This document shows positions 1-64,000 of a stretch of 64,000 nt of DNA, one piece after another. Under the pieces are notes generated by a model that was not told where the DNA came from, did no database searches, and saw nothing but the letters and a program-made list of their open reading frames with translations. The position numbers were made by a program, and so were the translations under genes. The stretch covers positions 133,731 to 197,730 of the IMG/VR virus record IMGVR_UViG_3300035137_000026; one strand, 5' to 3'. Within the stretch, counting starts at the first letter, position 1. Every line of letters begins with the position of its first letter. Source of the stretch: a virus.

Positions 1-189
1 ATGACATGCACTTAGGAAAGCAAAAGCAGAGTATCCAGCTCGCACACCGATTTCACATATACGCTTGGGTTTCAAACGCTTGGCAATGGCGTGCTTGTTT
101 CTGTAATAGTGTTCTACTTTAGGGTTTGTAGGGAAAGACTTTCTTTCGCCGTCCCACCACATTTCAGCCAATTCATTCCACCAATCCAT
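1..189 (-). CDS. Class I SAM-dependent methyltransferase, N-terminal part (runs off window)
   Basis: Manual translation from ATG at 189: MDWWNELAEMWWDGERKSFPTNPKVEHYYRNKHAIAKRLKPKRICEIGVRAGYSAFAFLSACH; ICEIGVRAGYS is a methyltransferase motif I-like sequence. Confidence 0.6.
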   Translation of the reverse strand, partial: MDWWNELAEMWWDGERKSFPTNPKVEHYYRNKHAIAKRLKPKRICEIGVRAGYSAFAFLSACH

Positions 190-199
190 TATGTTTTCC

Positions 200-1015
200 T
201 TACCACCATGAGAGGTTAACATACCCAACCTGTTCAAGTAGTTCTTTTAGTTCGTCATCCTGGTGCAGGCACTCATACTCTACTCCGAGTATCCGCTTCA
301 TGCCAGTAACATCTCCTGATAGTATCATGTTCTTGGCTTCATTAAAACCTTCCACCCCACGTTCTCTCTTGCATAGTAGAGTGCCATCCTCAGTAAGCCC
401 AATTGGCCTCCAATCGTAGACGAAATCTAGGCCAGGCTTCCTCAGTTTAAGCCCACAGTACTTAAATAGGTCGCTTGCCAAGTTAATCCGACCCTCTAGC
501 TCTTTGGCTGCATCTGTATCAACAGGGAATAGAAATCGGTTTTTGCAGGGTATTTTTAAGATATCTTTAAAGCGTGCAGCAACAGTTTGTGCTCTGTCTT
601 CTCGTATTGCTTGGTCTTCGTGCTGATAGTGTACCTTATACCTTGCATAGGTTCTCCAGATTAGGGTGTTAAGAGAAAGCATCGGATCTCGCATCGAAAT
701 TACTACTGGTATTTGGGATCTTTTGGTTTGTAGAGTAGTTACTAAGGGTGAACCAGGAGTGTCATGGTGACCATGCACCAGGATAACATCTTTCCCAGCT
801 TTTTCTTCTGGAGTTAGGAAACTTAAAGCTGTTTTCTGAATCCATGACTGGTCTACTACAGTACAGGGATTGTTCTCGAGCGAGAGTTTTCTGCCTCGGT
901 TTTCCATAAATCTCTCGCCTTTCCAAAAGAATTTGTCTGGCGGATAGTTACTTTGGATTAGTCGACACATAAACGTACCACCAGTGTGTGTGACGGTGTA
1001 GGCTATGGCTATCAT
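200..1015 (-). CDS. Sulfotransferase-like P-loop protein
   Basis: N-terminal THTGGTF (5'-PSB-like loop) and VISMRDPMLS (3'-PB-like RDP motif); paralog of 1739..2584. Confidence 0.55.
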   Translation of the reverse strand: MIAIAYTVTHTGGTFMCRLIQSNYPPDKFFWKGERFMENRGRKLSLENNPCTVVDQSWIQKTALSFLTPEEKAGKDVILVHGHHDTPGSPLVTTLQTKRSQIPVVISMRDPMLSLNTLIWRTYARYKVHYQHEDQAIREDRAQTVAARFKDILKIPCKNRFLFPVDTDAAKELEGRINLASDLFKYCGLKLRKPGLDFVYDWRPIGLTEDGTLLCKRERGVEGFNEAKNMILSGDVTGMKRILGVEYECLHQDDELKELLEQVGYVNLSWW

Positions 1016-1737
1016 GTGGTTTCTGCTCCTTTAATTTTACTGGTCAGCTGGTCGTATGATTGTTTGGCGTAGTGCTCCCATCCTGTCCAGACGATACCAT
1101 TCTTGTCCTGCCCACAATAATTCTGTGGTTCTTTTGCATCACAAGCAGTAAGCTCCATTTGTACAGTGGGCCAGCCAAGTATATGAGCAGCTTTTCGTGT
1201 GAAGTTAGCTAGCCTTTTGATTATGGTTCTGTCTTGTGCCCGAGAACACTCATAGCGAACCATGATCTTCTTGACATGGGAACCCCAGTTTTCGTTGACT
1301 CTCTTATCCATTTCAGCCAACATGTTTTCTAACTCTTTTGGATTTGGGCGCTTTATTCTCTTGGCCACGCCGAACTTTACCAGAAATCCTCCCTTAAGAC
1401 GGAAGGCATATCTCACCCCGTCACCCAGGTCATAGTACTGACTGGTGGCCTCGTGGAATGGGGACCATAAGAAAGTATCAATCTTCCTGGGTATTTTATA
1501 AGCAACTGGCCTCATCATCTTTAGCTGATCCGGGGACAGTTTGTCTGCATAAGGCATCGTGAATTTTTTGCCTGGCACAAACTTTTTGAGAAATAACTCT
1601 AGACCTGCTCCCATGGCGGTGTAGGTGTCGGGCGTCTTAGTGCTAATACAATCACACATGCTAAAGCGTTTGATGTGACCTAGGGTAGAACGTTGACGAC
1701 CCTTAACAGCTAACTGGATAAGTTCCTCGTTAGTCAT
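1012..1737 (-). CDS. Hypothetical protein
   Basis: 241-aa ORF, ATGA-coupled to 200..1015 and abutting 1739..2584. Confidence 0.6.
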   Translation of the reverse strand: MTNEELIQLAVKGRQRSTLGHIKRFSMCDCISTKTPDTYTAMGAGLELFLKKFVPGKKFTMPYADKLSPDQLKMMRPVAYKIPRKIDTFLWSPFHEATSQYYDLGDGVRYAFRLKGGFLVKFGVAKRIKRPNPKELENMLAEMDKRVNENWGSHVKKIMVRYECSRAQDRTIIKRLANFTRKAAHILGWPTVQMELTACDAKEPQNYCGQDKNGIVWTGWEHYAKQSYDQLTSKIKGAETT

Positions 1738-1738
1738 G

Positions 1739-2584
1739 TTACCACCATAGAAGATTGCTGTATCCAGCCTTGTCTAAAAGCTTCTTTAGAGGATCTTCCT
1801 TCTGCAGAAATTCAAATTCAAAGTTGCAGAATGCATTCTTCTGAATGTAGCTTACGTTGCCAGACTTGTACTCTCGTTTCATCTGCTCGAATTGGCTATA
1901 GGCCTTGTCTTGGCCTGCTCCAGAACTCTTCTCTTGGCTGGTGTTGATGGGCTTCCAATTGTTTACAAACTCTTGTGTTTGCTGGTTGTACTGTAGGCCA
2001 CAGTGTTTGTAGAGATCTTTGGCTAGCGACGTGCGCCCCTGGGTGGTCTTCGACAACTCTCCGTCTATAGGGAATAGCAACATTCTGGCAGGCGGCACGA
2101 CAAGTATATCCATAAAGGTTTGACAGATTCTTCTTGCTTCCTTGTGTCTTTGCTCTATCGGCCTTATATTGGGTAGTTTCCTACCGTATCCATACCAGCC
2201 CTGCCACGAACGAGTCATAATAGCTAGGAACGGGTCTCGTAGAGGAGACACAAATGATATATCGAGCGGATCGGCGTGATGTAGAATCTTCATTATTGGC
2301 TTGCCTCTGTGCCAGTGATGCCCCTTAATAAGAAGCAACTCTAAATTACTCCACATCTTAAATACTTTGTCATCGGGCTTTGCAGACTTCTTAATCAGTA
2401 TTCTGAGCTGATTACCACTAATAGGAGATTGGAAATTGTAGTCTTCATAGTTCATGCCATCATGATAGCGGTTGCCAAACCACATATCGTCAACTTGGCA
2501 CCACTTGTTTGTACTCTGCCGCTGTAGATCCATTACAAAGTGAGTGCCAGTGTGGGGTATTGTATACGTAAAGATTGTTTTCAT
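1739..2584 (-). CDS. Sulfotransferase-like P-loop protein
   Basis: IPHTGTHF and SPLRDPFLA motifs; shares C-terminal GYxNLxWW with 200..1015. Confidence 0.55.
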   Translation of the reverse strand: MKTIFTYTIPHTGTHFVMDLQRQSTNKWCQVDDMWFGNRYHDGMNYEDYNFQSPISGNQLRILIKKSAKPDDKVFKMWSNLELLLIKGHHWHRGKPIMKILHHADPLDISFVSPLRDPFLAIMTRSWQGWYGYGRKLPNIRPIEQRHKEARRICQTFMDILVVPPARMLLFPIDGELSKTTQGRTSLAKDLYKHCGLQYNQQTQEFVNNWKPINTSQEKSSGAGQDKAYSQFEQMKREYKSGNVSYIQKNAFCNFEFEFLQKEDPLKKLLDKAGYSNLLWW

Positions 2585-3471
2585 TGACCCATTAAATCCT
2601 GTAACTTTTTAACAACCTCAGCAGTTTCTAGCTCTTGAAACTTGTGTGGTGGAAGTTCATAAGCGTGAGTCCACTTTTCTTCATATGCCCAGTTTCCTGT
2701 CTCTCCTCCGTGCTGCATGACACTTCGTTGGTTGCCATGCTCGTCACGGGTAGGATAGAAGTATACAGATGGTACACTATTTGTCCACGCCGCAGATAGC
2801 ATGCTACTGTGCGCACCAATAAATCCCGCTGCCTCTCTAACGATAGCAGCTCCAAGACGTAAAGATGTTAGGTTAATCATATTGTGGATTTTGGGGCCAG
2901 ATACATCAAGCACCTCGTCCTGACAACGAATACCCATGCGTCCCCGTTCTGAGTGTCCCAGGATAACAACTGGAGTTCCTAGTCGTTGAAGCTCTTCTAT
3001 TACTTCAATATACTTAAAGTCTGGGAAACACTTGTACTTCCCGTCCTTAGGATGTGGTCGACAGCCTCTATGTGGAAGACCAGCAAATGGGTGAATAACA
3101 ACATATGGCTCTTGTCTTATCTCGTCTAGAATCTTAGTCTCTGTTGGAGACAGATATAGCTTGTTTAGACTTGGTTTAATTTGGTTGTTAGAAGCATATT
3201 TTTTTATGTCTTCTGTTAAAACCATTTGCTTCCACATCCGTTCGTCCGGATGCCCAGGCGGCTTCCAGTCATGAGTAAGAATTGCATCGATATGGGGATT
3301 GAGTTCGATCAACTCTCTTGCTGTAGAAGAATGACATGTGATTATGGCTATAATTTTGATGTCTTTATCATGCTTCTTTACGTTCTCGACTAGTTTCCAC
3401 TGAGGCTTCTTGAAGTATGTGTATATAAAGTCTCCGACTCCCCCTCCTGCTCGTACATGTAATATGGTCAT
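2581..3471 (-). CDS. Glycosyltransferase family 9 (heptosyltransferase-like)
   Basis: GGGVGDFIY start, YVVIHPFAG, GFIGAHSSMLSAA (variant of the DSG..H motif). Confidence 0.7.
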   Translation of the reverse strand: MTILHVRAGGGVGDFIYTYFKKPQWKLVENVKKHDKDIKIIAIITCHSSTARELIELNPHIDAILTHDWKPPGHPDERMWKQMVLTEDIKKYASNNQIKPSLNKLYLSPTETKILDEIRQEPYVVIHPFAGLPHRGCRPHPKDGKYKCFPDFKYIEVIEELQRLGTPVVILGHSERGRMGIRCQDEVLDVSGPKIHNMINLTSLRLGAAIVREAAGFIGAHSSMLSAAWTNSVPSVYFYPTRDEHGNQRSVMQHGGETGNWAYEEKWTHAYELPPHKFQELETAEVVKKLQDLMGQ

Positions 3472-3473
3472 GC

Positions 3474-5453
3474 CTATCTCCTAAATTTCTTCTTGACTAC
3501 TTCGGCAACCTGCTTAGCTCTTATGGCTAACATGCATTTAGAGTGTCCTCGAATTGTGTTTAGCTGCTTACAGGGTATTCTACTGTTTCTCCAGCAAGGA
3601 ATACAGTCCATATCTGATTTTATCACAGTCACATTATCGTAGCCCTTACATCGAGGCCTATAGTCTATAGGACCAAATAGAGCTATGGTGGGTATGTTTA
3701 GGGCCGCTCCGAAGTGAAGGAGGCTGGTGTCCACAGTAATGAGTCCATCGCACTGCTCAAGAATCGCTATGGATTTCTGGAGTGGGAAGCCACAGGCATC
3801 AATCACGTTTTTGAAAACGTGTTCTCTTGAGTGATCAATTAATATTAGCTCAAAGTGTGGACCCAGCAACTCAGATAGCTGGTGGAAGTACTTCTCAGGC
3901 CAGTTGCGATACATTTCGGCGCTTCGCAGCCCGACAGCTATCTTTGGCTTATTAGAGGATACCGTCTTTGCAATGAAGTCTTTTGCCCACTGTCTATGGT
4001 CATCGTGTACTATATATTTAGGCTTTAGTTCATGTACGATTTCTCTGACTCCAGCTGCTTCAGCGTATATCTCAACACGACTTTTCTGTACATCCTTGCC
4101 TGCAGCCACCCTAGCAGATTCGTATCTGGCACATGGCGATGATAGATCAATAATGGCGTAGTATCTTTTGGGATTGATATGTGCATCCGCATCTATTAGC
4201 CTATGAACACTAGGGTTATTTTGCAGAACAGGCCATAGTTTACTCTGGCAAGCGACCTCAATGCGTTTGTCTGGATGCTTTTCCTTGATAGCCTCGAGCG
4301 TGGGCGTAACCATTAACATATCACCAATACCGTCTGTAATTCGCCGCACCAGAATGACAGGGTCCTGATTCTTATCAGTAAGATCTTTGCCGTATGTTAT
4401 GTGTGCGGCCGTTATGTAGTTACTAGTAATTTTCCTTCTGATTGCTACTTTCACATCTTCTGGTGTTACACCAGTGAGGCACGCAAACTTATTACCCTGG
4501 CTCTTGGTGCATCGTGGGCTGTACCAACAGAACTGGCACGGGAGCTTCTTTAACAACACGGTGCAGTTGGAGTAGTAGTTGCATCTGCTCTCTGGGGGCA
4601 CAGGACCAAAAATTGCAATGATTTTCTTTTGGAGTGCGCCGGCCAAATGAAGCATGCCGCTATCAGGACAGACAGTTACCTCACAGCAATCCATGATGGC
4701 CGCAACCTCCGTGAGCTTGTGATCTGCTATTATAGTTACGTTACTCTTCTTGTGTCTCTCCCATCTCTCGACAGTGTTACCCCAGTCGAATAGAAAGACA
4801 TGTAAGTCATCGTCTTCAGCCAACAAGTCTATTAGGGTGCCGATGTGATTGAGTGGCCATGTACGTCTGGCATCGTTGCTGCGAGCCTGGATGGCAATTA
4901 GAGTTTTTTGGCCTTTTACATGTTTCTTGATAAACCTGTCGGCCCACTTCCGTTCTTCCTTCTCAATAATGTAGATTGGAATAGGATCTGCAGATACATC
5001 TATGCCTACGGCATTAGCAAACATGTCTATTCTGTTAGGTGGTATAGTTCCAGGCTTCTCTTGGTCTAATCCAGTGGAGGTGATGTCTACAACATAATCG
5101 TATTCTGGGTCTCGAGCATCATGAAAAGGTATCAGCGTGTCTACATACGGATTATGTCTAATGATGTCAGCCAGTGCCCCCTGCGAGTACTTCATGTCAG
5201 TAGCATAGGTAATGTGACACTGTGGGATAACCATCTTAATAGCCTTAGTTATTGGCGTTGTCATGAGAACATCGCCAATACCACCCAACCTACGCTTCAA
5301 GCAGATTCGTGGGCTCACAGATCGCCTAAGCCTGCTGATCTTAATACGAGTTCCTTCGACCTTCTTCTTTGAGCTGGCGTTGACAACTCTAGCTGGCCTT
5401 GGGGATCTCCTATGTTTTGGGGTTATTACTCCATGCTTCATTTTGTTGGCCAT
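3474..5453 (-). CDS. Tandem double-domain GT9 glycosyltransferase
   Basis: Two complete GT9 units: RRLGGIGDVLMTTP...DSGMLHLAGAL...LFGP and RRITDGIGDMLMVTP...DTSLLHFGAAL...LFGP, each ending in a Cys-rich CxxC..C..C segment. Confidence 0.88.
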   Translation of the reverse strand: MANKMKHGVITPKHRRSPRPARVVNASSKKKVEGTRIKISRLRRSVSPRICLKRRLGGIGDVLMTTPITKAIKMVIPQCHITYATDMKYSQGALADIIRHNPYVDTLIPFHDARDPEYDYVVDITSTGLDQEKPGTIPPNRIDMFANAVGIDVSADPIPIYIIEKEERKWADRFIKKHVKGQKTLIAIQARSNDARRTWPLNHIGTLIDLLAEDDDLHVFLFDWGNTVERWERHKKSNVTIIADHKLTEVAAIMDCCEVTVCPDSGMLHLAGALQKKIIAIFGPVPPESRCNYYSNCTVLLKKLPCQFCWYSPRCTKSQGNKFACLTGVTPEDVKVAIRRKITSNYITAAHITYGKDLTDKNQDPVILVRRITDGIGDMLMVTPTLEAIKEKHPDKRIEVACQSKLWPVLQNNPSVHRLIDADAHINPKRYYAIIDLSSPCARYESARVAAGKDVQKSRVEIYAEAAGVREIVHELKPKYIVHDDHRQWAKDFIAKTVSSNKPKIAVGLRSAEMYRNWPEKYFHQLSELLGPHFELILIDHSREHVFKNVIDACGFPLQKSIAILEQCDGLITVDTSLLHFGAALNIPTIALFGPIDYRPRCKGYDNVTVIKSDMDCIPCWRNSRIPCKQLNTIRGHSKCMLAIRAKQVAEVVKKKFRR

Positions 5454-5465
5454 GCAGAGCCTCTG

Positions 5466-6047
5466 TTAGGTGGTTTTGATGAACTCGAAATTAATTGATG
5501 GCTTGAAGTTCTCGTCGTCGAAATACTCCGCCTCTGTAGTACCAAAGACCTCGCCGGTAGCATGAAAGCTGCCAGGCTCTGCATTGTGGACTGTATAAAC
5601 AAGGTGGGTTACGAGCATAGTCTTGTCAGCTAGAATTTCACCAATCTTGTCACCTAGTTCTGTGTGGAATCTAGGTTCGTCAGAATTCAGCATCCGTGTC
5701 CGAATGTTGTCAACTCTACGCTGGCTTGGATAGTCGCCCAACTTGATTTCCATTCGGAAGATGTTGGGGCGGCTTCTCATGAGAGTCTTGCAGTACTGCT
5801 GTGCTCTCTCTAGGCTCATGCTGCGGATGTCAGTAATGCCTGCCATTGGTGGCGGACTGGCTGGGTCCATATCGTAATAGTCATATGTAACCCTCATGCG
5901 CTGAACACCTTTGCCACTAGCATTAATAGCCTTGACAATGCTGCTCTGATCTTTGGCATACTCGGCAACTTCCTGATGTGTGGGGTTCCGGCCGAAAAGA
6001 CCAGACGATGGATTTCTTACTGCATTGGGATCGAACTCTTTAGTCAT
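5466..6047 (-). CDS. Hypothetical protein
   Basis: 193-aa ORF in operon-like packing. Confidence 0.6.
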   Translation of the reverse strand: MTKEFDPNAVRNPSSGLFGRNPTHQEVAEYAKDQSSIVKAINASGKGVQRMRVTYDYYDMDPASPPPMAGITDIRSMSLERAQQYCKTLMRSRPNIFRMEIKLGDYPSQRRVDNIRTRMLNSDEPRFHTELGDKIGEILADKTMLVTHLVYTVHNAEPGSFHATGEVFGTTEAEYFDDENFKPSINFEFIKTT

Positions 6048-6625
6048 TTTTGACTCCTCCAGTTTAATGTCTCTTGCAAGTCAGACAGCATCGTAGCAAC
6101 TGTTCTTCTGTCTATTTTTAGTAACTTAGCAAGTCCTTGAGCTGTGAGCTGCCTCTGATCAGCTGCAAGTATCATATATATAAGATATTTTTCGCTTCTT
6201 GTAAAGCATTTTCCTACATATCTGTCTTCCCATAGGATATTTGGGACGGTCCAATAGAACTCCTCATCCAGGGCATACTCACCACCAGTATCAACGAGAC
6301 CACTAGGCTCCTCTAATGGACACATGTACTTTTCAACTCTGGAGAGCATGTCGGCTACCCGTCTAGGTATCTGAGCCTCTAGGTAAGGCACAATAGAACT
6401 AGTATACTTCTTGTGCTCTCTAAACAGCTGTTCACAAAGCATAAACAACTCTGATTCAGCTTCAGCTGCCAGCAACCCCTTCTTCATGAGAGACCTCTTA
6501 GCCCAGCCTAACAGAGGCCTAAGCAATATATAGAATGCATAGACCCTGTCCTGCTGGCTAGTCTCAGGAGTGTAGAATATGGCTCTCTCGTATTTACGAA
6601 AGAGGTGTTTGCGGCGTAGCTTCAT
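6044..6625 (-). CDS. Putative sigma-factor-like / C-terminal HTH protein
   Basis: C-terminal LTAQGLAKLLKIDRRTVATMLSDL resembles an HTH; overall helical. Confidence 0.4.
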   Translation of the reverse strand: MKLRRKHLFRKYERAIFYTPETSQQDRVYAFYILLRPLLGWAKRSLMKKGLLAAEAESELFMLCEQLFREHKKYTSSIVPYLEAQIPRRVADMLSRVEKYMCPLEEPSGLVDTGGEYALDEEFYWTVPNILWEDRYVGKCFTRSEKYLIYMILAADQRQLTAQGLAKLLKIDRRTVATMLSDLQETLNWRSQK

Positions 6626-9432
6626 TCGACTACTGATGGGCCGATCGCTGGATGTTGGTACTCCGGAAGGAATCTCTCGGCGTGGCCGTCATACATAGCT
6701 GGCAATCTGTCGTTGAAGGCTCTTAAGATCTCTAGAGCACAGCCTCTGATGATTGGGTGAGCTGGCTTATCACATCTCATATTGAAAACGTGCATCCACT
6801 CTCTTAGGTTGGCGGATATAACAATCTCAGACTTAAGACCAATAGGTAACACGGATCTAGCAATCTGAGCCTTGACACCCATGTCGATAAGCTTCATGTA
6901 GTGCTGCTCACAGTGGCGCATGGCAGCTTCCCACTCGTCTTGCTGCTCGGGTGTCATACCAGGCTGCTTAACAACTGTAATCTCAGCATCGAACTTGCCT
7001 CTGGAGTAATTACAATACCTTGTAGACTCCTGTGCAAAGCTAGCAATCCTGTGACGTACTAGCTCGTGAGTGTTTCCAGACCAAAATGCTTTGCCATTTC
7101 GTCTAACATATAGTGTCCCATTGGGGACTGTAACGCAACGAATCTTGCCCTTGTAATGTTTCTTAGACCAGTGTTTCTTATTAAATAGATGTTCGTTAGT
7201 CCTATCGGTTACAGACACAATGTACTGGATTACTTTGTTGGTGATGGTATTCCCATTCTTCATTTCTCGTGACTGGCCTCGCCTGTCGTCGGTTCTTATA
7301 GAGGCACATCGCCCACCCTTCATAAATAGCTCTTGTAGGTCCCCAGCAAATCCATAGCTAGCTGTATATACAACAGTATGGCCGTTCTCTTTATGAATGT
7401 TACCGTCTCCAGCCACGACGCCTTCCAAGAATGCTCTAATGTAGTTTGAGTTAGCATGTTTAATCCAGGTTGGACATCTGCCAGTATATGTTTTCTTCTG
7501 GTCTCTAGGGAACCACTTTCTAAGAAACTTATATAGCTCAGTGTTGTTTATTCGAAAACCGTCAGGTTTCTCTTGAAACTTCCATCCTAATCCGCTTAGT
7601 ACTTTCTTAATATATCGTCTTCCAGATTCTTTAGTCTGCGAGATAGTTACTCGTCCACCAGTGTCTTTACTCTTCCATAATGAACCATCAGTGATCCATA
7701 TACCCATAAATCTAGCAAAGTCTAGTTTGTGTATTTGTGGAAAGAGATAAGCATATGGAGAGTCTTTACGAAAGCAGTTCTCCCCTATGTCTCGGAATAG
7801 CCCTCTAAGAAATTTTACCCGCCGCCCATAGATCTCTTCTGCTCTACTAATTTTCCAATTTTTGTCTTTCCTTGAATCGTAGTGAAACCAGAACATTCTG
7901 TGATTCGGAGTAACTGCAAAGTCTACAATGGTAGACTTGCCGTAGATAAGTTCGCCATCCCAATCTTCTTCTGTATAATCTAATCTTTTCTGGTACTCTG
8001 CGCCTTCTGTCTCAGTATTCATTGTTAAAAACAAATCATCATCTGTTGTGTCTTCAAATTTCTTCCAGCCATCATAGGTTAGGACTTCTGTCTGATCGTC
8101 ATAACATAGTCCTCGGTCGGCGCTAATACGAGCTGAGGCCATTGCATGCTCAAGCATCGCATGGTGGCCCCTGTCCCTAAGCATCCTAATGAACTTAGGA
8201 GCAGACTCCTCTGTGATCTTGTCCTCTGACTTATAACAGTTTCCGATCCACATCGACTTTCCATTATCTCTGATGCAGATGATACCATTGTCAGTAGAGG
8301 GGCAATACACCTTGCCACTATACTCTTCTTCAATCAACTGGTCTGGCTTAATGATCCAAGAATCTCGTTGGGATTCTTCAGCATAATATATCCCATTACA
8401 GTTTCTCCAGTGTTCTGAATCCATGAACCCAACTGATGCGTTCTTTCCTGTTAGTATCCATAATTCCTGAACTTGATCGACTAGGGCCTTGTTGATTGAC
8501 AGATATCTTTCCGTCCTCGTTGTATTTCCAGAACCGTCACCCATATATAGAATGTCTAGAAAATAACTGATCATTTCAGAAGATAGCTCCCTAACCAAGT
8601 TTGGTATCCTCTTATTCTCAGAATAGCGACCACAATGTTCTTCGACCCACTCTACAAAAGGTCTACCCTCCCAGATTCTAAAAGTATGGATGTGTAATCT
8701 CCTAGAATCTGGTATCACTGAGAACTGGAGACCTAGTTCGATTAAGGCTTCTTCTATCTTATAATACAGCTGTTCGTGTATACTCTGTGTAATTCCAATG
8801 TAAGATCCAGACCCTTTTGGCTTTCCGATGTGGCCTTCGGCAATGTAGGCTGCAAGAATAGTTAGGAAATCTTGATTAACTTCATATGTCTTGCCTTTAA
8901 TAGTTGTCTCATGTGATGGGTTTCTAGAGACGTATTTATAGTCATTTGTCTGAATATATTTTGTACAATTGTCTTCTCGTTGCAGTATGCTATCCTTGAA
9001 ATATTTTGGAACCCACCATCCGTAATTGCGCTTATCATCTTTTAAACAACGTGCTTCCACAAAGCCATATGGCTTAATAGTATCCTGGTGATGTGCCTTG
9101 CATGCAAACATTCTATGGTCGGGCGTTACTCTAAATTTAATATTTCTATGTCTTGAAGATAGCAAGCTCCCGCTAAAATCTTTTGCTACCATCTTTGATG
9201 GTTGGTATTGGAGCTGTTTCGTGTCACTGTTAAAGGTCAGCACTTTGTTAGTCGGCTCTATGGCTGAAGCTTCCTTCCATCCTTCGTCTGTTAGTATTTC
9301 AGTGTCCGGATGCAGGCACGTGCGCCCAACTCTCTCCAGCCACTGCTCTATAGTGGCGTATCCCTCTGGAATGTGGAATACAATCTCATCAACCTTTGGT
9401 TCTGCTACTCTCATTTTGAACTCCATACCCAT
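6622..9432 (-). CDS. thyX: Flavin-dependent thymidylate synthase ThyX precursor with two inteins (mature about 231 aa)
   Basis: Exteins rejoin to ERVGRT|CYKSEDK...GHHAMLEH...DRGL|THELVRHRIASFAQESTRY, containing the RHRx7S ThyX motif. Confidence 0.95.
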   Translation of the reverse strand: MGMEFKMRVAEPKVDEIVFHIPEGYATIEQWLERVGRTCLHPDTEILTDEGWKEASAIEPTNKVLTFNSDTKQLQYQPSKMVAKDFSGSLLSSRHRNIKFRVTPDHRMFACKAHHQDTIKPYGFVEARCLKDDKRNYGWWVPKYFKDSILQREDNCTKYIQTNDYKYVSRNPSHETTIKGKTYEVNQDFLTILAAYIAEGHIGKPKGSGSYIGITQSIHEQLYYKIEEALIELGLQFSVIPDSRRLHIHTFRIWEGRPFVEWVEEHCGRYSENKRIPNLVRELSSEMISYFLDILYMGDGSGNTTRTERYLSINKALVDQVQELWILTGKNASVGFMDSEHWRNCNGIYYAEESQRDSWIIKPDQLIEEEYSGKVYCPSTDNGIICIRDNGKSMWIGNCYKSEDKITEESAPKFIRMLRDRGHHAMLEHAMASARISADRGLCYDDQTEVLTYDGWKKFEDTTDDDLFLTMNTETEGAEYQKRLDYTEEDWDGELIYGKSTIVDFAVTPNHRMFWFHYDSRKDKNWKISRAEEIYGRRVKFLRGLFRDIGENCFRKDSPYAYLFPQIHKLDFARFMGIWITDGSLWKSKDTGGRVTISQTKESGRRYIKKVLSGLGWKFQEKPDGFRINNTELYKFLRKWFPRDQKKTYTGRCPTWIKHANSNYIRAFLEGVVAGDGNIHKENGHTVVYTASYGFAGDLQELFMKGGRCASIRTDDRRGQSREMKNGNTITNKVIQYIVSVTDRTNEHLFNKKHWSKKHYKGKIRCVTVPNGTLYVRRNGKAFWSGNTHELVRHRIASFAQESTRYCNYSRGKFDAEITVVKQPGMTPEQQDEWEAAMRHCEQHYMKLIDMGVKAQIARSVLPIGLKSEIVISANLREWMHVFNMRCDKPAHPIIRGCALEILRAFNDRLPAMYDGHAERFLPEYQHPAIGPSVVE
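7072..8106 (-). mobile_element. Intein 2 of ThyX (345 aa, LAGLIDADG type)
   Basis: Begins CYDDQTEVLT, VTPNHRM, motifs MGIWITDG and LEGVVAGDG, ends FWSGN followed by Thr. Confidence 0.93.
8239..9318 (-). mobile_element. Intein 1 of ThyX (360 aa, LAGLIDADG type)
   Basis: Begins CLHPDTEILT, block B VTPDHRM, motifs LAAYIAEG and LDILYMGDG, ends WIGN followed by Cys. Confidence 0.93.
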
Positions 9433-9457
9433 GCTCTATGGTGCTCTGATTTGCTCA

Positions 9458-10063
9458 TTATTCCCAACCTCTGATTTTGTCTGCATACTTCTTAGTTAGC
9501 TCGTCGTAGAAGAGGTACTTGAAGCCTTGTTTCTCGCAGAACTCAATATCCTTCTTCTTATACTTGTTATAGATGATAATGATAGTCTTTGCTGCATCAT
9601 CGGGATAACACTTCTTGAAGCGTCTGAGTTTGTTCCGGCTGCGGGCATCCATATATCCCTTAACCTCTACCCAGCCCTGCTCTAATCCATCGGGTAGCTT
9701 CTTTCTGCCACGTATCTCAAAGTCCATTACATATACATGAGGTTTGGTCTTGTACCCCTCAAATGTAAAGGCCCGCTCCTCATACTTCCAGGGCACTCCT
9801 AAGTGCTGGAGTATCCTTGCGAAGTTTGCCTCTGTGGCCGACTTGAAGGAGTATGCGGGATGTACATCTTTCCGTACACCCTTCTTTGTCCGTGCAAAGT
9901 TGGCAGCCACAGTCTTGATTGTCTTAGACCCACGGCTGGACTTCGCTGTTTTCTTGTCACCACAATCTACACAGACAATCTTCATTGCCATCTTGTAGCC
10001 ATCGCCCAAGTAAAACAATTCCTTGCCGCATACACTACAGCAAACAATTCTACTTCCTACCAT
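9458..10063 (-). CDS. PD-(D/E)xK endonuclease, T7 endonuclease I-like (resolvase candidate)
   Basis: FKSATEANFA...WKYE...YVMDF...VEVKG pattern plus N-terminal CxxC pairs. Confidence 0.7.
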   Translation of the reverse strand: MVGSRIVCCSVCGKELFYLGDGYKMAMKIVCVDCGDKKTAKSSRGSKTIKTVAANFARTKKGVRKDVHPAYSFKSATEANFARILQHLGVPWKYEERAFTFEGYKTKPHVYVMDFEIRGRKKLPDGLEQGWVEVKGYMDARSRNKLRRFKKCYPDDAAKTIIIIYNKYKKKDIEFCEKQGFKYLFYDELTKKYADKIRGWE

Positions 10064-10068
10064 TTACA

Positions 10069-10479
10069 TCATCCTTCCATATTAGTAACAAGTTGTTTCT
10101 GCTTTAACCCCTCGTTCCAGTCTTGTATTTTTACAGATTTCTTCCAGTTGCAGGAATTGCCATCCTCATCTGGAATATTACACTCATACTCAGCCGTGAC
10201 TGTCTTCTCCTTGAGGTTCTTGGCAATACTCGGGATTACCCATTTGCCACAGACCTCGCAGCGCCTGTAGGCACCAGTAGTCAGCTGAATATCGTCTACG
10301 CTAGCCTCAATATCCACCTCTGGGACGAGCAGGGAGATTCGGATGAGTGCTTCATTCTCTTCTGGTACAACATGGAGCTGGACTGCGTCTACTGTCTCAA
10401 GTTCCATGTCATTCAGGAATATAGAGATGTCGCCGGCCGCATCTCTAAGAATCTTAAGTTTGACTGTCGGTTTTGGCAT
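10069..10479 (-). CDS. Hypothetical protein with Zn-ribbon-like Cys
   Basis: 136-aa ORF, CEVCG motif. Confidence 0.5.
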   Translation of the reverse strand: MPKPTVKLKILRDAAGDISIFLNDMELETVDAVQLHVVPEENEALIRISLLVPEVDIEASVDDIQLTTGAYRRCEVCGKWVIPSIAKNLKEKTVTAEYECNIPDEDGNSCNWKKSVKIQDWNEGLKQKQLVTNMEG

Positions 10480-10810
10480 CGTCGTCTCCTAGCATAATAT
10501 GTGGGTACGGCTCGGCTTCTTTGACCGACTGTAGCATGCTCTCGGGGATTTTGATTGTCAAGCCCTTCTTGTCATCGGACATTGCTTCTTGTTCTTCATC
10601 CTCTTCTCCTACACAGACGTAATCAAATGTCCACTTAGATGAGACCCAGTGACAGCTGGAGCATTCTACCGGCTCATCCATACCATCATCGTAGCGGCCA
10701 TCATATTCGAATTCTTGCATACAGTTTGGGCAATTTAGGATAATTGTCATGGGTTCCTCCAGCGTGGCAACTGTTAAATTTTGCTCACTTGGACATCCGT
10801 ACATACTCAT
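10454..10810 (-). CDS. Acidic Zn-finger-like hypothetical protein
   Basis: CPNC...CSSC; start moved to the ATG at 10810, which overlaps the upstream stop (ATGA). Confidence 0.5.
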   Translation of the reverse strand: MSMYGCPSEQNLTVATLEEPMTIILNCPNCMQEFEYDGRYDDGMDEPVECSSCHWVSSKWTFDYVCVGEEDEEQEAMSDDKKGLTIKIPESMLQSVKEAEPYPHIMLGDDDAKTDSQT

Positions 10811-10977
10811 TTGTATTTCTCCCAGCATGGCTTGCAGTACCATTCCATGCTCTCTACTGTGAACTCGCTATCTGGTGTAAACCTGCTTGGTGCCTTCCAG
10901 GAGACAAATCTCCCGCAGCAACAGCAGTTTGGGTTTACTATCCGAACTTTCGGCTTGGTATTTTTCTCGTTGGCCAT
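10807..10977 (-). CDS. Small Cys-rich protein (56 aa, not in ORF track)
   Basis: MANEKNTKPKVRIVNPNCCCCGRFVSW...WYCKPCWEKYK; ATGA-coupled to the next gene. Confidence 0.55.
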   Translation of the reverse strand: MANEKNTKPKVRIVNPNCCCCGRFVSWKAPSRFTPDSEFTVESMEWYCKPCWEKYK

Positions 10978-11480
10978 TTGTACTCCCTCGGATGTGGAAT
11001 CTTAGCCTTTGGCTTAGCTGGTACTATCTCCTCTGCTGGCTGAGATGCCTCCACTGCTTCTGAGACTCTCTGAGACAGCTCCTCTGCCGTGATCTTCTTC
11101 TCGTCATACTTGACAACCAGATAGGCCCATCCAGCCTTCTCAGCGGCCTCCTGCTTCTCCCAGTCGGCCTCCATCCGCTTCCTGTAGTTCCTCTTGGCTT
11201 CTTCTCCAGTGACGCCTCCGAAATACACAGGCCTAAAATGGTGTTCGCCATGCACCTCGACCACAATATTCAGTCCCAGAACAACCCAATCAAACTTCTC
11301 TCTTCCTGAGGCGAACGATGGATTTACTTGGTTGACTGGATACTCCTGTCTTACTTGGTAGTTTGGGAACAGCTCCGTCAGCAGATTTCCGACGTGCTTG
11401 TGCATCTGGCTAGCATTCTTTGCTAGCTGTTGGGGTGTCTTAGCTCGTTTCATAGATCGGTAGCCTTGCCATCTCTTCAT
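10938..11480 (-). CDS. DUF559/Vsr-like endonuclease
   Basis: KFDWVVLGLNIVVEVHGEHHF motif. Confidence 0.65.
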   Translation of the reverse strand: MKRWQGYRSMKRAKTPQQLAKNASQMHKHVGNLLTELFPNYQVRQEYPVNQVNPSFASGREKFDWVVLGLNIVVEVHGEHHFRPVYFGGVTGEEAKRNYRKRMEADWEKQEAAEKAGWAYLVVKYDEKKITAEELSQRVSEAVEASQPAEEIVPAKPKAKIPHPREYKWPTRKIPSRKFG

Positions 11481-11823
11481 TCATGATACGTCTCTGCTCT
11501 TCTTGAGCTTTAGTCTCTCCCTCTGGTGGTTTCTCTAGAACCTCTTCTACGGGGAGTGCAAGCAACCATTCTTCAAGCCAGTATGGTAGTTGAAACACAA
11601 GCTGGTGTGGGTTGTCTCTGTCCTGTCTTATCTGTACTTCACCATCTTTTTGTAGCTTGCTGGCGTCTATCTCGCCCTCTTGTGCAAGCTTCATAAGTAC
11701 ATGCTGTAGCTCTACTTTGATGGCATAAATACTACGGCTAGTGATGCTTTCTCCAATGTGTTTCTCAATCGCCTCGGAGATTCTTCTGTATATTTCCTTC
11801 CGCTGTTCGGTTTGGTTTTTCAT
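11440..11823 (-). CDS. Hypothetical protein
   Basis: 127-aa ORF in packed operon. Confidence 0.5.
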   Translation of the reverse strand: MKNQTEQRKEIYRRISEAIEKHIGESITSRSIYAIKVELQHVLMKLAQEGEIDASKLQKDGEVQIRQDRDNPHQLVFQLPYWLEEWLLALPVEEVLEKPPEGETKAQEEQRRIMNEEMARLPIYETS

Positions 11824-12143
11824 ACGAATCTCTCCTCTTTGTTTTTTACCATTGGTGGCATTATATTAAGGTAGCCCTGTGACTGGGCAAACTGAACTAG
11901 AGCCCGCCACAGACTTTGATCCTCTATCTTCTTGAGGCTATGAGTACAGTCTTCCACGTATGCCATCTGCTTAAGGTTGTCTAGGAATATCATGTAGCGT
12001 TTACCTTGATAGCCGATGGTTACTCTATGCTCCCATCGGTAGTATGGTAGCAGATCTACATTCACGTTCTCTTCGCCATTAGCAAGTGCCACGTTTACTG
12101 GTAGAGGAAATCGCTTCTCGTTTACAAGGTAAAATCCTGGCAT
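11820..12143 (-). CDS. Hypothetical protein
   Basis: 107-aa ORF in packed operon. Confidence 0.5.
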   Translation of the reverse strand: MPGFYLVNEKRFPLPVNVALANGEENVNVDLLPYYRWEHRVTIGYQGKRYMIFLDNLKQMAYVEDCTHSLKKIEDQSLWRALVQFAQSQGYLNIMPPMVKNKEERFV

Positions 12144-12838
12144 ACCTTACACTCCTTGCAGGCATATGGGTTCGCATGCTGAGTTCTGGAACGAATGCCG
12201 CATTCTACATGGTACAACATCTTTCGAATTCCTTCCATGGCTTTTGGGCTAAAAGTTGACGTGGTGACACTTATTTTGTCAATAGACTCGTCTACGTCTA
12301 TTGAGATGTAAGTAATCGTCTCTCCACGCCCGCTATAGAAGGCATAAGCTATTGCTTTTATTGCCGGATCCGTGGCTGCCTGACGAAGCGAGAGTCCCTT
12401 CCTGTCTAGATTAATAAGAACTGTGTTCTGGGGTTTCTCGAGATCTACCTTGACAATGTCCACCTGAGCCTTCAGGACACTTGTGCCTATCCGGATGGTA
12501 CTCTCTGCTTCTACTCCAGCTGTTGGCATCATCCAGTCAGACATGTCGTACTTGCAATAATCAGTGAATTTATGGGCTGCTGCCAGCGAGATCTTAGTGG
12601 ATTCTGTGGCTGGTAGATGTTCTGCCGCCGGCCACCAAATCTTATCCCATGCCTGTCTTAGTTTCCGTGGGCTGACGATACTATCTTTGAGGCAAGCATG
12701 TCTTTCGGCCTCTATGATTGCTGCTCTGATCTTCTGTTCTGTGAATGTGAGTGGTTTAGCTACAATCCTTGTTGCGCCCTTAGCCTGAAGAACAGGGCAA
12801 TAAACGTAACACGCTATGTCGAGTGGGCTGAGGTACAT
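12122..12838 (-). CDS. Divergent PD-(D/E)xK/Cas4-like fold protein
   Basis: N-terminal YCP and C-terminal CKECKVC Cys cluster; catalytic motif degenerate. Confidence 0.4.
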   Translation of the reverse strand: MYLSPLDIACYVYCPVLQAKGATRIVAKPLTFTEQKIRAAIIEAERHACLKDSIVSPRKLRQAWDKIWWPAAEHLPATESTKISLAAAHKFTDYCKYDMSDWMMPTAGVEAESTIRIGTSVLKAQVDIVKVDLEKPQNTVLINLDRKGLSLRQAATDPAIKAIAYAFYSGRGETITYISIDVDESIDKISVTTSTFSPKAMEGIRKMLYHVECGIRSRTQHANPYACKECKVCQDFTL

Positions 12839-12999
12839 TACTCGTCGTCGTCAAGATCGTAGTGGCTCTCCATTTCGCTGAGTACGTTGAATGGCTGCTC
12901 TACGAAATGGCTTCGGTCTGCATTACAGGCGGGACAGTTGGTTGTTACACCATACTCTCCCTCGAATTCATTTCCGCAATTACTGCACTGATAAATCAT
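12838..12999 (-). CDS. Small rubredoxin-like Zn-ribbon protein (53 aa, not in ORF track)
   Basis: MIYQCSNCGNEFEGEYGVTTNCPACNAD...; TAATG-coupled to the next gene. Confidence 0.55.
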   Translation of the reverse strand: MIYQCSNCGNEFEGEYGVTTNCPACNADRSHFVEQPFNVLSEMESHYDLDDDE

Positions 13000-13177
13000 C
13001 TTGTTCCTCCTCTAAATCTCCTGTGATTTCATCTAAGAGATCCGCTACCCGTTCTGCACTGTCAGTAGCGTGGTCAATAATTCTGGCCACAGTTTCTGTT
13101 TTAGCGGCCATCTCTACAGCCTTAGTGGCTGCGACTGCTCCGATAAGTTGTTTCATGAATCCTCCAACACTCAACAT
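12980..13177 (-). CDS. Small hypothetical protein
   Basis: 65-aa helical ORF. Confidence 0.4.
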   Translation of the reverse strand: MLSVGGFMKQLIGAVAATKAVEMAAKTETVARIIDHATDSAERVADLLDEITGDLEEEQDDLSVQ

Positions 13178-13201
13178 AACGCATTACTCATACAGCGACA
13201 A

Positions 13202-15694
13202 CTAAAAATCATTAGCTGCTCTGTTTTCTGCTAGGAAGGCCTTACGGTCCTTCTGATCCTGGATGGCAGTTTGTAGTTCAACAGCTCGATACTGTCCTGC
13301 ATAGCCGTAGAGATCCAGGAATTCTCTGCCTTCGTATCCAGAGACCTTATTCTTACCGAACTTTACCCAGATTCTAGGTAGTATGTCCCCATGCTTATCT
13401 TCGTGTATAAGGATAGCGCTGTCTTCATCACAATGGTGTAGATCATTGTACAAGTGAATGATTACACTGGCATCGTACTGTAGTGCCCTGGATTCTGCGA
13501 TTGCCAAGTTGGTTGGCCTCTCACCAGGAGCTAACTTTCTATATTCCACTGTGGATACGATAGTAATGTGGTTGGCTACCGTCATGTTTTTCATTAGATT
13601 GCTCAACCGTTTGACTCGCTCGTGACCCTGTAACTCAGACAAGTCTGGATACTTGTGGAAGTTGTCACAGAACAGAACGACGTTCTTCTCTGGATATTTT
13701 TCTCTATACTTCCTTACCAGAGCTTCTGCGTACATTAGAGACTGTCCGTCACTAGCATCACGAATGACAATCCTCTCGTCTCTAATTGCCTGAATAACTT
13801 TGTTGTATCCCTGCTCTCTGAGTTGTGGTACGAACTCATATCCATCCTGCATTTTCCAGTAGTTTGGACTCGAGACATGGTTCAGTCTGAGCTGAAGCGT
13901 CTCTGTAGCGCAGCAGACCATCTTGTATAGGATGAATCTGGCGGCATCATCAATGGAATGGTAAATACAGATGGCATTGTTTCGCTCTTCGTTTGCTATC
14001 TCCCAGGCCATTTGGCTAGCGAATGTTGTCTTGCCGGCCTGCTCCGAACCACCAACAAATACTAGATTGTCTGATCTCCAGTCATCATCTAGGTGAGCAG
14101 CGATACCACCCAAGCCCCATGGCTTCATAAAGAACCCTGCGAATTCTCCACTCTTCTGCTCGTCAGCTTCCTTCTGAGCCAATACTGTGCCTAGAACTGT
14201 GTTCTCGTCGCTCTCCTGTTGTACGGCCTTGTTGATCTCACCTAACTGGTGCTGGGCCTGAATCAGGGCCATCTCTGCCTTTTCTGGGTTCTTCTGTACT
14301 TCCCAGGTCAGGGCTTCAATGACTGCTTTCTTTTTATGTTGTATGTTTGCTTCCTTCTCGCTTCTGAGACGCTTCACCTCAGACATGATGATCGCAATAT
14401 CATGGCCTGTCATCCTGGAGACCTGCTTAGCCATCTCCTGCTGGCGGATATGACTCTTCTCAGACACGATTATCTGAGCCATCTTTTGGGCTATCTCTGA
14501 CTTCTTGTCCTCATCCAAATCTTCCTTCTCTGCCTGTTCTTCCATGAACTTGGCAAGCCTCCATTCGAATGCTGTCCATTTCTTTAGCCGAACGAACTCA
14601 TCAATGCCCCTAGCTCTCAGCAGATCGTCTGGATCTTCTCCGCTGGGTAGCTGAATAAGTTTGACCCTGAAGTCTTTCTCTTGGGCGAACTTCTCATCCA
14701 AGGCTTTTCTAACAGCCTCTTCTCCTGCGTCATCGCTATCGAAGACTAGGATGAGGTTGAACACCCCACATCTCTTCAGTAAGTTAACGTGGTGGTCTGT
14801 GAGTGCTGTACCTAGAGTGCAGCAGCAGTTCATTAGACCATGGTGTCTAGCTGTAATGACGTCAGCTTGACCCTCGAAGATGTACAGAGGGCTGGCTGCT
14901 GTCTTTGCTACATCAAAGCCGTAGAGACGTGATCCCTTATTGAAGATGGCGCACTCGAGCCCCGTACCTCTAGTGTTGATATACTTTGGGCCACTGGTTT
15001 GGTCACCTTTTTTGTGCTTCAAGTTTTTAGCACTGAAGCCTACTGGCCTACCCTTGTCATCATAGACTGTGAATAACAGATTGTGTTTGTCGAATAAGTT
15101 CGATCTATCCAGGTCAACTGCACTTAGGAATTTTGGCTCATAGCCAGCCTTCTTCATTGTTTCCATGAACTCTTTGTAGTTGACTGTCCCAATCCCCCAG
15201 CTTGCAAGCTTTGATCTCTCCCAACTCCGGCGGTCAATCTCATAGTCAACCGTTGAGTAGTCCCCAAAGTTTGGATTACTAACCAGCTTGGCCGCTAGTG
15301 CATAAGCTGAGTATGTTCTGTATTCGTATATCTCTTCCGGTGTTAGATCTTCCAGCTCTACTTGAACTCCGAACTTTTCTGCGAGATACATGACGTTCTC
15401 TTCAATGAATCCTCTGCCGGATATTGGCTTGCCCTCGAGGTAGTGTGCCGCCAGGAAGATACCAGCTGAGCATCCACATGCAAAGCAGTTCGCTCTATAC
15501 TGGTCTATCTCACCACGACATGACATTGATGGGTGAGTGTCATTATGGTCCGGGTGAATGCAGTTGAAATCCTTGCTTGTGTCAATCCCATGTTCCTCAA
15601 GGTATTGTTCAAGATAGGGCTCTAGGGCCTCGCTCATTGCATCCAGGTTAACCAGTCTCTGCTTCATCATTATTCCATGCCCTTTTCGTCCCAC
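13202..15694 (-). CDS. DnaG-type primase / DnaB-type helicase fusion
   Basis: CHC2 finger (CIHPDH...CFAC), TOPRIM (IFEGQAD, FDSDDAG, DPDD), Walker A GGSEQAGKTT, helicase motif ESRALQYDA. Confidence 0.9.
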   Translation of the reverse strand: MGRKGHGIMMKQRLVNLDAMSEALEPYLEQYLEEHGIDTSKDFNCIHPDHNDTHPSMSCRGEIDQYRANCFACGCSAGIFLAAHYLEGKPISGRGFIEENVMYLAEKFGVQVELEDLTPEEIYEYRTYSAYALAAKLVSNPNFGDYSTVDYEIDRRSWERSKLASWGIGTVNYKEFMETMKKAGYEPKFLSAVDLDRSNLFDKHNLLFTVYDDKGRPVGFSAKNLKHKKGDQTSGPKYINTRGTGLECAIFNKGSRLYGFDVAKTAASPLYIFEGQADVITARHHGLMNCCCTLGTALTDHHVNLLKRCGVFNLILVFDSDDAGEEAVRKALDEKFAQEKDFRVKLIQLPSGEDPDDLLRARGIDEFVRLKKWTAFEWRLAKFMEEQAEKEDLDEDKKSEIAQKMAQIIVSEKSHIRQQEMAKQVSRMTGHDIAIIMSEVKRLRSEKEANIQHKKKAVIEALTWEVQKNPEKAEMALIQAQHQLGEINKAVQQESDENTVLGTVLAQKEADEQKSGEFAGFFMKPWGLGGIAAHLDDDWRSDNLVFVGGSEQAGKTTFASQMAWEIANEERNNAICIYHSIDDAARFILYKMVCCATETLQLRLNHVSSPNYWKMQDGYEFVPQLREQGYNKVIQAIRDERIVIRDASDGQSLMYAEALVRKYREKYPEKNVVLFCDNFHKYPDLSELQGHERVKRLSNLMKNMTVANHITIVSTVEYRKLAPGERPTNLAIAESRALQYDASVIIHLYNDLHHCDEDSAILIHEDKHGDILPRIWVKFGKNKVSGYEGREFLDLYGYAGQYRAVELQTAIQDQKDRKAFLAENRAANDF

Positions 15695-16368
15695 CAGCGG
15701 AGTGTTTCTTTGTACTCCAGAACTATGTTGGCTGCTTCTTCCATGTTGTCTACCTCAAATGGATAGACACCTCTAGTCTTTTCATTCCATGGCTGTTTCA
15801 TCATAATCGGAATCGGCCCATCGATGTCAGCCAATACCCTGGGATCATCATCAATGATAAAATCAGCCTCTACGCATTGTTTCGAGTGTACCGAGTCCAC
15901 CATAAACAGATAGTACTTCATGTTGGGGAAGTATCTCTTCAGCCATACATCTTTCTCTGGTGGGCAGCGGTCCCAGTTAAGCACTTTGGTAACAAAGCAT
16001 ATCTCTGCACCAGCATCGGCAAGTCTCTGGACCTGCTTAATGGCTCCTGGGAATGGCGGAATATCCTCGAAGAATCCCTTGTCACAGATTTCATCGTACA
16101 GCTCTCTGTGATCAGTATACTTTGCCTGTTGCTCTGGAGTCATCCTTTCCCAGACTAGTTGTGCTGTCTTGGGTTTGTAGGCATCGTCCTTCGTCATCTT
16201 GATACCATACAGCTCTTCAACCTTCTTAAAGGAAGTGGTTGTAAAGTCCGCAATGGTGCCATCCATATCTACTATGACTCTCATCGTTCTCTCCGTTGTT
16301 TGTGGAACCTTATCCGTCGGTTGCGCACTGGTCTTTCCAGTCGCAGTAGGCACAGTGCCAGTCGCCAA
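15670..16368 (-). CDS. 5'(3')-deoxyribonucleotidase (HAD, NT5C-like)
   Basis: VDMDGTIADF motif I and IIDDDP; true start is probably MRVIV. Confidence 0.85.
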   Translation of the reverse strand: MATGTVPTATGKTSAQPTDKVPQTTERTMRVIVDMDGTIADFTTTSFKKVEELYGIKMTKDDAYKPKTAQLVWERMTPEQQAKYTDHRELYDEICDKGFFEDIPPFPGAIKQVQRLADAGAEICFVTKVLNWDRCPPEKDVWLKRYFPNMKYYLFMVDSVHSKQCVEADFIIDDDPRVLADIDGPIPIMMKQPWNEKTRGVYPFEVDNMEEAANIVLEYKETLRWWDEKGME

Positions 16369-17281
16369 GTTTATTGCTCTTAGCGTTGGGGTTCTTTACC
16401 CATCTCTCATACTTGCCTTTTGCAATCTTACCTTCAGAATACAGTCTTTCAACTGTAGCTGCATCGTATTCGACCATGTATTCTTTTTTGGGTAGGGTTT
16501 TCTTGCGCAGGATCTTAATCAGCTCTTTATATCGACCATGCATGTCTTCTATTGTAAAGGGCTGGAGTGATGGTCCTTCCTGGAATGCATTCCAGTATGG
16601 TCCTGGAATCTGCTGCCAGTAGCACTGGTGCTTGCCATCATTCCGCTTCTGGAAGCCTACCTTGAACTCTACCCTTGCACCACTAGCTCTATCCATATAG
16701 AAAATTCTATATTCATCGAGCACATCCTTATACTCCCAGGCATAGAGCAGTGCCTGAAGGAAGTGGCTTTCTTTCGGCTGGCCGGCAATAAACCGGCCAG
16801 TCTCCTTCTCCCTCTTTACTCCATGGATCTCCTTCTGGTTTGGGTACTCTGCGTAGGTCTTCATCTCTATACCCATCAGCTTACCTGTCATGGGATTCCT
16901 GAGGATAGCATCCATCTCTCCAGAAAGCACAAGCTCTTTATTGAAGAACTTCACGTTGTTAGATACCCAGAGACCCATCTCTTTCCAGAGTTTAATCTGC
17001 ATTCTCTCCAGTTGTTTGCCTATTCGGCCTGTCTGGTGGAGCTTGATACCTCCTGGATTGCTCTTGGGTATGTCGTTGGTTCTATAGAACACCTGTCGGT
17101 GACACTTACCCAAGACAACCTTACGCTTGCCATCTTGGTAGGCTACCGAGGCCTCTGATGGCCAGAGACCCTGACGTCTCTTATCGAAGGCCCTGTGTCT
17201 CTCAGCAAGTATAGACTCATCTTCTTCTGCGATCAGAGAAAATACTGGCTGGTTATTCATCGTATAGGATTGGCGGCTCAT
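16310..17281 (-). CDS. Cas4/RecB-like PD-(D/E)xK exonuclease
   Basis: KCHRQ...SGEMDA...IEMKT...Q...Y and C-terminal CAYCDWKDQC. Confidence 0.75.
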   Translation of the reverse strand: MSRQSYTMNNQPVFSLIAEEDESILAERHRAFDKRRQGLWPSEASVAYQDGKRKVVLGKCHRQVFYRTNDIPKSNPGGIKLHQTGRIGKQLERMQIKLWKEMGLWVSNNVKFFNKELVLSGEMDAILRNPMTGKLMGIEMKTYAEYPNQKEIHGVKREKETGRFIAGQPKESHFLQALLYAWEYKDVLDEYRIFYMDRASGARVEFKVGFQKRNDGKHQCYWQQIPGPYWNAFQEGPSLQPFTIEDMHGRYKELIKILRKKTLPKKEYMVEYDAATVERLYSEGKIAKGKYERWVKNPNAKSNKLGDWHCAYCDWKDQCATDG

Positions 17282-17552
17282 GCTTCGGCTTCCTTATGTA
17301 TTTATCGTCCATGTACTCTCGCCCTTTGAACAGGCAACCAACATCTGGGACGCATTGGTTCTTCTCTAACTCAGCTACCTTCTGAGCAAGGTGCTGGATC
17401 AACTCCACCATGCACCACTTCTTGCGGCGATGTCTTACAAGGATTGCTCCAGGCTTGCTCGAGAGTATCTTTCTTCCTCTAGCAGATGCTTGCTCATCAC
17501 ATGTCTTCTTGGCTGGCCATGGTGCTACTAGAGGTGCTGGTTTCTTGGCCAT
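17253..17552 (-). CDS. Hypothetical protein
   Basis: 99-aa ORF in packed operon. Confidence 0.45.
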   Translation of the reverse strand: MAKKPAPLVAPWPAKKTCDEQASARGRKILSSKPGAILVRHRRKKWCMVELIQHLAQKVAELEKNQCVPDVGCLFKGREYMDDKYIRKPKHEPPILYDE

Positions 17553-17558
17553 GCCTGT

Positions 17559-18212
17559 CTACTCCTTCTCCTTCGATGGGAACCTAACGACATTGCCTGG
17601 GCGTTCGCTTGGAAGAACTACATCACTCTCTGCCTCAACGTCTTCTGGCGGGGCTGTCTCTTCCTCATCTACAGGCTGCATATAGCAGTCACAGTTGTGT
17701 TTACAGTCACAGTCTAACGTACAGTTCTGGTCATTGCCTTGATGTTCTGTCTGTGCTCCCTCAGCTTCTGCCTGCATTTGTGCTATCTGTGCCTGGATCT
17801 GCTTTTGCATTTCCTTCTGACGCTGGATAATCTTGTCAGCCACGTCCGTCTTGTAACGCTGCTCAATCTCCTCCTGTGTGAAGAGACCTTTCTCAACCAT
17901 CATGGCTGTCAGCATCTGCATTGTCAGCCTAGCTGTATCCAGCACCATGCCGATATTCTCCTGGGATCGGGCAATCTGTACCATCCCCATCTCTAGGTTC
18001 TGCACGGCTCCCACTAGAATCTGAAATTCATCTGGTGGTCCCTCGGCTGGCATACCATCTGGTGACAGAATTGCAGGGTTTGGAGTGCCGGCCTTCTGAA
18101 GCATCTGGCGAACAATCTCCTGTACTCGTTTATCTTCACTCATCCTATATCTCCTTAGTGCATAATCCGTGGTGTGTCTTTCGGGGTTACACTGTTGCGG
18201 TCTCTCATCCAC
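17559..18212 (-). CDS. Coiled-coil Gln-rich protein with Cys cluster
   Basis: Q-rich helix followed by CTLDCDCKHNCDC. Confidence 0.55.
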   Translation of the reverse strand: MDERPQQCNPERHTTDYALRRYRMSEDKRVQEIVRQMLQKAGTPNPAILSPDGMPAEGPPDEFQILVGAVQNLEMGMVQIARSQENIGMVLDTARLTMQMLTAMMVEKGLFTQEEIEQRYKTDVADKIIQRQKEMQKQIQAQIAQMQAEAEGAQTEHQGNDQNCTLDCDCKHNCDCYMQPVDEEETAPPEDVEAESDVVLPSERPGNVVRFPSKEKE

Positions 18213-19102
18213 TTACCACAATCCTTACAGCGCAGTCTCTTGTACTTATATAGCTTGGTATATGAGTATCCTCTGTACTCTAGATTAGTACCACCACATG
18301 CTGGGCAGTGCAGTATATCGTCATCAATAAGTAGGTTCCAGTTCGGCATACTGGCTGCCAGTGGCATCAGTTTTTCTGTAATGTCTCTTTGGGTGCGAAC
18401 ATCCTGTACGTTGTATTCTGCAATAATTTCCATAGCCTCTACGTCGTGTGCTTTAGCTCGTCTCCAGATATACAGTGGCACCTCAGACTTCTGTTCGTCG
18501 CATCTAAATGCTCGAGCGATAGTCTTCAGCTTGTTGTTGTTTAGCCTCAGGTTCTTCTTAGCAATTCTCCAGGTATCAATATGTACTGGCTTGGGGATTA
18601 CTGGAAGCCCATGCATGAGACACCGTGTCTGAATGAACGGGAAGTCAAATCCTGGAGAGAAGTGTCCGATTAGCACATCTGCCTCTTCCATGATCTTAAC
18701 TACGTCTTTCAGTAAGTATAGGTCCCTTTTCTCGACTGGTAGCTCATCCCAACCAGAATAGTCCCACATCCGCATGACTACTGGCTCTGGCTCGTCGTGC
18801 CACCAGTAGCCGAAGCAGATCATCTCTCCAAATTCGGCAGACAGATCGGTGGCTTCAATGTCGAAGTACATAATCTTAGCCTTGCTTATTTGGGTGGCTA
18901 TTGATGATCCGTATGGTAACTTAGGAGGCTTATTGCGCTTGTCCTTGTGCCGGCGAATAATACCCTGAACGGCCTTAGTAGTCCTTTGTGGGAATCCTTT
19001 GCTAGCCAGTATCTCTGCGATCTCTCGTGCTAGCTTATTGCCAGCGTGCTTGATGACCAACTGTCTCTCTTTGTCGGTCCATTTATCATGTGTGTCTTCC
19101 AT
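18155..19102 (-). CDS. DEDD-type 3'-5' exonuclease (RNase H-like) with N-terminal HTH and C-terminal Zn ribbon
   Basis: YFDIEAT, HFSPGFDFPF, HIDT, YNVQDV exo motifs; CPACG...CKDCG; directly downstream of the dnaE C-part. Confidence 0.8.
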   Translation of the reverse strand: MEDTHDKWTDKERQLVIKHAGNKLAREIAEILASKGFPQRTTKAVQGIIRRHKDKRNKPPKLPYGSSIATQISKAKIMYFDIEATDLSAEFGEMICFGYWWHDEPEPVVMRMWDYSGWDELPVEKRDLYLLKDVVKIMEEADVLIGHFSPGFDFPFIQTRCLMHGLPVIPKPVHIDTWRIAKKNLRLNNNKLKTIARAFRCDEQKSEVPLYIWRRAKAHDVEAMEIIAEYNVQDVRTQRDITEKLMPLAASMPNWNLLIDDDILHCPACGGTNLEYRGYSYTKLYKYKRLRCKDCGKWMRDRNSVTPKDTPRIMH

Positions 19103-19106
19103 GTGT

Positions 19107-21209
19107 CTATCTCATCCTTTTCATATTTGTTGCGACAGCCAATGCTTGCTGATAGGCCGTGTGGCTAACATCCTCACGGGGGATGAACTCTACCAGTGTG
19201 CCGTCTTGTACCGTGAGTGTAATCGGGTGAATGTGTCCAGCCTCATTGTCCTCAGTTACTAGCTCAAGATCATTGATAATCACCTTGATGAGTGGTGGAG
19301 AATCATCACTTTCAGGTGCCGTAACCCTAACACTCCCACTAACAATATTGACTGTGTCTTCTTCGAGGCACTTTTCTAGCTTTCTCCACTGTCGGGGGAA
19401 GATGGTTGCTTCCATTCGGCCCGACTTGTCCTCGATGTTGACTACGGCCATGTTCATGCCACTCTTGGTCCTAATCTTTCTGATTGCTGACACAACCACT
19501 GGGATATTGATTGGCATCCCATCTTCAATTCCTTCTCCCTCCTTTAGCGCAGCAACGGTGTGTCGTGCGAGTCTAGAAAGACCAGGGTACTCGTCCATAG
19601 GATGTCCCGTCAAGTAAAATCCTAGCGTCTGACGCTCGAGCGCTAGCCTGTCTTGTCTTGAACCCTCATCTATCTCATTCATCTCCGGTAGTTGTGGCTC
19701 TTCCGGAATTTTGTATGGCTTTGGTTCTTTAAGCCGTTTTGGTTCTCTTCCCTTGGGGTTCTTCTTCCACTTCTTGATTTTCTCGTCTCTTATGCTTTGC
19801 TTTACATCAAAGTCTATCTGGCAGGCCTTCTCCTTCTCCTTGATTTTGGCTACACGTTCTACCCATTTAGGATGTTTCTCATAATACTTATACAGCTCGT
19901 CCAGGTTTTTTACCAGTTGTCCTCTGGAGAATTCTGTTATTTCTCCAAGAGCACCACATGCTGCGAGAGCTTTAACGGTCCCCTTGTTGATCTTCCGTTG
20001 GACCATCTCTTCTAGAGACTTGAATGGCCCGTTGGTGTTCCTCTCTTCCACGAGTGCATCACAAGCTTTTGGTCCTAATCCTTTGATTCCGGCCAGTCCA
20101 AATATTATCGTTCCATTGTTGATGGTGAACATTCCCTCTGAGATATTTACATCAGGTGGCTGGATTGGAATCTCTGCCTCTCTGCAGGCATAGATATACT
20201 TCACCAGATCCTCCTGATCCTTGAAGGATGCATTTAATAAGGCGGTATAGAACTCTGTAGGGTAATGAGTTCTTAGCCATGCTGTCTGGTACGAGATAAT
20301 TGAGTAGGCAACACTGTGACTGTTACAAGTCACAATACCCTGGTCTGTTACGAAGGTATGGTTTGGCGCTGCCATTTCTACATCGTACACATTCTCCTTC
20401 CCGCAGGGTTCTATGCTACGGATGGCTACAGGTTGAGTATACAAACCACGTTCTCCCATCCTAGTCCGCCCCATGGTATAGTATGCTTTCTTATGGCAGG
20501 AGACACAGTACGTTGCGAGATTATCTAGGCTGTTGTTGCTGTGGTTTCTGTCTATGTGATGTATCTCGAGACGCTGGTGTGTATGTTGGCAGCACTTGGC
20601 TTCACATTGGTTGGCCTTCTGGGAATTTAAAGCATATGGTATCAGGTTGCTATTTGAGTGGTGCCTTGGGTCATTAGCGGAACCTTTGTTAGTAAATCTG
20701 TATGTGGTATCTTGAGGTACATGCCCTGAGTTTATGTATAGGCGATCTTTGGGCTTTAGCTCTGCAGTAGTCTTCTCTCCATTAGTGGTCGGAAACTTGT
20801 GGTTCTCAGTGACCACAATACTGCGTCCATCTTCGGTTGTAATTCGGAATACAGATCTGGTACCTGCATATCTAATGTCTACGATTCTATTCTTCCGTAA
20901 CTTGCCGTCTTGACACATAGAGAATGCCGTCCCATATCCATATCGTCTATATCTGTAAGCTAGCGACGGTTTACCAATATTTCTAGCATATTCGGGATCG
21001 TTTGCTAGTTTGTACATCTGTTCGATGGTGGCCCGAAACTTATTTCTCTTCTGATGACCGACACGATATAATGTTTCTTGCCCGCTTATGCATTTGTTGA
21101 AACAATTAGAGGCCACCGACCCGTTATTTAGAACAAAGTTGTGATCAGCCTCAAGGCCAATGTCGAACACTTTCTGTTGGCCGAGGCTCTTACGGCTAAT
21201 AATTTTCAT
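19107..21209 (-). CDS. dnaE: DnaE-type DNA polymerase C-terminal part: Int-C + CFNK + HNH intein + HhH/OB region
   Basis: Spliced sequence CFNK|SHSVAYSIISYQTAWLRTHYPTEFY; IIFGLAGIKGLG; LGFYLTGHP; OB fold EDKSGRMEATIF. Confidence 0.93.
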   Translation of the reverse strand: MKIISRKSLGQQKVFDIGLEADHNFVLNNGSVASNCFNKCISGQETLYRVGHQKRNKFRATIEQMYKLANDPEYARNIGKPSLAYRYRRYGYGTAFSMCQDGKLRKNRIVDIRYAGTRSVFRITTEDGRSIVVTENHKFPTTNGEKTTAELKPKDRLYINSGHVPQDTTYRFTNKGSANDPRHHSNSNLIPYALNSQKANQCEAKCCQHTHQRLEIHHIDRNHSNNSLDNLATYCVSCHKKAYYTMGRTRMGERGLYTQPVAIRSIEPCGKENVYDVEMAAPNHTFVTDQGIVTCNSHSVAYSIISYQTAWLRTHYPTEFYTALLNASFKDQEDLVKYIYACREAEIPIQPPDVNISEGMFTINNGTIIFGLAGIKGLGPKACDALVEERNTNGPFKSLEEMVQRKINKGTVKALAACGALGEITEFSRGQLVKNLDELYKYYEKHPKWVERVAKIKEKEKACQIDFDVKQSIRDEKIKKWKKNPKGREPKRLKEPKPYKIPEEPQLPEMNEIDEGSRQDRLALERQTLGFYLTGHPMDEYPGLSRLARHTVAALKEGEGIEDGMPINIPVVVSAIRKIRTKSGMNMAVVNIEDKSGRMEATIFPRQWRKLEKCLEEDTVNIVSGSVRVTAPESDDSPPLIKVIINDLELVTEDNEAGHIHPITLTVQDGTLVEFIPREDVSHTAYQQALAVATNMKRMR
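20322..21092 (-). mobile_element. Intein with HNH endonuclease (257 aa) at the FNK|SH site of DnaE
   Basis: Begins CISGQETL, VTENHKF block B, LEIHHIDRNHSNNSLDNLATYCVSCH (HNH), ends IVTCN followed by Ser. Confidence 0.9.
21105..21209 (-). mobile_element. Split intein C-fragment (Int-C, 35 aa)
   Basis: MKIISRKSLGQQKVFDIGLEADHNFVLNNGSVASN followed by CFNK; strongly resembles the recalled Npu/Ssp DnaE Int-C. Confidence 0.93.
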
Positions 21210-21229
21210 GTATTTTCCTACTGGTATGC

Positions 21230-23977
21230 TCAGATGGCCCCTAGTGCCTCGCTATATATCTCAAGGTTGGCGAAAACCCCGCCTAGTTGGTCATTGCCAG
21301 ACAAGAATTGACATATGTCAATTCGGTCTAGATCATCTGGTATAACAGCAGATGTGTCTTGCGCCTTGTCTGCGTCAACCATTAGTCGGACATCATCAGG
21401 TTTCCAATGTATGTATCCACGGTGTTGATTGCCGTCACAGATATTGCCATCTACCGGTAACTGCACTGAGTATGCCCCGCCAACCCGTATGTAAGTTGAC
21501 AGCCTGTTACTAGCTGAAAGGTTCATGAATGTCCATATCGCATCATTGCTTGATCCACCATCGCTAAACACAAGAAATTGCCGATAAACACTTGGGGTAA
21601 AGTCTGGCAGCATAAAGTCAAATCCACAAGTATTTCTACCTCCGCTTCCGACTCCACCAAGATTTCCATCATCGCTCTTAAATCTTAGTTGATCCTTAGA
21701 TCTCGTCTCAGCTGAAGCTCCGGTAATTATTGGTGATGTAGCATAATCATAGTTCTCACATTGTGCGTACCAAATATAAATATCTTCTGTTACACCATCC
21801 CCTGCAAATGTGACGTCGTTATCATTTTCTGCGACAAACACACTCCAATAATGTGAAGCAGCAGTACCAGTAATTTTTAGTACCACCAAAACAAAACCAT
21901 CACCCAAGTCCTCGATGTATGGCAGAGCACCATTGCCGTTTGTTCCTATAGCAACATTAGCCAAGTCGAAGTGTGCATATGCTCCTGTTATGGAGTCAAC
22001 TACCTTAATCCACTCCTTGTCACCTGCTTTAAAGACTGCGCTGAATGTCCAATCGTCAGCTGTAAGCGTTATATTTGTCCGAACGCTATGAGTATCGTTA
22101 TCTACACTACAGACAACTGCATCCATTTGAATTCCTGGGCCGGGTCCATCAATGGAATCAGAGTTGATAGTACATCGTGTTTTGGTCCATACGGCATTAT
22201 TAAAGTCATCGCAATACGTAAATAGATTCTGTGACTGAGGTTCTGATAGTCCTCCCTTGATGATTCTCTTCTGTGTCGGGCGGGCCACACACCGCAACGC
22301 TTCTTCTCCAGCTAGATAATATCGTCGTGGTGGAACCTTCTCTAAGGTAATCTTATCAAATTCTACGTATCCGTCAGTACTTGCAAGTGCATATAGGAAA
22401 GGACCTCGTACAGCAGAAGCGGTATATGATACATCAAAGTACTGCCAGTCTGTGCTGGTGGTAAGATTGAAGCTAGCACTCCCAATGTTAGATACCCGAG
22501 GAGTGGTCACTCCATCGCTTCTACCGAATCCTGTTATTCTGTATCTCTCACCTGGCTCACATTGATGTAGTTGCCGTGCAAATGGGTTGGTTGTCCCATC
22601 ATATGCAATTCTAAGGCACCTAGAACCATCTACTGGATCACTTTGCTTAGTGAGTACTGCATCATTCTGAGCATCCCATCTAGCAACACCGGGAAGCTCC
22701 ATATCTCCATCCTCTAGATATATACGCTTTATTACGATGTTATCAAACTCTGAGTATCCAGAAGCACCCCAGTTATAAAGTCTTATATCGCCTGCGCTTG
22801 TTACGAATACCTCGTCTAACTCTTGCCACTCGTTGCTGATTGTGCCAGTCCAAATTGAGGTACCACCCCAGAGGATTCTAGGGTACCCGGAGCTGCCGTC
22901 GCCACGGGCTCTACCAGTGATACGGTATGTCTTGTTTGGTGTGAGAACCTGTTGATAGGCATACGCATTCATTGTACCATCATAGGCTACACGTAGTACC
23001 TGTCTTACTCCATATGACTCCTTAGTCAAAATAGCATCATTCCAAGGAGTCCAGTCGGAAGTTGACTCTCTTTCCATGTCACCGTCATTAACTACATTTC
23101 CGTCCGGCTCTGCTTTGTCTACATATGCAGGATAGTTTCTGGTCTTTAGGATTGGTGCAGCAGTGCCTTTGGCTAGCTGGGGCCACTGACCCCAAAACTT
23201 TGCTGATAGTTTTGCCGCTAGATCATCTTGTACATGTGTATCAAGCCAATCTTGGCCAATCCAGGTAGCGGCATAGAGTATATCTCCATCAAATGGTTGA
23301 TTAGCTACTCTTGAACCAAAGTGGAATTCATTAGCGCCATTCAGAGTGGAGTGATATGATGATACATCAACTGCCGAACCGCTAGGTAAGCCGTTAACAT
23401 ATATCTGAGCATATCCATTTCTATCTACAAATACCCATGCATCGTAATACCTACCTGTAATTAGGGTGTCTGAATATATGCCTATATAGCCACTTGAGTC
23501 ATGTAAGACAACACGCAGTCTATGTGATGATGTGAATGTCCATTCCCAACCAACATTGCCAGTTCTAGTTGCTAAGATAGATCGATGTGCGGAATCATCA
23601 GTACAATTGAAAATTATTCCTGATACTATATCCTCGGTCGATACCTGACCAAATGTTGCATTCCCAGCCTTATAAAAATCGCTTCCTGCTCCGGAGAAGC
23701 GTACAGAACGGTCCATTGGCCCAAGTGCTATAGATCCTTGCCGATACTCTGGCTGCGTGCCACCAGTTTGTCTAGTAAGAATTTCCCCATATTTCCAAGG
23801 AGCAAGATCAGTACTATTGGCATCTATTCCTCTATACCTGTATAGAGGAGATTTGGTTTGTCCATTGATAGTTAGAAACTCAGACAGTCGGGCTATGCCA
23901 TTGATGGGCATGTCTGGCTTATCTTTGTACAGCTCAAATGTCTTGAAGGCTGATGGTCTGGAACTACGTATGATCAT
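21230..23977 (-). CDS. Virion fibre/spike-like protein (LamG-like domain plus two carbohydrate-binding-like repeats)
   Basis: LamG-like N-region (WVFVDRNGYAQIYVNG); two ~130-aa repeats NDGDME/EDGDME...LTK...LR.AYDGT...YRITG; GLSEPQSQNL...WTK motif. Confidence 0.65.
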   Translation of the reverse strand: MIIRSSRPSAFKTFELYKDKPDMPINGIARLSEFLTINGQTKSPLYRYRGIDANSTDLAPWKYGEILTRQTGGTQPEYRQGSIALGPMDRSVRFSGAGSDFYKAGNATFGQVSTEDIVSGIIFNCTDDSAHRSILATRTGNVGWEWTFTSSHRLRVVLHDSSGYIGIYSDTLITGRYYDAWVFVDRNGYAQIYVNGLPSGSAVDVSSYHSTLNGANEFHFGSRVANQPFDGDILYAATWIGQDWLDTHVQDDLAAKLSAKFWGQWPQLAKGTAAPILKTRNYPAYVDKAEPDGNVVNDGDMERESTSDWTPWNDAILTKESYGVRQVLRVAYDGTMNAYAYQQVLTPNKTYRITGRARGDGSSGYPRILWGGTSIWTGTISNEWQELDEVFVTSAGDIRLYNWGASGYSEFDNIVIKRIYLEDGDMELPGVARWDAQNDAVLTKQSDPVDGSRCLRIAYDGTTNPFARQLHQCEPGERYRITGFGRSDGVTTPRVSNIGSASFNLTTSTDWQYFDVSYTASAVRGPFLYALASTDGYVEFDKITLEKVPPRRYYLAGEEALRCVARPTQKRIIKGGLSEPQSQNLFTYCDDFNNAVWTKTRCTINSDSIDGPGPGIQMDAVVCSVDNDTHSVRTNITLTADDWTFSAVFKAGDKEWIKVVDSITGAYAHFDLANVAIGTNGNGALPYIEDLGDGFVLVVLKITGTAASHYWSVFVAENDNDVTFAGDGVTEDIYIWYAQCENYDYATSPIITGASAETRSKDQLRFKSDDGNLGGVGSGGRNTCGFDFMLPDFTPSVYRQFLVFSDGGSSNDAIWTFMNLSASNRLSTYIRVGGAYSVQLPVDGNICDGNQHRGYIHWKPDDVRLMVDADKAQDTSAVIPDDLDRIDICQFLSGNDQLGGVFANLEIYSEALGAI

Positions 23978-23978
23978 T

Positions 23979-24662
23979 TTATTCTAGAACGAAAGTGCAG
24001 CTAACAGAGAGATCTTCGGCATCATTATTTGTTCCGTTAGCATCTGTTGTGATTTCTATGTCGTCATCGATGGAGACTGCATAATCTGTATCTATATCTA
24101 CTGTGGTATGCACCCAAGATGTAGAAACGTCTCGTCCTTCGTTAGAATTGGTAGTACAAACTTGAGTTCCACCAATAGAGACGTTAACTCTTGGTTGACT
24201 GGCTCCGGTATCTGCTGAAACTACACGATGAGATATTCTGGCTAGATATGCATTTCCTAGTCTCCACTGTATATATGTTGCTAAGTCATTTAGGACAAGA
24301 TCTGTATCGGCGGCATCGGCAAATAGGCCAGGTATATTTATATCTAGCTGCTGAACACGAGAAGTAGGACCAAACTGGATCTCGTCATCACTGACACCCA
24401 ATGGATATCCAGCTATTGTTACAGTACCACTAGAATAGTCAGTAATTATTCCGTAATACCAAGTACCGCCAGATTGGCGATAACGTATTGGACGACCGAC
24501 CTTAAACTTCAGCTGATTATCTGAGTCGTCTGTGACAGTGAAGCTTGATCCGGATACTCGAGTGAACGAGTTGCCACCGAACCATGCTTCTGATATAGAG
24601 AAATCACTAACAATTTCATGATAATCCAGCTCTTTAGAAAATGGATTATACTTATAGGGCAT
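23979..24662 (-). CDS. Putative virion structural/fibre-associated protein
   Basis: MPYKYNPFSKELDY start; beta-rich, Thr/Ser/Asp-rich composition. Confidence 0.5.
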   Translation of the reverse strand: MPYKYNPFSKELDYHEIVSDFSISEAWFGGNSFTRVSGSSFTVTDDSDNQLKFKVGRPIRYRQSGGTWYYGIITDYSSGTVTIAGYPLGVSDDEIQFGPTSRVQQLDINIPGLFADAADTDLVLNDLATYIQWRLGNAYLARISHRVVSADTGASQPRVNVSIGGTQVCTTNSNEGRDVSTSWVHTTVDIDTDYAVSIDDDIEITTDANGTNNDAEDLSVSCTFVLE

Positions 24663-24684
24663 TCACCGCCACCTCCACAGTTAA

Positions 24685-27537
24685 TTATAGTATTTCTGCC
24701 AGTTCATGTATAGTATACAGGCTATGATTCTCTTTGTATATGGTGTCAATATCTAGCATTGTGCCATCAATTGTAAGGAACTTATGATCCTTGGTGGCTT
24801 GAATAACAGTCCCGTCCTCGAGGGTGTATTCAAAGGTTTCCTGCTCGCCATTATCGTGCCACTGGCTGATGGGTTGTATGGTAATAAGGCCGTTGCTGAT
24901 TGAGTAGACATTACATTCCAGTTTATTACCTACAATATCCCCAATTCTCATGGGCCCAAACTCTACTGTGAGCACCTCAGTTTCGTATGTCAGACAATAT
25001 TTGGCGAAACCGGCAATATCGTCAAATAGCTTAGTAGCAATGCTCTCAGAGATACCATTTGTTATGCATCCGTTGACGAATTTCTCCCGCTCGGGCTCCA
25101 TCTTCTCCCGGATCTTCTTGCCAATGATCTGCCTCATATTGTCGGCTTCGGGTAATGTATATCCAGCCAAATCTGTACAGATCTTCATAATTTGCTCCTG
25201 GAAGCAATTATGGGAGACCACTCCATCAGCTATAAAGTACGGAAAGCTCTGGTCCTGCATCTGGATATCATAACATTCTGCCAGTTTGGGTTCTGCTGTA
25301 AGGACGTCGAGGTCTTGTGCCTTGTATTCTACATATACTGGAAACGTATCTTGCAGGTATGAAATTCTGTATGCTTCTTTATATACTGACAAGAAGCCTG
25401 GTATCCTCCAGACGTAGGAGTTGTTTCCCTGTGGTCTATACATCCCACTGCCATGAAGGCTACGTTGTAACTGTTTCTTGTGAGATGGAGACTTATAGAA
25501 TAGTTGCGAGCTTTTAATTAGCTGTCTTAATAGCTTTCTAGCTATAGGTGGATAATAACTATTTCCTATCCTGCACTTGTAATACTTACCGGGTAGCTTA
25601 GGAGCAATGAGGCTACAAAATGCATATCTGTCTACAATATATATGTAATTATCGGAGATACGATATGCTATCTTCAGCGAACGCAATAAATCTCCAATGT
25701 CTAACAATAGCTTGTGAGAAACAGACCGATAGTAAATTAAGTTCTTTCCGTAGTGGCCGTCTGCGTCCCATATTCCACGAAGTAGCTCTACCCTTGATCT
25801 TTCATTGAAGTCTCGGAACTGTGTGGGAAGTGTTTTGGTATGTGATTTACTTATCCATTGACCGACTCCATACTGTTTATCTAGAAAATTAGTTGGTGGA
25901 GATTTTCTAGGAGCAGTATTAAATTTCGAATAAGCATACCATGCTCTTGTGTTTTGATAATATTTGGGCTCGCCGCCAAAAACTCTTGATATCTCTTCAG
26001 AAATCCATTTAGCCTGTTCCTCTGTGCTACATGTAATGGTTTTAGTCCCTGGCTTCATTTCTCCGTTTCCGATGAGAAGCCCCAATATGTAAGCCTTATC
26101 TGAAATGTCGATCAGGTTACTATTAGTTGCCCACTGACTGTATAATACAGATCCACATCGGTCGATTTGCCCAGATAATTGAGTAGATAAATTGCACTTT
26201 AGGTCTTTTGTAGCACAGTCACCATCTGTTGTAAGCCAAACGTGATCATCTGATGATTGAATTTCTTGCTTGGTAGACAAGCCTATCCGTAGTGTTCTCT
26301 TTTGGCTTTTGTATACCTTATCTACTTTTCCTGTCCATATTTTGTGCCCGTCAGTGGTTAGAATACTACTGCCCGGTTGGATTTCTTCTATCTTTTGAGT
26401 TCCGTCCTCAGTGCTAATAGTAGTCCCTGCCGGTAGGCACATTACACCATAAGTTGATTTAAGGATGGGCTCCAGTTTTCTGTCTGGGTATTTAACCTCG
26501 GCCCCATTACGACCTGCAACATACTGGTTTGTGAGTCCTGTATTGAGTGGACCTGGCCTAAAGAGTGCTGTGATGGTCGACAGGTCGTCAATCGACTCTG
26601 GGTGGATCTTGATGCATAGATCTCTAAAGCCCGATGAAGTCTCAAACTGAAATATTCCATCCAGCTTTCCCTGTTGAAATGCATTTGTAAACACCTCCTG
26701 ATCGTGCTCGTTAATTGCATTAATATCTATGTCAATACCTTGATGCTTCTTAATCAGCCTAATAGCTTCCTGAATCACGGTCAGGTTCTTTAACCCAAGG
26801 AAGTCGTACTTAACCAGCCCAATATCTTCGACATCATTCATGTCGAATTGTGATGTTATCTCTCCACCCTTACCACGGAATAGTGGGATATGGGCTTGGA
26901 TTTCACTATCGGAGATCACGACACCAGCAGCATGAACGCCCGCCTGTTTATTGAGGTTCTCAGCTTTCTGTGCAAATTCAACTACTTGTGGCCATTGGGT
27001 ATTAAGAATATCTGGCTCAGCCTCGATAACTCGTTCGAAAGAGAGTGCCTTGCCTGCGTCATCTGGCGGTATCATGTTGGCAAGTTTATCTCCGACACTT
27101 CGATCAAATCCAAGTACTCTAGCAAAATCCCTGAGGCTTCCACGTGGCTTGAACACAGCATAAGTCCCAATCTGTGCAACTTTGTCAGCCCCATACTTCC
27201 CTCGGACATACTCAATCACCTCACCTCGACGTTCCTTGCAGAAATCAATGTCTAAGTCAGGGCTTGCCATTCTTGTATAAAATACAGGAGCAGTTGGCTT
27301 GCAGTCTGTTGCTTTGATCACATAGGCTACGGCAGAGTTACAAGCATTCGTTACTTGAACTTCACTTTCTTGTAAGTATAGCAGATAATCTATCGTATTA
27401 TCTTTGCCATGTTCTTTGTGAAATAATAGCCAATCTAGTTCGTCGTTGAACCACTGGATGACCGCCTCTTGTCTATCAATATCGACTTTGTCCAGTATCC
27501 GTTGTCTATAAATTTCTGTCGCTTCCGAATAAGGCAT
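24685..27537 (-). CDS. dnaE: DnaE-type polymerase catalytic core with an internal intein and a C-terminal Int-N
   Basis: SPDLDIDF, GVHAAGVVI, KYDFLGLKNLT, GIFQFE, ALFRPGP, GVM|CFQEQIM, FAKY|Int-N. Confidence 0.95.
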   Translation of the reverse strand: MPYSEATEIYRQRILDKVDIDRQEAVIQWFNDELDWLLFHKEHGKDNTIDYLLYLQESEVQVTNACNSAVAYVIKATDCKPTAPVFYTRMASPDLDIDFCKERRGEVIEYVRGKYGADKVAQIGTYAVFKPRGSLRDFARVLGFDRSVGDKLANMIPPDDAGKALSFERVIEAEPDILNTQWPQVVEFAQKAENLNKQAGVHAAGVVISDSEIQAHIPLFRGKGGEITSQFDMNDVEDIGLVKYDFLGLKNLTVIQEAIRLIKKHQGIDIDINAINEHDQEVFTNAFQQGKLDGIFQFETSSGFRDLCIKIHPESIDDLSTITALFRPGPLNTGLTNQYVAGRNGAEVKYPDRKLEPILKSTYGVMCLPAGTTISTEDGTQKIEEIQPGSSILTTDGHKIWTGKVDKVYKSQKRTLRIGLSTKQEIQSSDDHVWLTTDGDCATKDLKCNLSTQLSGQIDRCGSVLYSQWATNSNLIDISDKAYILGLLIGNGEMKPGTKTITCSTEEQAKWISEEISRVFGGEPKYYQNTRAWYAYSKFNTAPRKSPPTNFLDKQYGVGQWISKSHTKTLPTQFRDFNERSRVELLRGIWDADGHYGKNLIYYRSVSHKLLLDIGDLLRSLKIAYRISDNYIYIVDRYAFCSLIAPKLPGKYYKCRIGNSYYPPIARKLLRQLIKSSQLFYKSPSHKKQLQRSLHGSGMYRPQGNNSYVWRIPGFLSVYKEAYRISYLQDTFPVYVEYKAQDLDVLTAEPKLAECYDIQMQDQSFPYFIADGVVSHNCFQEQIMKICTDLAGYTLPEADNMRQIIGKKIREKMEPEREKFVNGCITNGISESIATKLFDDIAGFAKYCLTYETEVLTVEFGPMRIGDIVGNKLECNVYSISNGLITIQPISQWHDNGEQETFEYTLEDGTVIQATKDHKFLTIDGTMLDIDTIYKENHSLYTIHELAEIL
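24688..24996 (-). mobile_element. Split intein N-fragment (Int-N, 103 aa)
   Basis: CLTYETEVLTVEFGPMRIGDIV...QWHDNGEQETFEYTLEDGTVIQATKDHKFLTIDG then stop; strongly resembles the recalled Npu DnaE Int-N. Confidence 0.95.
25207..26439 (-). mobile_element. LAGLIDADG intein (411 aa) in DnaE at GVM|CFQEQ
   Basis: Begins CLPAGTTIS, SSDDHVW block B, LGLLIGNG and LRGIWDADG, ends VSHN followed by Cys. Confidence 0.92.
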
Positions 27538-28223
27538 ATTGTATCCTGTTGATAGATATATTTTACAAATGAATATACTCCTGCCTTGTTGTATATCCTA
27601 ATTTGCCATGTGTTGGTTCTCTTATCGTTATACCATCTTGGTCCAAATTTACTGAGAGAAATATATAAATGCTCAAAGAACGGATTGCGGCATCCAGTAA
27701 AAGATAAATGTAAATAATTGTGCTCCTTTACTTTGTTAACAAAGACACAACCATCTCCATCAAAAATGCCCCGGATAAAGTCCGGTGTGTATTCTCCTAG
27801 GTTTACCGTGGGCCAAGATAAGACATTGCTCTTGGTGGATATTAGACCAAACAATTCTAGCTGACTTACTATTTGGGGGTCTCTGGTCTTTATGCTATAT
27901 GTTCTAGCTCCGGCTTGTGGCTGGTAGGTATACAGCTTTTTGTTTGGGGTCAGTATTTGGTGTACTTCTTGTGCTAGCTGTAGGTCTTTGGTAGTAATGT
28001 CTAATATGGGGCTACCTTTACCATGATATAGGTTTCCGTCAGCCCAAACTAATCCTAAGATATATGCAGATATACTGTTGATATCCTCAAAAATATTATT
28101 ATCAGGATTCAGTCTACTAAACCCTGAACATGATCATGAGCAATATTTTTGTTTCGGTTTCTTTGGTTTGTAGAATAGGCGATTACAAGCCTGACATCTT
28201 TGCTCTTTGTGTGTTCCTGACAT
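27435..28223 (-). pseudogene. Free-standing double-motif LAGLIDADG homing endonuclease with one in-frame TGA
   Basis: From ATG 28223: MSGTHKEQRCQACNRLFYKPKKPKQKYCS*SCSG...AYILGLVWADGNL...DFIRGIFDGDGCV; TGA at 28134-28136; same frame as the tracked 27435..27854 ORF. Confidence 0.8.
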
Positions 28224-28235
28224 GCTCGAAGTATA

Positions 28236-29465
28236 TTATGGCTTGTAAAACTTGTCAAACTCTGCTTTTGGAAGTTCTTCGAAGTCAATAATTGGCCTTT
28301 GTGCTCGCCCCACCCCTAAAAATCTCTCAAAGTATAGCCCGTATTTGATGGGATCAACATTCGTGATACCCACACAATAGCAGACTAATGAGCCCGCACC
28401 CGACCCTCGGCCTGGGCCTACGGGAATTCCCTGTAATTTTGCCCAGTTGATAAAGTCTGCCACCACTAAGAAGTAGGTTGGGAATCCCATCTGGTCTATC
28501 ATATCAAGCTCATAGGCTAACCTTTCTTGGTATTCTGTTGTGCCATCGCCGAATAATTCTGCAAATCCTTCTTTAGCAAGCTCACTAAGAACCTCGCTTG
28601 CTGTTTTGCCGTCTGGTAGTTCGAATATCGGCCAGATGGTTTGATCATACTTCCAGGTACAATTGCATTTGTCAGCAATTTCTTGAGTAATATTGAGGGC
28701 GTGGTGCTCCTTCTCCTCAAACATTTCTTCCATCTCTTCTCTAGACTTGAAGTACAGCTGGTCCGTGTCAAACTCGAGGTCTCCTGCTGCCAGCTTACAG
28801 ATGGCATTATGTAGCTCCCAGTCAGCACTCTCCTGGTAGTGGGAGTCTTGGGTAGCTACTATGGGAACATCGAACATGCCTGAGATCTCAAACAGGGTCT
28901 CCTTAAGCTCATCCTCCCAGTCGTAGCCATGGTTCTGTACTTCAATGTAGAAGTCATCACCAAACATGTCGACCATCTCTCGAATGTGCATCTTGGCCTC
29001 GGTTATACGCCCGTCCAGAAGGAACTGGCTTAGCCTACCAGCTGGACATCCAGACAACACAACAATACCCTCCTTGTGTGCCTCAAGTACCTCACTGTCA
29101 ATTCTTGGCTTATAGTAGAAACCATCCATCCAGCCAATGGATGTCAGTCTGAATATGTTCCTAAGACCAGCCTCATTCTTGGCTAGCATGGTAAGATGGT
29201 AGGATGTCTTTCTGTGGTTGTCTAACTTATTCTTTGTAAACCTGGACTCGGGAGCTACATATGCTTCGAATCCGTATATTGGCTTGACCTCTGCCTTCTC
29301 ACACTCCTTCTTGAACTTAAGCATACCGCCACAGCGACCGTGGTCGGTGAGGGCTACGGCATTCATGCCTAGCTTGGCAGCTTTGGTGGCGATTTGCTTA
29401 CAGCTCTGGGCTCCATCTTGGGGTGAGTAATCACTGTGAGTATGTAGGTGTATGAAATTCTTCAT
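28236..29465 (-). CDS. dnaE: DnaE N-terminal PHP domain protein (separate ORF)
   Basis: HLHTHSDYS, ALTDHG, HLTMLAKN, YYKPRID, ATQDSHY, GRGSGAGSLV, FERFL; catalytic PDxDxD replaced by RPIIDFE. Confidence 0.92.
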   Translation of the reverse strand: MKNFIHLHTHSDYSPQDGAQSCKQIATKAAKLGMNAVALTDHGRCGGMLKFKKECEKAEVKPIYGFEAYVAPESRFTKNKLDNHRKTSYHLTMLAKNEAGLRNIFRLTSIGWMDGFYYKPRIDSEVLEAHKEGIVVLSGCPAGRLSQFLLDGRITEAKMHIREMVDMFGDDFYIEVQNHGYDWEDELKETLFEISGMFDVPIVATQDSHYQESADWELHNAICKLAAGDLEFDTDQLYFKSREEMEEMFEEKEHHALNITQEIADKCNCTWKYDQTIWPIFELPDGKTASEVLSELAKEGFAELFGDGTTEYQERLAYELDMIDQMGFPTYFLVVADFINWAKLQGIPVGPGRGSGAGSLVCYCVGITNVDPIKYGLYFERFLGVGRAQRPIIDFEELPKAEFDKFYKP

Positions 29466-29466
29466 C

Positions 29467-29673
29467 TTATCCTCTAGCTATGGAAACAACTTGTGCCACG
29501 TGCACAAATCCCATGCTACTGAGTATATCATAGAACTCGGTCTTTGCGAGCTGGAAGTCGTCTTCTGTTTTGTCTGTATAGACTATTAACTGAATGGAGA
29601 GATGGTAAGTGGAGTATATGAGCTTGCATACACACTAGAAGTGCTTAGTCGCTAGAGTCCTGATGAGGTTCAT
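29467..29673 (-). pseudogene. Small ORF interrupted by in-frame TAG
   Basis: MNLIRTLATKHF*CVCKLIYSTYHLSIQLIVYTDK...VSIARG; TAG at 29635-29637; fills the gap between flanking genes. Confidence 0.4.
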
Positions 29674-30289
29674 TCAGCATCGCCTCTAACACTATTTTGC
29701 TCCACCCTTCGAGGTTTATCAATTTAGATGCTTCCTGTACAGTGAACCATTGACAATCAGCAATAGTGTCTTCACGAGGCTGTGGGTATTCTGTCTCGGC
29801 TTCCGGAATGTCCACTATCAATACATACCCAAGATGAACTCTGCCCACAGGGTCTGAGTCGTCATAGATTATGCCAAACTCCTCGGTATTATTGATAGTC
29901 TGATTGTATGTGTCTCCCCACTCAAGCTCCTCAAGTAGCTCTCTGGTGACAGCTTTACTCAGAATCATGTTGATTCCAAGTGTTCGGTCATCATCCTGTG
30001 GGTTGATGTGTCCGCCAATGCCAATTGACCACTTGTTATGAAGTCGTACCTCGCCAGACTTCTTAGATCTTAGATAAGCGAGGATGGTATTTCCACGACG
30101 GATGACTACATATGGAATAATCTGCTTCTGGTCTTCATTTGTCTCAGCAGCTGCTCTTTCAGTGAAGTAGGCATGGTCTGCACAGCCATACTTCATATGA
30201 TGAATGTCCTTGTCGTTGGTGGAAAATCTTGGTAGGCCGCTAAAGCCATCCATGTATTTGGCGTCAAATACCCAAATGCTCTCTGTCAT
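29645..30289 (-). CDS. NUDIX-family phosphoesterase-like protein
   Basis: QIIPYVVI...RLHNKWSIGIGGHIN...RELLEEL...VGRVHLG. Confidence 0.8.
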   Translation of the reverse strand: MTESIWVFDAKYMDGFSGLPRFSTNDKDIHHMKYGCADHAYFTERAAAETNEDQKQIIPYVVIRRGNTILAYLRSKKSGEVRLHNKWSIGIGGHINPQDDDRTLGINMILSKAVTRELLEELEWGDTYNQTINNTEEFGIIYDDSDPVGRVHLGYVLIVDIPEAETEYPQPREDTIADCQWFTVQEASKLINLEGWSKIVLEAMLNEPHQDSSD

Positions 30290-30486
30290 TTGTTGCTCCT
30301 ATAAACCTTCTCGAATGGCTCTTGGTGAGGACACACGATCAGTACTCTGGTCTCCCTGCTGGTTGACTTAAGCTTCTGGACCTTACAGTCAGGATACTTG
30401 CTTGTTACATGCTGCATGGCGGGATTACTACAACTGCCGATGATGAATATGATAAGTCCGACGAGGATGGAAAATGCTGTCTTCAT
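30286..30486 (-). CDS. Small putative lipoprotein
   Basis: Hydrophobic signal ending IIGSC (lipobox-like). Confidence 0.45.
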   Translation of the reverse strand: MKTAFSILVGLIIFIIGSCSNPAMQHVTSKYPDCKVQKLKSTSRETRVLIVCPHQEPFEKVYRSNK

Positions 30487-30496
30487 TATACGGTTC

Positions 30497-30694
30497 CTAA
30501 GGAAAAGAGTTACTGTTGTCCTTTATACCATTGGCAGACTTGCGGTGCAACCGGTCTCTGAATCTGTACCATAGGCTAACTAGCTTGACAACCAGGGCAA
30601 TGCCGCATGCAACGGCAATTAGAAATGCCCACTTGATGACACAACATATTGCAATACAGACGCACGTTAGCAGAAATAGATGCCACAATCTCAT
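30497..30694 (-). CDS. Small membrane protein
   Basis: Start at MRLWHL (ATGA overlap with upstream stop); hydrophobic segments. Confidence 0.45.
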   Translation of the reverse strand: MRLWHLFLLTCVCIAICCVIKWAFLIAVACGIALVVKLVSLWYRFRDRLHRKSANGIKDNSNSFP

Positions 30695-31107
30695 TTTAAT
30701 ACCTCTAGTACCCCAACTACTTGGTCCAAACTGCAGCAAATATAGTCAAACATCTTAACCATCAACTCAGGCTCGCCATTCTCCAGCAAGAGAATAGTCT
30801 TCTTGCCTTGTCCAACGGCCCAACCCATCTCCATGCCAAATGGTTGTACTCCTACAAATACATCAGCCCACTGCATAGCTTCCATATCAGATAAGAAGCC
30901 CTGCTCTGCTAATGGATGATGAAGGTAGTCCCTGTATTCTTGGGGAGTCCAGTCCTGCCAGTCTGGATCTATGTCGTACCAGTGAAAGCCATCCTGGCCT
31001 TCGGCTGGGTGCCTAAAGTCATAGACCTCGTGACCAGCCGCAGTAAGCCTTCGAACCACCTCTGGTTGGAACTTATTCCTCCAGCTACTAGCTACATATA
31101 TCTTCAT
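30691..31107 (-). CDS. Nucleoside 2-deoxyribosyltransferase-like protein
   Basis: KIYVASSWRN...GHEVYDF...DMEAMQWAD...MEMGWAVG. Confidence 0.7.
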   Translation of the reverse strand: MKIYVASSWRNKFQPEVVRRLTAAGHEVYDFRHPAEGQDGFHWYDIDPDWQDWTPQEYRDYLHHPLAEQGFLSDMEAMQWADVFVGVQPFGMEMGWAVGQGKKTILLLENGEPELMVKMFDYICCSLDQVVGVLEVLK

Positions 31108-31108
31108 A

Positions 31109-31375
31109 CTAATACTCCGTAGACCCTAGCAGCCCTCTACCAAACACCTCTGTCCACTCCTTGGCTGTTTTCTCCGTAGGTGTTTTGCCATTGGTCTCTG
31201 GGTCTGTTTCGTCAAAGAGCTTTAATGTCTGCTCGTCGGCCAGCTCCTGCCACTCTATTTCATCCTCATAGTCCTCTCTCTTCTCTCCTATCTGCTCGTA
31301 CCAAACGGTCAAGGCGTCTTCCTTGTCGTTGGCGATTACCCATTCCTGTTCGTTGAAAAATACGTGTAAGCTCAT
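31109..31375 (-). CDS. Hypothetical acidic protein
   Basis: 88-aa ORF in packed operon. Confidence 0.5.
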   Translation of the reverse strand: MSLHVFFNEQEWVIANDKEDALTVWYEQIGEKREDYEDEIEWQELADEQTLKLFDETDPETNGKTPTEKTAKEWTEVFGRGLLGSTEY

Positions 31376-32013
31376 TTGATCTTGTCCTTGTATGTATCAC
31401 GGAAATACTGCATATATTTCCATACTTTAAGCTTCATAGCCCTCTGTTCATCTGGCCATCTGGCCTTATGTAAGATAGCAGCAGGATGTGTCATTGTAAA
31501 CATCGGGATACCATCACGGTCCTGCCACTTGCCCTCCCAGGCTCCCACACGTGCAGATGCGTTGGCGGTTAGCTGGGCAAGGGCTGTTCTGCCACAAGCA
31601 ATTAGTACCTTGGGCTTCAGGATGGTGATAGCCTTCTCTACGAATGGCCAGCACCTAACAATCTGCGTCTGCTTGGGGGTGTAGTTCTGTTTGCTCTCGT
31701 GTTTGGCTGCTGTGGGACGACAGAAAACACTGTTCATAATGATCATGTCTTCCTTAGTGTCTATGCCGATAGCTCCCATTATCTTATCCAGCAACTCACC
31801 AGCCGGCCCAACAAATGGCAACATCTTCTGCTGCTCTACCTTACCTGGGGCCTCTCCAATCATGAGGATTGGAGCCTTGGGATTGCCCCGGTATACAATA
31901 GGAGCGCATCCATGCTCAGACAGTGTACAGCGTGTACATCCGAACTTGAATGCGGCATCAAAGTTACCCCAAACTACAGTCTCCATCGCCTGTTTGTAAA
32001 AGTTGTCTTTCAT
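31372..32013 (-). CDS. Uracil-DNA glycosylase family 4 (Fe-S)
   Basis: CTRC, IGEAPG, PFVGPAG, NSVFCRP, C, THPAAILH. Confidence 0.9.
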   Translation of the reverse strand: MKDNFYKQAMETVVWGNFDAAFKFGCTRCTLSEHGCAPIVYRGNPKAPILMIGEAPGKVEQQKMLPFVGPAGELLDKIMGAIGIDTKEDMIIMNSVFCRPTAAKHESKQNYTPKQTQIVRCWPFVEKAITILKPKVLIACGRTALAQLTANASARVGAWEGKWQDRDGIPMFTMTHPAAILHKARWPDEQRAMKLKVWKYMQYFRDTYKDKIK

Positions 32014-32735
32014 CTGAACAGTGTCTTCCTAACATTTTCCTTGCCACTGCCGTGTGGGAAGAAACAGATCACCTTATTCTTGTCACGAAGCTTCTCGTCG
32101 TGCATACAAACCTTGCACTTGTCGCACTTGATGCCGTGAGTCTCCTGGATACAGGGCACCATATTAAGGCCTTGGAAGGTGAATGGTCTCTTAAATGGTT
32201 TAGACCAGACCATACACACAGCATAACCACGTTCCATGGCATACTTGGCATCTTCTACTATCTCGCAGCTGGCGAGCACAGACACTTTGCCCCAACTCTC
32301 ACGAGGAACTTCCCTCCAGGCATGGGTATAAGTCCAAGCCTTCTGGTTGTGCTCATTCATGTAGTCCTCAGCCGCAGAGGCTACAATTTTGGTAGCTCTA
32401 GACGTGCGGCAATCGCCAACCACATGTAGTCTTAGTGGAGCGCTACCCTTCATATTGCGGATAGCTTTGGCTTCTTCTCTGGCAATGTCAATAGGTCTGG
32501 TTTTGCCGGTTTGCTTAGCCACCTTATTCATCCTACGAAGGTGAAAACCAGAGTGTCCGTGCTGGGCATAACAACCACAGTCTAGAAATGGGCATGTCTT
32601 GGGACACGATTGGATTGGTGCATATGTACACGACACCGGCCCTGTCTTAGAGTTCTGACTCTTGTCTACTGCGATTACTGACTTGATTACTTTTATTGTC
32701 ATTTTCTTACCTCTTAGTGTGGATACAGAGCACAT
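32010..32735 (-). CDS. Cys-rich Fe-S/radical-SAM-like phage protein (Gp88-like)
   Basis: NSKTG...SCPKTCPF...CYA; LRLHVVGD; WTYTH; CxxCxxC near C-terminus. Confidence 0.55.
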   Translation of the reverse strand: MCSVSTLRGKKMTIKVIKSVIAVDKSQNSKTGPVSCTYAPIQSCPKTCPFLDCGCYAQHGHSGFHLRRMNKVAKQTGKTRPIDIAREEAKAIRNMKGSAPLRLHVVGDCRTSRATKIVASAAEDYMNEHNQKAWTYTHAWREVPRESWGKVSVLASCEIVEDAKYAMERGYAVCMVWSKPFKRPFTFQGLNMVPCIQETHGIKCDKCKVCMHDEKLRDKNKVICFFPHGSGKENVRKTLFR

Positions 32736-32968
32736 ACTACCTTGGCTCCGTTTACTCCTATAGCCAGACTACCAGAGTCCTGAATGGCTTTGATGTATGG
32801 ACGATTTAGCTCGGGGTGCTCAAACAAAATTGCTTCCCAAACATCATCCACATAATAAACCGGCTGTTCCTTATCGAATCTATCTTCTTCTAGGAACAAG
32901 ACCACCGTCTCGTTTGGGTCTAGCTCCTGAAGTCGCTCTATTAGTTCGTGTACTTTTATTGCTCTCAC
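32714..32968 (-). CDS. Hypothetical protein
   Basis: [19 protein letters not shown] small phage protein. Confidence 0.5.
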   Translation of the reverse strand: MRAIKVHELIERLQELDPNETVVLFLEEDRFDKEQPVYYVDDVWEAILFEHPELNRPYIKAIQDSGSLAIGVNGAKVVCALYPH

Positions 32969-33149
32969 CGTGCAGCGATTCCTTCAACTTGCCAACAGTG
33001 TCTAACATCTTGTTCGCAAGATAGTCGTTGTCGTACATTGTGTATCGGGGGATTTTGCAGATCAGAAGCTCTAGCTCTCTAATGTATCGGCTTGTGCTGA
33101 TTCTTCGTTGCTCGAGCTTGGCTGCTCGCTTGTCTCCTCTTCGGGACAC
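32880..33149 (-). CDS. Hypothetical protein
   Basis: 89-aa ORF overlapping the recA 3' end and the next gene. Confidence 0.35.
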
Positions 33150-34138
33150 CCTAAACCTCTCAAATCTAGAACTTCATTCTTGATTGCGTTTCTGAGGTCG
33201 TCGTTTTCCTTCAGATAAGAGATGGCATTTTCTCTGCCCTGGCCAATCCTATCATCCTTATAGCTGTACCAGGCACCAGCCTTTCTGACGACATCGTCCT
33301 CAACGGCTAAGTCAAGGATCTCTGCTATCTGGTCTATGCCTATGCCGTAACGGATGTCGAACTCAGCTTCTCTAAATGGCGGAGCCAGCTTGTTCTTGAC
33401 GACCTTGACCTTTGTGCGGTTACCAATTATCTTGTCACCCCGTTTGATGGCACCGATTCTACGGATGTCTAGCCTTTGACTAGCATAGAATTTCAGAGCA
33501 CCACCACCAGTAGTGGTCTCAGGACTACCAAACATTACACCAATCTTCATTCTGATCTGGTTCACGAAGATGATGATACAGCCTGTCTGATTCACTGTGC
33601 CTGCCAGCTTTCTCATTGCCTGGCTCATCATTCTAGCCTGCAGCCCTACGTGAGAGTCACCCATCTCACCCTCCAGCTCCTTCTGTGGCACTAGTGCAGC
33701 AACAGAGTCGATTACGATTAGGCCAACCTCACCGCTCTTGGCTAGCATGTCGGCTAGCTCGAGGGCCTGCTCACCGTAGTCTGGCTGGGACACAAGTAGT
33801 TTGTCTAGGTCTACGCCTAAATGCTTAGCATAGGTTGGATCTAGTGAATGCTCGGCATCAATAAATGCACAGATCTTGTCCTGCATCTGAGCGCTGGCCA
33901 CAGCGTGGAGGCATAATGTGGTCTTCCCGCTGGATTCGGGGCCATAGATCTCTACAATGCGGCCCTTGCGGTAGCCACCAATACCTAGCGCTGAATCTAC
34001 ATTAATTGAGCCTGACGGCACAATGTTGTTTGGGTCCACAACTGGCTCATCAGTGAGCTTCATTAGAATACCCTTACCAAATTTCTTTTCTACGGACCCT
34101 TTCACGAGGTCGAGCGCTTTCTCCATGTTTGGACTCAT
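33071..34138 (-). CDS. recA: RecA recombinase
   Basis: [50 protein letters not shown]-like, [14 protein letters not shown]. Confidence 0.98.
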
Positions 34139-34164
34139 GTTTTACCTCTAACTGTGTGAAATGT

Positions 34165-35007
34165 TTACTGATTCAGGTGCTTTTCAATAATACGTTCAAT
34201 ATAATTAAAACTATCTATGGCATCCTGCATAGTTTCTGCTCGTGTGGCAAAGACGTTATCACAAAGCTCTTTTGCTTTCTCTAGCTGTTCCTGCTGTTCC
34301 GCTTCTGTGCGTTCCCTCTCACGCTTTACTACCTCGAGGACAGTATAGAGGTCTTTGACGACCTTAGGAATCCTTTTGGCCTTCTTGGGCTTGGCAAGGT
34401 TGGGGTTGGATGGGGGCATGTGTGGTAGAGCCATTTGCTCTCTCTTCTTTTTATCTTTCTTCATGGTTTCGCCTGCAGAAGATTTTAGTTTGGCTGCAAC
34501 TATCTCCTCAATTCTACGCTTACACCCTTTACGGAAACCATCTATGTCCTCAACACCCCACAAGGCAATAAGTTCTTCCAGGGATATATCTTTGATGGTC
34601 TGGTTGTCCGTAACGGCGTAGTCTGTGAATTTCCAGCTAGTTTTGTATGAGCATTGAGGGCAGATTGAGTTAGAACCGGCGGCGAGTGACATAATAGACT
34701 GCCAAATGTGTTCGCACTTGGGGCAAGTAATGTCGACCTGATAGTCGTCCATAGGAATGCGATGTTCTTTGTTGAATAGGAATGCGCTGGCTGATTTTTC
34801 GTATTCCAGCTCTTCCTCTTTCAGCTCCTTGCCTTGTTCTCTCATGACTCGATAGAGAGCCACGTCGTCGATTGCACGAGTAATAACCTTCATCCACAAG
34901 TCTGTGGTGAAGCTTTTGCTCAGGACGTCGGTTCTACTACTTAGCTGAATGAGCCGGTCTTCTTCGTCAACTTTTTCGTATGATGGTCTAGTCAGTAAGG
35001 ATTTCAT
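34165..35007 (-). CDS. Hypothetical protein with Zn ribbon
   Basis: CPKC...CPQC within a 280-aa ORF. Confidence 0.55.
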   Translation of the reverse strand: MKSLLTRPSYEKVDEEDRLIQLSSRTDVLSKSFTTDLWMKVITRAIDDVALYRVMREQGKELKEEELEYEKSASAFLFNKEHRIPMDDYQVDITCPKCEHIWQSIMSLAAGSNSICPQCSYKTSWKFTDYAVTDNQTIKDISLEELIALWGVEDIDGFRKGCKRRIEEIVAAKLKSSAGETMKKDKKKREQMALPHMPPSNPNLAKPKKAKRIPKVVKDLYTVLEVVKRERERTEAEQQEQLEKAKELCDNVFATRAETMQDAIDSFNYIERIIEKHLNQ

Positions 35008-35626
35008 GTACGTCTTGAAAAGCTACGCTGGTGTTAGCTATGGCCTCTTTATCACTCAGGACCTCTTCTGCGTCAAGCACCAAATTGTCTGCGTGTGTTC
35101 GGGTCCAGACCATATTATAGTACAGCCAGCTTCTCAAGGCGTCAACAACAAATTTGCGAAATATATACATATCTAGGCCATCTTCGGCGGCTACATACAT
35201 CGACATGAGGTATCCCTTCATCTCGAGGTAGGCTCTGCCATTGGATGGCCAGGGTAGAAGGAACAAGACTCCAAGGATGCCAGTGATGATTACGAATATC
35301 TTAAGGCCGAATCCGCATGCTAGGATCATGAAGAAAAACAAGAAGACTGATAGCACCTGCGGGCATAAGTACATCCACAGGAAGTTGAATGTGCCAAGCT
35401 CATTCCAGTCTACCAGGTGCTGATACTCATGGGAGAGCATCTCAAAGCTGCTGGTCTGTCTGCTTGGCATCCAGATTGTATTGGGAGACGTGGTTGTGCC
35501 AGACGCTTGTAGCTTCTGTGGCATTCGCCGCCAAAACCAGTTCTCATCCTTATACTTTATCTCTGATTTAGGGTATCTTGCTTTAATCTTATCAGCTAGT
35601 TCGTGGTACCGCTGTAAATGCGTCAT
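34988..35626 (-). CDS. Membrane protein with HExxH (zincin-like) motif
   Basis: LSHEYQH, two TM segments, downstream YLEMKGY. Confidence 0.55.
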   Translation of the reverse strand: MTHLQRYHELADKIKARYPKSEIKYKDENWFWRRMPQKLQASGTTTSPNTIWMPSRQTSSFEMLSHEYQHLVDWNELGTFNFLWMYLCPQVLSVFLFFFMILACGFGLKIFVIITGILGVLFLLPWPSNGRAYLEMKGYLMSMYVAAEDGLDMYIFRKFVVDALRSWLYYNMVWTRTHADNLVLDAEEVLSDKEAIANTSVAFQDVHEILTD

Positions 35627-35663
35627 GTTGCCACCTCATACATAACCATATTACTATTTGACT

Positions 35664-38600
35664 CTAGCTACAACCAGTGCTTTCGCCACATTGCGGACAG
35701 ACATAACATGCGCCAGCTCTGCCAGTAATTGTCTGGCATCTTGGGCATGGAGGGCCATCAAATGATATGTTAGCTTTGACTATGTTGCTGTTTGGCATCT
35801 GCATTTCATTAATGAATGTTTCGTCGTCATCTTCATCCATGAAGTTAAGCTTTAACCACCTGAATATGTAGTCCATTACTGACTGGGCAAAGCGTACGTC
35901 CTCATTCTGTGTGACGCCAGCTGGTTCAAACTTAGAGCCAACAAACTTGTCCACGAATGTCTCGAGCGGCACGCCATATTGAAGCCCGAGAGATACAGCT
36001 GTGGCCATACCATCCATAAGCCCCTGAACAGTTGTTCCCTGCTTCTGGGTGCGAATGAAGATCTCTCCAAGATCACCCTCTTCGTAGGTACTACAGGTAA
36101 GATAGCCCTTCAGCCCAGCCACATTGAACTTATGGGTTAGAGACTGCCTGGTCTCTGGCAGCTTTTTCCTGTAGGCTGTCCATCTCTCGTCGTTGGGTTC
36201 GGTTACCTCTTCAATCTCGTCCTTCTTGGCAGTCAATGGTTGCATAGCCTTGCAACCATCCCTGTAGATGGCAATTGACTTAAGGCCCTTCTCCCAAGCA
36301 TAGAGGTAAGCCTCTATCACATTGTCCACAGTAGCATTAGCTGGCATATTGACCGTCTTGCTGATTGCGCCATTCAGGAATTTCTGACAGTCAGCCATCA
36401 TCTTGATGTGGTCAAATGGTGTTATCTCATTGGCTGTCTTGAGGACATCCGGGTTGTCGAATACACGTCCAACCTCTACGCAGCTAGGCTCTATCTCTAT
36501 AGTCCCTCCACCAGTCAACTGCTTGTAGGCCTTGAGGGCATACAGTGGCTCAATGCCGGTGCTATCACAGTCCATTAGGAAACTAATGGTTCCCGTAGGT
36601 GCCAAACATGTCAGCTGAGAGTTCCTGATGCCATGCTCCTTAGCAGTCGCTACAAGCTCATCATTTCTGGTTAGCCTCTCAACCAGCTCTAGGTTTCTCT
36701 CTATATTATCGGCATAGGCAATGTATGATCCCATTCTCTGAGCTAACTTTATACTCATGTTGTAGGCTGCTGCTGTCATTGTCATGGTAATCATAGCAGC
36801 TTCTTCTCGGGCGGCTTGGCTGTCGTATGGGATGCCCAGTCTCATAAGATAGGCACCAAGGTTGGTAAATCCTAGTCCTAGAGGTCTGGTATGGGTAGCA
36901 ACGTGTCTGCTCTGCTCAGTAGGATAGTCTGCGGGCTCAATCATAATATCCTGGGCCGTTACTATGATGGCAATGTCCTCTTTAAGCTGCTTGGTATTGA
37001 ACCGTCCGTCACCTGTAAGGTACTTTACTAGGTTCATAGAAGCCAGATTACAAGCAGAGCCATTGATTGCCACATGTTCAGCACATGGGTTTGAGCACTC
37101 GATGTCTCCTAGAGAAGGCACGGGATTATCCTTATTGATTCTGTCACAAAACTGGATACCTGGGTCTCCGGTAGCCCAAGCAACTCGAGCAATCCTTTCG
37201 AATAGCTCTCTTGCTCTGACTGTTCTGGCTACTTTACCGTCTCCACGGTTGACTAGCGCCCAATCTTGGTCCTTTGTCACAGCCATCATGAACTCATCTG
37301 TCACCATGATGGAGTGATTGGCATTCTGGAAGGCTACCGTAGCATAGGCCTCCTCATGTGGAATACCGTTCTCGATGAGCGTCTGAGCCTTCTTCTCCTC
37401 AAGAAGCTTGCAGTCGATGAACTCTTCAATATCAGGGTGGTCAACATCCATAATGACCATCTTGGCTGACCTACGTGTCTTTCCACCACTACGTATGGAG
37501 CCCGCTACCTGGTCCCAGATCTTCATGAAGCTTAGGGGGCCTGAGGCTACGCCTCTGTTACTTAGAGGCTCTCCCTGGGCTCTGAGGTGGCTCACATTGA
37601 CACCTGCACCTGAGCCACTCTTGAAGGTCATACCTTCTCTGACTCCGTGTTGTAGAATGTCTTCCATGTTGTCATCGATACCATAGATAAAACAATTGTG
37701 AACTCTTATTCCATTAGTGTAATAATCCCCAGTATCTGTTTGGATGTCATAAACTTGGTGTTCTCCTAGAGATTCTATTTTTTTAATTGTAAGTCTGCGA
37801 TATTTTTCTATTCTCTGTCCCTTGTCTCTATTTTGTCCTAAAGATTGGATTAGTTTGTCTTGCTTGTCCTGACCAATGAACCCAATTAACTCTTGGAATT
37901 TCTTACACTCAGAATGAATATGAATAGATAGACAATGCATCGGCTTGTGGTGTTGCCTTTTGTCCTCTTTAATTCCTCGTCTTGAGAAGATACCTAGCCT
38001 TTGTAATAATAGCTGAATTCCTTCAATAACTTTTGGTGAGATAGTTGAAATGCCGACTTCGGTTGACCCAGAACTATTTGTTGTACAGTATCCATCAGCC
38101 TGAAACCATGCCCGAAGATAAGCGATAACTGGTCCTAGATGTGGTGTTGTAAACAAAAACTCTGGGATTTCCATACTTTCTTGTTTTTTTAAAAGCCCCC
38201 AGTTCTCTACGAACGTTCGTGCATTTTCACCGTAGCTTCTTAACCGTTGGTACTCGAAGCCTTTGTTGGTTGTGCAGCTACGGATTTTGTAATATGTATC
38301 CGGAAAAACTCTAACAAAAGCTTTTTCCAGAGCCTCTAGTTCATCAGAGTTTATAGATATGCCTTCTAGTATTAGCAGGGTGTTCTCGTATTGCCTAACA
38401 AATCCGTCGCTTTGTAGCCAGCCTGCTAAATATGCTTCCTGGCAAATGGAAGTATCGTAATTATGTCCCGAATTAATACTTGGTGCATTGCTCCAGAGTA
38501 GCATGTCTCCTGTTTGTAGTTGCCTGGCTTCAACAAAACATCGTTCTTGCTTCGATGGTTCAAATTCTTTCTTCCATCCATTAGCTTTATATACACGATG

Positions 38601-39134
38601 ATCTGGCGTAACATCTAATTGCAAACCCGATTTAGTTGTAATCCTTAATACTTCTTTCTTTCCATTGTTTTTAGTACCCAGAACTATTTGGCCATTTGCA
38701 AGTGTCAGCCCTACCATATCTTTATCTACGATTTCTTGTATTGTAAGCAGTCCTTTGTTCTTGGTATTGATTCTTGCCCATCCGGGCTGGCAAGCTGCTA
38801 CCTGATTGTCGTTCTCTGCTACCCCAACATTGAACCAAACTGGGCTATTGAATGCTGCTCTCTGGTCCAGCAGAATCTCTTCCAGTGAGTGCATGAATTT
38901 ATGTGCCTGTTCTTCGCTCTCAAAGTATCCCTGCTCCTGTCCCCAGAGCATTATCTGCCTAGCAATTCTACCCACTAAAGTGAGAACACTGTTCTCGTTA
39001 TAGTGGAAGTATTTAGAGGCGGCAATGGTAGCTGCTCTGTCGGACCAGTGCTTGGGAATTTCTATGTTGTCTTTTTCGAAGATCACTTCTCCGCTAGGCT
39101 CGGTGATCTTTACGTTTGTGTGACGTGTCTTCAT
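35664..39134 (-). CDS. nrdJ: Class II (B12-dependent) ribonucleotide reductase with intein and C-terminal TSCPD/Zn-ribbon
   Basis: FNSPVWFN, QVAA|CFI, SGSGAG, GGKTRRSAKM, SNPCAE, ACNLAS, APTGTIS, GAISKTVN, YRDG, CPQCGESTGCS. Confidence 0.95.
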   Translation of the reverse strand: MKTRHTNVKITEPSGEVIFEKDNIEIPKHWSDRAATIAASKYFHYNENSVLTLVGRIARQIMLWGQEQGYFESEEQAHKFMHSLEEILLDQRAAFNSPVWFNVGVAENDNQVAACQPGWARINTKNKGLLTIQEIVDKDMVGLTLANGQIVLGTKNNGKKEVLRITTKSGLQLDVTPDHRVYKANGWKKEFEPSKQERCFVEARQLQTGDMLLWSNAPSINSGHNYDTSICQEAYLAGWLQSDGFVRQYENTLLILEGISINSDELEALEKAFVRVFPDTYYKIRSCTTNKGFEYQRLRSYGENARTFVENWGLLKKQESMEIPEFLFTTPHLGPVIAYLRAWFQADGYCTTNSSGSTEVGISTISPKVIEGIQLLLQRLGIFSRRGIKEDKRQHHKPMHCLSIHIHSECKKFQELIGFIGQDKQDKLIQSLGQNRDKGQRIEKYRRLTIKKIESLGEHQVYDIQTDTGDYYTNGIRVHNCFIYGIDDNMEDILQHGVREGMTFKSGSGAGVNVSHLRAQGEPLSNRGVASGPLSFMKIWDQVAGSIRSGGKTRRSAKMVIMDVDHPDIEEFIDCKLLEEKKAQTLIENGIPHEEAYATVAFQNANHSIMVTDEFMMAVTKDQDWALVNRGDGKVARTVRARELFERIARVAWATGDPGIQFCDRINKDNPVPSLGDIECSNPCAEHVAINGSACNLASMNLVKYLTGDGRFNTKQLKEDIAIIVTAQDIMIEPADYPTEQSRHVATHTRPLGLGFTNLGAYLMRLGIPYDSQAAREEAAMITMTMTAAAYNMSIKLAQRMGSYIAYADNIERNLELVERLTRNDELVATAKEHGIRNSQLTCLAPTGTISFLMDCDSTGIEPLYALKAYKQLTGGGTIEIEPSCVEVGRVFDNPDVLKTANEITPFDHIKMMADCQKFLNGAISKTVNMPANATVDNVIEAYLYAWEKGLKSIAIYRDGCKAMQPLTAKKDEIEEVTEPNDERWTAYRKKLPETRQSLTHKFNVAGLKGYLTCSTYEEGDLGEIFIRTQKQGTTVQGLMDGMATAVSLGLQYGVPLETFVDKFVGSKFEPAGVTQNEDVRFAQSVMDYIFRWLKLNFMDEDDDETFINEMQMPNSNIVKANISFDGPPCPRCQTITGRAGACYVCPQCGESTGCS
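37695..38792 (-). mobile_element. LAGLIDADG intein (366 aa) in NrdJ
   Basis: Begins CQPGWARI, VTPDHRV, LAGWLQSDG and LRAWFQADG, ends RVHN followed by Cys. Confidence 0.92.
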
Positions 39135-39135
39135 G

Positions 39136-39549
39136 TTAGTAGTACTCCCAGTAATCTAAGTTGTGTATATGAATTTGATACTGTGTCTCAGCTAGGTGAC
39201 CAAGACATTCTTCCAGATCATTCTGACAGTTGGGGTCGCACCATTTCTTAATCCCCTCGAGAGCGGCATCCTTCTCTTCTAGCTCCTCAACACACTCAGA
39301 GTCACCACAGTCGATGTATATAGGCACAGGCACTAGGATCCTCTTGCTCTTTACGCACTTGTAGTACTTAGTGCGCCACTTCTCAATCACCTGCACCTCA
39401 GCCTGCTTTGGCTCTTCGTGGGCTGTGACTATGAGGAGATAATTTATAAGTAGACCGACTGAGGCCAGGATAAAAACTGCTATTACTAGTGCCTTATACT
39501 TATACATTATCTCCTCTTTATTGATTTGATGTAACACCGGCCACCACAT
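39136..39549 (-). CDS. Membrane-anchored hypothetical protein
   Basis: N-terminal TM helix then Cys-containing helical region. Confidence 0.5.
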   Translation of the reverse strand: MWWPVLHQINKEEIMYKYKALVIAVFILASVGLLINYLLIVTAHEEPKQAEVQVIEKWRTKYYKCVKSKRILVPVPIYIDCGDSECVEELEEKDAALEGIKKWCDPNCQNDLEECLGHLAETQYQIHIHNLDYWEYY

Positions 39550-40052
39550 GACGTGATGTGTTTAATAGCTGCCTTGACAGCGCTGTTAACAGCGGTTTTT
39601 CCGTCAATACCCTGTTTCTTGCATGCGAACAATGCGCCCAGGGCGATGTCCGTGCCTGAACCTGTTGCAATATAGCCGCCATGGGGTATTTTGTGTATTT
39701 GGTAGTCTCCCTCAACGGTATAAATGCCTGTAGGAGAGATAAGTACAATATCTACTGGATGTTGATCTGTGGGCTTGTCATCATACTTACCCACCAGGTC
39801 ATCCTGAGTGATTTTTGTCTTGATAGCATCTCTAAGCTTCCTAAGATCTCGCACGCTTAACAGTCTATCTGGCAAGTCAGTACATTCACGGATGATGTCT
39901 GCTACCCTGTATGACCTAGAGAAGCCTATGATGTAGTTGCCCCTAGTAATTAGCTTGCTGCCAGTCTCGTACATGGTATCGCCGGCTGTACCCATACTGT
40001 CTGAAGCAATCCAGTATCTTTCTCCATCGTCGTATGCAGCAATAACTGTCAT
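39507..40052 (-). CDS. HslV/proteasome-beta-like Ntn-hydrolase peptidase
   Basis: Met-Thr start (MTVIAA), ASDS, ATGSGTDIALGAL. Confidence 0.75.
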   Translation of the reverse strand: MTVIAAYDDGERYWIASDSMGTAGDTMYETGSKLITRGNYIIGFSRSYRVADIIRECTDLPDRLLSVRDLRKLRDAIKTKITQDDLVGKYDDKPTDQHPVDIVLISPTGIYTVEGDYQIHKIPHGGYIATGSGTDIALGALFACKKQGIDGKTAVNSAVKAAIKHITSCGGRCYIKSIKRR

Positions 40053-40211
40053 CTAGAACCTCACGTCTACAAATGCGGACCAATCATCGACTACTACCTC
40101 AAGATTGCTGTCGTTGAGAAGCTCGGTTCACTCGATACAGCGCTTTACATTGTCTTCTAGCTGTATCTGCATGTCCTTGGGGATTATGGTGAGCGTCGTC
40201 GTACGAAACAT
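40053..40211 (-). pseudogene. Small ORF with one in-frame TGA
   Basis: MFRTTTLTIIPKDMQIQLEDNVKRCIE*TELLNDSNLEVVVDDWSAFVDVRF; TGA at 40128-40130; final TAG abuts the next ATG. Confidence 0.5.
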
Positions 40212-40241
40212 TAATTGTTATCTTGAAATGTCTCATTGCTA

Positions 40242-40448
40242 CTATCCACTATCATCAAAGTTGCGTACTGTATTGCTATGGCCACACTTTACGCACTTGC
40301 AGTAGCTGTCATTATCCCACTCTAGCTCTGTGGTACTCTCAGAGCCTTTATCCCACATAGTAGTGTAGGCAAAGACACTGAGCACGAATGGTTCGTAACT
40401 ACCACACTCTGGGCATTTCATGCCTTCTAGACAGTTAACGTTGGCCAT
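40242..40448 (-). CDS. Small double Zn-ribbon protein
   Basis: CPECGS...CVKCG. Confidence 0.55.
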   Translation of the reverse strand: MANVNCLEGMKCPECGSYEPFVLSVFAYTTMWDKGSESTTELEWDNDSYCKCVKCGHSNTVRNFDDSG

Positions 40449-40986
40449 TGTGCTCTCCCTTGATCACAAAATCTCTCTGAATCCGAGCATCACCAGACAG
40501 GGCGTAACCCATAAGTTCCAGAATCTTGCGTAACTCAGTGAGTGTATCACAAGTCTTCACCCAAAAAGTGTGGATAACTTTCTGATTTGCAATTGCACTA
40601 TCCAGCTCTTTTACAGCGAGGGTGGCTGCAATTTTACAGCTCTCGGCAGCTAGTGGCTTGCCAGTTTTCTGCTGTGTTTCGGCTCGCAAGTCGTTGTATG
40701 TAGTGTTGTATTTGTCGCTCTTGGACTGCTCCATGATAGCTAGCTGTACCTGCTGTGAGTCCCTAAAGTAGGCTGCCCTCTGGTACTTTGTCCAAACTTC
40801 TTGACCAAGGTTGACAATTGCCTGGAAGGTCACATCCTCTGGAATCTCCACGAGAAAATGCTTCTTCCACTCGAGCATTGTTTTTCCTTCGACAAGAAAG
40901 TTTTCGTCGAGGTGTTCCTTGACTGCTGAGCAAAACTTCTGGGTCTCACGCAACCTCTTTGCTATTCGTTCTTTACTCTCGCTCAT
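40435..40986 (-). CDS. Helical hypothetical protein
   Basis: 183-aa ORF in packed operon. Confidence 0.6.
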   Translation of the reverse strand: MSESKERIAKRLRETQKFCSAVKEHLDENFLVEGKTMLEWKKHFLVEIPEDVTFQAIVNLGQEVWTKYQRAAYFRDSQQVQLAIMEQSKSDKYNTTYNDLRAETQQKTGKPLAAESCKIAATLAVKELDSAIANQKVIHTFWVKTCDTLTELRKILELMGYALSGDARIQRDFVIKGEHNGQR

Positions 40987-41491
40987 CTTCTACCTCTACC
41001 CTTATGTCACCCTTCTTGATGATGACTGTGCCTCCACCAAGAAGACTTTTAATCCTTAATAGGTTCTCTGCTTCTGACTCGGTGAGCTGGATGTCACCTA
41101 CGCCTATGCCAACAGACACGCCCACCTTGGTCTCTACAGTGAACTCTACTTGCTCTTCCTCTATCTCATCTTGGTGTGCCAGTGCCGCCGCAATAACGTC
41201 AAGATCCTCTACAACCCCCATTCTGATGGCCTTGTTCTGCTCCTTGGGCTCTAGCTGTTTAAGGTCTGGCAGGGTCCACAGTAGAGTGGTCTCTCTAGGT
41301 ACCCATGTCTTAGCCATCTTGCCAAAAGTAATGGTTGGAATGTCTTCGTTGCTGTGGGGCTTGAAAGACGACATGTCCTGGATATGGAACTCTATCTTTA
41401 GGTCAGCCTTCTGTTGTATTACTGACGTAATACGATCTACTAGCCCAAGCTGTTCCTTGCTAGCCTTCCAGACAAATACGTTTACTTTCAT
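40973..41491 (-). CDS. Hypothetical protein
   Basis: 172-aa ORF in packed operon. Confidence 0.6.
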   Translation of the reverse strand: MKVNVFVWKASKEQLGLVDRITSVIQQKADLKIEFHIQDMSSFKPHSNEDIPTITFGKMAKTWVPRETTLLWTLPDLKQLEPKEQNKAIRMGVVEDLDVIAAALAHQDEIEEEQVEFTVETKVGVSVGIGVGDIQLTESEAENLLRIKSLLGGGTVIIKKGDIRVEVEDERE

Positions 41492-41500
41492 GGCGTGCTC

Positions 41501-41902
41501 CTACCATAACACAGAGTACTTAATCACGGTTACATCTCCCACCTTAGAATTTCCAGGCCAATCCCTAAGAAACTTGATAAACCGAATGGGTCCAAGCGCT
41601 ATGAACATCGACGGTGTGGGTACTAGCACAAGCTGTGGAATGATTTGGTCCGGCTGCGGGATTCCATACTCCATTAGTTTGTTCTCGCCACAGATTCTGC
41701 GTATGTATTCGCATGTCTTGTCGCTTACGGCGCATACGCCACGGTGGGTGTCTGTCATGTAGAGTAGGTTCTTGTGGTCATGGCTGTAAATAAAGCAAAT
41801 ATCTCCAAGGATGTTGTATTTATCTCTAATATAGGCTTTGTATAAGTCTCTGTACAGATTGAGGATTTTGAGTCGGGCGGCTTTAGATATGGTAGAAAGC
41901 AT
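41501..41902 (-). CDS. Hypothetical protein
   Basis: 133-aa ORF. Confidence 0.5.
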   Translation of the reverse strand: MLSTISKAARLKILNLYRDLYKAYIRDKYNILGDICFIYSHDHKNLLYMTDTHRGVCAVSDKTCEYIRRICGENKLMEYGIPQPDQIIPQLVLVPTPSMFIALGPIRFIKFLRDWPGNSKVGDVTVIKYSVLW

Positions 41903-41905
41903 GTG

Positions 41906-42148
41906 TTATTCTCCAGGCTTAAAGAGACTAATGACACCATTAGCCTCTTCGTGGTAGTTATCTGTCCAGCCACGGAAGTTACAGTTCATACATTTCATGT
42001 AGGAGGACTTCTCCTCCTCCATCTTTTCACCAGGTGTGACGTCGATAGTACCGACAGACTCTACAACGAATGTATGTGTCGTAACTATGCATATATACAA
42101 GGGCTGTTTACATCGTGGGCATTGAACAGGCATAATTACTCCCAGCAA
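41906..42148 (-). CDS. Small Zn-ribbon protein
   Basis: CPRC...CMNC. Confidence 0.5.
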   Translation of the reverse strand: MLGVIMPVQCPRCKQPLYICIVTTHTFVVESVGTIDVTPGEKMEEEKSSYMKCMNCNFRGWTDNYHEEANGVISLFKPGE

Positions 42149-42201
42149 CGCACCAAACTACATGATGCGACACTCTATTCTACTCTACTGGGAGGATTTG
42201 T

Positions 42202-42531
42202 CTACTGGTTTTTGATGTGCCAAGTGATGGTTTCCATAGGAGTTCCATCTCTGTATCCAGTATTATATATTTTAGTATCACTGTAGTTATGGACTACTGA
42301 CTCTATTGTCTCGAGTGTCTCGGTATCAGTGTCATCATAGCTACGATAACTGAAGGATACAGTGAAGAAGAAGTCGTTGTCTGCTTCGGCTTGGACGACA
42401 TATAGCTTGTCTAGATCCAGAGCTAGCCACTGTTCTACTAGTGAGGATGGGCGGGCACCATTAATGCTGGTGGTTGGTAGGCGGGGACACCACGAGCAAT
42501 ACGCTGATGGTATATGGTCTACACCGAACAA
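42202..42531 (-). CDS. Hypothetical protein (true start probably downstream of tracked start)
   Basis: C-terminal ~75 aa look protein-like. Confidence 0.4.
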   Translation of the reverse strand: MFGVDHIPSAYCSWCPRLPTTSINGARPSSLVEQWLALDLDKLYVVQAEADNDFFFTVSFSYRSYDDTDTETLETIESVVHNYSDTKIYNTGYRDGTPMETITWHIKNQ

Positions 42532-42635
42532 CCTAGGCGGAATGCTAGTTCTCAGTCTGGCAATGCTCCAAGCGGCTGGCCTTCCCAGAACCTTTTGCGC
42601 TGTGCGTGTGATAGGCCTTTGTTGAATTGTGACAT
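42438..42635 (-). pseudogene. HTH-repeat protein with two nonsense codons
   Basis: MSQFNKGLSHAQRKRFWEGQPLGALPD*ELAFRLGCSV*TIYHQRIARGVPAY; LG..PD.ELA.RLG.S motif; TGA at 42552-42554, TAG at 42519-42521. Confidence 0.65.
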
Positions 42636-42636
42636 G

Positions 42637-43599
42637 CTATTCTTCTTTTGGGAGGGGTCTAAGAACTGACATGAGATGCTCGTAGGAGGTTTGGAATCCG
42701 GCTGCTCCAGCATGGCCACCACCGGAGTTACATGGTCCTTTAGCTCCTAGCCTCTTGGCTAGCTCGCCGCAGTTGACGCCTTCCTTGATGGAGTAGAGGC
42801 TCACCACCCAGTATTCTGCTTTGTACAGTCTGAAAGCACAAACCATGTCGTATTCGGTCATATCGATGGCAACCTCGAACTGTCTCGAGCCACTCTGAGG
42901 GGTGTTGAGAGCAAATACCTTGTTGCCACAAAGGTCAGCCTTGAAGCCATTTTCCAAGGTCAAACTACGTAGCTGCTTATCGTTATAATCCTGGAGCACT
43001 TTGCCTTGCTGGATCATATTCTGGATAGCCTTAGCACCATCATCAGGTGCATTATTACCCATTGATAGCTGCTGCCGCCACCATTCCATGTTCTTGGCTG
43101 GTCGGGTCTCCATGTTCCTGAAATACATCTGTAGTGGAATCTGCTCGTCCTTCCAATCAAAGTGGGGGTAGTCCTTATTCCACACGTCATACTGGCTGAT
43201 ACGCTTGACGATTTCTGGCACAGGGCTCACAAAGAAGTGTTCCCAGCATAGCTCACAGGCTGCCCTAGGGCCTTCTAGGACCTTACCTTCCCAAGGTACC
43301 TTCCCGTTCTTGTAATTCTCCTGTATCCAGTTGTAGCTGGTGACATGGTGGTCGATCCAAACTAGGTCTGCCTTTTTAGTAAGCTCTGCCATTCTATCGT
43401 ATGGCTGTAGAGAGAAGTCAACCACGTAGATCTTGTCATTCTCATAGTCTACCTGCGTGTCGTCGAATGGCTGTCCATAGTTGATGCGATAGAAGACGAT
43501 GTCTTCTGACCTGACGCCTGTTGCCTCAAGGCCGAATGCTGTGATAGCACCCGAAGCATGCCCGTCCATGTCGTTGTGATGATAAATATGATGTTTCAT
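42637..43599 (-). CDS. DHH-family phosphoesterase
   Basis: HHNDMDG, VVDFS, WIDHH, GGGHAGAAG. Confidence 0.9.
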   Translation of the reverse strand: MKHHIYHHNDMDGHASGAITAFGLEATGVRSEDIVFYRINYGQPFDDTQVDYENDKIYVVDFSLQPYDRMAELTKKADLVWIDHHVTSYNWIQENYKNGKVPWEGKVLEGPRAACELCWEHFFVSPVPEIVKRISQYDVWNKDYPHFDWKDEQIPLQMYFRNMETRPAKNMEWWRQQLSMGNNAPDDGAKAIQNMIQQGKVLQDYNDKQLRSLTLENGFKADLCGNKVFALNTPQSGSRQFEVAIDMTEYDMVCAFRLYKAEYWVVSLYSIKEGVNCGELAKRLGAKGPCNSGGGHAGAAGFQTSYEHLMSVLRPLPKEE

Positions 43600-43642
43600 T
43601 GCTCTAGCATCGCTCCAAACTACAGTTCTTGATGTCCTGAGA

Positions 43643-44254
43643 TTATTTGTCTAGAAGCTCATCGAGCTTCGCCTCGAGGCGCTCAACTTTGGCGTGGAGA
43701 TCATCGTCTCTTGCCCAGCCATCCCACATTATGAGCAGTGGGAGAGCAGTCTGGAGCAGAGTAGCGATAGCTAGTGACTCATCGTGAGAGACTGTTACTG
43801 TTGCAGTCTTAGTCGTGTCGCCCTTCTTCTGATATACTGACCAGAAGAAGTTATCTCTGTCTGCAGGCTTGTCGATTGTTAGGTTGATTGTCTCTTGGCC
43901 TCTGTTTGCTGTGCCGGCACCCTTGTCGTGATAGATCTTGAGCTTGCCGTTATTCTTCTCAAACATCTTGTGGCCTGGAGCCCTGATGTACATGAGGATC
44001 TTGGGGATGTCTACCATACCCAGAGCCATGATCACCTTACTGTTCTCCCAGTCGTACTGGTTCTTGCCTACAGCTGGGGCCATCTCTAAGAAGAGGCAGC
44101 CATCGTCCTTCTCACGACGGTCATCTGTGTAAGCTTTCTTCAGGTTTAGGCGCAATGCGCCAAACTTGCCTGTCACACCCTTGAAGAGTGCGAACTGGAG
44201 GGGGGCCTTAAGTCTTCTCTGTCTGTCCTGGAATGTTTCGTTCTGTTCTGTCAT
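43643..44254 (-). CDS. Whirly-like single-stranded nucleic-acid binding protein
   Basis: FALFKG...LEMAPAVGKNQYDWENSK...YHD...RGQ...FFWSV...ALPLLIMWD parallels recalled plant Whirly motifs. Confidence 0.65.
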   Translation of the reverse strand: MTEQNETFQDRQRRLKAPLQFALFKGVTGKFGALRLNLKKAYTDDRREKDDGCLFLEMAPAVGKNQYDWENSKVIMALGMVDIPKILMYIRAPGHKMFEKNNGKLKIYHDKGAGTANRGQETINLTIDKPADRDNFFWSVYQKKGDTTKTATVTVSHDESLAIATLLQTALPLLIMWDGWARDDDLHAKVERLEAKLDELLDK

Positions 44255-44522
44255 CTGTTTCTTCCTTTTTGTTCTTTACCCATGTTTCTTTCATGTGTAA
44301 GCCTTGAGCCATCAAAGCGTTTCCTAATGTAGGCTGTGTGGCAAACCTTGTCAAGATTTTTTCGGAGGATAAACCACGACAACCTTCTAATGACTCACCA
44401 ACACTAAACAATAAAGTTGCGAGGATGCTAATAAGTTCGTTTGGCGTTAGCTTCTCATTGTTAATTACTTCTACTATGTTTTCTGTGATTTTCAGAGTCT
44501 TTTCTTTGTTGTTCTCTTGCAT
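44208..44522 (-). CDS. Hypothetical protein
   Basis: 104-aa ORF. Confidence 0.5.
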   Translation of the reverse strand: MQENNKEKTLKITENIVEVINNEKLTPNELISILATLLFSVGESLEGCRGLSSEKILTRFATQPTLGNALMAQGLHMKETWVKNKKEETDDRTERNIPGQTEKT

Positions 44523-44754
44523 GTTCTTTCTTGCACCACTCGTGTAGGAATGCTTCGAATTCGTCTATGGGGCCTTCCCTGAGACGGTTGTATGGAATGA
44601 TTTTCTTACAGCCTCGAGGGCATTCCCACTCAAGGACTGTTTCTCGTGATTCTCCATATCTGGCTGCAACCAAGATGAACTCGGCCTTACACTTGGAGCA
44701 CCTTGGCAGTTTTCTCAGTCTGTATGTTGACTGAGCATGTGCACTTCTAGACAT
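44461..44754 (-). CDS. Zn-ribbon hypothetical protein
   Basis: CSKC...CPRGC. Confidence 0.45.
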   Translation of the reverse strand: MSRSAHAQSTYRLRKLPRCSKCKAEFILVAARYGESRETVLEWECPRGCKKIIPYNRLREGPIDEFEAFLHEWCKKEHAREQQRKDSENHRKHSRSN

Positions 44755-44758
44755 TGTA

Positions 44759-44974
44759 TTATCCGTTCGCTGTGTCGATGATCTTCCTGACCATCTCTAA
44801 GTTATTCTTGATAGCGATTAGCCGGTTCTCTAGGTTGGTGATGCCATCGTCGAATATCAGCTTTCTTACAGCTTCTAGCTCGTCTTGTGTGCGTAGCTCG
44901 CCTGCATTATTGTAGATCTTTACTATAAGTGATTCTAGGGTATTCATCCTTTCATCAAATGCTAGTTCCGACAT
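44759..44974 (-). CDS. Small helical protein
   Basis: 71-aa ORF. Confidence 0.45.
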   Translation of the reverse strand: MSELAFDERMNTLESLIVKIYNNAGELRTQDELEAVRKLIFDDGITNLENRLIAIKNNLEMVRKIIDTANG

Positions 44975-45957
44975 GTTAATCGTTCTCCAATGGGTTCATA
45001 GGCAAATTGAGTTGCTGCCTCGACTGCGATTCTAATCGCTTTATGAAGGCCTACTTTCTTTATACCCCATTGGTAGCAGAATGTCACGTCGAAAACGTCT
45101 CCACATCCCGTAACGTCTGGTGATCCCTTGCATTTGCTTGGGTCTGGTGTGTAAGCAATGTGCTCTCGATGGCTGGAATGTCTACCATCCCACATTTCAG
45201 CACCATTTGCACCTTTGGTTCTGAGGATGAAGTCTGTGCCAACTTCTGTGGCTAGCTCCACGGGTAATTTGCAGTTATATTTCCTGCAGGCTGCCTGATA
45301 CTCTTGTGAGTTGAGCTTTAGGATAGTGGTGCCGAGGAACTTCCTTAAGTTAGCACGTCGGCTGTCTGTATATACTGGGATGTTGGCATTGTGAGCCATA
45401 GCAATGAGACGTTGAGAGCGGTTCTTGTCAAAGAGCCCTTTCCTATAGTCTAGTAGTGTTACTATGGATATATGTTCAGTTTCAATGGTATGTTGAATCC
45501 AATCAAACCATATTTGTTCCTCGTCGGAATCTTGGAACGGTTTAATGGTTGTCCTGTCGCTGTCTACTCGGAGTAGGTGGTAATATCGCTCGTTGTCAAT
45601 GTATCGTATCTTAATAGCATTAGTGTTTTCTGAACGTACTGTGGGTGATATGACTGGTATACTGTACAGTCCTGACATCCAGTTTGATGTCTCGACGGAT
45701 GTGTAAGTAGCGAAGATTAGAGGAATTTGGGCAGTTGCGGCATAGGCTGCTGCTAACCCGGCTCCTCCTGGGGTATCGGCTGGTCTTCCTGTAAGCATCG
45801 CTACCGGAATGGGAGCCTCGGGTGATAGCTTTGATACATTAACGTAGAATGTTCTATCGATTAGTAGATCACCAATCAATAAAACCTTTGCCCTTGGGTC
45901 CACTGGGGTAGATTCTGTAGCTGTCATTCGGGTAGTCCGTTGTCGACGCCTCAACAA
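44962..45957 (-). CDS. RfaE/HldE kinase-domain-like PfkB sugar kinase (heptose-7-P kinase-like)
   Basis: VLLIGDLLID...LSPEAPIPV...PGGAG...DYRKG...DVTGCGDVF. Confidence 0.82.
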   Translation of the reverse strand: MLRRRQRTTRMTATESTPVDPRAKVLLIGDLLIDRTFYVNVSKLSPEAPIPVAMLTGRPADTPGGAGLAAAYAATAQIPLIFATYTSVETSNWMSGLYSIPVISPTVRSENTNAIKIRYIDNERYYHLLRVDSDRTTIKPFQDSDEEQIWFDWIQHTIETEHISIVTLLDYRKGLFDKNRSQRLIAMAHNANIPVYTDSRRANLRKFLGTTILKLNSQEYQAACRKYNCKLPVELATEVGTDFILRTKGANGAEMWDGRHSSHREHIAYTPDPSKCKGSPDVTGCGDVFDVTFCYQWGIKKVGLHKAIRIAVEAATQFAYEPIGERLTCRN

Positions 45958-46294
45958 ACACTGTATTTCCTTCTTGGCCGTCTGGGCAATAGAAGGTATG
46001 GGGCGTATTCTGTTTAATAGTAATGGAAGAATATGGCTTAGTCAAGCGCATGGTATTTCGTTGGCCATTTTGGTTGACAAGCTCTACTGTTAGGTGACCT
46101 TCTGTGAGGATAAATGTCTCTACCTTATTGGCATGCCAGTGTAGGCTAACCTGTTGACCAGGGAATAGTGTCATGATTTTACAGGCATGGGGTTCTCGAC
46201 AGATGATTCGTTCGGTTCCCCATACTTTCTCGTCGGTTGTTATTCTATGCGGGTCGTTCTGCCAAAAATGATTGGCCTCTGACTCTAGTTGCAT
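45869..46294 (-). CDS. Cupin-fold sugar isomerase-like protein
   Basis: EKVWGTE...SLHWHANKVETF...PHTF...EAST...DSYR. Confidence 0.75.
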   Translation of the reverse strand: MQLESEANHFWQNDPHRITTDEKVWGTERIICREPHACKIMTLFPGQQVSLHWHANKVETFILTEGHLTVELVNQNGQRNTMRLTKPYSSITIKQNTPHTFYCPDGQEGNTVFVEASTTDYPNDSYRIYPSGPKGKGFIDW

Positions 46295-46304
46295 CTCTTG
46301 GCTC

Positions 46305-46541
46305 CTATTCTGGGATCCGTCTTAGTAGCTCTGGATAGAATTTGATGTATGGTGAGCCCTTAATAATTTCCTTGGAGGCTTGCTTAAAGAGTTCGTCCAG
46401 CAGGTCGTCTTTTACCTGCTTAAAGATGTCATCACTATAATAGATCTTCTTCAAGATCGCCAGACATCTTTTGGTCTCACCAGTTACGTGCTCGTTTAAG
46501 AACTTCTTCTCAGCTAATGTTAGTTTCTTCTGTTTTGTCAT
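46305..46541 (-). CDS. Hypothetical protein
   Basis: Probable start MTKQKKL. Confidence 0.45.
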   Translation of the reverse strand: MTKQKKLTLAEKKFLNEHVTGETKRCLAILKKIYYSDDIFKQVKDDLLDELFKQASKEIIKGSPYIKFYPELLRRIPE

Positions 46542-46938
46542 TGTCCTTGCTAAAGTTGTGTGGGACCGCCTTCCCATCCTTGTCTACGGTTATGAATACT
46601 AGCTCTGCGGAGACTACGTCTCTCTAGATGTTAGTAGATATCTTCCTAGTCTTTGCCCGGACTCTAACTGTGAAGGACAAAGTGCCACAATTGCCTATAC
46701 TACAGAAGAACTCTACAATGTCGCCTTGATGGGCAGGACTCTTGAAGATTAGCTGTGATACCTTAAGGGTTACAAGCTGATTGGTCTCTAGCTGGCAGGT
46801 TGCATAGATGGCAGCAGCCTTATCAAGCCACTCCATCATACGCCCATCAAATAGTCTATTTGATGGGTTTAGGTCGCCAGGCATGACGATCTTTCTAAAT
46901 GACATTGTCTTATCCATGGCCTGGTATCCATTCTGCAT
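46510..46938 (-). pseudogene. Hotdog-fold acyl-CoA thioesterase interrupted by in-frame TAG
   Basis: KIVMPGDLNPSNRLFDGRMMEWLD...; after TAG (46624-46626) the frame continues RDVVSAELVFITVDKDGKAVPH, the canonical C-terminal strand. Confidence 0.8.
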
Positions 46939-47161
46939 TGCCTACATATTCCATATTTTCAAACTTGCATCTGTAGTATACAATTCCGTCTTTCATGTTA
47001 TAGGAAGCAATAGCGCCTTGGGCTCCCCACGGCTTGGGTTCTGTGATAATCATGAGGGACGCTCCAAATCTCTCGTCATGATCTGGATTGATTTGCACGA
47101 TGTCACCGGGGACTAGCTGTCTAGATTGCATTTTGTTGCCTTGTGGTTGAGATATCTCCAT
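46910..47161 (-). CDS. Small SH3-like hypothetical protein
   Basis: PGDIVQINP...EPKPWGAQG. Confidence 0.5.
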   Translation of the reverse strand: MEISQPQGNKMQSRQLVPGDIVQINPDHDERFGASLMIITEPKPWGAQGAIASYNMKDGIVYYRCKFENMEYVGNAEWIPGHG

Positions 47162-47555
47162 CTTTGTCGTGGAGTCTTGGGACGATACATACAGGCCATC
47201 TATCTGAGCCTACTATCTCTCTTACATCGGGCCAATCACTGCCCTTGATTATCATATCGGGCTTAAATTCGTCTATAGCCTGCTTAAGGTCTGTGTCTGT
47301 GTCAAATACTTTTACCTCTACCTGTGGGTAACACATGTTCTTGATGGACCAGGCTGCTTCGGCCTCTAAAATATGAGCGGTCCTTTGGGTAGAGTTTTCT
47401 ATGGGTCGGCTATGACCCTTAAGTGCTCTTACTGAGTCGTCGCTGTTTATTAGTACTAGCACCTCTCCGTAATTGGACCATTTAAGAGCCAATTCTAGTA
47501 GGTATTGGTGTCCAGTATGGAACAGGTCGAAACAGCCATTTAGCACTATCTTCAT
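47121..47555 (-). CDS. RfaE/HldE nucleotidyltransferase-domain-like protein (heptose-1-P nucleotidyltransferase-like)
   Basis: NGCFDLFHTGH, LINSDDSVRALKGHSRP, IIKGSDW, ISTT. Confidence 0.85.
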   Translation of the reverse strand: MKIVLNGCFDLFHTGHQYLLELALKWSNYGEVLVLINSDDSVRALKGHSRPIENSTQRTAHILEAEAAWSIKNMCYPQVEVKVFDTDTDLKQAIDEFKPDMIIKGSDWPDVREIVGSDRWPVCIVPRLHDKDGDISTTRQQNAI

Positions 47556-48349
47556 AGTGTGAACCTGTAGAGGCTAGCTAGCCTCTCTCCAATCTGTTTA
47601 GCAAGTTCTCTGTCCTGCTTTATGCCTTCGTACCGGGTGACAGCAGCTGACCCTTGGAGCCATTCTGATAGTTGGGTAAGCTTAGTATGCTCGGGCTGTG
47701 GGCCACGATCTAGGAGAGCATTGCGGAATGCTATGTCTATTCTCTGTAGGCTAGTCGGTGCCTGGAGTGTGTCAAGTGTACATACTTTCCCCCAGGCAGG
47801 ATTGATGCATGGATAGAACTTGCCTATATTGGCTAGAATTGCGTCTGCTCTATGGAAGAGAATGTCTCCAGGGTGAAACATTGGGTTACAGCCAGTGGGC
47901 ATAAAGAACTTCTGTAAGTGCATATACTGGTGTAGTAGCTCGAGGATATCGTCTAGGCTGTCATCTTGGTAGATAATGTCGCTAGCGAATGGAATGACAT
48001 GTAGCCACCTGGCATTCATCCAGCCACATCTACCGGAGAGTATGTGCTTTGCCCAGTCGAATAGGTTGGCGAATATGATGGGGCTCCCGGAACTACCATA
48101 GGATATGGTTCGGAATCCCGTCGGATTGCCGGACTTAAAGGATGGATTTATAAGGGATTCTACTGTATCCACATAAAGGCACAGTATGCCAGGGGGCTCG
48201 GACTCTATCCCATAAATCCTGTTGCCTGCAGGATATAGGCCTACCAGGTGTGTGCCCATATCTTCTTCTCTGAGCAGGTCCTCGGCTGTAGCCAATAGGA
48301 TGTCCCACTGGTCTTGAGGTAATCCGTAGTAGAACTCAGATGTCTGCAT
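47552..48349 (-). CDS. Degenerate Pol-beta-superfamily nucleotidyltransferase-like protein
   Basis: GNRIYGIESEPPG resembles GS..YG...SD.D but lacks the DxD. Confidence 0.35.
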   Translation of the reverse strand: MQTSEFYYGLPQDQWDILLATAEDLLREEDMGTHLVGLYPAGNRIYGIESEPPGILCLYVDTVESLINPSFKSGNPTGFRTISYGSSGSPIIFANLFDWAKHILSGRCGWMNARWLHVIPFASDIIYQDDSLDDILELLHQYMHLQKFFMPTGCNPMFHPGDILFHRADAILANIGKFYPCINPAWGKVCTLDTLQAPTSLQRIDIAFRNALLDRGPQPEHTKLTQLSEWLQGSAAVTRYEGIKQDRELAKQIGERLASLYRFTL

Positions 48350-48357
48350 TTAGTCTC

Positions 48358-48828
48358 CTAGAAGGGTACGTCGTCGTCGCCGATCCCTGAAGAGTCTTTT
48401 GGTTTCGACTTTCCTTTGCCTCCACCATTGCCTTCACTCTCCTTGGCGAAGTAGGCTGTCTCTACCTCTGCACGGATGTGCTCGAGGAGATCGTTGCCAG
48501 GACCTCCGCCCTCTTCTTCACGTACAATGGTGATGACTGGATGGTACTTGGGCTTACCGTTCTCGTCTGTCTCGCTCTTCTCATCTTTACGGGATGGTAG
48601 ACCGATTTCGACTCCACCGTTCTTGCTCTGGAAGAGCTTAAAGCCTTTCCATGTCATGTGAGTTTCATCCCCACCGTCAAGGCTGAACTGCACGTCAGCA
48701 AAGCCCATCAGTTTGCCGCTTGCGTATTTGTGTACCCAGACCTTTGTTACTTTCAACATGCTTTCTGCTCCTAAATAAATGTTAGAGCCTCCACCTTGAG
48801 ACTCCAACCAGGTCAACAATCTGACCAT
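48358..48828 (-). CDS. SpoVG-like protein with SSB-like acidic tail
   Basis: KVTKVWV...LMGFADV...GFKL...GLPSRK...YHPV; ends GDDDVPF; probable start MLKVTK. Confidence 0.7.
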   Translation of the reverse strand: MVRLLTWLESQGGGSNIYLGAESMLKVTKVWVHKYASGKLMGFADVQFSLDGGDETHMTWKGFKLFQSKNGGVEIGLPSRKDEKSETDENGKPKYHPVITIVREEEGGGPGNDLLEHIRAEVETAYFAKESEGNGGGKGKSKPKDSSGIGDDDVPF

Positions 48829-49621
48829 TGATAATACCGAACGTAGTCTCGAAGTGGCTTGCTAGGTCGCCACTAATAGTGGCGACTTCCCAGCCGTCTG
48901 TTCCGATACACGTCGGACTTATGAAAGAACTATCACTGTCATAACCTGGATTGACAAAGATAGGTTCTGCACAAAAGCAGATACCTTCAAATAGAGTCAC
49001 AGGTAAGAACTCACCGGGTGCGTTATGTATTGACGGTGCTTCGTGTAGCATGTATCCTATCCCGTGTCCCGTCATAGATACAACCTGCTTCAGGTGCTGT
49101 GCTCTTGCGGTTTCTCTAATAATTGTTGCTATCTCCATAGTATCTTTTGGTTGCTGCTTGACTATATTACTTAATGCTTTCTGTGGTGCATTTACCCATT
49201 CTGATTTAGAGCCTACTCTGGTTGTGAATGCAGCATCCAAGTTTAACCATCTATCTCCATAACGTATACAAACACCACAGTCAACAGAAACTATATCCCC
49301 AGTTTTGGTGGGTGTGTTGTTTGGCCGACCATGGGCAACGACATTGTTGATAGATATACAGATGGCATGGTTAAATGGTTCTCCAAGGTAGTTCTGTTGA
49401 ACTGTAAATGGAAAGTCAATTATCCTATAGGCATTATTCTGTCCGAATATTTTATTGCAGGCTGAGATAAATCTGCCCTCTAAGTGATTTGTATCTCCCT
49501 CAGCCACCTTATTATATAGCTGTCTAAGGACCTCGCCGAACTTCTCTCCAGTATCCTGGTAGAGTTCCATGGCTTCTGCAGATTTCTTGATGGGAATCTG
49601 GGGGGCGGTTGGCGATGTCAT
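48782..49621 (-). CDS. map: Methionine aminopeptidase type I
   Basis: CISINNVVAHG, VSVDCG, LDAAFT, GHGIG..LHEAP, AEP, HFETT. Confidence 0.9.
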   Translation of the reverse strand: MTSPTAPQIPIKKSAEAMELYQDTGEKFGEVLRQLYNKVAEGDTNHLEGRFISACNKIFGQNNAYRIIDFPFTVQQNYLGEPFNHAICISINNVVAHGRPNNTPTKTGDIVSVDCGVCIRYGDRWLNLDAAFTTRVGSKSEWVNAPQKALSNIVKQQPKDTMEIATIIRETARAQHLKQVVSMTGHGIGYMLHEAPSIHNAPGEFLPVTLFEGICFCAEPIFVNPGYDSDSSFISPTCIGTDGWEVATISGDLASHFETTFGIINGQIVDLVGVSRWRL

Positions 49622-49649
49622 ACATTTATCCTTGTCTGTATCTTACCTT

Positions 49650-49677
49650 ATCATAGTCTAATTTTGTATATAGTCAA
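49650..49677 (-). promoter_or_regulatory. Sigma70-like promoter
   Basis: TTGACT-16 nt-TATGAT on the minus strand upstream of map. Confidence 0.5.
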
Positions 49678-49682
49678 GCAGT

Positions 49683-49943
49683 TTATGTGTTTTCTTGGAG
49701 TTCTTGATACATCTCCTGAAGTGCTATCTTATAGGCCGATTCGGGTGTATGTGATTCGAACATGTTTCCATCAGCATTGCGAGCTGAAAGTAGACAGACC
49801 ATCTGTCCCTCATCTGGAAGTTCTCTTTGGGCTGATTTAAGTGTACGCAGTGCGTCACTAGTTGAGTCAAAGACATCAAACCATTCCATGTCGTTGTCGT
49901 CTGCGTACGTAACGGCTTCAACTAATTGTTCTGTGCTAGTCAC
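49683..49943 (-). CDS. Hypothetical acidic protein
   Basis: 86-aa ORF. Confidence 0.45.
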   Translation of the reverse strand: MTSTEQLVEAVTYADDNDMEWFDVFDSTSDALRTLKSAQRELPDEGQMVCLLSARNADGNMFESHTPESAYKIALQEMYQELQENT

Positions 49944-49980
49944 TCTAGCTCACCTCCATGGCTAGAGCATAGCAAGGAGC

Positions 49981-50619
49981 TTAGTTAGAAGCAAATCGAG
50001 ACCGAAGTTTCTTGGCGAGGCTCAGACGGCGGGTAACTTTGGCCTTGAGGTTTGCCTGCTCTCTCTTGTAGCAAGCCTTAGGATCCTCTCTGTCTAGGCA
50101 CCATGATGGCTTGTAGTTCTTGGCCTTACATGCTGTACCACAGGCATAGTACGTTAGGGTCTCCCTGATGCTGTCTGGGCAGACAGCTCTAGCCTCTGCA
50201 AGCCAGTTAGCACCACACAGGGCCTGTCCTTCAATGGTATCCATGAAGTGTGGGCAGTTGGCGGCGCAATCCCTACCACACTGCAGCAAACCTTTCTCCT
50301 TAGCTGGACCCTTCTTCTTAAGGGACAAGACGTCCGGACGGAATCTGCTCTCCCAGTGAGCCATTGATATCAGCAGATAAGGATCATGCTTGTACTCTGC
50401 GGCAGCCCTGTCAACTGCCTCGGCGATTTCATTAGCGTAGATAGTGTTTCGCTTCCGTGGATGACCTGGTTCCTTGTCAATCATAAACATGACTGCATTC
50501 TGGGTTCCCATGTTGCCGTCTCCATGGGCAGCTAGGGCTACCATAGAGAAAAGGGCGGTTAGGAAAAGAACTTTCAATCTCATTTGTTTACTCCTTAGTT
50601 GTGTACATGTATTGTACAT
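49981..50619 (-). CDS. Secreted SLT-like lytic transglycosylase
   Basis: Signal peptide; DPYLLISMAHWESRFRP; GLLQ. Confidence 0.65.
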   Translation of the reverse strand: MYNTCTQLRSKQMRLKVLFLTALFSMVALAAHGDGNMGTQNAVMFMIDKEPGHPRKRNTIYANEIAEAVDRAAAEYKHDPYLLISMAHWESRFRPDVLSLKKKGPAKEKGLLQCGRDCAANCPHFMDTIEGQALCGANWLAEARAVCPDSIRETLTYYACGTACKAKNYKPSWCLDREDPKACYKREQANLKAKVTRRLSLAKKLRSRFASN

Positions 50620-50669
50620 CTAGTGCATAGGCTCTATGCCTAATACAAAAATTGCAGTATTATACAAAA

Positions 50670-51326
50670 TTATGAAACGGAATGTTTCAATAGGTACTCT
50701 AGAGGATAGCGGCCGTCAGCGTGTCCAGCGAAGTCACGGTGTGCAACCACACCTGGCCCAGGTTGTGCCCTGGGAGGTATCCTCCAGCCTTTAATCTTTC
50801 TTTTCTTTGCATTCAACCCAATTGTGGGGAATACATACGGTATATGTAGTTTCTTGCACAGGAACGGGACAATCTTTAACAGAGTATCTAGCTGCGCCTG
50901 TGTTGGAAGGACATACCGTTTGTCCTTCTTGTCTGCTAACCATGTCCACCACTCAGCTGGGATGGTCTCAAATTCCATGCCTTTAGCAAGCTTTGGCGCA
51001 TACGGATTTACTATCTCAATACCAATACTTGTCTTGTTTAGCTGGTTTGCGTGTACCATCACGTCGTTTGCTAGGTCACCGTGACATGAAACCACACCGC
51101 TTCTGGCTAAGATGAGATGGACGCCGTACTTCTTTCTTGTTAGGGTCTTTTTACATCCTTCGGCTGTGCGCCCGGCTGTTTCGTGTAACACGAAATGTTG
51201 CAGTGGATGTTTTCTGGGCTTGCTCTTAAATAGGGGCTCGCCATCAAAAACAAAGTTTTTAACAATAACTCCGTCGGGTGGCTTGATGAAGTCGGCGTCT
51301 ATAATAAAGTTGGATGTCTCTAGCAT
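50670..51326 (-). CDS. N-acetylmuramoyl-L-alanine amidase (Amidase_2)
   Basis: VLHETAG, GVHLIL, HANQLNKTSIGIE, VVAHRDF. Confidence 0.85.
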   Translation of the reverse strand: MLETSNFIIDADFIKPPDGVIVKNFVFDGEPLFKSKPRKHPLQHFVLHETAGRTAEGCKKTLTRKKYGVHLILARSGVVSCHGDLANDVMVHANQLNKTSIGIEIVNPYAPKLAKGMEFETIPAEWWTWLADKKDKRYVLPTQAQLDTLLKIVPFLCKKLHIPYVFPTIGLNAKKRKIKGWRIPPRAQPGPGVVAHRDFAGHADGRYPLEYLLKHSVS

Positions 51327-51350
51327 CTGAATTCCTCCAATTTAGACACC

Positions 51351-51379
51351 ATCTTATCTCGGCTGCTATAATCTGTCAA
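51351..51379 (-). promoter_or_regulatory. Sigma70-like promoter
   Basis: TTGACA-17 nt-TAAGAT upstream of the amidase, followed by GGAGG RBS. Confidence 0.6.
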
Positions 51380-51412
51380 TGAATTACAGCTTCTGGGAAG
51401 GATTACGGTAGG

Positions 51413-52387
51413 TTATGGCAGTCCTAGGTGTTTGCTCATCTGCTCCATGGTGAAAGCCTCGATAGCTTTGTAGTTTGCATTTTCGGGGAGATTTGTTTTC
51501 TCCTGAGCAACTTCAAACTTGGTCTCTAGCTTATCAGCATGCTCGATGACCTGCTCAACCTCCCACTTGCCGTGCTTGATGTCAAGTATTAAGCTTGCCA
51601 TTGGAAGGGGGAAGATTAACTCGCCTTGCTCGAGCAGCATAAGTCCCTCATACAGCAAGCGAATTAGGTGTGATGCAAACTTTGTATCGTATCCATGTTT
51701 AAGAACCAGCTCGCTGCGGTTAGTGGCCTTATCTAGCCTCTGCTTGAGCATTTTGTATGCCTTCTTGGCATAAACACCAGGTTCAAAGCAAATGTCACCA
51801 CAGTGGATATGGTGTCCTGTGTCCTTCTTCCAGAAGGTCTTGCTGTCTGGATCGCAATCTATCATGTGGTCATACACCTGACCCATAGTAAGCTTCGGGT
51901 CACAAAGTCCTAGGAAGTCATAGCCATTGCGTAGCTCATTGAAGTGATCCCGGCGGATAATCATCTTGTGCTTCTGTGCATGAGCATACCCGATGAACCT
52001 TGGGATACACTGTTGGCTAGGGAAGTGTTCCCTCATTGCTAGAAGTGCTTCACCAGAATCATTGCAAAAGGCCTTGGCCTTGTCGTGCGCGAATAGAATC
52101 TCAATTACATTAGGGTTGTTCTTGAGTGCTAGGTTGATAAACCTCCTGAACTCATAGAGCTTCCGGTCAACTGCCTCAGCAGTATTCTTACCACTCTCAT
52201 CCTTGTCAGCCTTAGAGAAATCTACCTCTTTAACTGACTGGAGGCCCAGTACATATTCCTTCGGTGGCATAAAAATACCAACAAAATCCTCATCAGATTC
52301 TGGAGTGGAAGTGCCATACAGGTGTGATCCTACCACTATCTCAAGGATTTTGTTCTCTTCTGCCCGCTCTCTAAGTAAATCACTCAT
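51413..52387 (-). CDS. Pol-beta-superfamily nucleotidyltransferase
   Basis: VVGSHLYGTSTPESDEDF, NNPNVIEIL, YDTKFASHLIRL. Confidence 0.85.
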   Translation of the reverse strand: MSDLLRERAEENKILEIVVGSHLYGTSTPESDEDFVGIFMPPKEYVLGLQSVKEVDFSKADKDESGKNTAEAVDRKLYEFRRFINLALKNNPNVIEILFAHDKAKAFCNDSGEALLAMREHFPSQQCIPRFIGYAHAQKHKMIIRRDHFNELRNGYDFLGLCDPKLTMGQVYDHMIDCDPDSKTFWKKDTGHHIHCGDICFEPGVYAKKAYKMLKQRLDKATNRSELVLKHGYDTKFASHLIRLLYEGLMLLEQGELIFPLPMASLILDIKHGKWEVEQVIEHADKLETKFEVAQEKTNLPENANYKAIEAFTMEQMSKHLGLP

Positions 52388-52727
52388 CTTGGAGTATCTC
52401 TAATACTTTCTTAAGCTTCTCTGTACTAAGCTTCTTTAGTTCATCATCCTTGCATAGGCTCATAACTTTGTAGAGTATCCTTTTCCTGTATATGATCTTC
52501 CTGTGTTCATCGGTAATTGGTTCGATGTGATTGTGATTCCAGATGCCTGAGTGCCCGACCTTTTTGCCGTCTTGTTTGCGCCATCTCACCTCAGGAGCAT
52601 GCTTGTTCCAGCCTGTAGTAATTACTTGGGTCTTGGTGGTTCTAATTACTTCCCTAAAGTAGTCAGGACCGTAGCGTCCCATTACGGTGACGTAGTCGCC
52701 AGTTTTAATGTCTTCGAGCGTGCTCAT
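52380..52727 (-). CDS. Hypothetical protein
   Basis: 115-aa ORF. Confidence 0.55.
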   Translation of the reverse strand: MSTLEDIKTGDYVTVMGRYGPDYFREVIRTTKTQVITTGWNKHAPEVRWRKQDGKKVGHSGIWNHNHIEPITDEHRKIIYRKRILYKVMSLCKDDELKKLSTEKLKKVLEILQDE

Positions 52728-53014
52728 TAGTATACCTGTTTAGCGTATTTCATGATCTGGGTGGTTTTCTGCTTATCAATATTGTCGAGTGTTATCTCTT
52801 CACAGTCAGTCCAGGTAAAGACTTGTATCCTTCTATGGCTATTGAAGCTAGCTCTAAGTAACATCATATCTAGTTTACTAGAGGCTTTTTTGTGGTCCTG
52901 GCCGCTATAGAGCATCTCTATTCCCTCGGTGCCAATACCCATGATACAGAACCAATGATCCTTAGGGTTCTCTTCCTCTACCTCTTGGCCACATGTCTCA
53001 CATATTATAGTCAT
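52727..53014 (-). CDS. Hypothetical protein
   Basis: 95-aa ORF. Confidence 0.5.
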   Translation of the reverse strand: MTIICETCGQEVEEENPKDHWFCIMGIGTEGIEMLYSGQDHKKASSKLDMMLLRASFNSHRRIQVFTWTDCEEITLDNIDKQKTTQIMKYAKQVY

Positions 53015-53015
53015 C

Positions 53016-53497
53016 TTATCTCCAAAACTGCCACCACTTCTTGGGTGCTACTTCTTCCGGCTTCTCTATGGGTGATCACTTATTACACCAACCATCTTCG
53101 TTATGTTTTCTACATTCTTCGTAAGTTATGACGTTACCAATTATGAAGTTCCAGTGTGTTTATGTGTGTGCCCTGCATAGTTGTTCTTTATAGTACTGTC
53201 TTAAAGCCAAGTCCATGGTTAACATGGTTTGGTACAAGTCTGAGTCTATGTGATATATAGTATGCATGCCATGATATAGCATGCTGTGTGGATGTATCTC
53301 TCCTGGTATGAAGTGTATGCAGCTGCCGTAATGGTGTTTGTCTGACTTTATGGTTTTTTCCTGGAAGGCATCACAGTAATCAATGGTGGTAGTGGCTATA
53401 TAATACCTTCAACCCTGTGTCTACATCTCTTACAGACGGCGGGTCCACATATCTCACGGTCATCCTCGTCAGTGGCATACATTCTGTGACCGAACAT
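53016..53497 (-). pseudogene. Cys-rich phage protein with a frameshift and two nonsense codons
   Basis: MFGHR...CKRCRHRVEGII, frameshift in a TATATA run near 53400, then ATTTIDYCDAF...LCRAHT*THWNF...GWCNK*SPIE...KKWWQFWR; TAA at 53160-53162, TGA at 53076-53078. Confidence 0.6.
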
Positions 53498-53510
53498 TGT
53501 GCAGGGTATC

Positions 53511-54398
53511 TTATTCATCTTCTTCCACATTATGGTCTCCCCACATTAGGAATAGCAAGCAGCATCCTGCATGAGCTAGGTGAGACTTGCCACTCTCCGG
53601 GTCCTTCTTCTCCCCGTCATACCATGCCGTCATATGCCTCATCAGGGCACCGAAGTATCGCTTCCTTAGGGGTCTCACGTGCTTCCAGTTGTCGTCTCCG
53701 GTAAATTCAGCTGTTGCTGTTGTCTCGCTTGATAAATTTAGCTGCTGTAGGCGACTGAAGATACCTAATCGCTTCTTTAAGGTCAGTGATATTGTCACCA
53801 AACATTCCAAGACCGTTGTTGCAGCGACTACATAAGTAGCCTCTTGCAAGTCCTGTTTTAGTGTCATGATCAAGATGCATGGTGCATTCAGAAAACTTAC
53901 GTTTACATATTGCGCATCTATTTTCTTGTTCTTGTAGTAGAAGTTTAACTGTTTCTTCGGTGAGCCCTCGGCTTCGAAGGATGCTTCTTCTTTTTGTTCT
54001 TCTATCCTTTGCTCTCGCCTTTGGGTCTGTGCGTCTACGTTCCCTATACTGAGCAAGCTTATGGGGATTGTCTCGTTCCCATTTTCGCCGGTTTTCTCGC
54101 TGTCTTTCGGCATATTCAGGATTCTGTTCTTTAAGCTGTTTATCGTAGCAGGCTCTGCACATCCCTCGTGAATGTACCACTCTATATTTATCGCATTTAG
54201 TGCAGTATTCCATTCTTTCAATTCCTCCTCCAGGGAGGATAGCATAGAACTGGAATCTAACTCAAGTTTTTGTGAATACTTTTTCGCACCGAAGGTAAAA
54301 ATCTCGACTATCTCTCCTACTTCTTTGTATGGTAGGAGTTCCCATCTGGGTTTGTCCTGATCGAATTTTCTCCCTAGTGGTTTCTGGTCTTTGCTCAT
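53511..54398 (-). CDS. dATP/dGTP diphosphohydrolase-like protein (DUF5664-type) with a 192-codon in-frame insertion
   Basis: KFDQDKPRWELLP...FGAKKY|insert|GDDNWK...RYFGALMRH...DPESGKSHLAHAGCCLLFL; about 103 aa without the insert. Confidence 0.85.
   Translation of the reverse strand: MSKDQKPLGRKFDQDKPRWELLPYKEVGEIVEIFTFGAKKYSQKLELDSSSMLSSLEEELKEWNTALNAINIEWYIHEGCAEPATINSLKNRILNMPKDSEKTGENGNETIPISLLSIGNVDAQTQRREQRIEEQKEEASFEAEGSPKKQLNFYYKNKKIDAQYVNVSFLNAPCILIMTLKQDLQEATYVVAATTVLECLVTISLTLKKRLGIFSRLQQLNLSSETTATAEFTGDDNWKHVRPLRKRYFGALMRHMTAWYDGEKKDPESGKSHLAHAGCCLLFLMWGDHNVEEDE
53707..54213 (-). CDS. Endonuclease VII-like (His-Cys box) homing endonuclease nested in an alternative frame
   Basis: QENRCAICK...HLDHD...ARGYLCSRCNNGLGMFGDN...LKEAIRYL; own GGAGGAGG RBS. 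Confidence 0.9.
   Translation of the reverse strand: MEYCTKCDKYRVVHSRGMCRACYDKQLKEQNPEYAERQRENRRKWERDNPHKLAQYRERRRTDPKARAKDRRTKRRSILRSRGLTEETVKLLLQEQENRCAICKRKFSECTMHLDHDTKTGLARGYLCSRCNNGLGMFGDNITDLKEAIRYLQSPTAAKFIKRDNSNS
54207..54256 (-). promoter_or_regulatory. Predicted RNA hairpin covering the RBS and AUG of the nested endonuclease
   Basis: mRNA AUUCCA(G)UUCU pairs with AGAAUGGAAU (contains the AUG); inner UCCUC/GAGGA stem holds the SD. Confidence 0.55.
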
Positions 54399-54416
54399 AA
54401 TTATCCTTAGACATTA

Positions 54417-54656
54417 TCAGTCTGTGTATAGCATTGGTTTAAGTTCTGATTTTATCCGCATAGCAACCTCGCCTCTCCAGGTACTAGCATTAGATAAAAA
54501 ATATCTGACGACACTAGATGCTGAGTCGTAGAAGTAGTTATTATTAATGCTATTTAATGTCTTTAGGGCATCAAGGTACGGCTTGGCACCAAAGTAAACT
54601 TTCTTCCAATCCTTTTCTATCTCTTTTGCTATTTCATACAATGGTCTATGTGACAT
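54417..54656 (-). CDS. Small conserved-type phage protein
   Basis: RPLYEIAKEI..DW..VYFGAKPYLDA...FLSNASTWRG. Confidence 0.6.
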   Translation of the reverse strand: MSHRPLYEIAKEIEKDWKKVYFGAKPYLDALKTLNSINNNYFYDSASSVVRYFLSNASTWRGEVAMRIKSELKPMLYTD

Positions 54657-55855
54657 TAGTCTAACTCCACTAGATATTTAACAGTACACTGTTCTTCATT
54701 ATAAACAATGAACTCGTTGTTTCTTAAGTCTGCACCACCAAGAGCAGTAAGTGAATCATAGTTACCATGCTTCTTGAGGTTTTTATCTGTGAGGTTATAC
54801 ATCCAGTGTTCATGTTTCTTTTTGGTTAGGGTATTCCCCAAGTGAACATCATATAGAGCCATGAACCCCTTGTTGGATGAGCCTCTGGCCCAATAGGAAC
54901 CTCTACATGAGGTGTAGCCATAGCTCTTTCTTGCTTTATCGGCGAAGTATAATCCATAGCCAAACATCTTACCTGTTATGACAGCATTAGTAGGTCTAAG
55001 TATTAGTCCACCGTCTAAGATGTTCCACCAGTTTTCGTTTCTACTGCCGTGCCAGAACAATCTACGCTTCTTAACTTTTGCTTTCTTTACAAACTTATCG
55101 AAGCGTTCCTGTGTCCTTTTGTTAACAACCTTAAAGGCTCTTCTGAATTTGTGGGAAATCTCCCCAAGTTCTTTCTTGATAGTTCTAATATCATCTTCAT
55201 TGGCTGGTACGATTTCAAGTCCCATTGCCTCAAGGATAGTTTTCTTGTCCTCGGCTTTAGTAGTCTTCTTGACAGTGGCAACACGAACTTGGCCCTTAAG
55301 AATATCAAGAGTAGCCTGTTCGCTTACAATGAGGCTCTCTGCGTCATTCTTATCTCCATACCAGAGGTGACTTCGTACGTCTTTCATCCTCCTTGGGATT
55401 ACTTGGTATAGATCTAGTAATAGGTCATTGAAGTTTGATGCCGTGAGCTTCTTCTCGGTTAGAGTAGATAGCTTAGCTAGTTTATCTAGAAGCTTCTGTG
55501 CTTCCTCTACTTGCTTTTGAGTAACAGCATCAGAACTTATGGTGTAGTTAGCTTGAACAGATTTGTGGGCTAGTGCTTGTAACTCAGTTACAATTTGGTT
55601 AATGGCATTGTCACTAATAGTCTGAAAGTCTATGACATTTTTGTCTACCACACGTAGCTCGGTTACGTCTTTGTATCCCTTCGTGATTTTTGACTTAAGT
55701 AGGGAGTCCCATTTGCTTAATGGGTAGCGGGCATGTTGCTCAGTAGCATCCACACGGCCGTAGGTGACAGCAATCTCATTACCTTCTTGGACCATATTAT
55801 AGTACTTATTATTATTCCGGGCTGTCACCATTATTAGGTTTGCTATTTTTCCCAT
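54656..55855 (-). CDS. PARP-like ADP-ribosyltransferase (WGR + helical + catalytic)
   Basis: NNNKYYNM..YGRV (WGR-like), FWHGSR, GKMFGYGLYFAD, KSYGY, NNEFIVY: H-Y-E triad. Confidence 0.9.
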   Translation of the reverse strand: MGKIANLIMVTARNNNKYYNMVQEGNEIAVTYGRVDATEQHARYPLSKWDSLLKSKITKGYKDVTELRVVDKNVIDFQTISDNAINQIVTELQALAHKSVQANYTISSDAVTQKQVEEAQKLLDKLAKLSTLTEKKLTASNFNDLLLDLYQVIPRRMKDVRSHLWYGDKNDAESLIVSEQATLDILKGQVRVATVKKTTKAEDKKTILEAMGLEIVPANEDDIRTIKKELGEISHKFRRAFKVVNKRTQERFDKFVKKAKVKKRRLFWHGSRNENWWNILDGGLILRPTNAVITGKMFGYGLYFADKARKSYGYTSCRGSYWARGSSNKGFMALYDVHLGNTLTKKKHEHWMYNLTDKNLKKHGNYDSLTALGGADLRNNEFIVYNEEQCTVKYLVELD

Positions 55856-56164
55856 TCTTCTTCCTTCTAATCTATCTAATTAGAAAAGGTATACCAATTG
55901 GAATTCCGGCTGGTACTAGGATATACCATAAGATCCCGACGACAAAGACAGTAACCATCATCAGTATTGCCATCCCCAGAATGTACTGGTCTCGTCCGGT
56001 CCGAATCTTCCTTTCTTTGGTAATATATAATTATGTAGGACTCTTTGCTTTGGTATCTTATCGCTAGTTCAGAAGTACAGTTGGTATATGGCTTAAGGTA
56101 CCATAGTTAGCCCCACCCAAATGAGAGGGAGCAGCCAAGATAATATAAGGGAGGCTTTAATCAC
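55800..56164 (-). pseudogene. Decayed membrane-protein gene
   Basis: VIKASLILSWLLPLIWVGLTMVP*AIYQLYF*TSDK...; frameshift to LGMAILMMVTVFVVGILWYILVPAGIPIGIPFLIR*IRRK. Confidence 0.45.
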
Positions 56165-56507
56165 TTTGCTTCTCCTTTAGCTTTTTGCCATATAAATATC
56201 TTGCGAGTTTTACGCCTGTAACTATAAGGAGAGTAGGTATAGAAACTATCCAGGTAAAAAGTATGATTGCACCTATAAAGATAGATCCAAGTGCTATTGC
56301 CAAGTAATATTCGTCTTGATTACACCCATGATTACGTCCATGTGTTTTCTCTAGATCTTTTGTGAGAATAGACCAGAATATTCTTCTTGGTTTCTCTTGG
56401 TGTCTTATATAATGTGAGAGCCAGAAGATTAGCTCGCCAAGGAGGTATACAATAGAGGCAAGAGCAACTAGGCCAGCAAAGACGTATCCTACGATGAAGT
56501 ACCACAT
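56157..56507 (-). CDS. Membrane protein
   Basis: Two to three hydrophobic segments. Confidence 0.55.
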   Translation of the reverse strand: MWYFIVGYVFAGLVALASIVYLLGELIFWLSHYIRHQEKPRRIFWSILTKDLEKTHGRNHGCNQDEYYLAIALGSIFIGAIILFTWIVSIPTLLIVTGVKLARYLYGKKLKEKQSD

Positions 56508-56516
56508 GATATCTCA

Positions 56517-56843
56517 TTACATAAACTGTACAACAATCCACCCAAAGAAGACGGCGAAGAGTGGTTTAAGAGATAGGGTTATTAAGTTTGAAATTACTAA
56601 CTCTTTTTTCTCATCGTCTTTCTTTTTTGACTGGGTTGTTGCTGTGAAGTATCCAACAATAAGACTGAGGCCGATAGCTTGTAGAGTGCTAATTTTCTGT
56701 ATATTAAATATAGGTACAACAAACCATTCCCACAATATAGATAAAGCCCAACCGTTTAAAATAGCTGATATAATTATTGTGAGAGGAATTAGGAGTATAA
56801 TTCCAAGTAAAGCGAGTCCAGTATGGCTTGATTTAACTTGCAT
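56517..56843 (-). CDS. Membrane protein
   Basis: Three hydrophobic segments; LWEWFVVPIF...LQAIGL. Confidence 0.6.
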   Translation of the reverse strand: MQVKSSHTGLALLGIILLIPLTIIISAILNGWALSILWEWFVVPIFNIQKISTLQAIGLSLIVGYFTATTQSKKKDDEKKELVISNLITLSLKPLFAVFFGWIVVQFM

Positions 56844-56855
56844 CTAATTTACCTC

Positions 56856-57119
56856 TTATCTTTCTCCTAGTTCAACAAGTAAACTATGATCTATCATTCC
56901 GCTATGTACTTCAGCATGACAGTTGGCACATAGAAGAACACACTTTTCTATCTCGTTACGTATATCGTACCAGGTAGACTTCTCGCTGATGTTGAAGTCT
57001 TTCTCATGTGGATTGAGATGGTGGAAGTGTAGCGCTCGTAGGCATTTATTGTACCCGCAAAGGAGACAACCGCCGCCGAGGTGGGAGACGGCCGATTGTT
57101 TTAGGAACTCTTTCCTCAA
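56856..57119 (-). CDS. Short HNH endonuclease
   Basis: GGCLLCGYNKC..ALHFHH...CVLLCANCHAEVH; paralog of 62629..62979; possibly N-truncated. Confidence 0.8.
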   Translation of the reverse strand: MRKEFLKQSAVSHLGGGCLLCGYNKCLRALHFHHLNPHEKDFNISEKSTWYDIRNEIEKCVLLCANCHAEVHSGMIDHSLLVELGER

Positions 57120-57123
57120 ATAG

Positions 57124-58098
57124 CTACGCTGCTATGCGGGATACTTCTCTCATAGTCCTCTGAATCATCTTGTTGCCGCCGCCGAAGAGAGATGCTTCAA
57201 ATCTTTTAGCCTGGTGGTCTCCGCCTCGAGCTTTACGCTGATAGTTGGAGTACTCTACTACTGCGTTGTAGGCAGCCCATCCAGTACCAGCAACACCTGG
57301 AATGTCCTGTCCTGTGCCGTCATAATATAGCTGGCTGATATTGTCCCTGACGTTCTGCCGCATGGTCTCAGCCTTCTTGGTTATAAGGTGAGGTGGTGGC
57401 ATTGGAACGACCTTCTCAAGGACTTTATTCCACTGATTGGCTGTAAGTTGAGTTCTAACAGCTCCCTTAGCCCAGGCATCAAAGTCTTGAAAGCCCTTGT
57501 GGGCGATGCCTAGCACTCCCTTGGCCTGCTGGATCTTTTCCCTGAGGTTCTTAGTGTGGCGGACCTTTACGCCTTCTCCTGCCGCCTGGCGGAGAGCTAC
57601 CTGGGCGGTGTTAGCACACACGACCCTGATTGTGGTAAACACAACTCTTAGGGATGAGCTGCCGTCATGGCTATTATACAGGAACAGGTAGTGGTCTATT
57701 TTGTCCTGTGGAAGGATTTCTGTTTCGGATATCTTGCCCAGCAACCAGATCTTTTGGCCTCCATAAAGCGAACCAGCCGTGTGGTACCTCATGTCACCAT
57801 CTTCTACCAGGCTGTCCATGAAGTCAAATGCCTCTAGGTTCTGGATTGGCTGATACCTGTTGCCCACAATACCTAGGATCTGCTGATCAGCAGTTCTGAC
57901 TACGGCCTTATGAGTCGGAATAATTTGGCTGTGTATCTTGTCCTGGGATGCATAGATTTCCTGTTTCTCTACTTCCCAGTCTAGGCCAGCCTTGATGATT
58001 GCATCCTTGGATAGGAGTGGCTCGTCGCCAACATAGATGCCTAGGCCATGCCAAGGTGGCTTCTGGTTATACATCATTGTCTCTACTGCGTCTGTCAT
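57124..58098 (-). CDS. DUF932 / phage-plasmid LGT-associated protein
   Basis: PWHGLG...GLDWEV...VGNRYQPIQN.EAF...AGSLYGG...NSHDGS...IRVVCANT...GTGWAAYNAV.EY. Confidence 0.85.
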   Translation of the reverse strand: MTDAVETMMYNQKPPWHGLGIYVGDEPLLSKDAIIKAGLDWEVEKQEIYASQDKIHSQIIPTHKAVVRTADQQILGIVGNRYQPIQNLEAFDFMDSLVEDGDMRYHTAGSLYGGQKIWLLGKISETEILPQDKIDHYLFLYNSHDGSSSLRVVFTTIRVVCANTAQVALRQAAGEGVKVRHTKNLREKIQQAKGVLGIAHKGFQDFDAWAKGAVRTQLTANQWNKVLEKVVPMPPPHLITKKAETMRQNVRDNISQLYYDGTGQDIPGVAGTGWAAYNAVVEYSNYQRKARGGDHQAKRFEASLFGGGNKMIQRTMREVSRIAA

Positions 58099-58135
58099 TT
58101 TCTATTCCTTGTCTTTGATGGGAATCCATGTTGAT

Positions 58136-58219
58136 TGGAGGGTAGAGGATTTAAACCTTTGTAGGTTTTACCCTGCCACTACTTTCCAAGCGGGCCGATT
58201 ACCACTCTCGCGACCCTCC
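58136..58219 (-). tRNA. Degenerate (pseudo) tRNA-Ser(GGA)
   Basis: Perfect 7-bp acceptor GGAGGGT/ACCCTCC, long variable arm, loop TTGGAAA; two mismatches in the anticodon stem, T-loop TTTAAAT, one T-stem mismatch. Confidence 0.6.
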
Positions 58220-58277
58220 TAGTCAGAGAGGAACCACCAGTATAGGATAATGATTACTATCACTGTCCCAATTTCCA

Positions 58278-58856
58278 TTATTTGTCCTTCACTGCCGAGA
58301 AGTAGCACTCCCAACACACAGGCATATACTTCTCTTCTGCTCCAAGCTCGATAGAGGGGCCTTGTGTTGTGGGCTTGCCGTTGATTATCTTAAGGTTCTG
58401 TGTTGCTTTCCGAGTACAGCTAAGACATACTGTCTTGATTTCTTCAATCTTGTCTGCTACCTCAAAGAGCCTCTTAGCGGCTGGAAACAGCTCTGACTTA
58501 AAGTCAGCCTTGAGTCCAAAGCAGATGATTGGAATATCATACTCGGTTGATACACTCCTTAAATAATTCACCCACTTTATAGACAGGAACTGTGCCTCGT
58601 CTACTAGAATACAAGCGGTATTGTCAGGAATATCAAAGATATGTGGATCATCCTGCATCAGGATGTCAGCATTGCGCTCGATGCCAATCCTAGTCTTGAT
58701 TACACCGTAGCCAAATCGTGTATCCATCTCTGGCTTTAGGATAAGTACCTTTTTGTGCTGTAGCTCATAGTTGTGCGCTATGACCAATAGCTGTAGGGTC
58801 TTGCCTGATCCCATTGTCCCATATTTGAAATGCAATTTAGCCATCTGATTTGCCAT
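58278..58856 (-). CDS. tdk: Thymidine kinase
   Basis: YGTMGSGKT, DTRFG, ILVDEAQFL, FGLKADF, EEIKTVC..C, EEKYMPVCWEC. Confidence 0.95.
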   Translation of the reverse strand: MANQMAKLHFKYGTMGSGKTLQLLVIAHNYELQHKKVLILKPEMDTRFGYGVIKTRIGIERNADILMQDDPHIFDIPDNTACILVDEAQFLSIKWVNYLRSVSTEYDIPIICFGLKADFKSELFPAAKRLFEVADKIEEIKTVCLSCTRKATQNLKIINGKPTTQGPSIELGAEEKYMPVCWECYFSAVKDK

Positions 58857-59256
58857 CCTTGATTATAGCTGACATTGCTGCCTCAAGCTTAGTAGTTAGT
58901 CTGATGGCCATCTTTCTCTTAAATTCAGGACTGACTATTTTAAGCGATAGCTGTATGGCTTTCTGGCCTGTCTTGCTTTCATAGAATGCAATGAGGTTGT
59001 CTAGATCAGTGTCTGTATAGATTTCTTCACATTCTTCCAGTAACAGTCCGTTAATGGTCTTCTTTACTATGGGTGATATTATAGCCCTAGTGAAGACCGG
59101 CAGCTCATTGAGTTCTGTGCTGAACTGTGCTACTTCGTTGATGACTGTGTTGAGGCATTTCATCACCTTCTGCAGTTTTGCTTCTCTATCCATAATTTCT
59201 CCTCTGGTGTTATCCAGGCTACTGCTTTCGAGGCAGATGCAATACCATTCTGCCAA
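58837..59256 (-). CDS. Helical hypothetical protein (DUF2059-like)
   Basis: YTDTDLDNLIAFYESKTGQKA. Confidence 0.5.
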   Translation of the reverse strand: MAEWYCICLESSSLDNTRGEIMDREAKLQKVMKCLNTVINEVAQFSTELNELPVFTRAIISPIVKKTINGLLLEECEEIYTDTDLDNLIAFYESKTGQKAIQLSLKIVSPEFKRKMAIRLTTKLEAAMSAIIKDGKSDG

Positions 59257-59318
59257 CCCTCCATGGGCCTGGAGGCCCTTAAGATATGTTGTAAGCTCCT
59301 GTTCGGATGTCGCCGTAC

Positions 59319-59528
59319 CTATTGGGTGGCCGCAGCCAATACACTAGAAGCAACTGATCTCGCCGTTGTGTACCTCAACGGCACCGGCACCCCGAAATCA
59401 TAGTCTACTTCTCCGGCTGGATTAATGTTGGTTATGCGGTCGACAACCGTACAGTCTTGCAGTACGGATTCGACAAGGCCTTTAGCCCCGTACTTAGCAT
59501 AGATAAATTTGTCTAGTAGATTAGACAT
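59319..59528 (-). CDS. Hypothetical protein
   Basis: 69-aa ORF. Confidence 0.35.
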   Translation of the reverse strand: MSNLLDKFIYAKYGAKGLVESVLQDCTVVDRITNINPAGEVDYDFGVPVPLRYTTARSVASSVLAAATQ

Positions 59529-59841
59529 GCAGCAGGCAGGCGTAGCGATTGTCGTTCTGGATGTAGGACTTGGGCACTACTGTGGTACGGTGGACTGCAG
59601 ACACGGTTGTCTTTACGATTTTGGTGTGTGGCCACGGCAGGACTCGGCGCTCGTGTGCACGTGGAGCCTTTGCCATGGCTACCTTCAGGACTGTCTCTGA
59701 CTTCTCGCCCTCAAGCCGACGCTCCACTACATCTAGGACCTTAGCGGTTCGGCAGTAGATGTCACTCTTCTTACGAAGCGGGTAGGTGATGTAATCACCT
59801 GGCTGGATGATGTTACGGAACATGTCATACGCTGTCTTCAT
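59521..59841 (-). CDS. Hypothetical protein
   Basis: AYDMFRNIIQPGDYITYP-type phage protein. Confidence 0.55.
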   Translation of the reverse strand: MKTAYDMFRNIIQPGDYITYPLRKKSDIYCRTAKVLDVVERRLEGEKSETVLKVAMAKAPRAHERRVLPWPHTKIVKTTVSAVHRTTVVPKSYIQNDNRYACLLHV

Positions 59842-60142
59842 CTTCTTTCTCCTCTGCTTTTAGAAGCTTGGCTACTCTCTCAGTAGCCTTAGTTAGCCGG
59901 CCCATAGACCAGCCTAATTCTCTGGCAATGGGTGCCATGTATTTGTAATCATATCTGCTTTCTAGGTTAAGCTTCTCTTCTGTGATGAGTAATACAACTT
60001 CTGTATTATCATCTTCCTTCTTCATATCTCGCTTGGCTTGGACGCCCATCTCCATAATACTGCGGATGGATGTGCTCCCCTTTGGCTTTTTGGGCTTGCG
60101 AATGCTAGATTTGATTCTTCGTCTGCTCATACTGTTCCTCAT
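59825..60142 (-). CDS. Basic hypothetical protein with possible HTH
   Basis: IARELGWSMGRL. Confidence 0.5.
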   Translation of the reverse strand: MRNSMSRRRIKSSIRKPKKPKGSTSIRSIMEMGVQAKRDMKKEDDNTEVVLLITEEKLNLESRYDYKYMAPIARELGWSMGRLTKATERVAKLLKAEEKEDEDSV

Positions 60143-60165
60143 AAGTTGGTCTGTAGTGCTAACTC

Positions 60166-60200
60166 ACAATAGCACAACTACACATGAGGTCAAGTGCTAT
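60166..60200 (-). promoter_or_regulatory. Sigma70-like promoter bracketed by an inverted repeat
   Basis: TTGACC-16 nt-TATTGT with ATAGCAC...GTGCTAT arms flanking/overlapping it. Confidence 0.4.
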
Positions 60201-60272
60201 TTTCCTCCGACTTTTCTTCTCTCGGCAGCTTGCTGAAGGGCCTTATATGCTTCGGCCCAGTTAAGCAAGTTC

Positions 60273-60503
60273 TCAGCGTGGCCCTTCTCTGCGGCCTTCC
60301 TTCTTCTCCTGTGGTGGTTTAGGTGGTCTTGGATGGAGTGGTCCATCCCACCACCAGCCATCTGGCCAATATTTTTTATTAGGCCACAGCTCTATTACTA
60401 GTGGCTCTGTATCACTTAGATCATCGCCCCACCACCACTGCCAATCTGACGGTGGACGTGTTGGTGGCGGTCTTGGTTCTCTTGTCCACTTAGGCTGGCT
60501 CAT
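60273..60503 (-). CDS. Pro/Trp-rich hypothetical protein
   Basis: 76-aa ORF; a +1 frame continues with protein-like sequence to about 60195 (possible frameshift). Confidence 0.4.
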   Translation of the reverse strand: MSQPKWTREPRPPPTRPPSDWQWWWGDDLSDTEPLVIELWPNKKYWPDGWWWDGPLHPRPPKPPQEKKEGRREGPR

Positions 60504-60840
60504 AGACTATCTCTACTTCAGTTCTAGTGTAGCGGTCGATCCATTCTGAGCCACAGACAGTGCAGTAGCACTTCTGTTCAGCCTGTTGGACGTTGTAGGG
60601 ATTATCATGTGGCTCATTCGCTTCGACTGACCTTCCCTCGATTTTGCTGCTGCCACATTTTGGGCAGGTGAATGGCTTCTGTTTTGTCAAGGGTCTGGTA
60701 TGATTCTCTTTATAGAAGCTCTCCCAGTCTAGCTTGTTGGCTTCTTTTTGTATATCATCCCATATATACTGCAATAGGTCCCACCTTGAGCTGATGTCCA
60801 TCTGCTCTAAGAGGTCCCGAACATCAACATCCATTGTCAT
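60490..60840 (-). CDS. Zn-ribbon hypothetical protein
   Basis: CPKCGS...CTVCG; start at ATG 60840 overlapping the upstream TGA. Confidence 0.55.
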   Translation of the reverse strand: MTMDVDVRDLLEQMDISSRWDLLQYIWDDIQKEANKLDWESFYKENHTRPLTKQKPFTCPKCGSSKIEGRSVEANEPHDNPYNVQQAEQKCYCTVCGSEWIDRYTRTEVEIVYEPA

Positions 60841-61622
60841 TTGTACTGTGGCTTGCATCCAAACTTCTCCTCAAGGGCAATAACTAGCTTCTGCATGTCA
60901 GCCTTGTAAAATCCAGCACAATTAACACAGCCGCACTACATAATCTTCCATCTGTCGTTGGACAGGCAGATATCTAGCACAAATGCATCTGCTAGCTGGT
61001 AAATGTCTAGCATTTCCTCACAGAATTCGATAGCCTGTGGGTCTATCTCAGCCTTAAATAGTGGTCTTATGCCCTACTTATACTGGCTGGCTGTGACTAT
61101 CCGGCCATCTACAATCCAGAAGCGGAACTCTTTTTGTACTCTCTTGATTGGGGCTACCTGAATGAGTGTATCTGATGCGGGCTGGGAATGGTAGCTGCTG
61201 TCCATAGCATCCTGCTTGAAGGTTTGCCAGTCTATGATATTGAAGACCTGTCCGCTAAATAATTTAGTATCCTTAGTAGGGCGGATGAAATATGCTAGGT
61301 CAGGCCATGGGAAGTCCTCTCCAAACTGGTAGACTCTCGAGTCATAGTTAAGGAGGTTTCCTTGATAGTAGTTGCGGTAGACCACGAAGTTATGGTTTGG
61401 AGTCATGAGGGCTCCAGGAGACCAGTCGTATTTCTGGGCGAGCCGGGCCATTTTGAACCCGCCAAAACAGAAGACATCCTTGCGCTTAGTAGCAAACTCA
61501 AGCTCTTCTATGAATGGCCTCACCTTAACGATTTCGTATGGTAGTCCTAGACGGTCTAGTGCCTGTAATAGGTGAGTATAGCCGTCTTCCCTGAAGGTGT
61601 TCTCTTGGACAAGGTAAAACAT
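60837..61622 (-). pseudogene. ATP-grasp (R2K/DUF4343-like) gene with two in-frame TAG codons
   Basis: FIRP...EFRFWIVDGRIVTASQYK*GIRPLF...AFVLDICL...WKIM*CGCVNCAGFY...; TAG at 61074-61076 and 60936-60938; read-through stop forms ATGA with the next gene. Confidence 0.85.
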
Positions 61623-61822
61623 TAGGTAGACCTGTGTCTATTGACTCTTCTTACTAGCTGGGCTTCCATTGCAACCAGGCTTGACATCCCGTGTGCTTGT
61701 CCGACAGCATTACGTCCCTAGGAGGAACTTCTACCTCCCAGATCTCGGATTTTCTTCTGAGATATACGCTTACGCTCATGATCTTCTCGGCTTTATTGAT
61801 TTCTAGTTAAATGCAAACACAT
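61623..61822 (-). pseudogene. Frameshifted small gene remnant
   Basis: MCLHLT / EINKAEKIMSVSVYLRRKSEIWEVEVPPRDVML / VAMEAQLVRRV lie in three different frames. Confidence 0.35.
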
Positions 61823-61850
61823 CTTAATCTCCTGTTCTATTACGGGAGTA

Positions 61851-61922
61851 GGTGACCGACGGGATTCGAACCCATTCCTCTTGGGCCACAACCAAGTGTG
61901 CGAACCACTACACCACGGTCAC
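61851..61922 (-). tRNA. tRNA-His(GTG)
   Basis: Cloverleaf GTGACCG/CGGTCAC, anticodon arm CTTGG-TTGTGGC-CCAAG, TTCGAAT loop; no encoded CCA; position -1 is T, not G. Confidence 0.9.
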
Positions 61923-61949
61923 ATTGTACCAAATTAAGCTAGGGCCGCA

Positions 61950-62459
61950 CTAGGATACCTTGCTCTGCTGCTGTTGAATTGTCTGTTTGCATTCTGGATG
62001 CAAATCGTTGTGTTTCACGTAGTGGATACCATTAACGATCTTTGCTGTTCTCGCTTTGTCATCGCCGGTCTGGGTAATGATGATACCCTTGTATGGCTCC
62101 ACTAGTACACGGTCTTGTGTGCCTGGGTATGTAACCCAGAACAGGTTCTTGTTTCCGCAAGCCCGACATATAGCTGGCTCAAAATCCTTCTTCGGCCGGT
62201 TGAAGTGCATCACTGCGTACTGAAGCATCTCGTCAGCGGTAATCTGCTTGTATGTCTTACCAGGGTGGAATTCAATCTTTGTCTGTAGATCGAATACTCT
62301 GTCCTTCTCTCTGAAGATAGCAAACATTAGCTGCTTCTTAGGGTTCCATTTGTTTTTACCCCTAGTAAGGGTTGTATGCTTGTGCAGCTGATGGAATAGT
62401 GCCTTGTACTGCTTCTCTGTTACCTCGCACCATACTCTTACGTCGCTTTGCTTTATCAT
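61950..62459 (-). CDS. Hypothetical protein
   Basis: 169-aa ORF, CRAC...H...C motif. Confidence 0.55.
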   Translation of the reverse strand: MIKQSDVRVWCEVTEKQYKALFHQLHKHTTLTRGKNKWNPKKQLMFAIFREKDRVFDLQTKIEFHPGKTYKQITADEMLQYAVMHFNRPKKDFEPAICRACGNKNLFWVTYPGTQDRVLVEPYKGIIITQTGDDKARTAKIVNGIHYVKHNDLHPECKQTIQQQQSKVS

Positions 62460-62480
62460 TCCTTTTTTCCTTACCGTTAG

Positions 62481-62555
62481 TCGGGACGGGGAGGTTTGAA
62501 CTCCCGACCCCTAGTACCCAAAACCAGTGCGCTAGCCGGACTGCGCTACATCCCG
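62481..62555 (-). tRNA. tRNA-Pro(TGG)
   Basis: CGGGATG/CGTCCCG acceptor, CTGGT-TTTGGGT-ACTAG anticodon arm, GGGAG-TTCAAAC-CTCCC T-arm; no CCA. Confidence 0.92.
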
Positions 62556-62577
62556 ATTATATTTTCAAAAAACCTTG

Positions 62578-62652
62578 CGCCTCCTCTTGGATTCGAACCA
62601 AGGACTCTTCGCTTAACAGGCGAACGCTCTAACCTAACTGAGCTAAGGAGGC
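62578..62652 (-). tRNA. tRNA-Asn(GTT)
   Basis: GCCTCCT/AGGAGGC acceptor, TTCGC-CTGTTAA-GCGAA anticodon arm, CTTGG-TTCGAAT-CCAAG T-arm; no CCA. Confidence 0.93.
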
Positions 62653-62979
62653 CTCTTCTGCATGTATAATTGCGTGACAGTTAGCACAAACTAACATACA
62701 CTTTTTTGCTTCTTCTCTGAGTCGATCTATACCTTTGTTAGAGCTTGAAGAAATTCCGAATTCTTTCTCTTCTGGATTTCGGTGATGAAACCGTAGTGCT
62801 GCTGGATGTTCGCTGTATCCACATAGCTCGCATTTTCCTCCAAACTCCTCAATTAATTCTCGCTTTATTTTTCTCCTTCTACGATTTACTGCTTCGACTG
62901 CACACTTTGTACAACGAAATCCTCCACCTTTTCTAAGTTTATGTTCTGTGGGACCATGTATTCGGCATGTTCTTATCAT
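62629..62979 (-). CDS. HNH endonuclease whose 3' end overlaps tRNA-Asn
   Basis: CRIHG...CTKC; GGKCELCGY...ALRFHH...CMLVCANCHAIIH. Confidence 0.85.
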   Translation of the reverse strand: MIRTCRIHGPTEHKLRKGGGFRCTKCAVEAVNRRRRKIKRELIEEFGGKCELCGYSEHPAALRFHHRNPEEKEFGISSSSNKGIDRLREEAKKCMLVCANCHAIIHAEEASLAQLG

Positions 62980-63088
62980 GCCTTACAGGATAGCACAGGT
63001 TAACTTGAAAGGCTAACCTTAATTATTATGTGGATTATTTGGTTGGCCTAGAAGTTCCTCATCAGTGCCTATCTTGAGGTTTGTTACT

Positions 63089-63376
63089 CTACTTATCTTT
63101 ATTCTCCTTGTTCTTAGTCCACATCTTTTCTGCCATCTTTCTAGCGTTCTCTCTCATCGCTTCTGATATTTCTATGTCTGCGAGCTTAATCTTTCCCATA
63201 CGCTTAGGATTTATTTGGGTCCAGGAAAGATCTGGTTCTAGTTTTCGATATGGCATCCAGTTATACAACGGACATTTGGTATTCCTATAATCTTCTTTAC
63301 CATCACTATAGTATCCCATGCATTGGTGACATTGAGCTAGTATTGCATTCTTCAATGTGGGTTTTAAATTATCCAT
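63089..63376 (-). CDS. Cys-containing hypothetical protein
   Basis: AILAQCHQCMG...CPLY.W.PYR. Confidence 0.55.
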   Translation of the reverse strand: MDNLKPTLKNAILAQCHQCMGYYSDGKEDYRNTKCPLYNWMPYRKLEPDLSWTQINPKRMGKIKLADIEISEAMRENARKMAEKMWTKNKENKDK

Positions 63377-63851
63377 CTTTTTGTGCTCCAGCTAGTTGTG
63401 CTATTGCCATAGAGAGTCTAGTAATTGCATTGTCTAGATGGTTCTCATTGCTAGGTTCCTGTCCACCAGCTTGTATATTTAAGTGGGTCATGATATGCCT
63501 TGCCGCCTTGAGAAGGTGAGTCTCAGTTGGTTCGTCTAGCCATGTCCACGGATCATGTTTTAATATACGGTCTTCACTTAGGAGTATTCTACTTATTGCC
63601 TTATCAACTTGGTTTAAGATAATGTCCTTCTCTTCTTCGAAGATACCGTCTGCGGTGTTTACATATACTAAATTCGATTTAATATTCATAATGTATTCTT
63701 TTGCTTCTTCAAGAAACTGAGGTAGATTATTCTGACTTATCTCGAAGGTTCCATGGTTTGTATCATTACAGAAACCACAAACGTTATCTTGATCATGTGG
63801 ATCTTTACAAAATCTCTGGCATACTGGGCAGTCAATTACAACATCACTCAT
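63369..63851 (-). CDS. Zn-finger plus dATP/dGTP-diphosphohydrolase-like C-terminal region
   Basis: CPVC...CGFC; W...HLLKAARH...ENHLDNAITRL resembles the DUF5664 core. Confidence 0.45.
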   Translation of the reverse strand: MSDVVIDCPVCQRFCKDPHDQDNVCGFCNDTNHGTFEISQNNLPQFLEEAKEYIMNIKSNLVYVNTADGIFEEEKDIILNQVDKAISRILLSEDRILKHDPWTWLDEPTETHLLKAARHIMTHLNIQAGGQEPSNENHLDNAITRLSMAIAQLAGAQKDG

Positions 63852-64000
63852 ATGTCACTAACCTTTCGGGTCCATTCATACACTGTCTTCTAATGTAAAT
63901 CGTCTACAAAACCACGCTTATATTTATCAAACTTCATCTTATTATTTGTACGGTGGTCTTTAACCTGATTATCGAAGACACGTATGGTTCTAATCTTATC

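Follow-up and report, generated by a model that had tools for sequence, protein, structure and literature searches.

In the 198-kb genome of an uncultured phage, a small set of accessory genes carries in-frame stop codons that are probably the marks of ordinary decay. The genes would be true pseudogenes, specific to this lineage and of dispensable function, at two stages of degeneration in a phage where searches for integrase, resolvase, ParA and ParB found none. As judged by alignment with relatives that keep the genes intact, single-base substitutions have made the nonsense codons and, in one gene, destroyed the start codon. The window analysed here (the whole stretch of 64,000 nucleotides) belongs to a 197,730-bp record that is a complete genome, with 127-bp direct terminal repeats, 223 confident ORFs, 21 tRNAs and full modules for replication and structure. 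The verified protein pseudogenes, about five among these ORFs, amount to a broken load of roughly 2%; a literature search found little on pseudogene load in large uncultured phages.

Genes with probably recent lesions

An earlier, sequence-only reading had claimed lesions in many accessory genes of the window. Homology and Rfam bear this out for four protein genes and a tRNA-Ser gene, and five further claims that lack a homologue are unconfirmed. The verified features are as follows.

27435..28226, minus strand: LAGLIDADG homing endonuclease gene (HEG), in-frame TGA at 28134-28136 (codon 31)
46510..46938, minus strand: hotdog-fold acyl-CoA thioesterase gene, in-frame TAG at 46624-46626
53019..53351, minus strand: Cys/His-rich pseudogene of 110 codons (homologue 109 aa), four separate lesions
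58136..58219, minus strand: degenerate tRNA-Ser(GGA), from Rfam, ARAGORN and comparison with relatives
60837..61622, minus strand: R2K-clade ATP-grasp gene, in-frame TAG at 61074-61076 and TAG at 60936-60938

For the HEG TGA, the thioesterase TAG and the two ATP-grasp TAGs, homologues align collinearly across each stop. The Pfam R2K_3 match of the ATP-grasp gene (4.4e-19) takes in residues 100-248 and spans both of its stops; there are 431 homologues, and those listed cover nearly the whole read-through length. The first TAG falls in a variable column, occupied by Leu, Arg or Met in homologues, and the second replaces a Glu that is invariant in 115 of 115 homologues and that, to judge from other ATP-grasp enzymes, is presumably a metal ligand. 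All 57 other columns with conservation of at least 95% are retained, and the tails that follow the two TAGs have hexamer scores of 0.58-0.59. The encoded protein, ending 78 residues early and deprived of the invariant Glu, would be null. By a rough estimate, the second stop would come before a change in any conserved column in about one case in five; on that estimate, two stops beside 57 kept columns are not alarming for a pseudogene.

The thioesterase is a member of Pfam 4HBT (1.5e-10), and phrog_18230 (1e-25) covers its residues 13-130 with the stop included. At the stop position, Trp or Ser is found in eight intact homologues, which are 120-132 aa long. The TAG removes about 25 conserved C-terminal residues, and the invariant Gly and His of the homologues, which fall 3' of it, are lost here; truncated in this way the product is presumably null. 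Its post-TAG tail scores 0.59 by hexamer, as in intact coding sequence, and apart from the stop neither alignment nor hexamer score gives signs of relaxed constraint.

The HEG lies between two pieces of dnaE, a gene that is heavily invaded. Its TGA interrupts a zinc-ribbon-like motif (YCS*SC); the read-through translation matches Pfam LAGLIDADG_3 at 3.5e-11, an endonuclease family (phrog_4645, 6e-32) is recognized 3' of the stop, and three PHROG families (phrog_3794, phrog_1271 and phrog_2308) align across it. The LAGLIDADG domain is downstream of the TGA, with both LAGLIDADG motifs intact. No ATG, GTG or TTG occurs between the TGA and 27854, and the start at 27854 is already past the first LAGLIDADG motif, so that the product would be null with no usable start following the stop. 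The gene may have only just begun to degenerate, or unusual initiation may still allow its expression.

Beyond the window, a conserved small gene at genome positions 17244-17555 has an amber codon across which homologues align. Together with the ATP-grasp and thioesterase genes, and probably the HEG, it would constitute a recent class of decay, otherwise like intact coding sequence.

Older remnants and a degenerate tRNA

The Cys/His-rich gene near 53 kb is, on its alignments, an older pseudogene. Its start codon is changed from ATG to ATA (53349-53351), Cys8, the first Cys of a CxxC, has become Tyr, a TAA (53160-53162) stands in place of Lys, and a TGA (53076-53078) stands in place of Trp. An ungapped alignment with the 109-aa homologue (P0133) extends over 108 residues at 47% identity (E 2e-33), and a syntenic homologue is present in the related phage L005. 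A frameshift that had been proposed within 53016..53497 is not needed given this collinear alignment; the TAA and TGA proposed at the same time are both present, and the homologue aligns across them. Identity to homologues is 43-47% for this gene versus 55-74% for its syntenic neighbors, and a hexamer score of 0.08 signals eroded composition. Relaxed constraint is thus seen here in divergence and composition and is absent from the ATP-grasp and thioesterase genes, the relatives being too distant for dN/dS.

The tRNA-Ser(GGA) was also claimed to be damaged, and it is: it scores 29.8 bits against the Rfam tRNA model, compared with 55-70 for the three other tRNAs of the window, has three non-standard pairs, and has TTT in the T-loop where all four aligned related phages have TTC. 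ARAGORN calls it only with a lowered threshold, while L007 and other relatives have a tRNA-Ser(GGA) that is called at the default threshold; L005 has no tRNA at the corresponding spot. The predicted molecule departs from the standard cloverleaf pairs and the conserved T-loop of a functional tRNA-Ser.

The five claims with no homologue concern the following features.

29467..29673, minus strand: small ORF, claimed in-frame TAG, hexamer 0.16
40053..40211, minus strand: small ORF, claimed in-frame TGA, hexamer 0.22
42441..42635, minus strand: HTH-like remnant with in-frame TGA and TAG, recognized by motif only, hexamer 0.06
55856..56156, minus strand: gap below a 116-aa membrane ORF, claimed lesion not confirmed
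61654..61806, minus strand: claimed 61.7-kb remnant, a 41-codon ORF with ATG, hexamer 0.18

None of the five (29.5, 40.1, HTH, 56 and 61.7 kb) has a match in Pfam, PHROG, phage records or paralogues; they are no more than plausible as real lesions, and the true lesion count is therefore uncertain. The score of the 29467..29673 ORF, which matches no Pfam or PHROG family and has no paralogue, exceeds 99.6% of off-frame windows yet ranks among the bottom 5% of in-frame windows. The 40053..40211 ORF likewise matches no Pfam or PHROG family. An ORF of 45 codons overlaps it in a different frame. The translation of 42441..42635 has a helix-turn-helix pattern of the ELAFRLGCSV*TIYHQRIARG type and finds no match in Pfam, PHROG or phage records. 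A homologue search with the 116-aa membrane ORF and every frame of the gap at 55856..56156 found none; the gap contains a hydrophobic 33-codon ORF with its own ATG, and the syntenic L005 is without the entire block 55880-56858. The 61654..61806 ORF has no family match, and its region contains no RNA family. By hexamer score there are two groups, the post-TAG tails at 0.58-0.59 and the remnants at 0.06-0.22; the scores of the unmatched remnants are intermediate and resemble that of the verified old pseudogene at 53 kb. With it the small remnants would probably form an old class of decay, marked by several lesions and eroded composition.

Possible causes of gene loss

That core genes are intact, as had been noted, is confirmed: the long ORFs are all open under code 11, those for structural and replication proteins included. 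Essential replication, nucleotide and structural genes are presumably free of lesions only because such mutants die, and the pattern of an open core and broken accessory genes is expected in any genome, since essential genes are never observed with a stop. The broken genes, for their part, would be unneeded for replication in the current host, so that mutations in them escape selection and the DNA awaits deletion.

The sequence-only reading went further and proposed a phage in lifestyle transition, for which the genome offers no support. A recent, genome-wide relaxation of selection, with many accessory genes decaying together in a persistent episome, a narrow host or a bottleneck, is in our judgment unlikely. 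The presence of several conserved genes (at least three to four) with stops so recent that nothing else has changed in them does weigh against a plain pseudogene account, and would fit a shared recent cause; older remnants exist as well. Against such relaxation, a search of the complete genome with the Pfam models for tyrosine integrase, serine recombinase, ParB and ParA-type ATPase (PF00589, PF00239, PF02195 and PF13614) found no integrase, resolvase, ParB or ParA, and the positive controls were detected. The direct terminal repeats and the full replication and structural modules also speak against it, two ages of decay favor continuous turnover over a single event, and a load of about 2% broken genes is not demonstrably exceptional for a large phage.

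It is improbable, too, that the losses were adaptive, with knock-outs selected because, for example, the proteins trigger abortive infection or another host defense, and the null alleles then swept. Laboratory escape from such defenses is often by nonsense mutations in non-essential phage genes, which the very recent stops in well-kept, widely conserved genes would match. Escape does not, however, require two stops in one gene, the sequence gives no pointer to any particular defense system, and the same process is evident in the older remnants, where positive selection need not be invoked.

Read-through and recoding of stop codons

Systematic read-through, named by the sequence-only reading as what would overturn it, finds no support when assessed from the sequence. 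None of the 21 tRNAs called at the default threshold has a CUA, UCA or UUA anticodon; with a lowered threshold CUA is still absent, and the calls that then appear for UCA and UUA resemble false positives. TAG terminates 75 of the 223 genes (34%), and backup stops do not follow. The in-frame stops include TAG, TGA and TAA, all in a handful of accessory genes, and the residues aligned at in-frame TAGs differ (Glu; Leu, Arg or Met; Trp or Ser). Recoding of TAG or TGA was considered and rejected on these four grounds: three stop types, no suppressor tRNA, the many genes that end in TAG and inconsistent aligned residues.

A conditional form of read-through, in which the phage reshapes termination and the stops in the ATP-grasp, thioesterase, 17244-17555 and HEG genes act as stage-dependent translational switches, is very improbable. 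The phage does encode an RF1-type release factor, which may make termination non-standard in the infected cell, a point that counts against the pseudogene reading; the gene for its RF-1 domain is itself split, being read in two frames across an in-frame UAG. TGA terminators are avoided in late genes (2 of 54, as against 30 of 149 in the two arms; Fisher P=0.004), distant relatives have CUA-anticodon tRNAs, and the genes of the recent class are otherwise intact. An additional RF1 would nonetheless mean stronger, not weaker, termination at UAG, no one inserted residue suits the three kinds of aligned site, and neither the missing suppressor tRNA nor the TAG terminators and mixed in-frame stops would be accounted for. 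The share of TAG also matches mutational expectation: 43% of the possible nonsense substitutions in the coding sequence of the genome yield TAG, and its four occurrences among five recent stops are not significantly different from this (P about 0.12). Were conditional read-through true, the view of phage gene regulation would change, with stops linked to the release factor that the phage encodes and to TGA avoidance in late genes.

Placement of the lesions

The lesions had been ascribed to real mutations filtered by purifying selection instead of random error, and both the placement of the stops and an independent assembly favor this. When six stops are placed at random, the chance that every one lands in a gene no longer than 263 aa is P=0.025, and the chance that they also occupy at most four genes is P=0.0009. 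Truncated ATP-grasp and thioesterase proteins identical to those described here are encoded on a second assembly, an independent Logan contig of 185,779 bp, and intact full-length copies of the broken genes are present in related phages, the syntenic L005 among them. Errors of sequencing or assembly, or minority alleles in the consensus, are accordingly a very improbable source of the stops; the record is a metagenome assembly known here from its consensus alone, and the recent lesions are all single-base changes, but random errors would strike the long genes, indels are absent from the verified lesions (all of them substitutions), the same proteins recur in an assembly of different length, and the four lesions and raised divergence of the 53-kb gene are beyond any error process.

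Comparison with known systems

If the plain pseudogene reading holds, the affected genes should be annotated as pseudogenes, and at least one lineage in nature can do without the widely conserved R2K ATP-grasp gene and the thioesterase.

In recoded phages a single stop is reassigned, and suppressor tRNAs are encoded by many of them; recoding has been proposed to regulate their late and lysis genes, and their close relatives with the standard code are depleted of TAG and TGA as terminators (Borges et al., bioRxiv 10.1101/2021.08.26.457843). The present phage resembles them in its in-frame stops and in encoding a release factor, and differs in having three stop types in few accessory genes, no suppressor tRNA and frequent TAG terminators. 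On the plain reading, in-frame stops in uncultured phages need tests of this kind before they are called recoding.

In laboratory amber mutants of T4 and lambda, the gene products are truncated when there is no suppressor. These mutants too have single TAG codons in phage genes that are otherwise intact; the stops described here differ in being natural and in non-essential genes, with no sign of a suppressing host. For homing endonucleases, a model of Goddard and Burt reportedly describes a cycle of invasion, fixation, degeneration and loss. An early-stop LAGLIDADG HEG in dnaE is what this cycle would lead one to expect once all target sites are occupied, although the phage HEG has a single lesion and keeps both LAGLIDADG motifs.

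There is also a likeness to nonsense pseudogenes of prokaryotes, which include genes acquired by horizontal transfer that failed or became superfluous (Liu et al. 2004, PMC522871) and have been described from plasmids as well (PMC11229322). The setting here is a large uncultured phage, in which a link to lifestyle is not demonstrable, unlike the case of plasmid mobility (PMC11229322). The pseudogenes of both settings (PMC522871, PMC11229322) are disabled copies of genes that are intact in relatives, concern dispensable functions only, and show in-frame stops, start loss and mixed ages. The two stages of decay would then illustrate, on a small scale and in nature, how accessory genes of a large phage are lost, first through point mutations and then by deletion.

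Disrupted accessory genes

The sequence-only reading had described nonsense codons and frameshifts in accessory genes beside an intact core, an observation that proves largely right, with lesions verified in four protein genes and one tRNA gene of the window. The best explanation is probably that dispensable genes have turned into pseudogenes in this lineage in the ordinary way and are seen at two stages of decay. The disrupted genes, together with a further one elsewhere in the genome (the whole virus record), are as follows.

27435-28226 (-): LAGLIDADG homing endonuclease gene, TGA at 28134-28136, codon 31
46510-46938 (-): thioesterase gene, TAG at 46624-46626
53019-53351 (-): the 53-kb gene, in an apparent gap, gaplessly collinear with a 109-aa protein
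58136-58219 (-): tRNA-Ser(GGA) gene, 29.8 bits, three non-standard pairs
60837-61622 (-): R2K ATP-grasp gene, TAG at 61074-61076 and TAG at 60936-60938
Genome 17244-17555 (-), outside the window: small conserved gene, in-frame TAG at genome 17463-17465, spanned by phrog_16275 and cultured-phage homologues

Both TAGs claimed for the ATP-grasp gene are confirmed, with the Pfam R2K_3 alignment (4.4e-19) covering the two of them. Of 431 homologues found, those listed match nearly the full read-through length, and the sole truncated form among the matches listed (182 aa) is this genome's own. An alignment of 115 homologues places the first TAG in a Leu/Arg/Met column and the second in a column that is Glu in 115/115. 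The gene keeps every one of the 57 further columns with conservation of 95% or more. The thioesterase TAG is likewise confirmed by phrog_18230 (1e-25), which extends across it, and by eight intact homologues of 120-132 aa that carry Trp or Ser at the TAG position and an invariant Gly and His downstream of it. A separate assembly, the 185,779-bp Logan contig, also has calls of identical truncated ATP-grasp and thioesterase proteins.

The endonuclease TGA sits within a zinc-ribbon-like motif across which three PHROG families align; the nuclease domain is downstream, and the first of the usual start codons comes only at 27854, so that this lesion, too, is borne out. The endonuclease is in keeping with the way in which fixed homing elements usually decay. 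The neighboring dnaE is itself split in pieces (window 24685-29465). An ORF with the PHP and N-terminal part (28236-29465) ends just past FERFL, and the broken LAGLIDADG gene comes next; the junction segment recurs, in diverged form, at the start of the dnaE core ORF (24685-27537), which has a full intein inside and ends in the N half of a cyanobacterial-type split intein.

The 53-kb gene gave no match in a word-index protein search of the remnant, and an exhaustive HMMER search then returned one true homologue, the 109-aa protein (47% identity, E 2e-33). The claimed TAA (53160-53162, for Lys) and TGA (53076-53078, for Trp) are both present; the frameshift claimed with them is unneeded. The start codon is ATA (53349-53351), and a CxxC pair has Tyr in place of its first Cys. 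Identity to homologues is 43-47%, versus 55-74% for syntenic neighbors to theirs. Next to it, only the last 61 residues of a 295-aa dATP/dGTP diphosphohydrolase-like ORF (window 53511-54398) match the orthologue in L005, a syntenic related phage locus, as would fit an insert of large size and in frame on the side of this genome.

For tRNA-Ser(GGA), the T-loop reads TTT versus TTC in the four aligned relatives, and copies in relatives such as the related phage locus L007 are found by ARAGORN at the default threshold; with the score and pairing listed, this upholds the lesion proposed for it.

Candidate lesions

Other proposed lesions stand as candidates, each with no match to a family, phage record or paralogue.

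29467-29673: small ORF
40053-40211: small ORF
42441-42635: HTH-like stretch with TGA and TAG
Below the 56-kb membrane ORF: gap
61654-61806: 61.7-kb remnant

The HTH remnant had no Pfam match in three-frame translation with X at the stops, an approach too insensitive for such a remnant. A hydrophobic ORF of 33 codons that has an ATG of its own lies in the 56-kb gap, and the block 55880-56858 is wholly absent from L005; the lesion claimed there is thus putative. Relative to L005:6709-7954 the window has two extra blocks, 55880-56858, made up of two small membrane-type ORFs and a 301-nt gap, and 58099-58277, the degenerate tRNA-Ser, at places where L005 spaces the corresponding flanking genes by only 1-14 nt. 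Lesions and remnants are therefore located in insertion/deletion hot spots. Overlapping ORFs in different frames at window 60197-60506 (60273-60503, whose product is Pro/Trp-rich and of low complexity, and 60197-60361) both have moderate coding scores and no homologues found; either a single gene with a frameshift or a pair of small genes could account for them. The only RNA families found in the window are tRNAs, with no group I intron among the matches.

In the left arm, candidates at genome 4719, 8800, 14394, 28705, 32256, 36437 and 43401 had no PHROG match. The TGA at 14394, in genome 14184-14462(-), is flanked on both sides by strongly coding-like sequence, with no start in the next 70 codons. 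At genome 9031-9411(-) there is a candidate TAA at 9271, and the segment preceding it matches only the first 44 of 104 positions of phrog_21321, weakly.

Genome setting

The IMG/VR record is complete (197,730 bp, with direct terminal repeats, DTRs, of 127 bp), and the window makes up its final 64 kb (133731-197730). With one spurious antisense frame as the exception, the long ORFs of both arms (about 1-52 kb and 133-198 kb) are on the minus strand and those of the structural block that separates the arms are on the plus strand. Alongside the intein-containing dnaE pieces, the region encodes a class II ribonucleotide reductase with an intein, RecA, UDG, thymidine kinase, a PARP-like protein and numerous small ORFs. 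The PARP catalytic domain (1.7e-26) belongs to a 399-aa protein at window 54656-55855 that is conserved in many large phages (24 of the loci fetched); a Whirly-domain protein (1.4e-12) is at 43643-44254. Near and distant DNA searches showed similarity to cultured phages at the recA level only, and hence no close relative among them. The ribonucleotide reductase protein used as a query for related loci gave no match, protein P0002 was not located in viral or genome contigs, and protein identity to the closest relatives is only 55-72%.

Error, age of decay and lifestyle

A motif shared by the surroundings of the stops would have pointed to systematic miscalling of a modified base; none was seen. 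Random error was addressed by placing six stops among the 63 genes of the region with probability proportional to gene length: all six fell in genes of at most 263 aa in 2.5% of trials, and in at most four such genes in 0.09%, indicating that the lesions are not random error. There are no indels among them.

The age of the lesions can be gauged with a hexamer coding score trained on this genome's long ORFs (0.43 +/- 0.14 in frame, -0.21 +/- 0.09 off frame). Downstream of their TAGs, the ATP-grasp and thioesterase genes score 0.58-0.59, as intact genes do. The score is 0.08 for the verified 53-kb pseudogene and 0.06-0.22 for the candidate lesions, values that exceed 97-99.6% of off-frame windows but rank among the lowest 4-10% of those in frame. 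Dispensable genes would thus be caught at two points, shortly after inactivation and after long erosion. As about 4.3% of possible substitutions create a stop, a second ATP-grasp stop before any change in a conserved column would be expected roughly 1 time in 5, which is not alarming.

A lifestyle transition had been suggested from the same pattern; an episomal or temperate one is without support: no tyrosine integrase, serine recombinase, ParB or ParA-type ATPase was found in the whole genome, and control genomes matched. An intact core with broken accessory genes is what purifying selection gives everywhere.

Termination and read-through

Systematic read-through or recoding of the stops is disfavored. 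No suppressor tRNA is among the 21 tRNAs called by ARAGORN, and lowering the threshold still gives none whose anticodon is CUA, while the UCA and UUA calls made there resemble false positives. The in-frame lesion stops include all three types, and the residues aligned with in-frame TAGs vary, the invariant Glu among them. TAG accounts for four of the five recent stops, yet TAG-specific enrichment was rejected (P about 0.12), since TAG has the largest share (43%) of the nonsense substitutions possible in the coding sequence of this genome. Terminators comprise 114 TAA, 75 TAG (34% of genes) and 34 TGA. The median next in-frame stop is 15 codons past TAG, versus 9 past TAA and 7 past TGA, so nearer backup stops after TAG were not found.

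Four distantly related large phages, whose ATP-grasp proteins are 48-50% identical, have CUA-anticodon (amber-suppressor type) tRNAs inside tRNA arrays by ARAGORN (L035:7166-7234, L048:19685-19759, L055:20108-20180, L065:140-213), and L068, another related locus, has one tRNA with a UUA anticodon. By a crude open-frame measure, TAG recoding was not seen in the 11-21-kb stretches of these relatives.

The phage also carries its own release-factor gene at genome 77-about 690(-) (locus L109; Pfam RF-1, 9.5e-28; PxT-type motif), with its 3' end repeated in the DTR at window 63890-64000; the gene is absent at the same spot in L005. This RF1-type gene is in two frames, a 37-codon ORF ending at TAG (UAG) and the remainder in the +1 frame after a AGGAGGGGG CTT TAG C site resembling the prfB frameshift site. 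TGA terminates 2 of 54 confident late plus-strand genes (about genome 53-133 kb) versus 30 of 149 in the minus-strand arms (Fisher P=0.004). Together with the RF1-type factor, TGA/TAG usage suggests a late translation that relies on RF1 and steers clear of stops needing RF2. The RF1-type gene, late TGA avoidance and CUA tRNAs of distant relatives leave a small probability of read-through, and the phage's termination-related oddities are the sole path to anything beyond ordinary pseudogenes. This phage lacks the signatures published for recoded phages, and the case is another example of already known gene decay.

Follow-up and report, generated by a model that had tools for sequence, protein, structure and literature searches.

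The window analysed here, a stretch of 64,000 nucleotides, comes from an IMG/VR virus record of 197,730 bp that has direct terminal repeats, and makes up its final 64 kb. The product of one of its reading frames matched PF18909 (DUF5664; dGTP_diPhyd_N) with 89.9 bits in two stretches, host residues 1–41 and 234–290, and the break between them corresponds to profile position 36/37, in the GAxKY|GxxNW motif of the PF18909 gene (Table 1). Uninterrupted homologues read GAKKY-APDNW or GAKKY-SDDNW at this point and the window gene reads GAKKY-[192 aa]-GDDNW. The insert is therefore 576 nt (192 codons) long, with the position of its ends resolvable only to within one codon, and taking out exactly 576 nt gives back a collinear host protein. 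An earlier first-pass annotation had described a 576-nt insert splitting a dATP/dGTP diphosphohydrolase, and this is borne out by the two-stretch match and by the alignment with homologues. It had also placed in the insert a complete 168-aa EndoVII-type nuclease, in the +2 frame and with its own ribosome-binding site, flanked by about 62 and 7 nt. The reading frame, the PF02945 match and the Shine-Dalgarno sequence GGAGGAGG were all confirmed, as were the 62 nt and 7 nt of insert that lie outside the nuclease ORF. Read in the host frame, GGAGGAGG forms part of ...LEEEL.... Across the family, 14–110 nt of insert precede the nuclease ORF and up to 31 nt follow it, and some loci overlap the junction by up to 11 nt.

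Table 1. Features of the interrupted gene and its neighbourhood, in window coordinates.
Feature	Position	Strand	Basis
Read-through host ORF, 295 aa, PF18909 interrupted by the insert	53511..54398	(-)	Pfam, ORF list
N-terminal host segment, codons 1-41, ending ...FGAKKY	54276..54398	(-)	PF18909 profile to ~36; alignment with uninterrupted homologues
576-nt insert, 192 stop-free host-frame codons	53700..54275 or 53697..54272	(-)	Homologue alignment
Nested EndoVII-type (PF02945, DHHRN-like) nuclease ORF, 168 aa, host frame +2	53707..54213	(-)	Pfam, nuclease alignment A2
Codon for Thr118 of the nuclease	53860-53862		
Nuclease Shine-Dalgarno GGAGGAGG, 11-18 nt ahead of the AUG	54224..54231	(-)	Sequence
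Hairpin in which UCCUCC pairs with the Shine-Dalgarno and the AUG is buried	54207..54256	(-)	-19.2 kcal/mol, z -2.7
C-terminal host segment, GDDNW... to stop, 62 codons	53511..53699	(-)	PF18909 profile 37-92
Next ORF, overlapping the host ORF stop	53396..53530		
115-aa protein, Phage_ProQ_C_like	52380-52727	(-)	26.8 bits, just under the Pfam cut-off of 27
399-aa protein with PARP catalytic domain	54656-55855	(-)	PF00644, E 1.7e-26
Three tRNA genes	61851-62652	(-)	Rfam RF00005, 55-70 bits

The gene for a protein with a PARP catalytic domain is located just upstream of the interrupted gene; a small protein with a sub-threshold ProQ-like match and a group of tRNA genes are also found in the window.

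The nuclease matched PF02945 (Endonuclease_7) with an E value of 4e-18 and 65.5 bits (cut-off 23.6), or 67.5 bits in the genome search, and the profile of the nuclease alignment (A2) matched T4 EndoVII (1e7d) with an E value of 1e-8. The zinc cysteines C100, C103, C128 and C131 are invariant in this alignment, as are D115, H116, R124 and N132. The window nuclease carries Thr118 (HLDHDT) in place of the catalytic His43 of T4 EndoVII (HLDHDH). T4 EndoVII with the H43T change binds DNA but does not cut it and is inactive, so homing by the window copy is doubtful; its nuclease may be impaired, or may use another residue. In the closest relatives the second-His column holds Pro or Tyr, and His is kept in 27 of 33 in-gene relatives. 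The nuclease ORF is intact across a deeply diverged clade despite the Thr in the window copy. The first-pass annotation had called the insert a homing element. What stands of this is a nuclease of the EndoVII family nested in a host gene, while the missing second catalytic His leaves the current activity of the window copy uncertain. In about 50 loci, members of the nuclease clade are tied to PF18909 genes, either nested within the gene or as its immediate neighbour, and close insert-free homologues of the host gene exist. Cleavage of insert-free alleles followed by repair that copies the cassette is presumed, and homing is inferred.

A Shine-Dalgarno-like motif precedes the nuclease in 23 of 33 family members. 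Of the hairpin that contains this motif and the AUG in the window, only a 6-bp stem is common to the subfamily with the 62-nt flank, and pairing with the Shine-Dalgarno is limited to the closest relatives.

Several loci depart from the standard arrangement. At one in-gene locus (L062) the nuclease frame is broken by an internal stop that leaves 106 aa, and at another (L027) the nuclease has no ATG; the host frame is still open at both, and these are possibly decaying nucleases in a host gene that still functions. At L070 (positions 1200–2710) the N part of the PF18909 gene ends in a stop and is accompanied by a 391-aa ORF comprising the EndoVII domain and an extra C-terminal domain; the C part is in another frame and lacks the GxxNW motif. 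At L066 (positions 1–1000) the PF18909 gene is intact, and behind it come a free-standing EndoVII gene and, after that, a 53-aa duplicate of the C-terminal part of PF18909; this looks like the trace of a nuclease insertion in which a replacement 3' end was carried along.

The host frame is open through the whole of the nuclease gene. When the window nuclease ORF was resampled with uniform synonymous codons, 5.1 host-frame stops were expected against none observed (P(0) ~6e-4), and when its own codons were shuffled the probability of an open host frame was ~5e-3; the third frame of the same region contains 24 stops. In all ten loci inspected in detail the nuclease was in frame +2 and there was no host-frame stop, with 3.5–6.9 expected under uniform synonymous codons and 13–25 stops found in the third frame. 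A protein search with the long ORF recovered at least 16 clusters of PF18909 proteins of 261–379 aa with the same insert. The host-frame peptide of the insert, which the first-pass annotation had proposed as a query for other genes with open alternative-frame inserts, matched 35 further clusters, defined at 50% identity, in a search of 1.84 billion representatives. A 1396-aa repeat protein was one of these, and the others tested (10/10) were PF18909 proteins split at profile position ~37.

Both of these searches can detect open frames only, and we therefore used the nuclease protein for a survey of the family in which the state of the host frame plays no part (alignment A2, 77 loci, with counts made on unique loci). 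No host-frame stop was found in 35 of the 37 unique in-gene copies. Both PF18909 halves flank the nuclease at 32 of these loci, 30 without a stop and nine stops in the other two, and the five remaining copies, which are cut by a contig end, had none. In contrast, the 14 unique free-standing copies found directly beside an intact PF18909 gene contain 4–15 stops in the same frame. One of the two exceptions is L070, with its disrupted PF18909 gene and 391-aa nuclease fusion ORF. The other (L085) is 99.7% identical to the open L076, with one nonsense change, and is on a contig of 2x coverage. L066 was considered as a further in-gene exception and rejected, since its PF18909 gene is intact, with the free nuclease gene and the C-terminal remnant following it. 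In-gene and free-standing copies are intermingled on the nuclease tree, with at least three changes of state needed, and an open frame therefore tracks location and not ancestry. The open host frame in nucleases nested in PF18909 genes is not due to chance but to selection across the family. The first-pass annotation had judged the open frame of the window copy unlikely to be accidental, and had accepted that it would be refuted if homologous inserts usually contained host-frame stops; the family shows the opposite.

The way in which stops are avoided can be seen in the codons. At conserved Leu, Ile and Val codons that precede a purine, the in-gene copies have T or C in the third position, column by column, whereas the adjacent copies have A or G and, at several columns, a stop is their commonest host-frame reading. 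Codons ending in T or C at these places block the combinations NTA-R and NTG-A that would create TAA, TAG or TGA in the host frame, and stops are thereby avoided. An excess of synonymous-site identity in the in-gene nucleases was confined to NTN codons (0.46–0.55 versus 0.20–0.36 in free-standing copies). At the other 4-fold and 2-fold sites there was no excess, in-gene and free-standing copies being alike and near saturation. The host frame is therefore selected for openness and for little else. This lack of synonymous constraint beyond stop avoidance makes a hidden Hint domain, or a second conserved protein in the host frame, unlikely; on the evidence of sequence, a hidden intein in the host frame is likewise unlikely.

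Removal of the insert from the RNA, by an unrecognised self-splicing or host-processed intron, or its bypass by the ribosome would make the open frame incidental, and would be consistent with the collinear protein that is restored when 576 nt are deleted. A scan of 53400..54500 on both strands produced no Rfam match at E<=10, in agreement with the first-pass annotation, which had judged the flanks of the nuclease too short for a group I/II ribozyme, and a scan of the whole window found only three tRNAs. That annotation had also noted that the junctions can pair. Pairing is indeed present in the window, but it is at the level expected by chance, with a z of -0.5 for the junction duplex and a mean z of 0.09 over 35 family members, 3% of which fell below -2. 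None of the in-frame choices of junction places a U at the end of the 5' exon and at the same time a G at the end of the intron. For ribosomal bypass, T4 gene 60 is the model in which a stop reportedly follows the take-off codon; here the 576 nt are free of stops throughout, and so none follows any take-off codon. Known translational bypasses are also about ten times shorter than a 576-nt gap. As neither process would explain why stops are absent from 35 of 37 in-gene copies when free-standing copies have 4–15, we regard RNA-level removal or bypass as highly improbable.

The host gene does not look dead. In pairs of insert-bearing genes with sister nucleases, pN in the exons was 0.05–0.11 and pS was above 0.6, giving dN/dS values of 0.08–0.17 where these were measurable and 0.40 in one distant pair. 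The exons are thus under purifying selection, the invariant residues and motifs of PF18909 are all kept in both halves and the 197.7-kb genome has only one PF18909 copy. The first-pass annotation had named a dead host enzyme as something that would count against it, and these findings point the other way, without showing activity. DUF5664 proteins hydrolyse dATP, dGTP and dUTP to dNMP and PPi in vitro, an activity described for uninterrupted members only (PMC12884076). No PurZ was found in the genome, and the enzyme is therefore taken to be a general nucleotide-pool enzyme and not part of a Z-DNA pathway. The same insert was found at the same site in a divergent PF18909 subfamily (...HYE-x-GA-x-KY..., with no DPESG in the C part) at L049, L053, L058, L059 and L061; the element has therefore spread among distantly related lineages of the host gene or been retained in them.

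The open frame could also be kept for reasons that do not involve the enzyme, if the enzyme were dispensable and ribosomes reading through the insert prevented polar effects on the overlapping gene downstream, or unfolded the hairpin that covers the nuclease start. An ORF does overlap the host stop, and the hairpin in the window buries both the Shine-Dalgarno and the AUG of the nuclease with a z of -2.7. However, this hairpin is not conserved across the family, and a dispensable enzyme is difficult to reconcile with strong purifying selection on the exons, with retention of every invariant family residue or with its being the sole PF18909 copy in the genome. We consider this explanation very unlikely.

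AlphaFold2 (AF2) models of proteins from two subfamilies predict that the two exon halves pack as one helical domain, with pLDDT of about 90 or more. Parts of the insert reached pLDDT 74–88 in the window model, where residues 78–146 were below 50, and in the model of the L025 subfamily the insert was disordered (pLDDT 29–39). With VIA-align, the exon parts aligned across the insert (83 residues, model range 13..290) matched the uncharacterised protein 2p06 (AF_0060) only moderately well, with a Z of 7.3. The insert gave matches, also middling, to beta-alpha-beta-beta-beta-alpha folds such as HPF/RaiA and T7 Gp1.2 (Z 5–6). Given the disorder predicted in the L025 subfamily, both these matches and the fold predicted for the insert are treated as unreliable. 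A Foldseek search against the PDB returned no match at E<=0.001.

A translated spacer might subsequently be removed or cut, by a splicing-like reaction without a Hint domain or by proteolysis, with the active form either joined or made up of two chains. This would need an open host frame just as much, and fits the survey equally well. The insert ends are mostly Ser or Thr with Gly always next, and the stretch predicted to be disordered (residues 78–146) would be within reach of a protease. The individual terminal residues vary, with Ser, Thr, Glu, Gly or Phe in first position (mostly Ser or Thr) and Thr, Ser, Lys, Glu, Leu, Asp or Pro in last position (mostly Thr or Ser). A terminal Asn and a Cys, Ser or Thr at +1 are both absent from the copies listed; the residue that follows the insert is Gly in every one of these copies, which is not fully explained. 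No intein, Hint or autoprocessing family was detected at E<=10 in seven members, consistent with the lack of intein motifs in the host-frame peptide reported in the first-pass annotation, and the absence of synonymous constraint beyond stop avoidance means that the host frame holds no conserved catalytic residues. Post-translational removal or cutting therefore remains a possible but rather unlikely outcome. Excision or cleavage without a Hint domain or conserved junction residues would be a new form of protein-level removal of a mobile insert, and this we think distinctly doubtful.

The arrangement that we favour is one in which the spacer remains in the protein. In this reading a homing cassette of the EndoVII family, made up of a Shine-Dalgarno, an AUG and a 168-codon ORF, would occupy the loop-coding GAxKY|GxxNW sequence with no intron or intein to wrap it. 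The host frame would read through the nuclease gene in the +1 frame of the nuclease, kept free of stops. Translation from the host AUG would yield a single protein of 295 aa, in which the halves of the helical domain are joined, helix 1 to helix 2, by a spacer of ~190 aa of essentially unconstrained sequence. The nuclease would be translated separately from its internal Shine-Dalgarno and AUG, and would cut insert-free alleles, the repair of which would copy the cassette. That the cassette sits in its target gene without splicing, and that translation of the enzyme continues through it, leaving an alternative-frame spacer of ~190 aa in the loop that connects helices 1 and 2, is in our opinion probable, though well short of secure. 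What was observed at this and related loci is the anatomy of the locus, an open frame selected for throughout the family, exons under purifying selection and a lack of intron or intein signatures. Production and activity of the long protein, retention of the spacer and homing by the nuclease are inferences. Among the fates suggested in the first-pass annotation, namely tolerance as a loop, excision at the protein or RNA level and ribosomal bypass, the first is the best match; an open frame would not be required for RNA excision or for bypass.

Against straight read-through, there are no protein, RNA or activity data, and the insertion point is the family's most conserved motif, where an unconstrained spacer of 190 aa might well impair the enzyme. 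The pLDDT of 74–88 predicted for parts of the window insert also speaks against it, but was not reproduced in the second subfamily. If the long protein is active, then a conserved loop in an enzyme can carry ~190 residues of essentially random sequence, and the family is a natural example of a frame selected only for openness. The free-standing sister copies provide a built-in control, and the PF18909/EndoVII system is small and lends itself to direct tests. Since gene callers report the long ORF alone, nucleases of this type go unannotated.

In the literature, no report was found of an out-of-frame nuclease that overprints its host gene without an intein. The arrangement was also not found among the isolate phages in INPHARED, where three host-protein queries gave no record covering at least 80%. 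Three candidate carriers were considered and rejected. Klebsiella phages have an uninterrupted gene with EndoVII 1 kb away, gp60 of Aeromonas phage KLEA5 has only an N-terminal extension and gp146 of Gordonia phage Smoothie is a C-terminal fusion.

A 2025 report described EndoVII-like nucleases encoded out of frame within actinobacteriophage inteins (10.1101/2025.01.02.630785). These belong to the nuclease family seen here and are encoded in 'frame 3' relative to an in-frame element of the host gene, and no recognisable fold results when the nuclease region is translated in the host frame. However, the Hint blocks of these inteins lie on either side of the nuclease region and take out the junk peptide, and the host gene family is different; in the family of the window too little insert lies outside the nuclease ORF for a Hint domain, and no intein family, terminal motif or hidden constraint was detected. 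The idea of overprinting is therefore not wholly new. The first-pass annotation had proposed an undescribed system, and this appears to hold for overprinting without an intein but not for out-of-frame nucleases of this kind in general. In a cyanobacterial dnaX intein with an out-of-frame LAGLIDADG nuclease (10.64898/2026.09.14.751524), a +2 ORF nuclease under purifying selection similarly overlaps a weakly constrained host-frame stretch, but the context is an intein and the nuclease belongs to another family.

The established homing endonuclease family with the EndoVII motif is that of F-CphI, or DHHRN (PMC6083498). The catalytic motif of PF02945, with the zinc cysteines, the D-H pair and the Asn, is shared with the window nuclease, and its free-standing relatives adjoin their presumed target just as F-CphI adjoins psbA. 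F-CphI is free-standing, whereas the window copy is nested within the target gene and has lost or never had the second His. A homing nuclease gene without an intron or intein, mobE, is said to lie within nrdA of phage Aeh1, splitting nrdA into two separately translated polypeptides. As in that case, the window nuclease gene is in a gene of nucleotide metabolism with neither intron nor intein, but the window gene has no stop or restart and forms one continuous ORF kept by selection. Homing endonuclease genes in coding genes have been accommodated in three known ways, in a self-splicing intron, in an intein or by a gene that is split in pieces. The family nested in PF18909 genes suggests a fourth, in which there is no splicing and the nuclease is itself recoded so that the host frame can be read through it.
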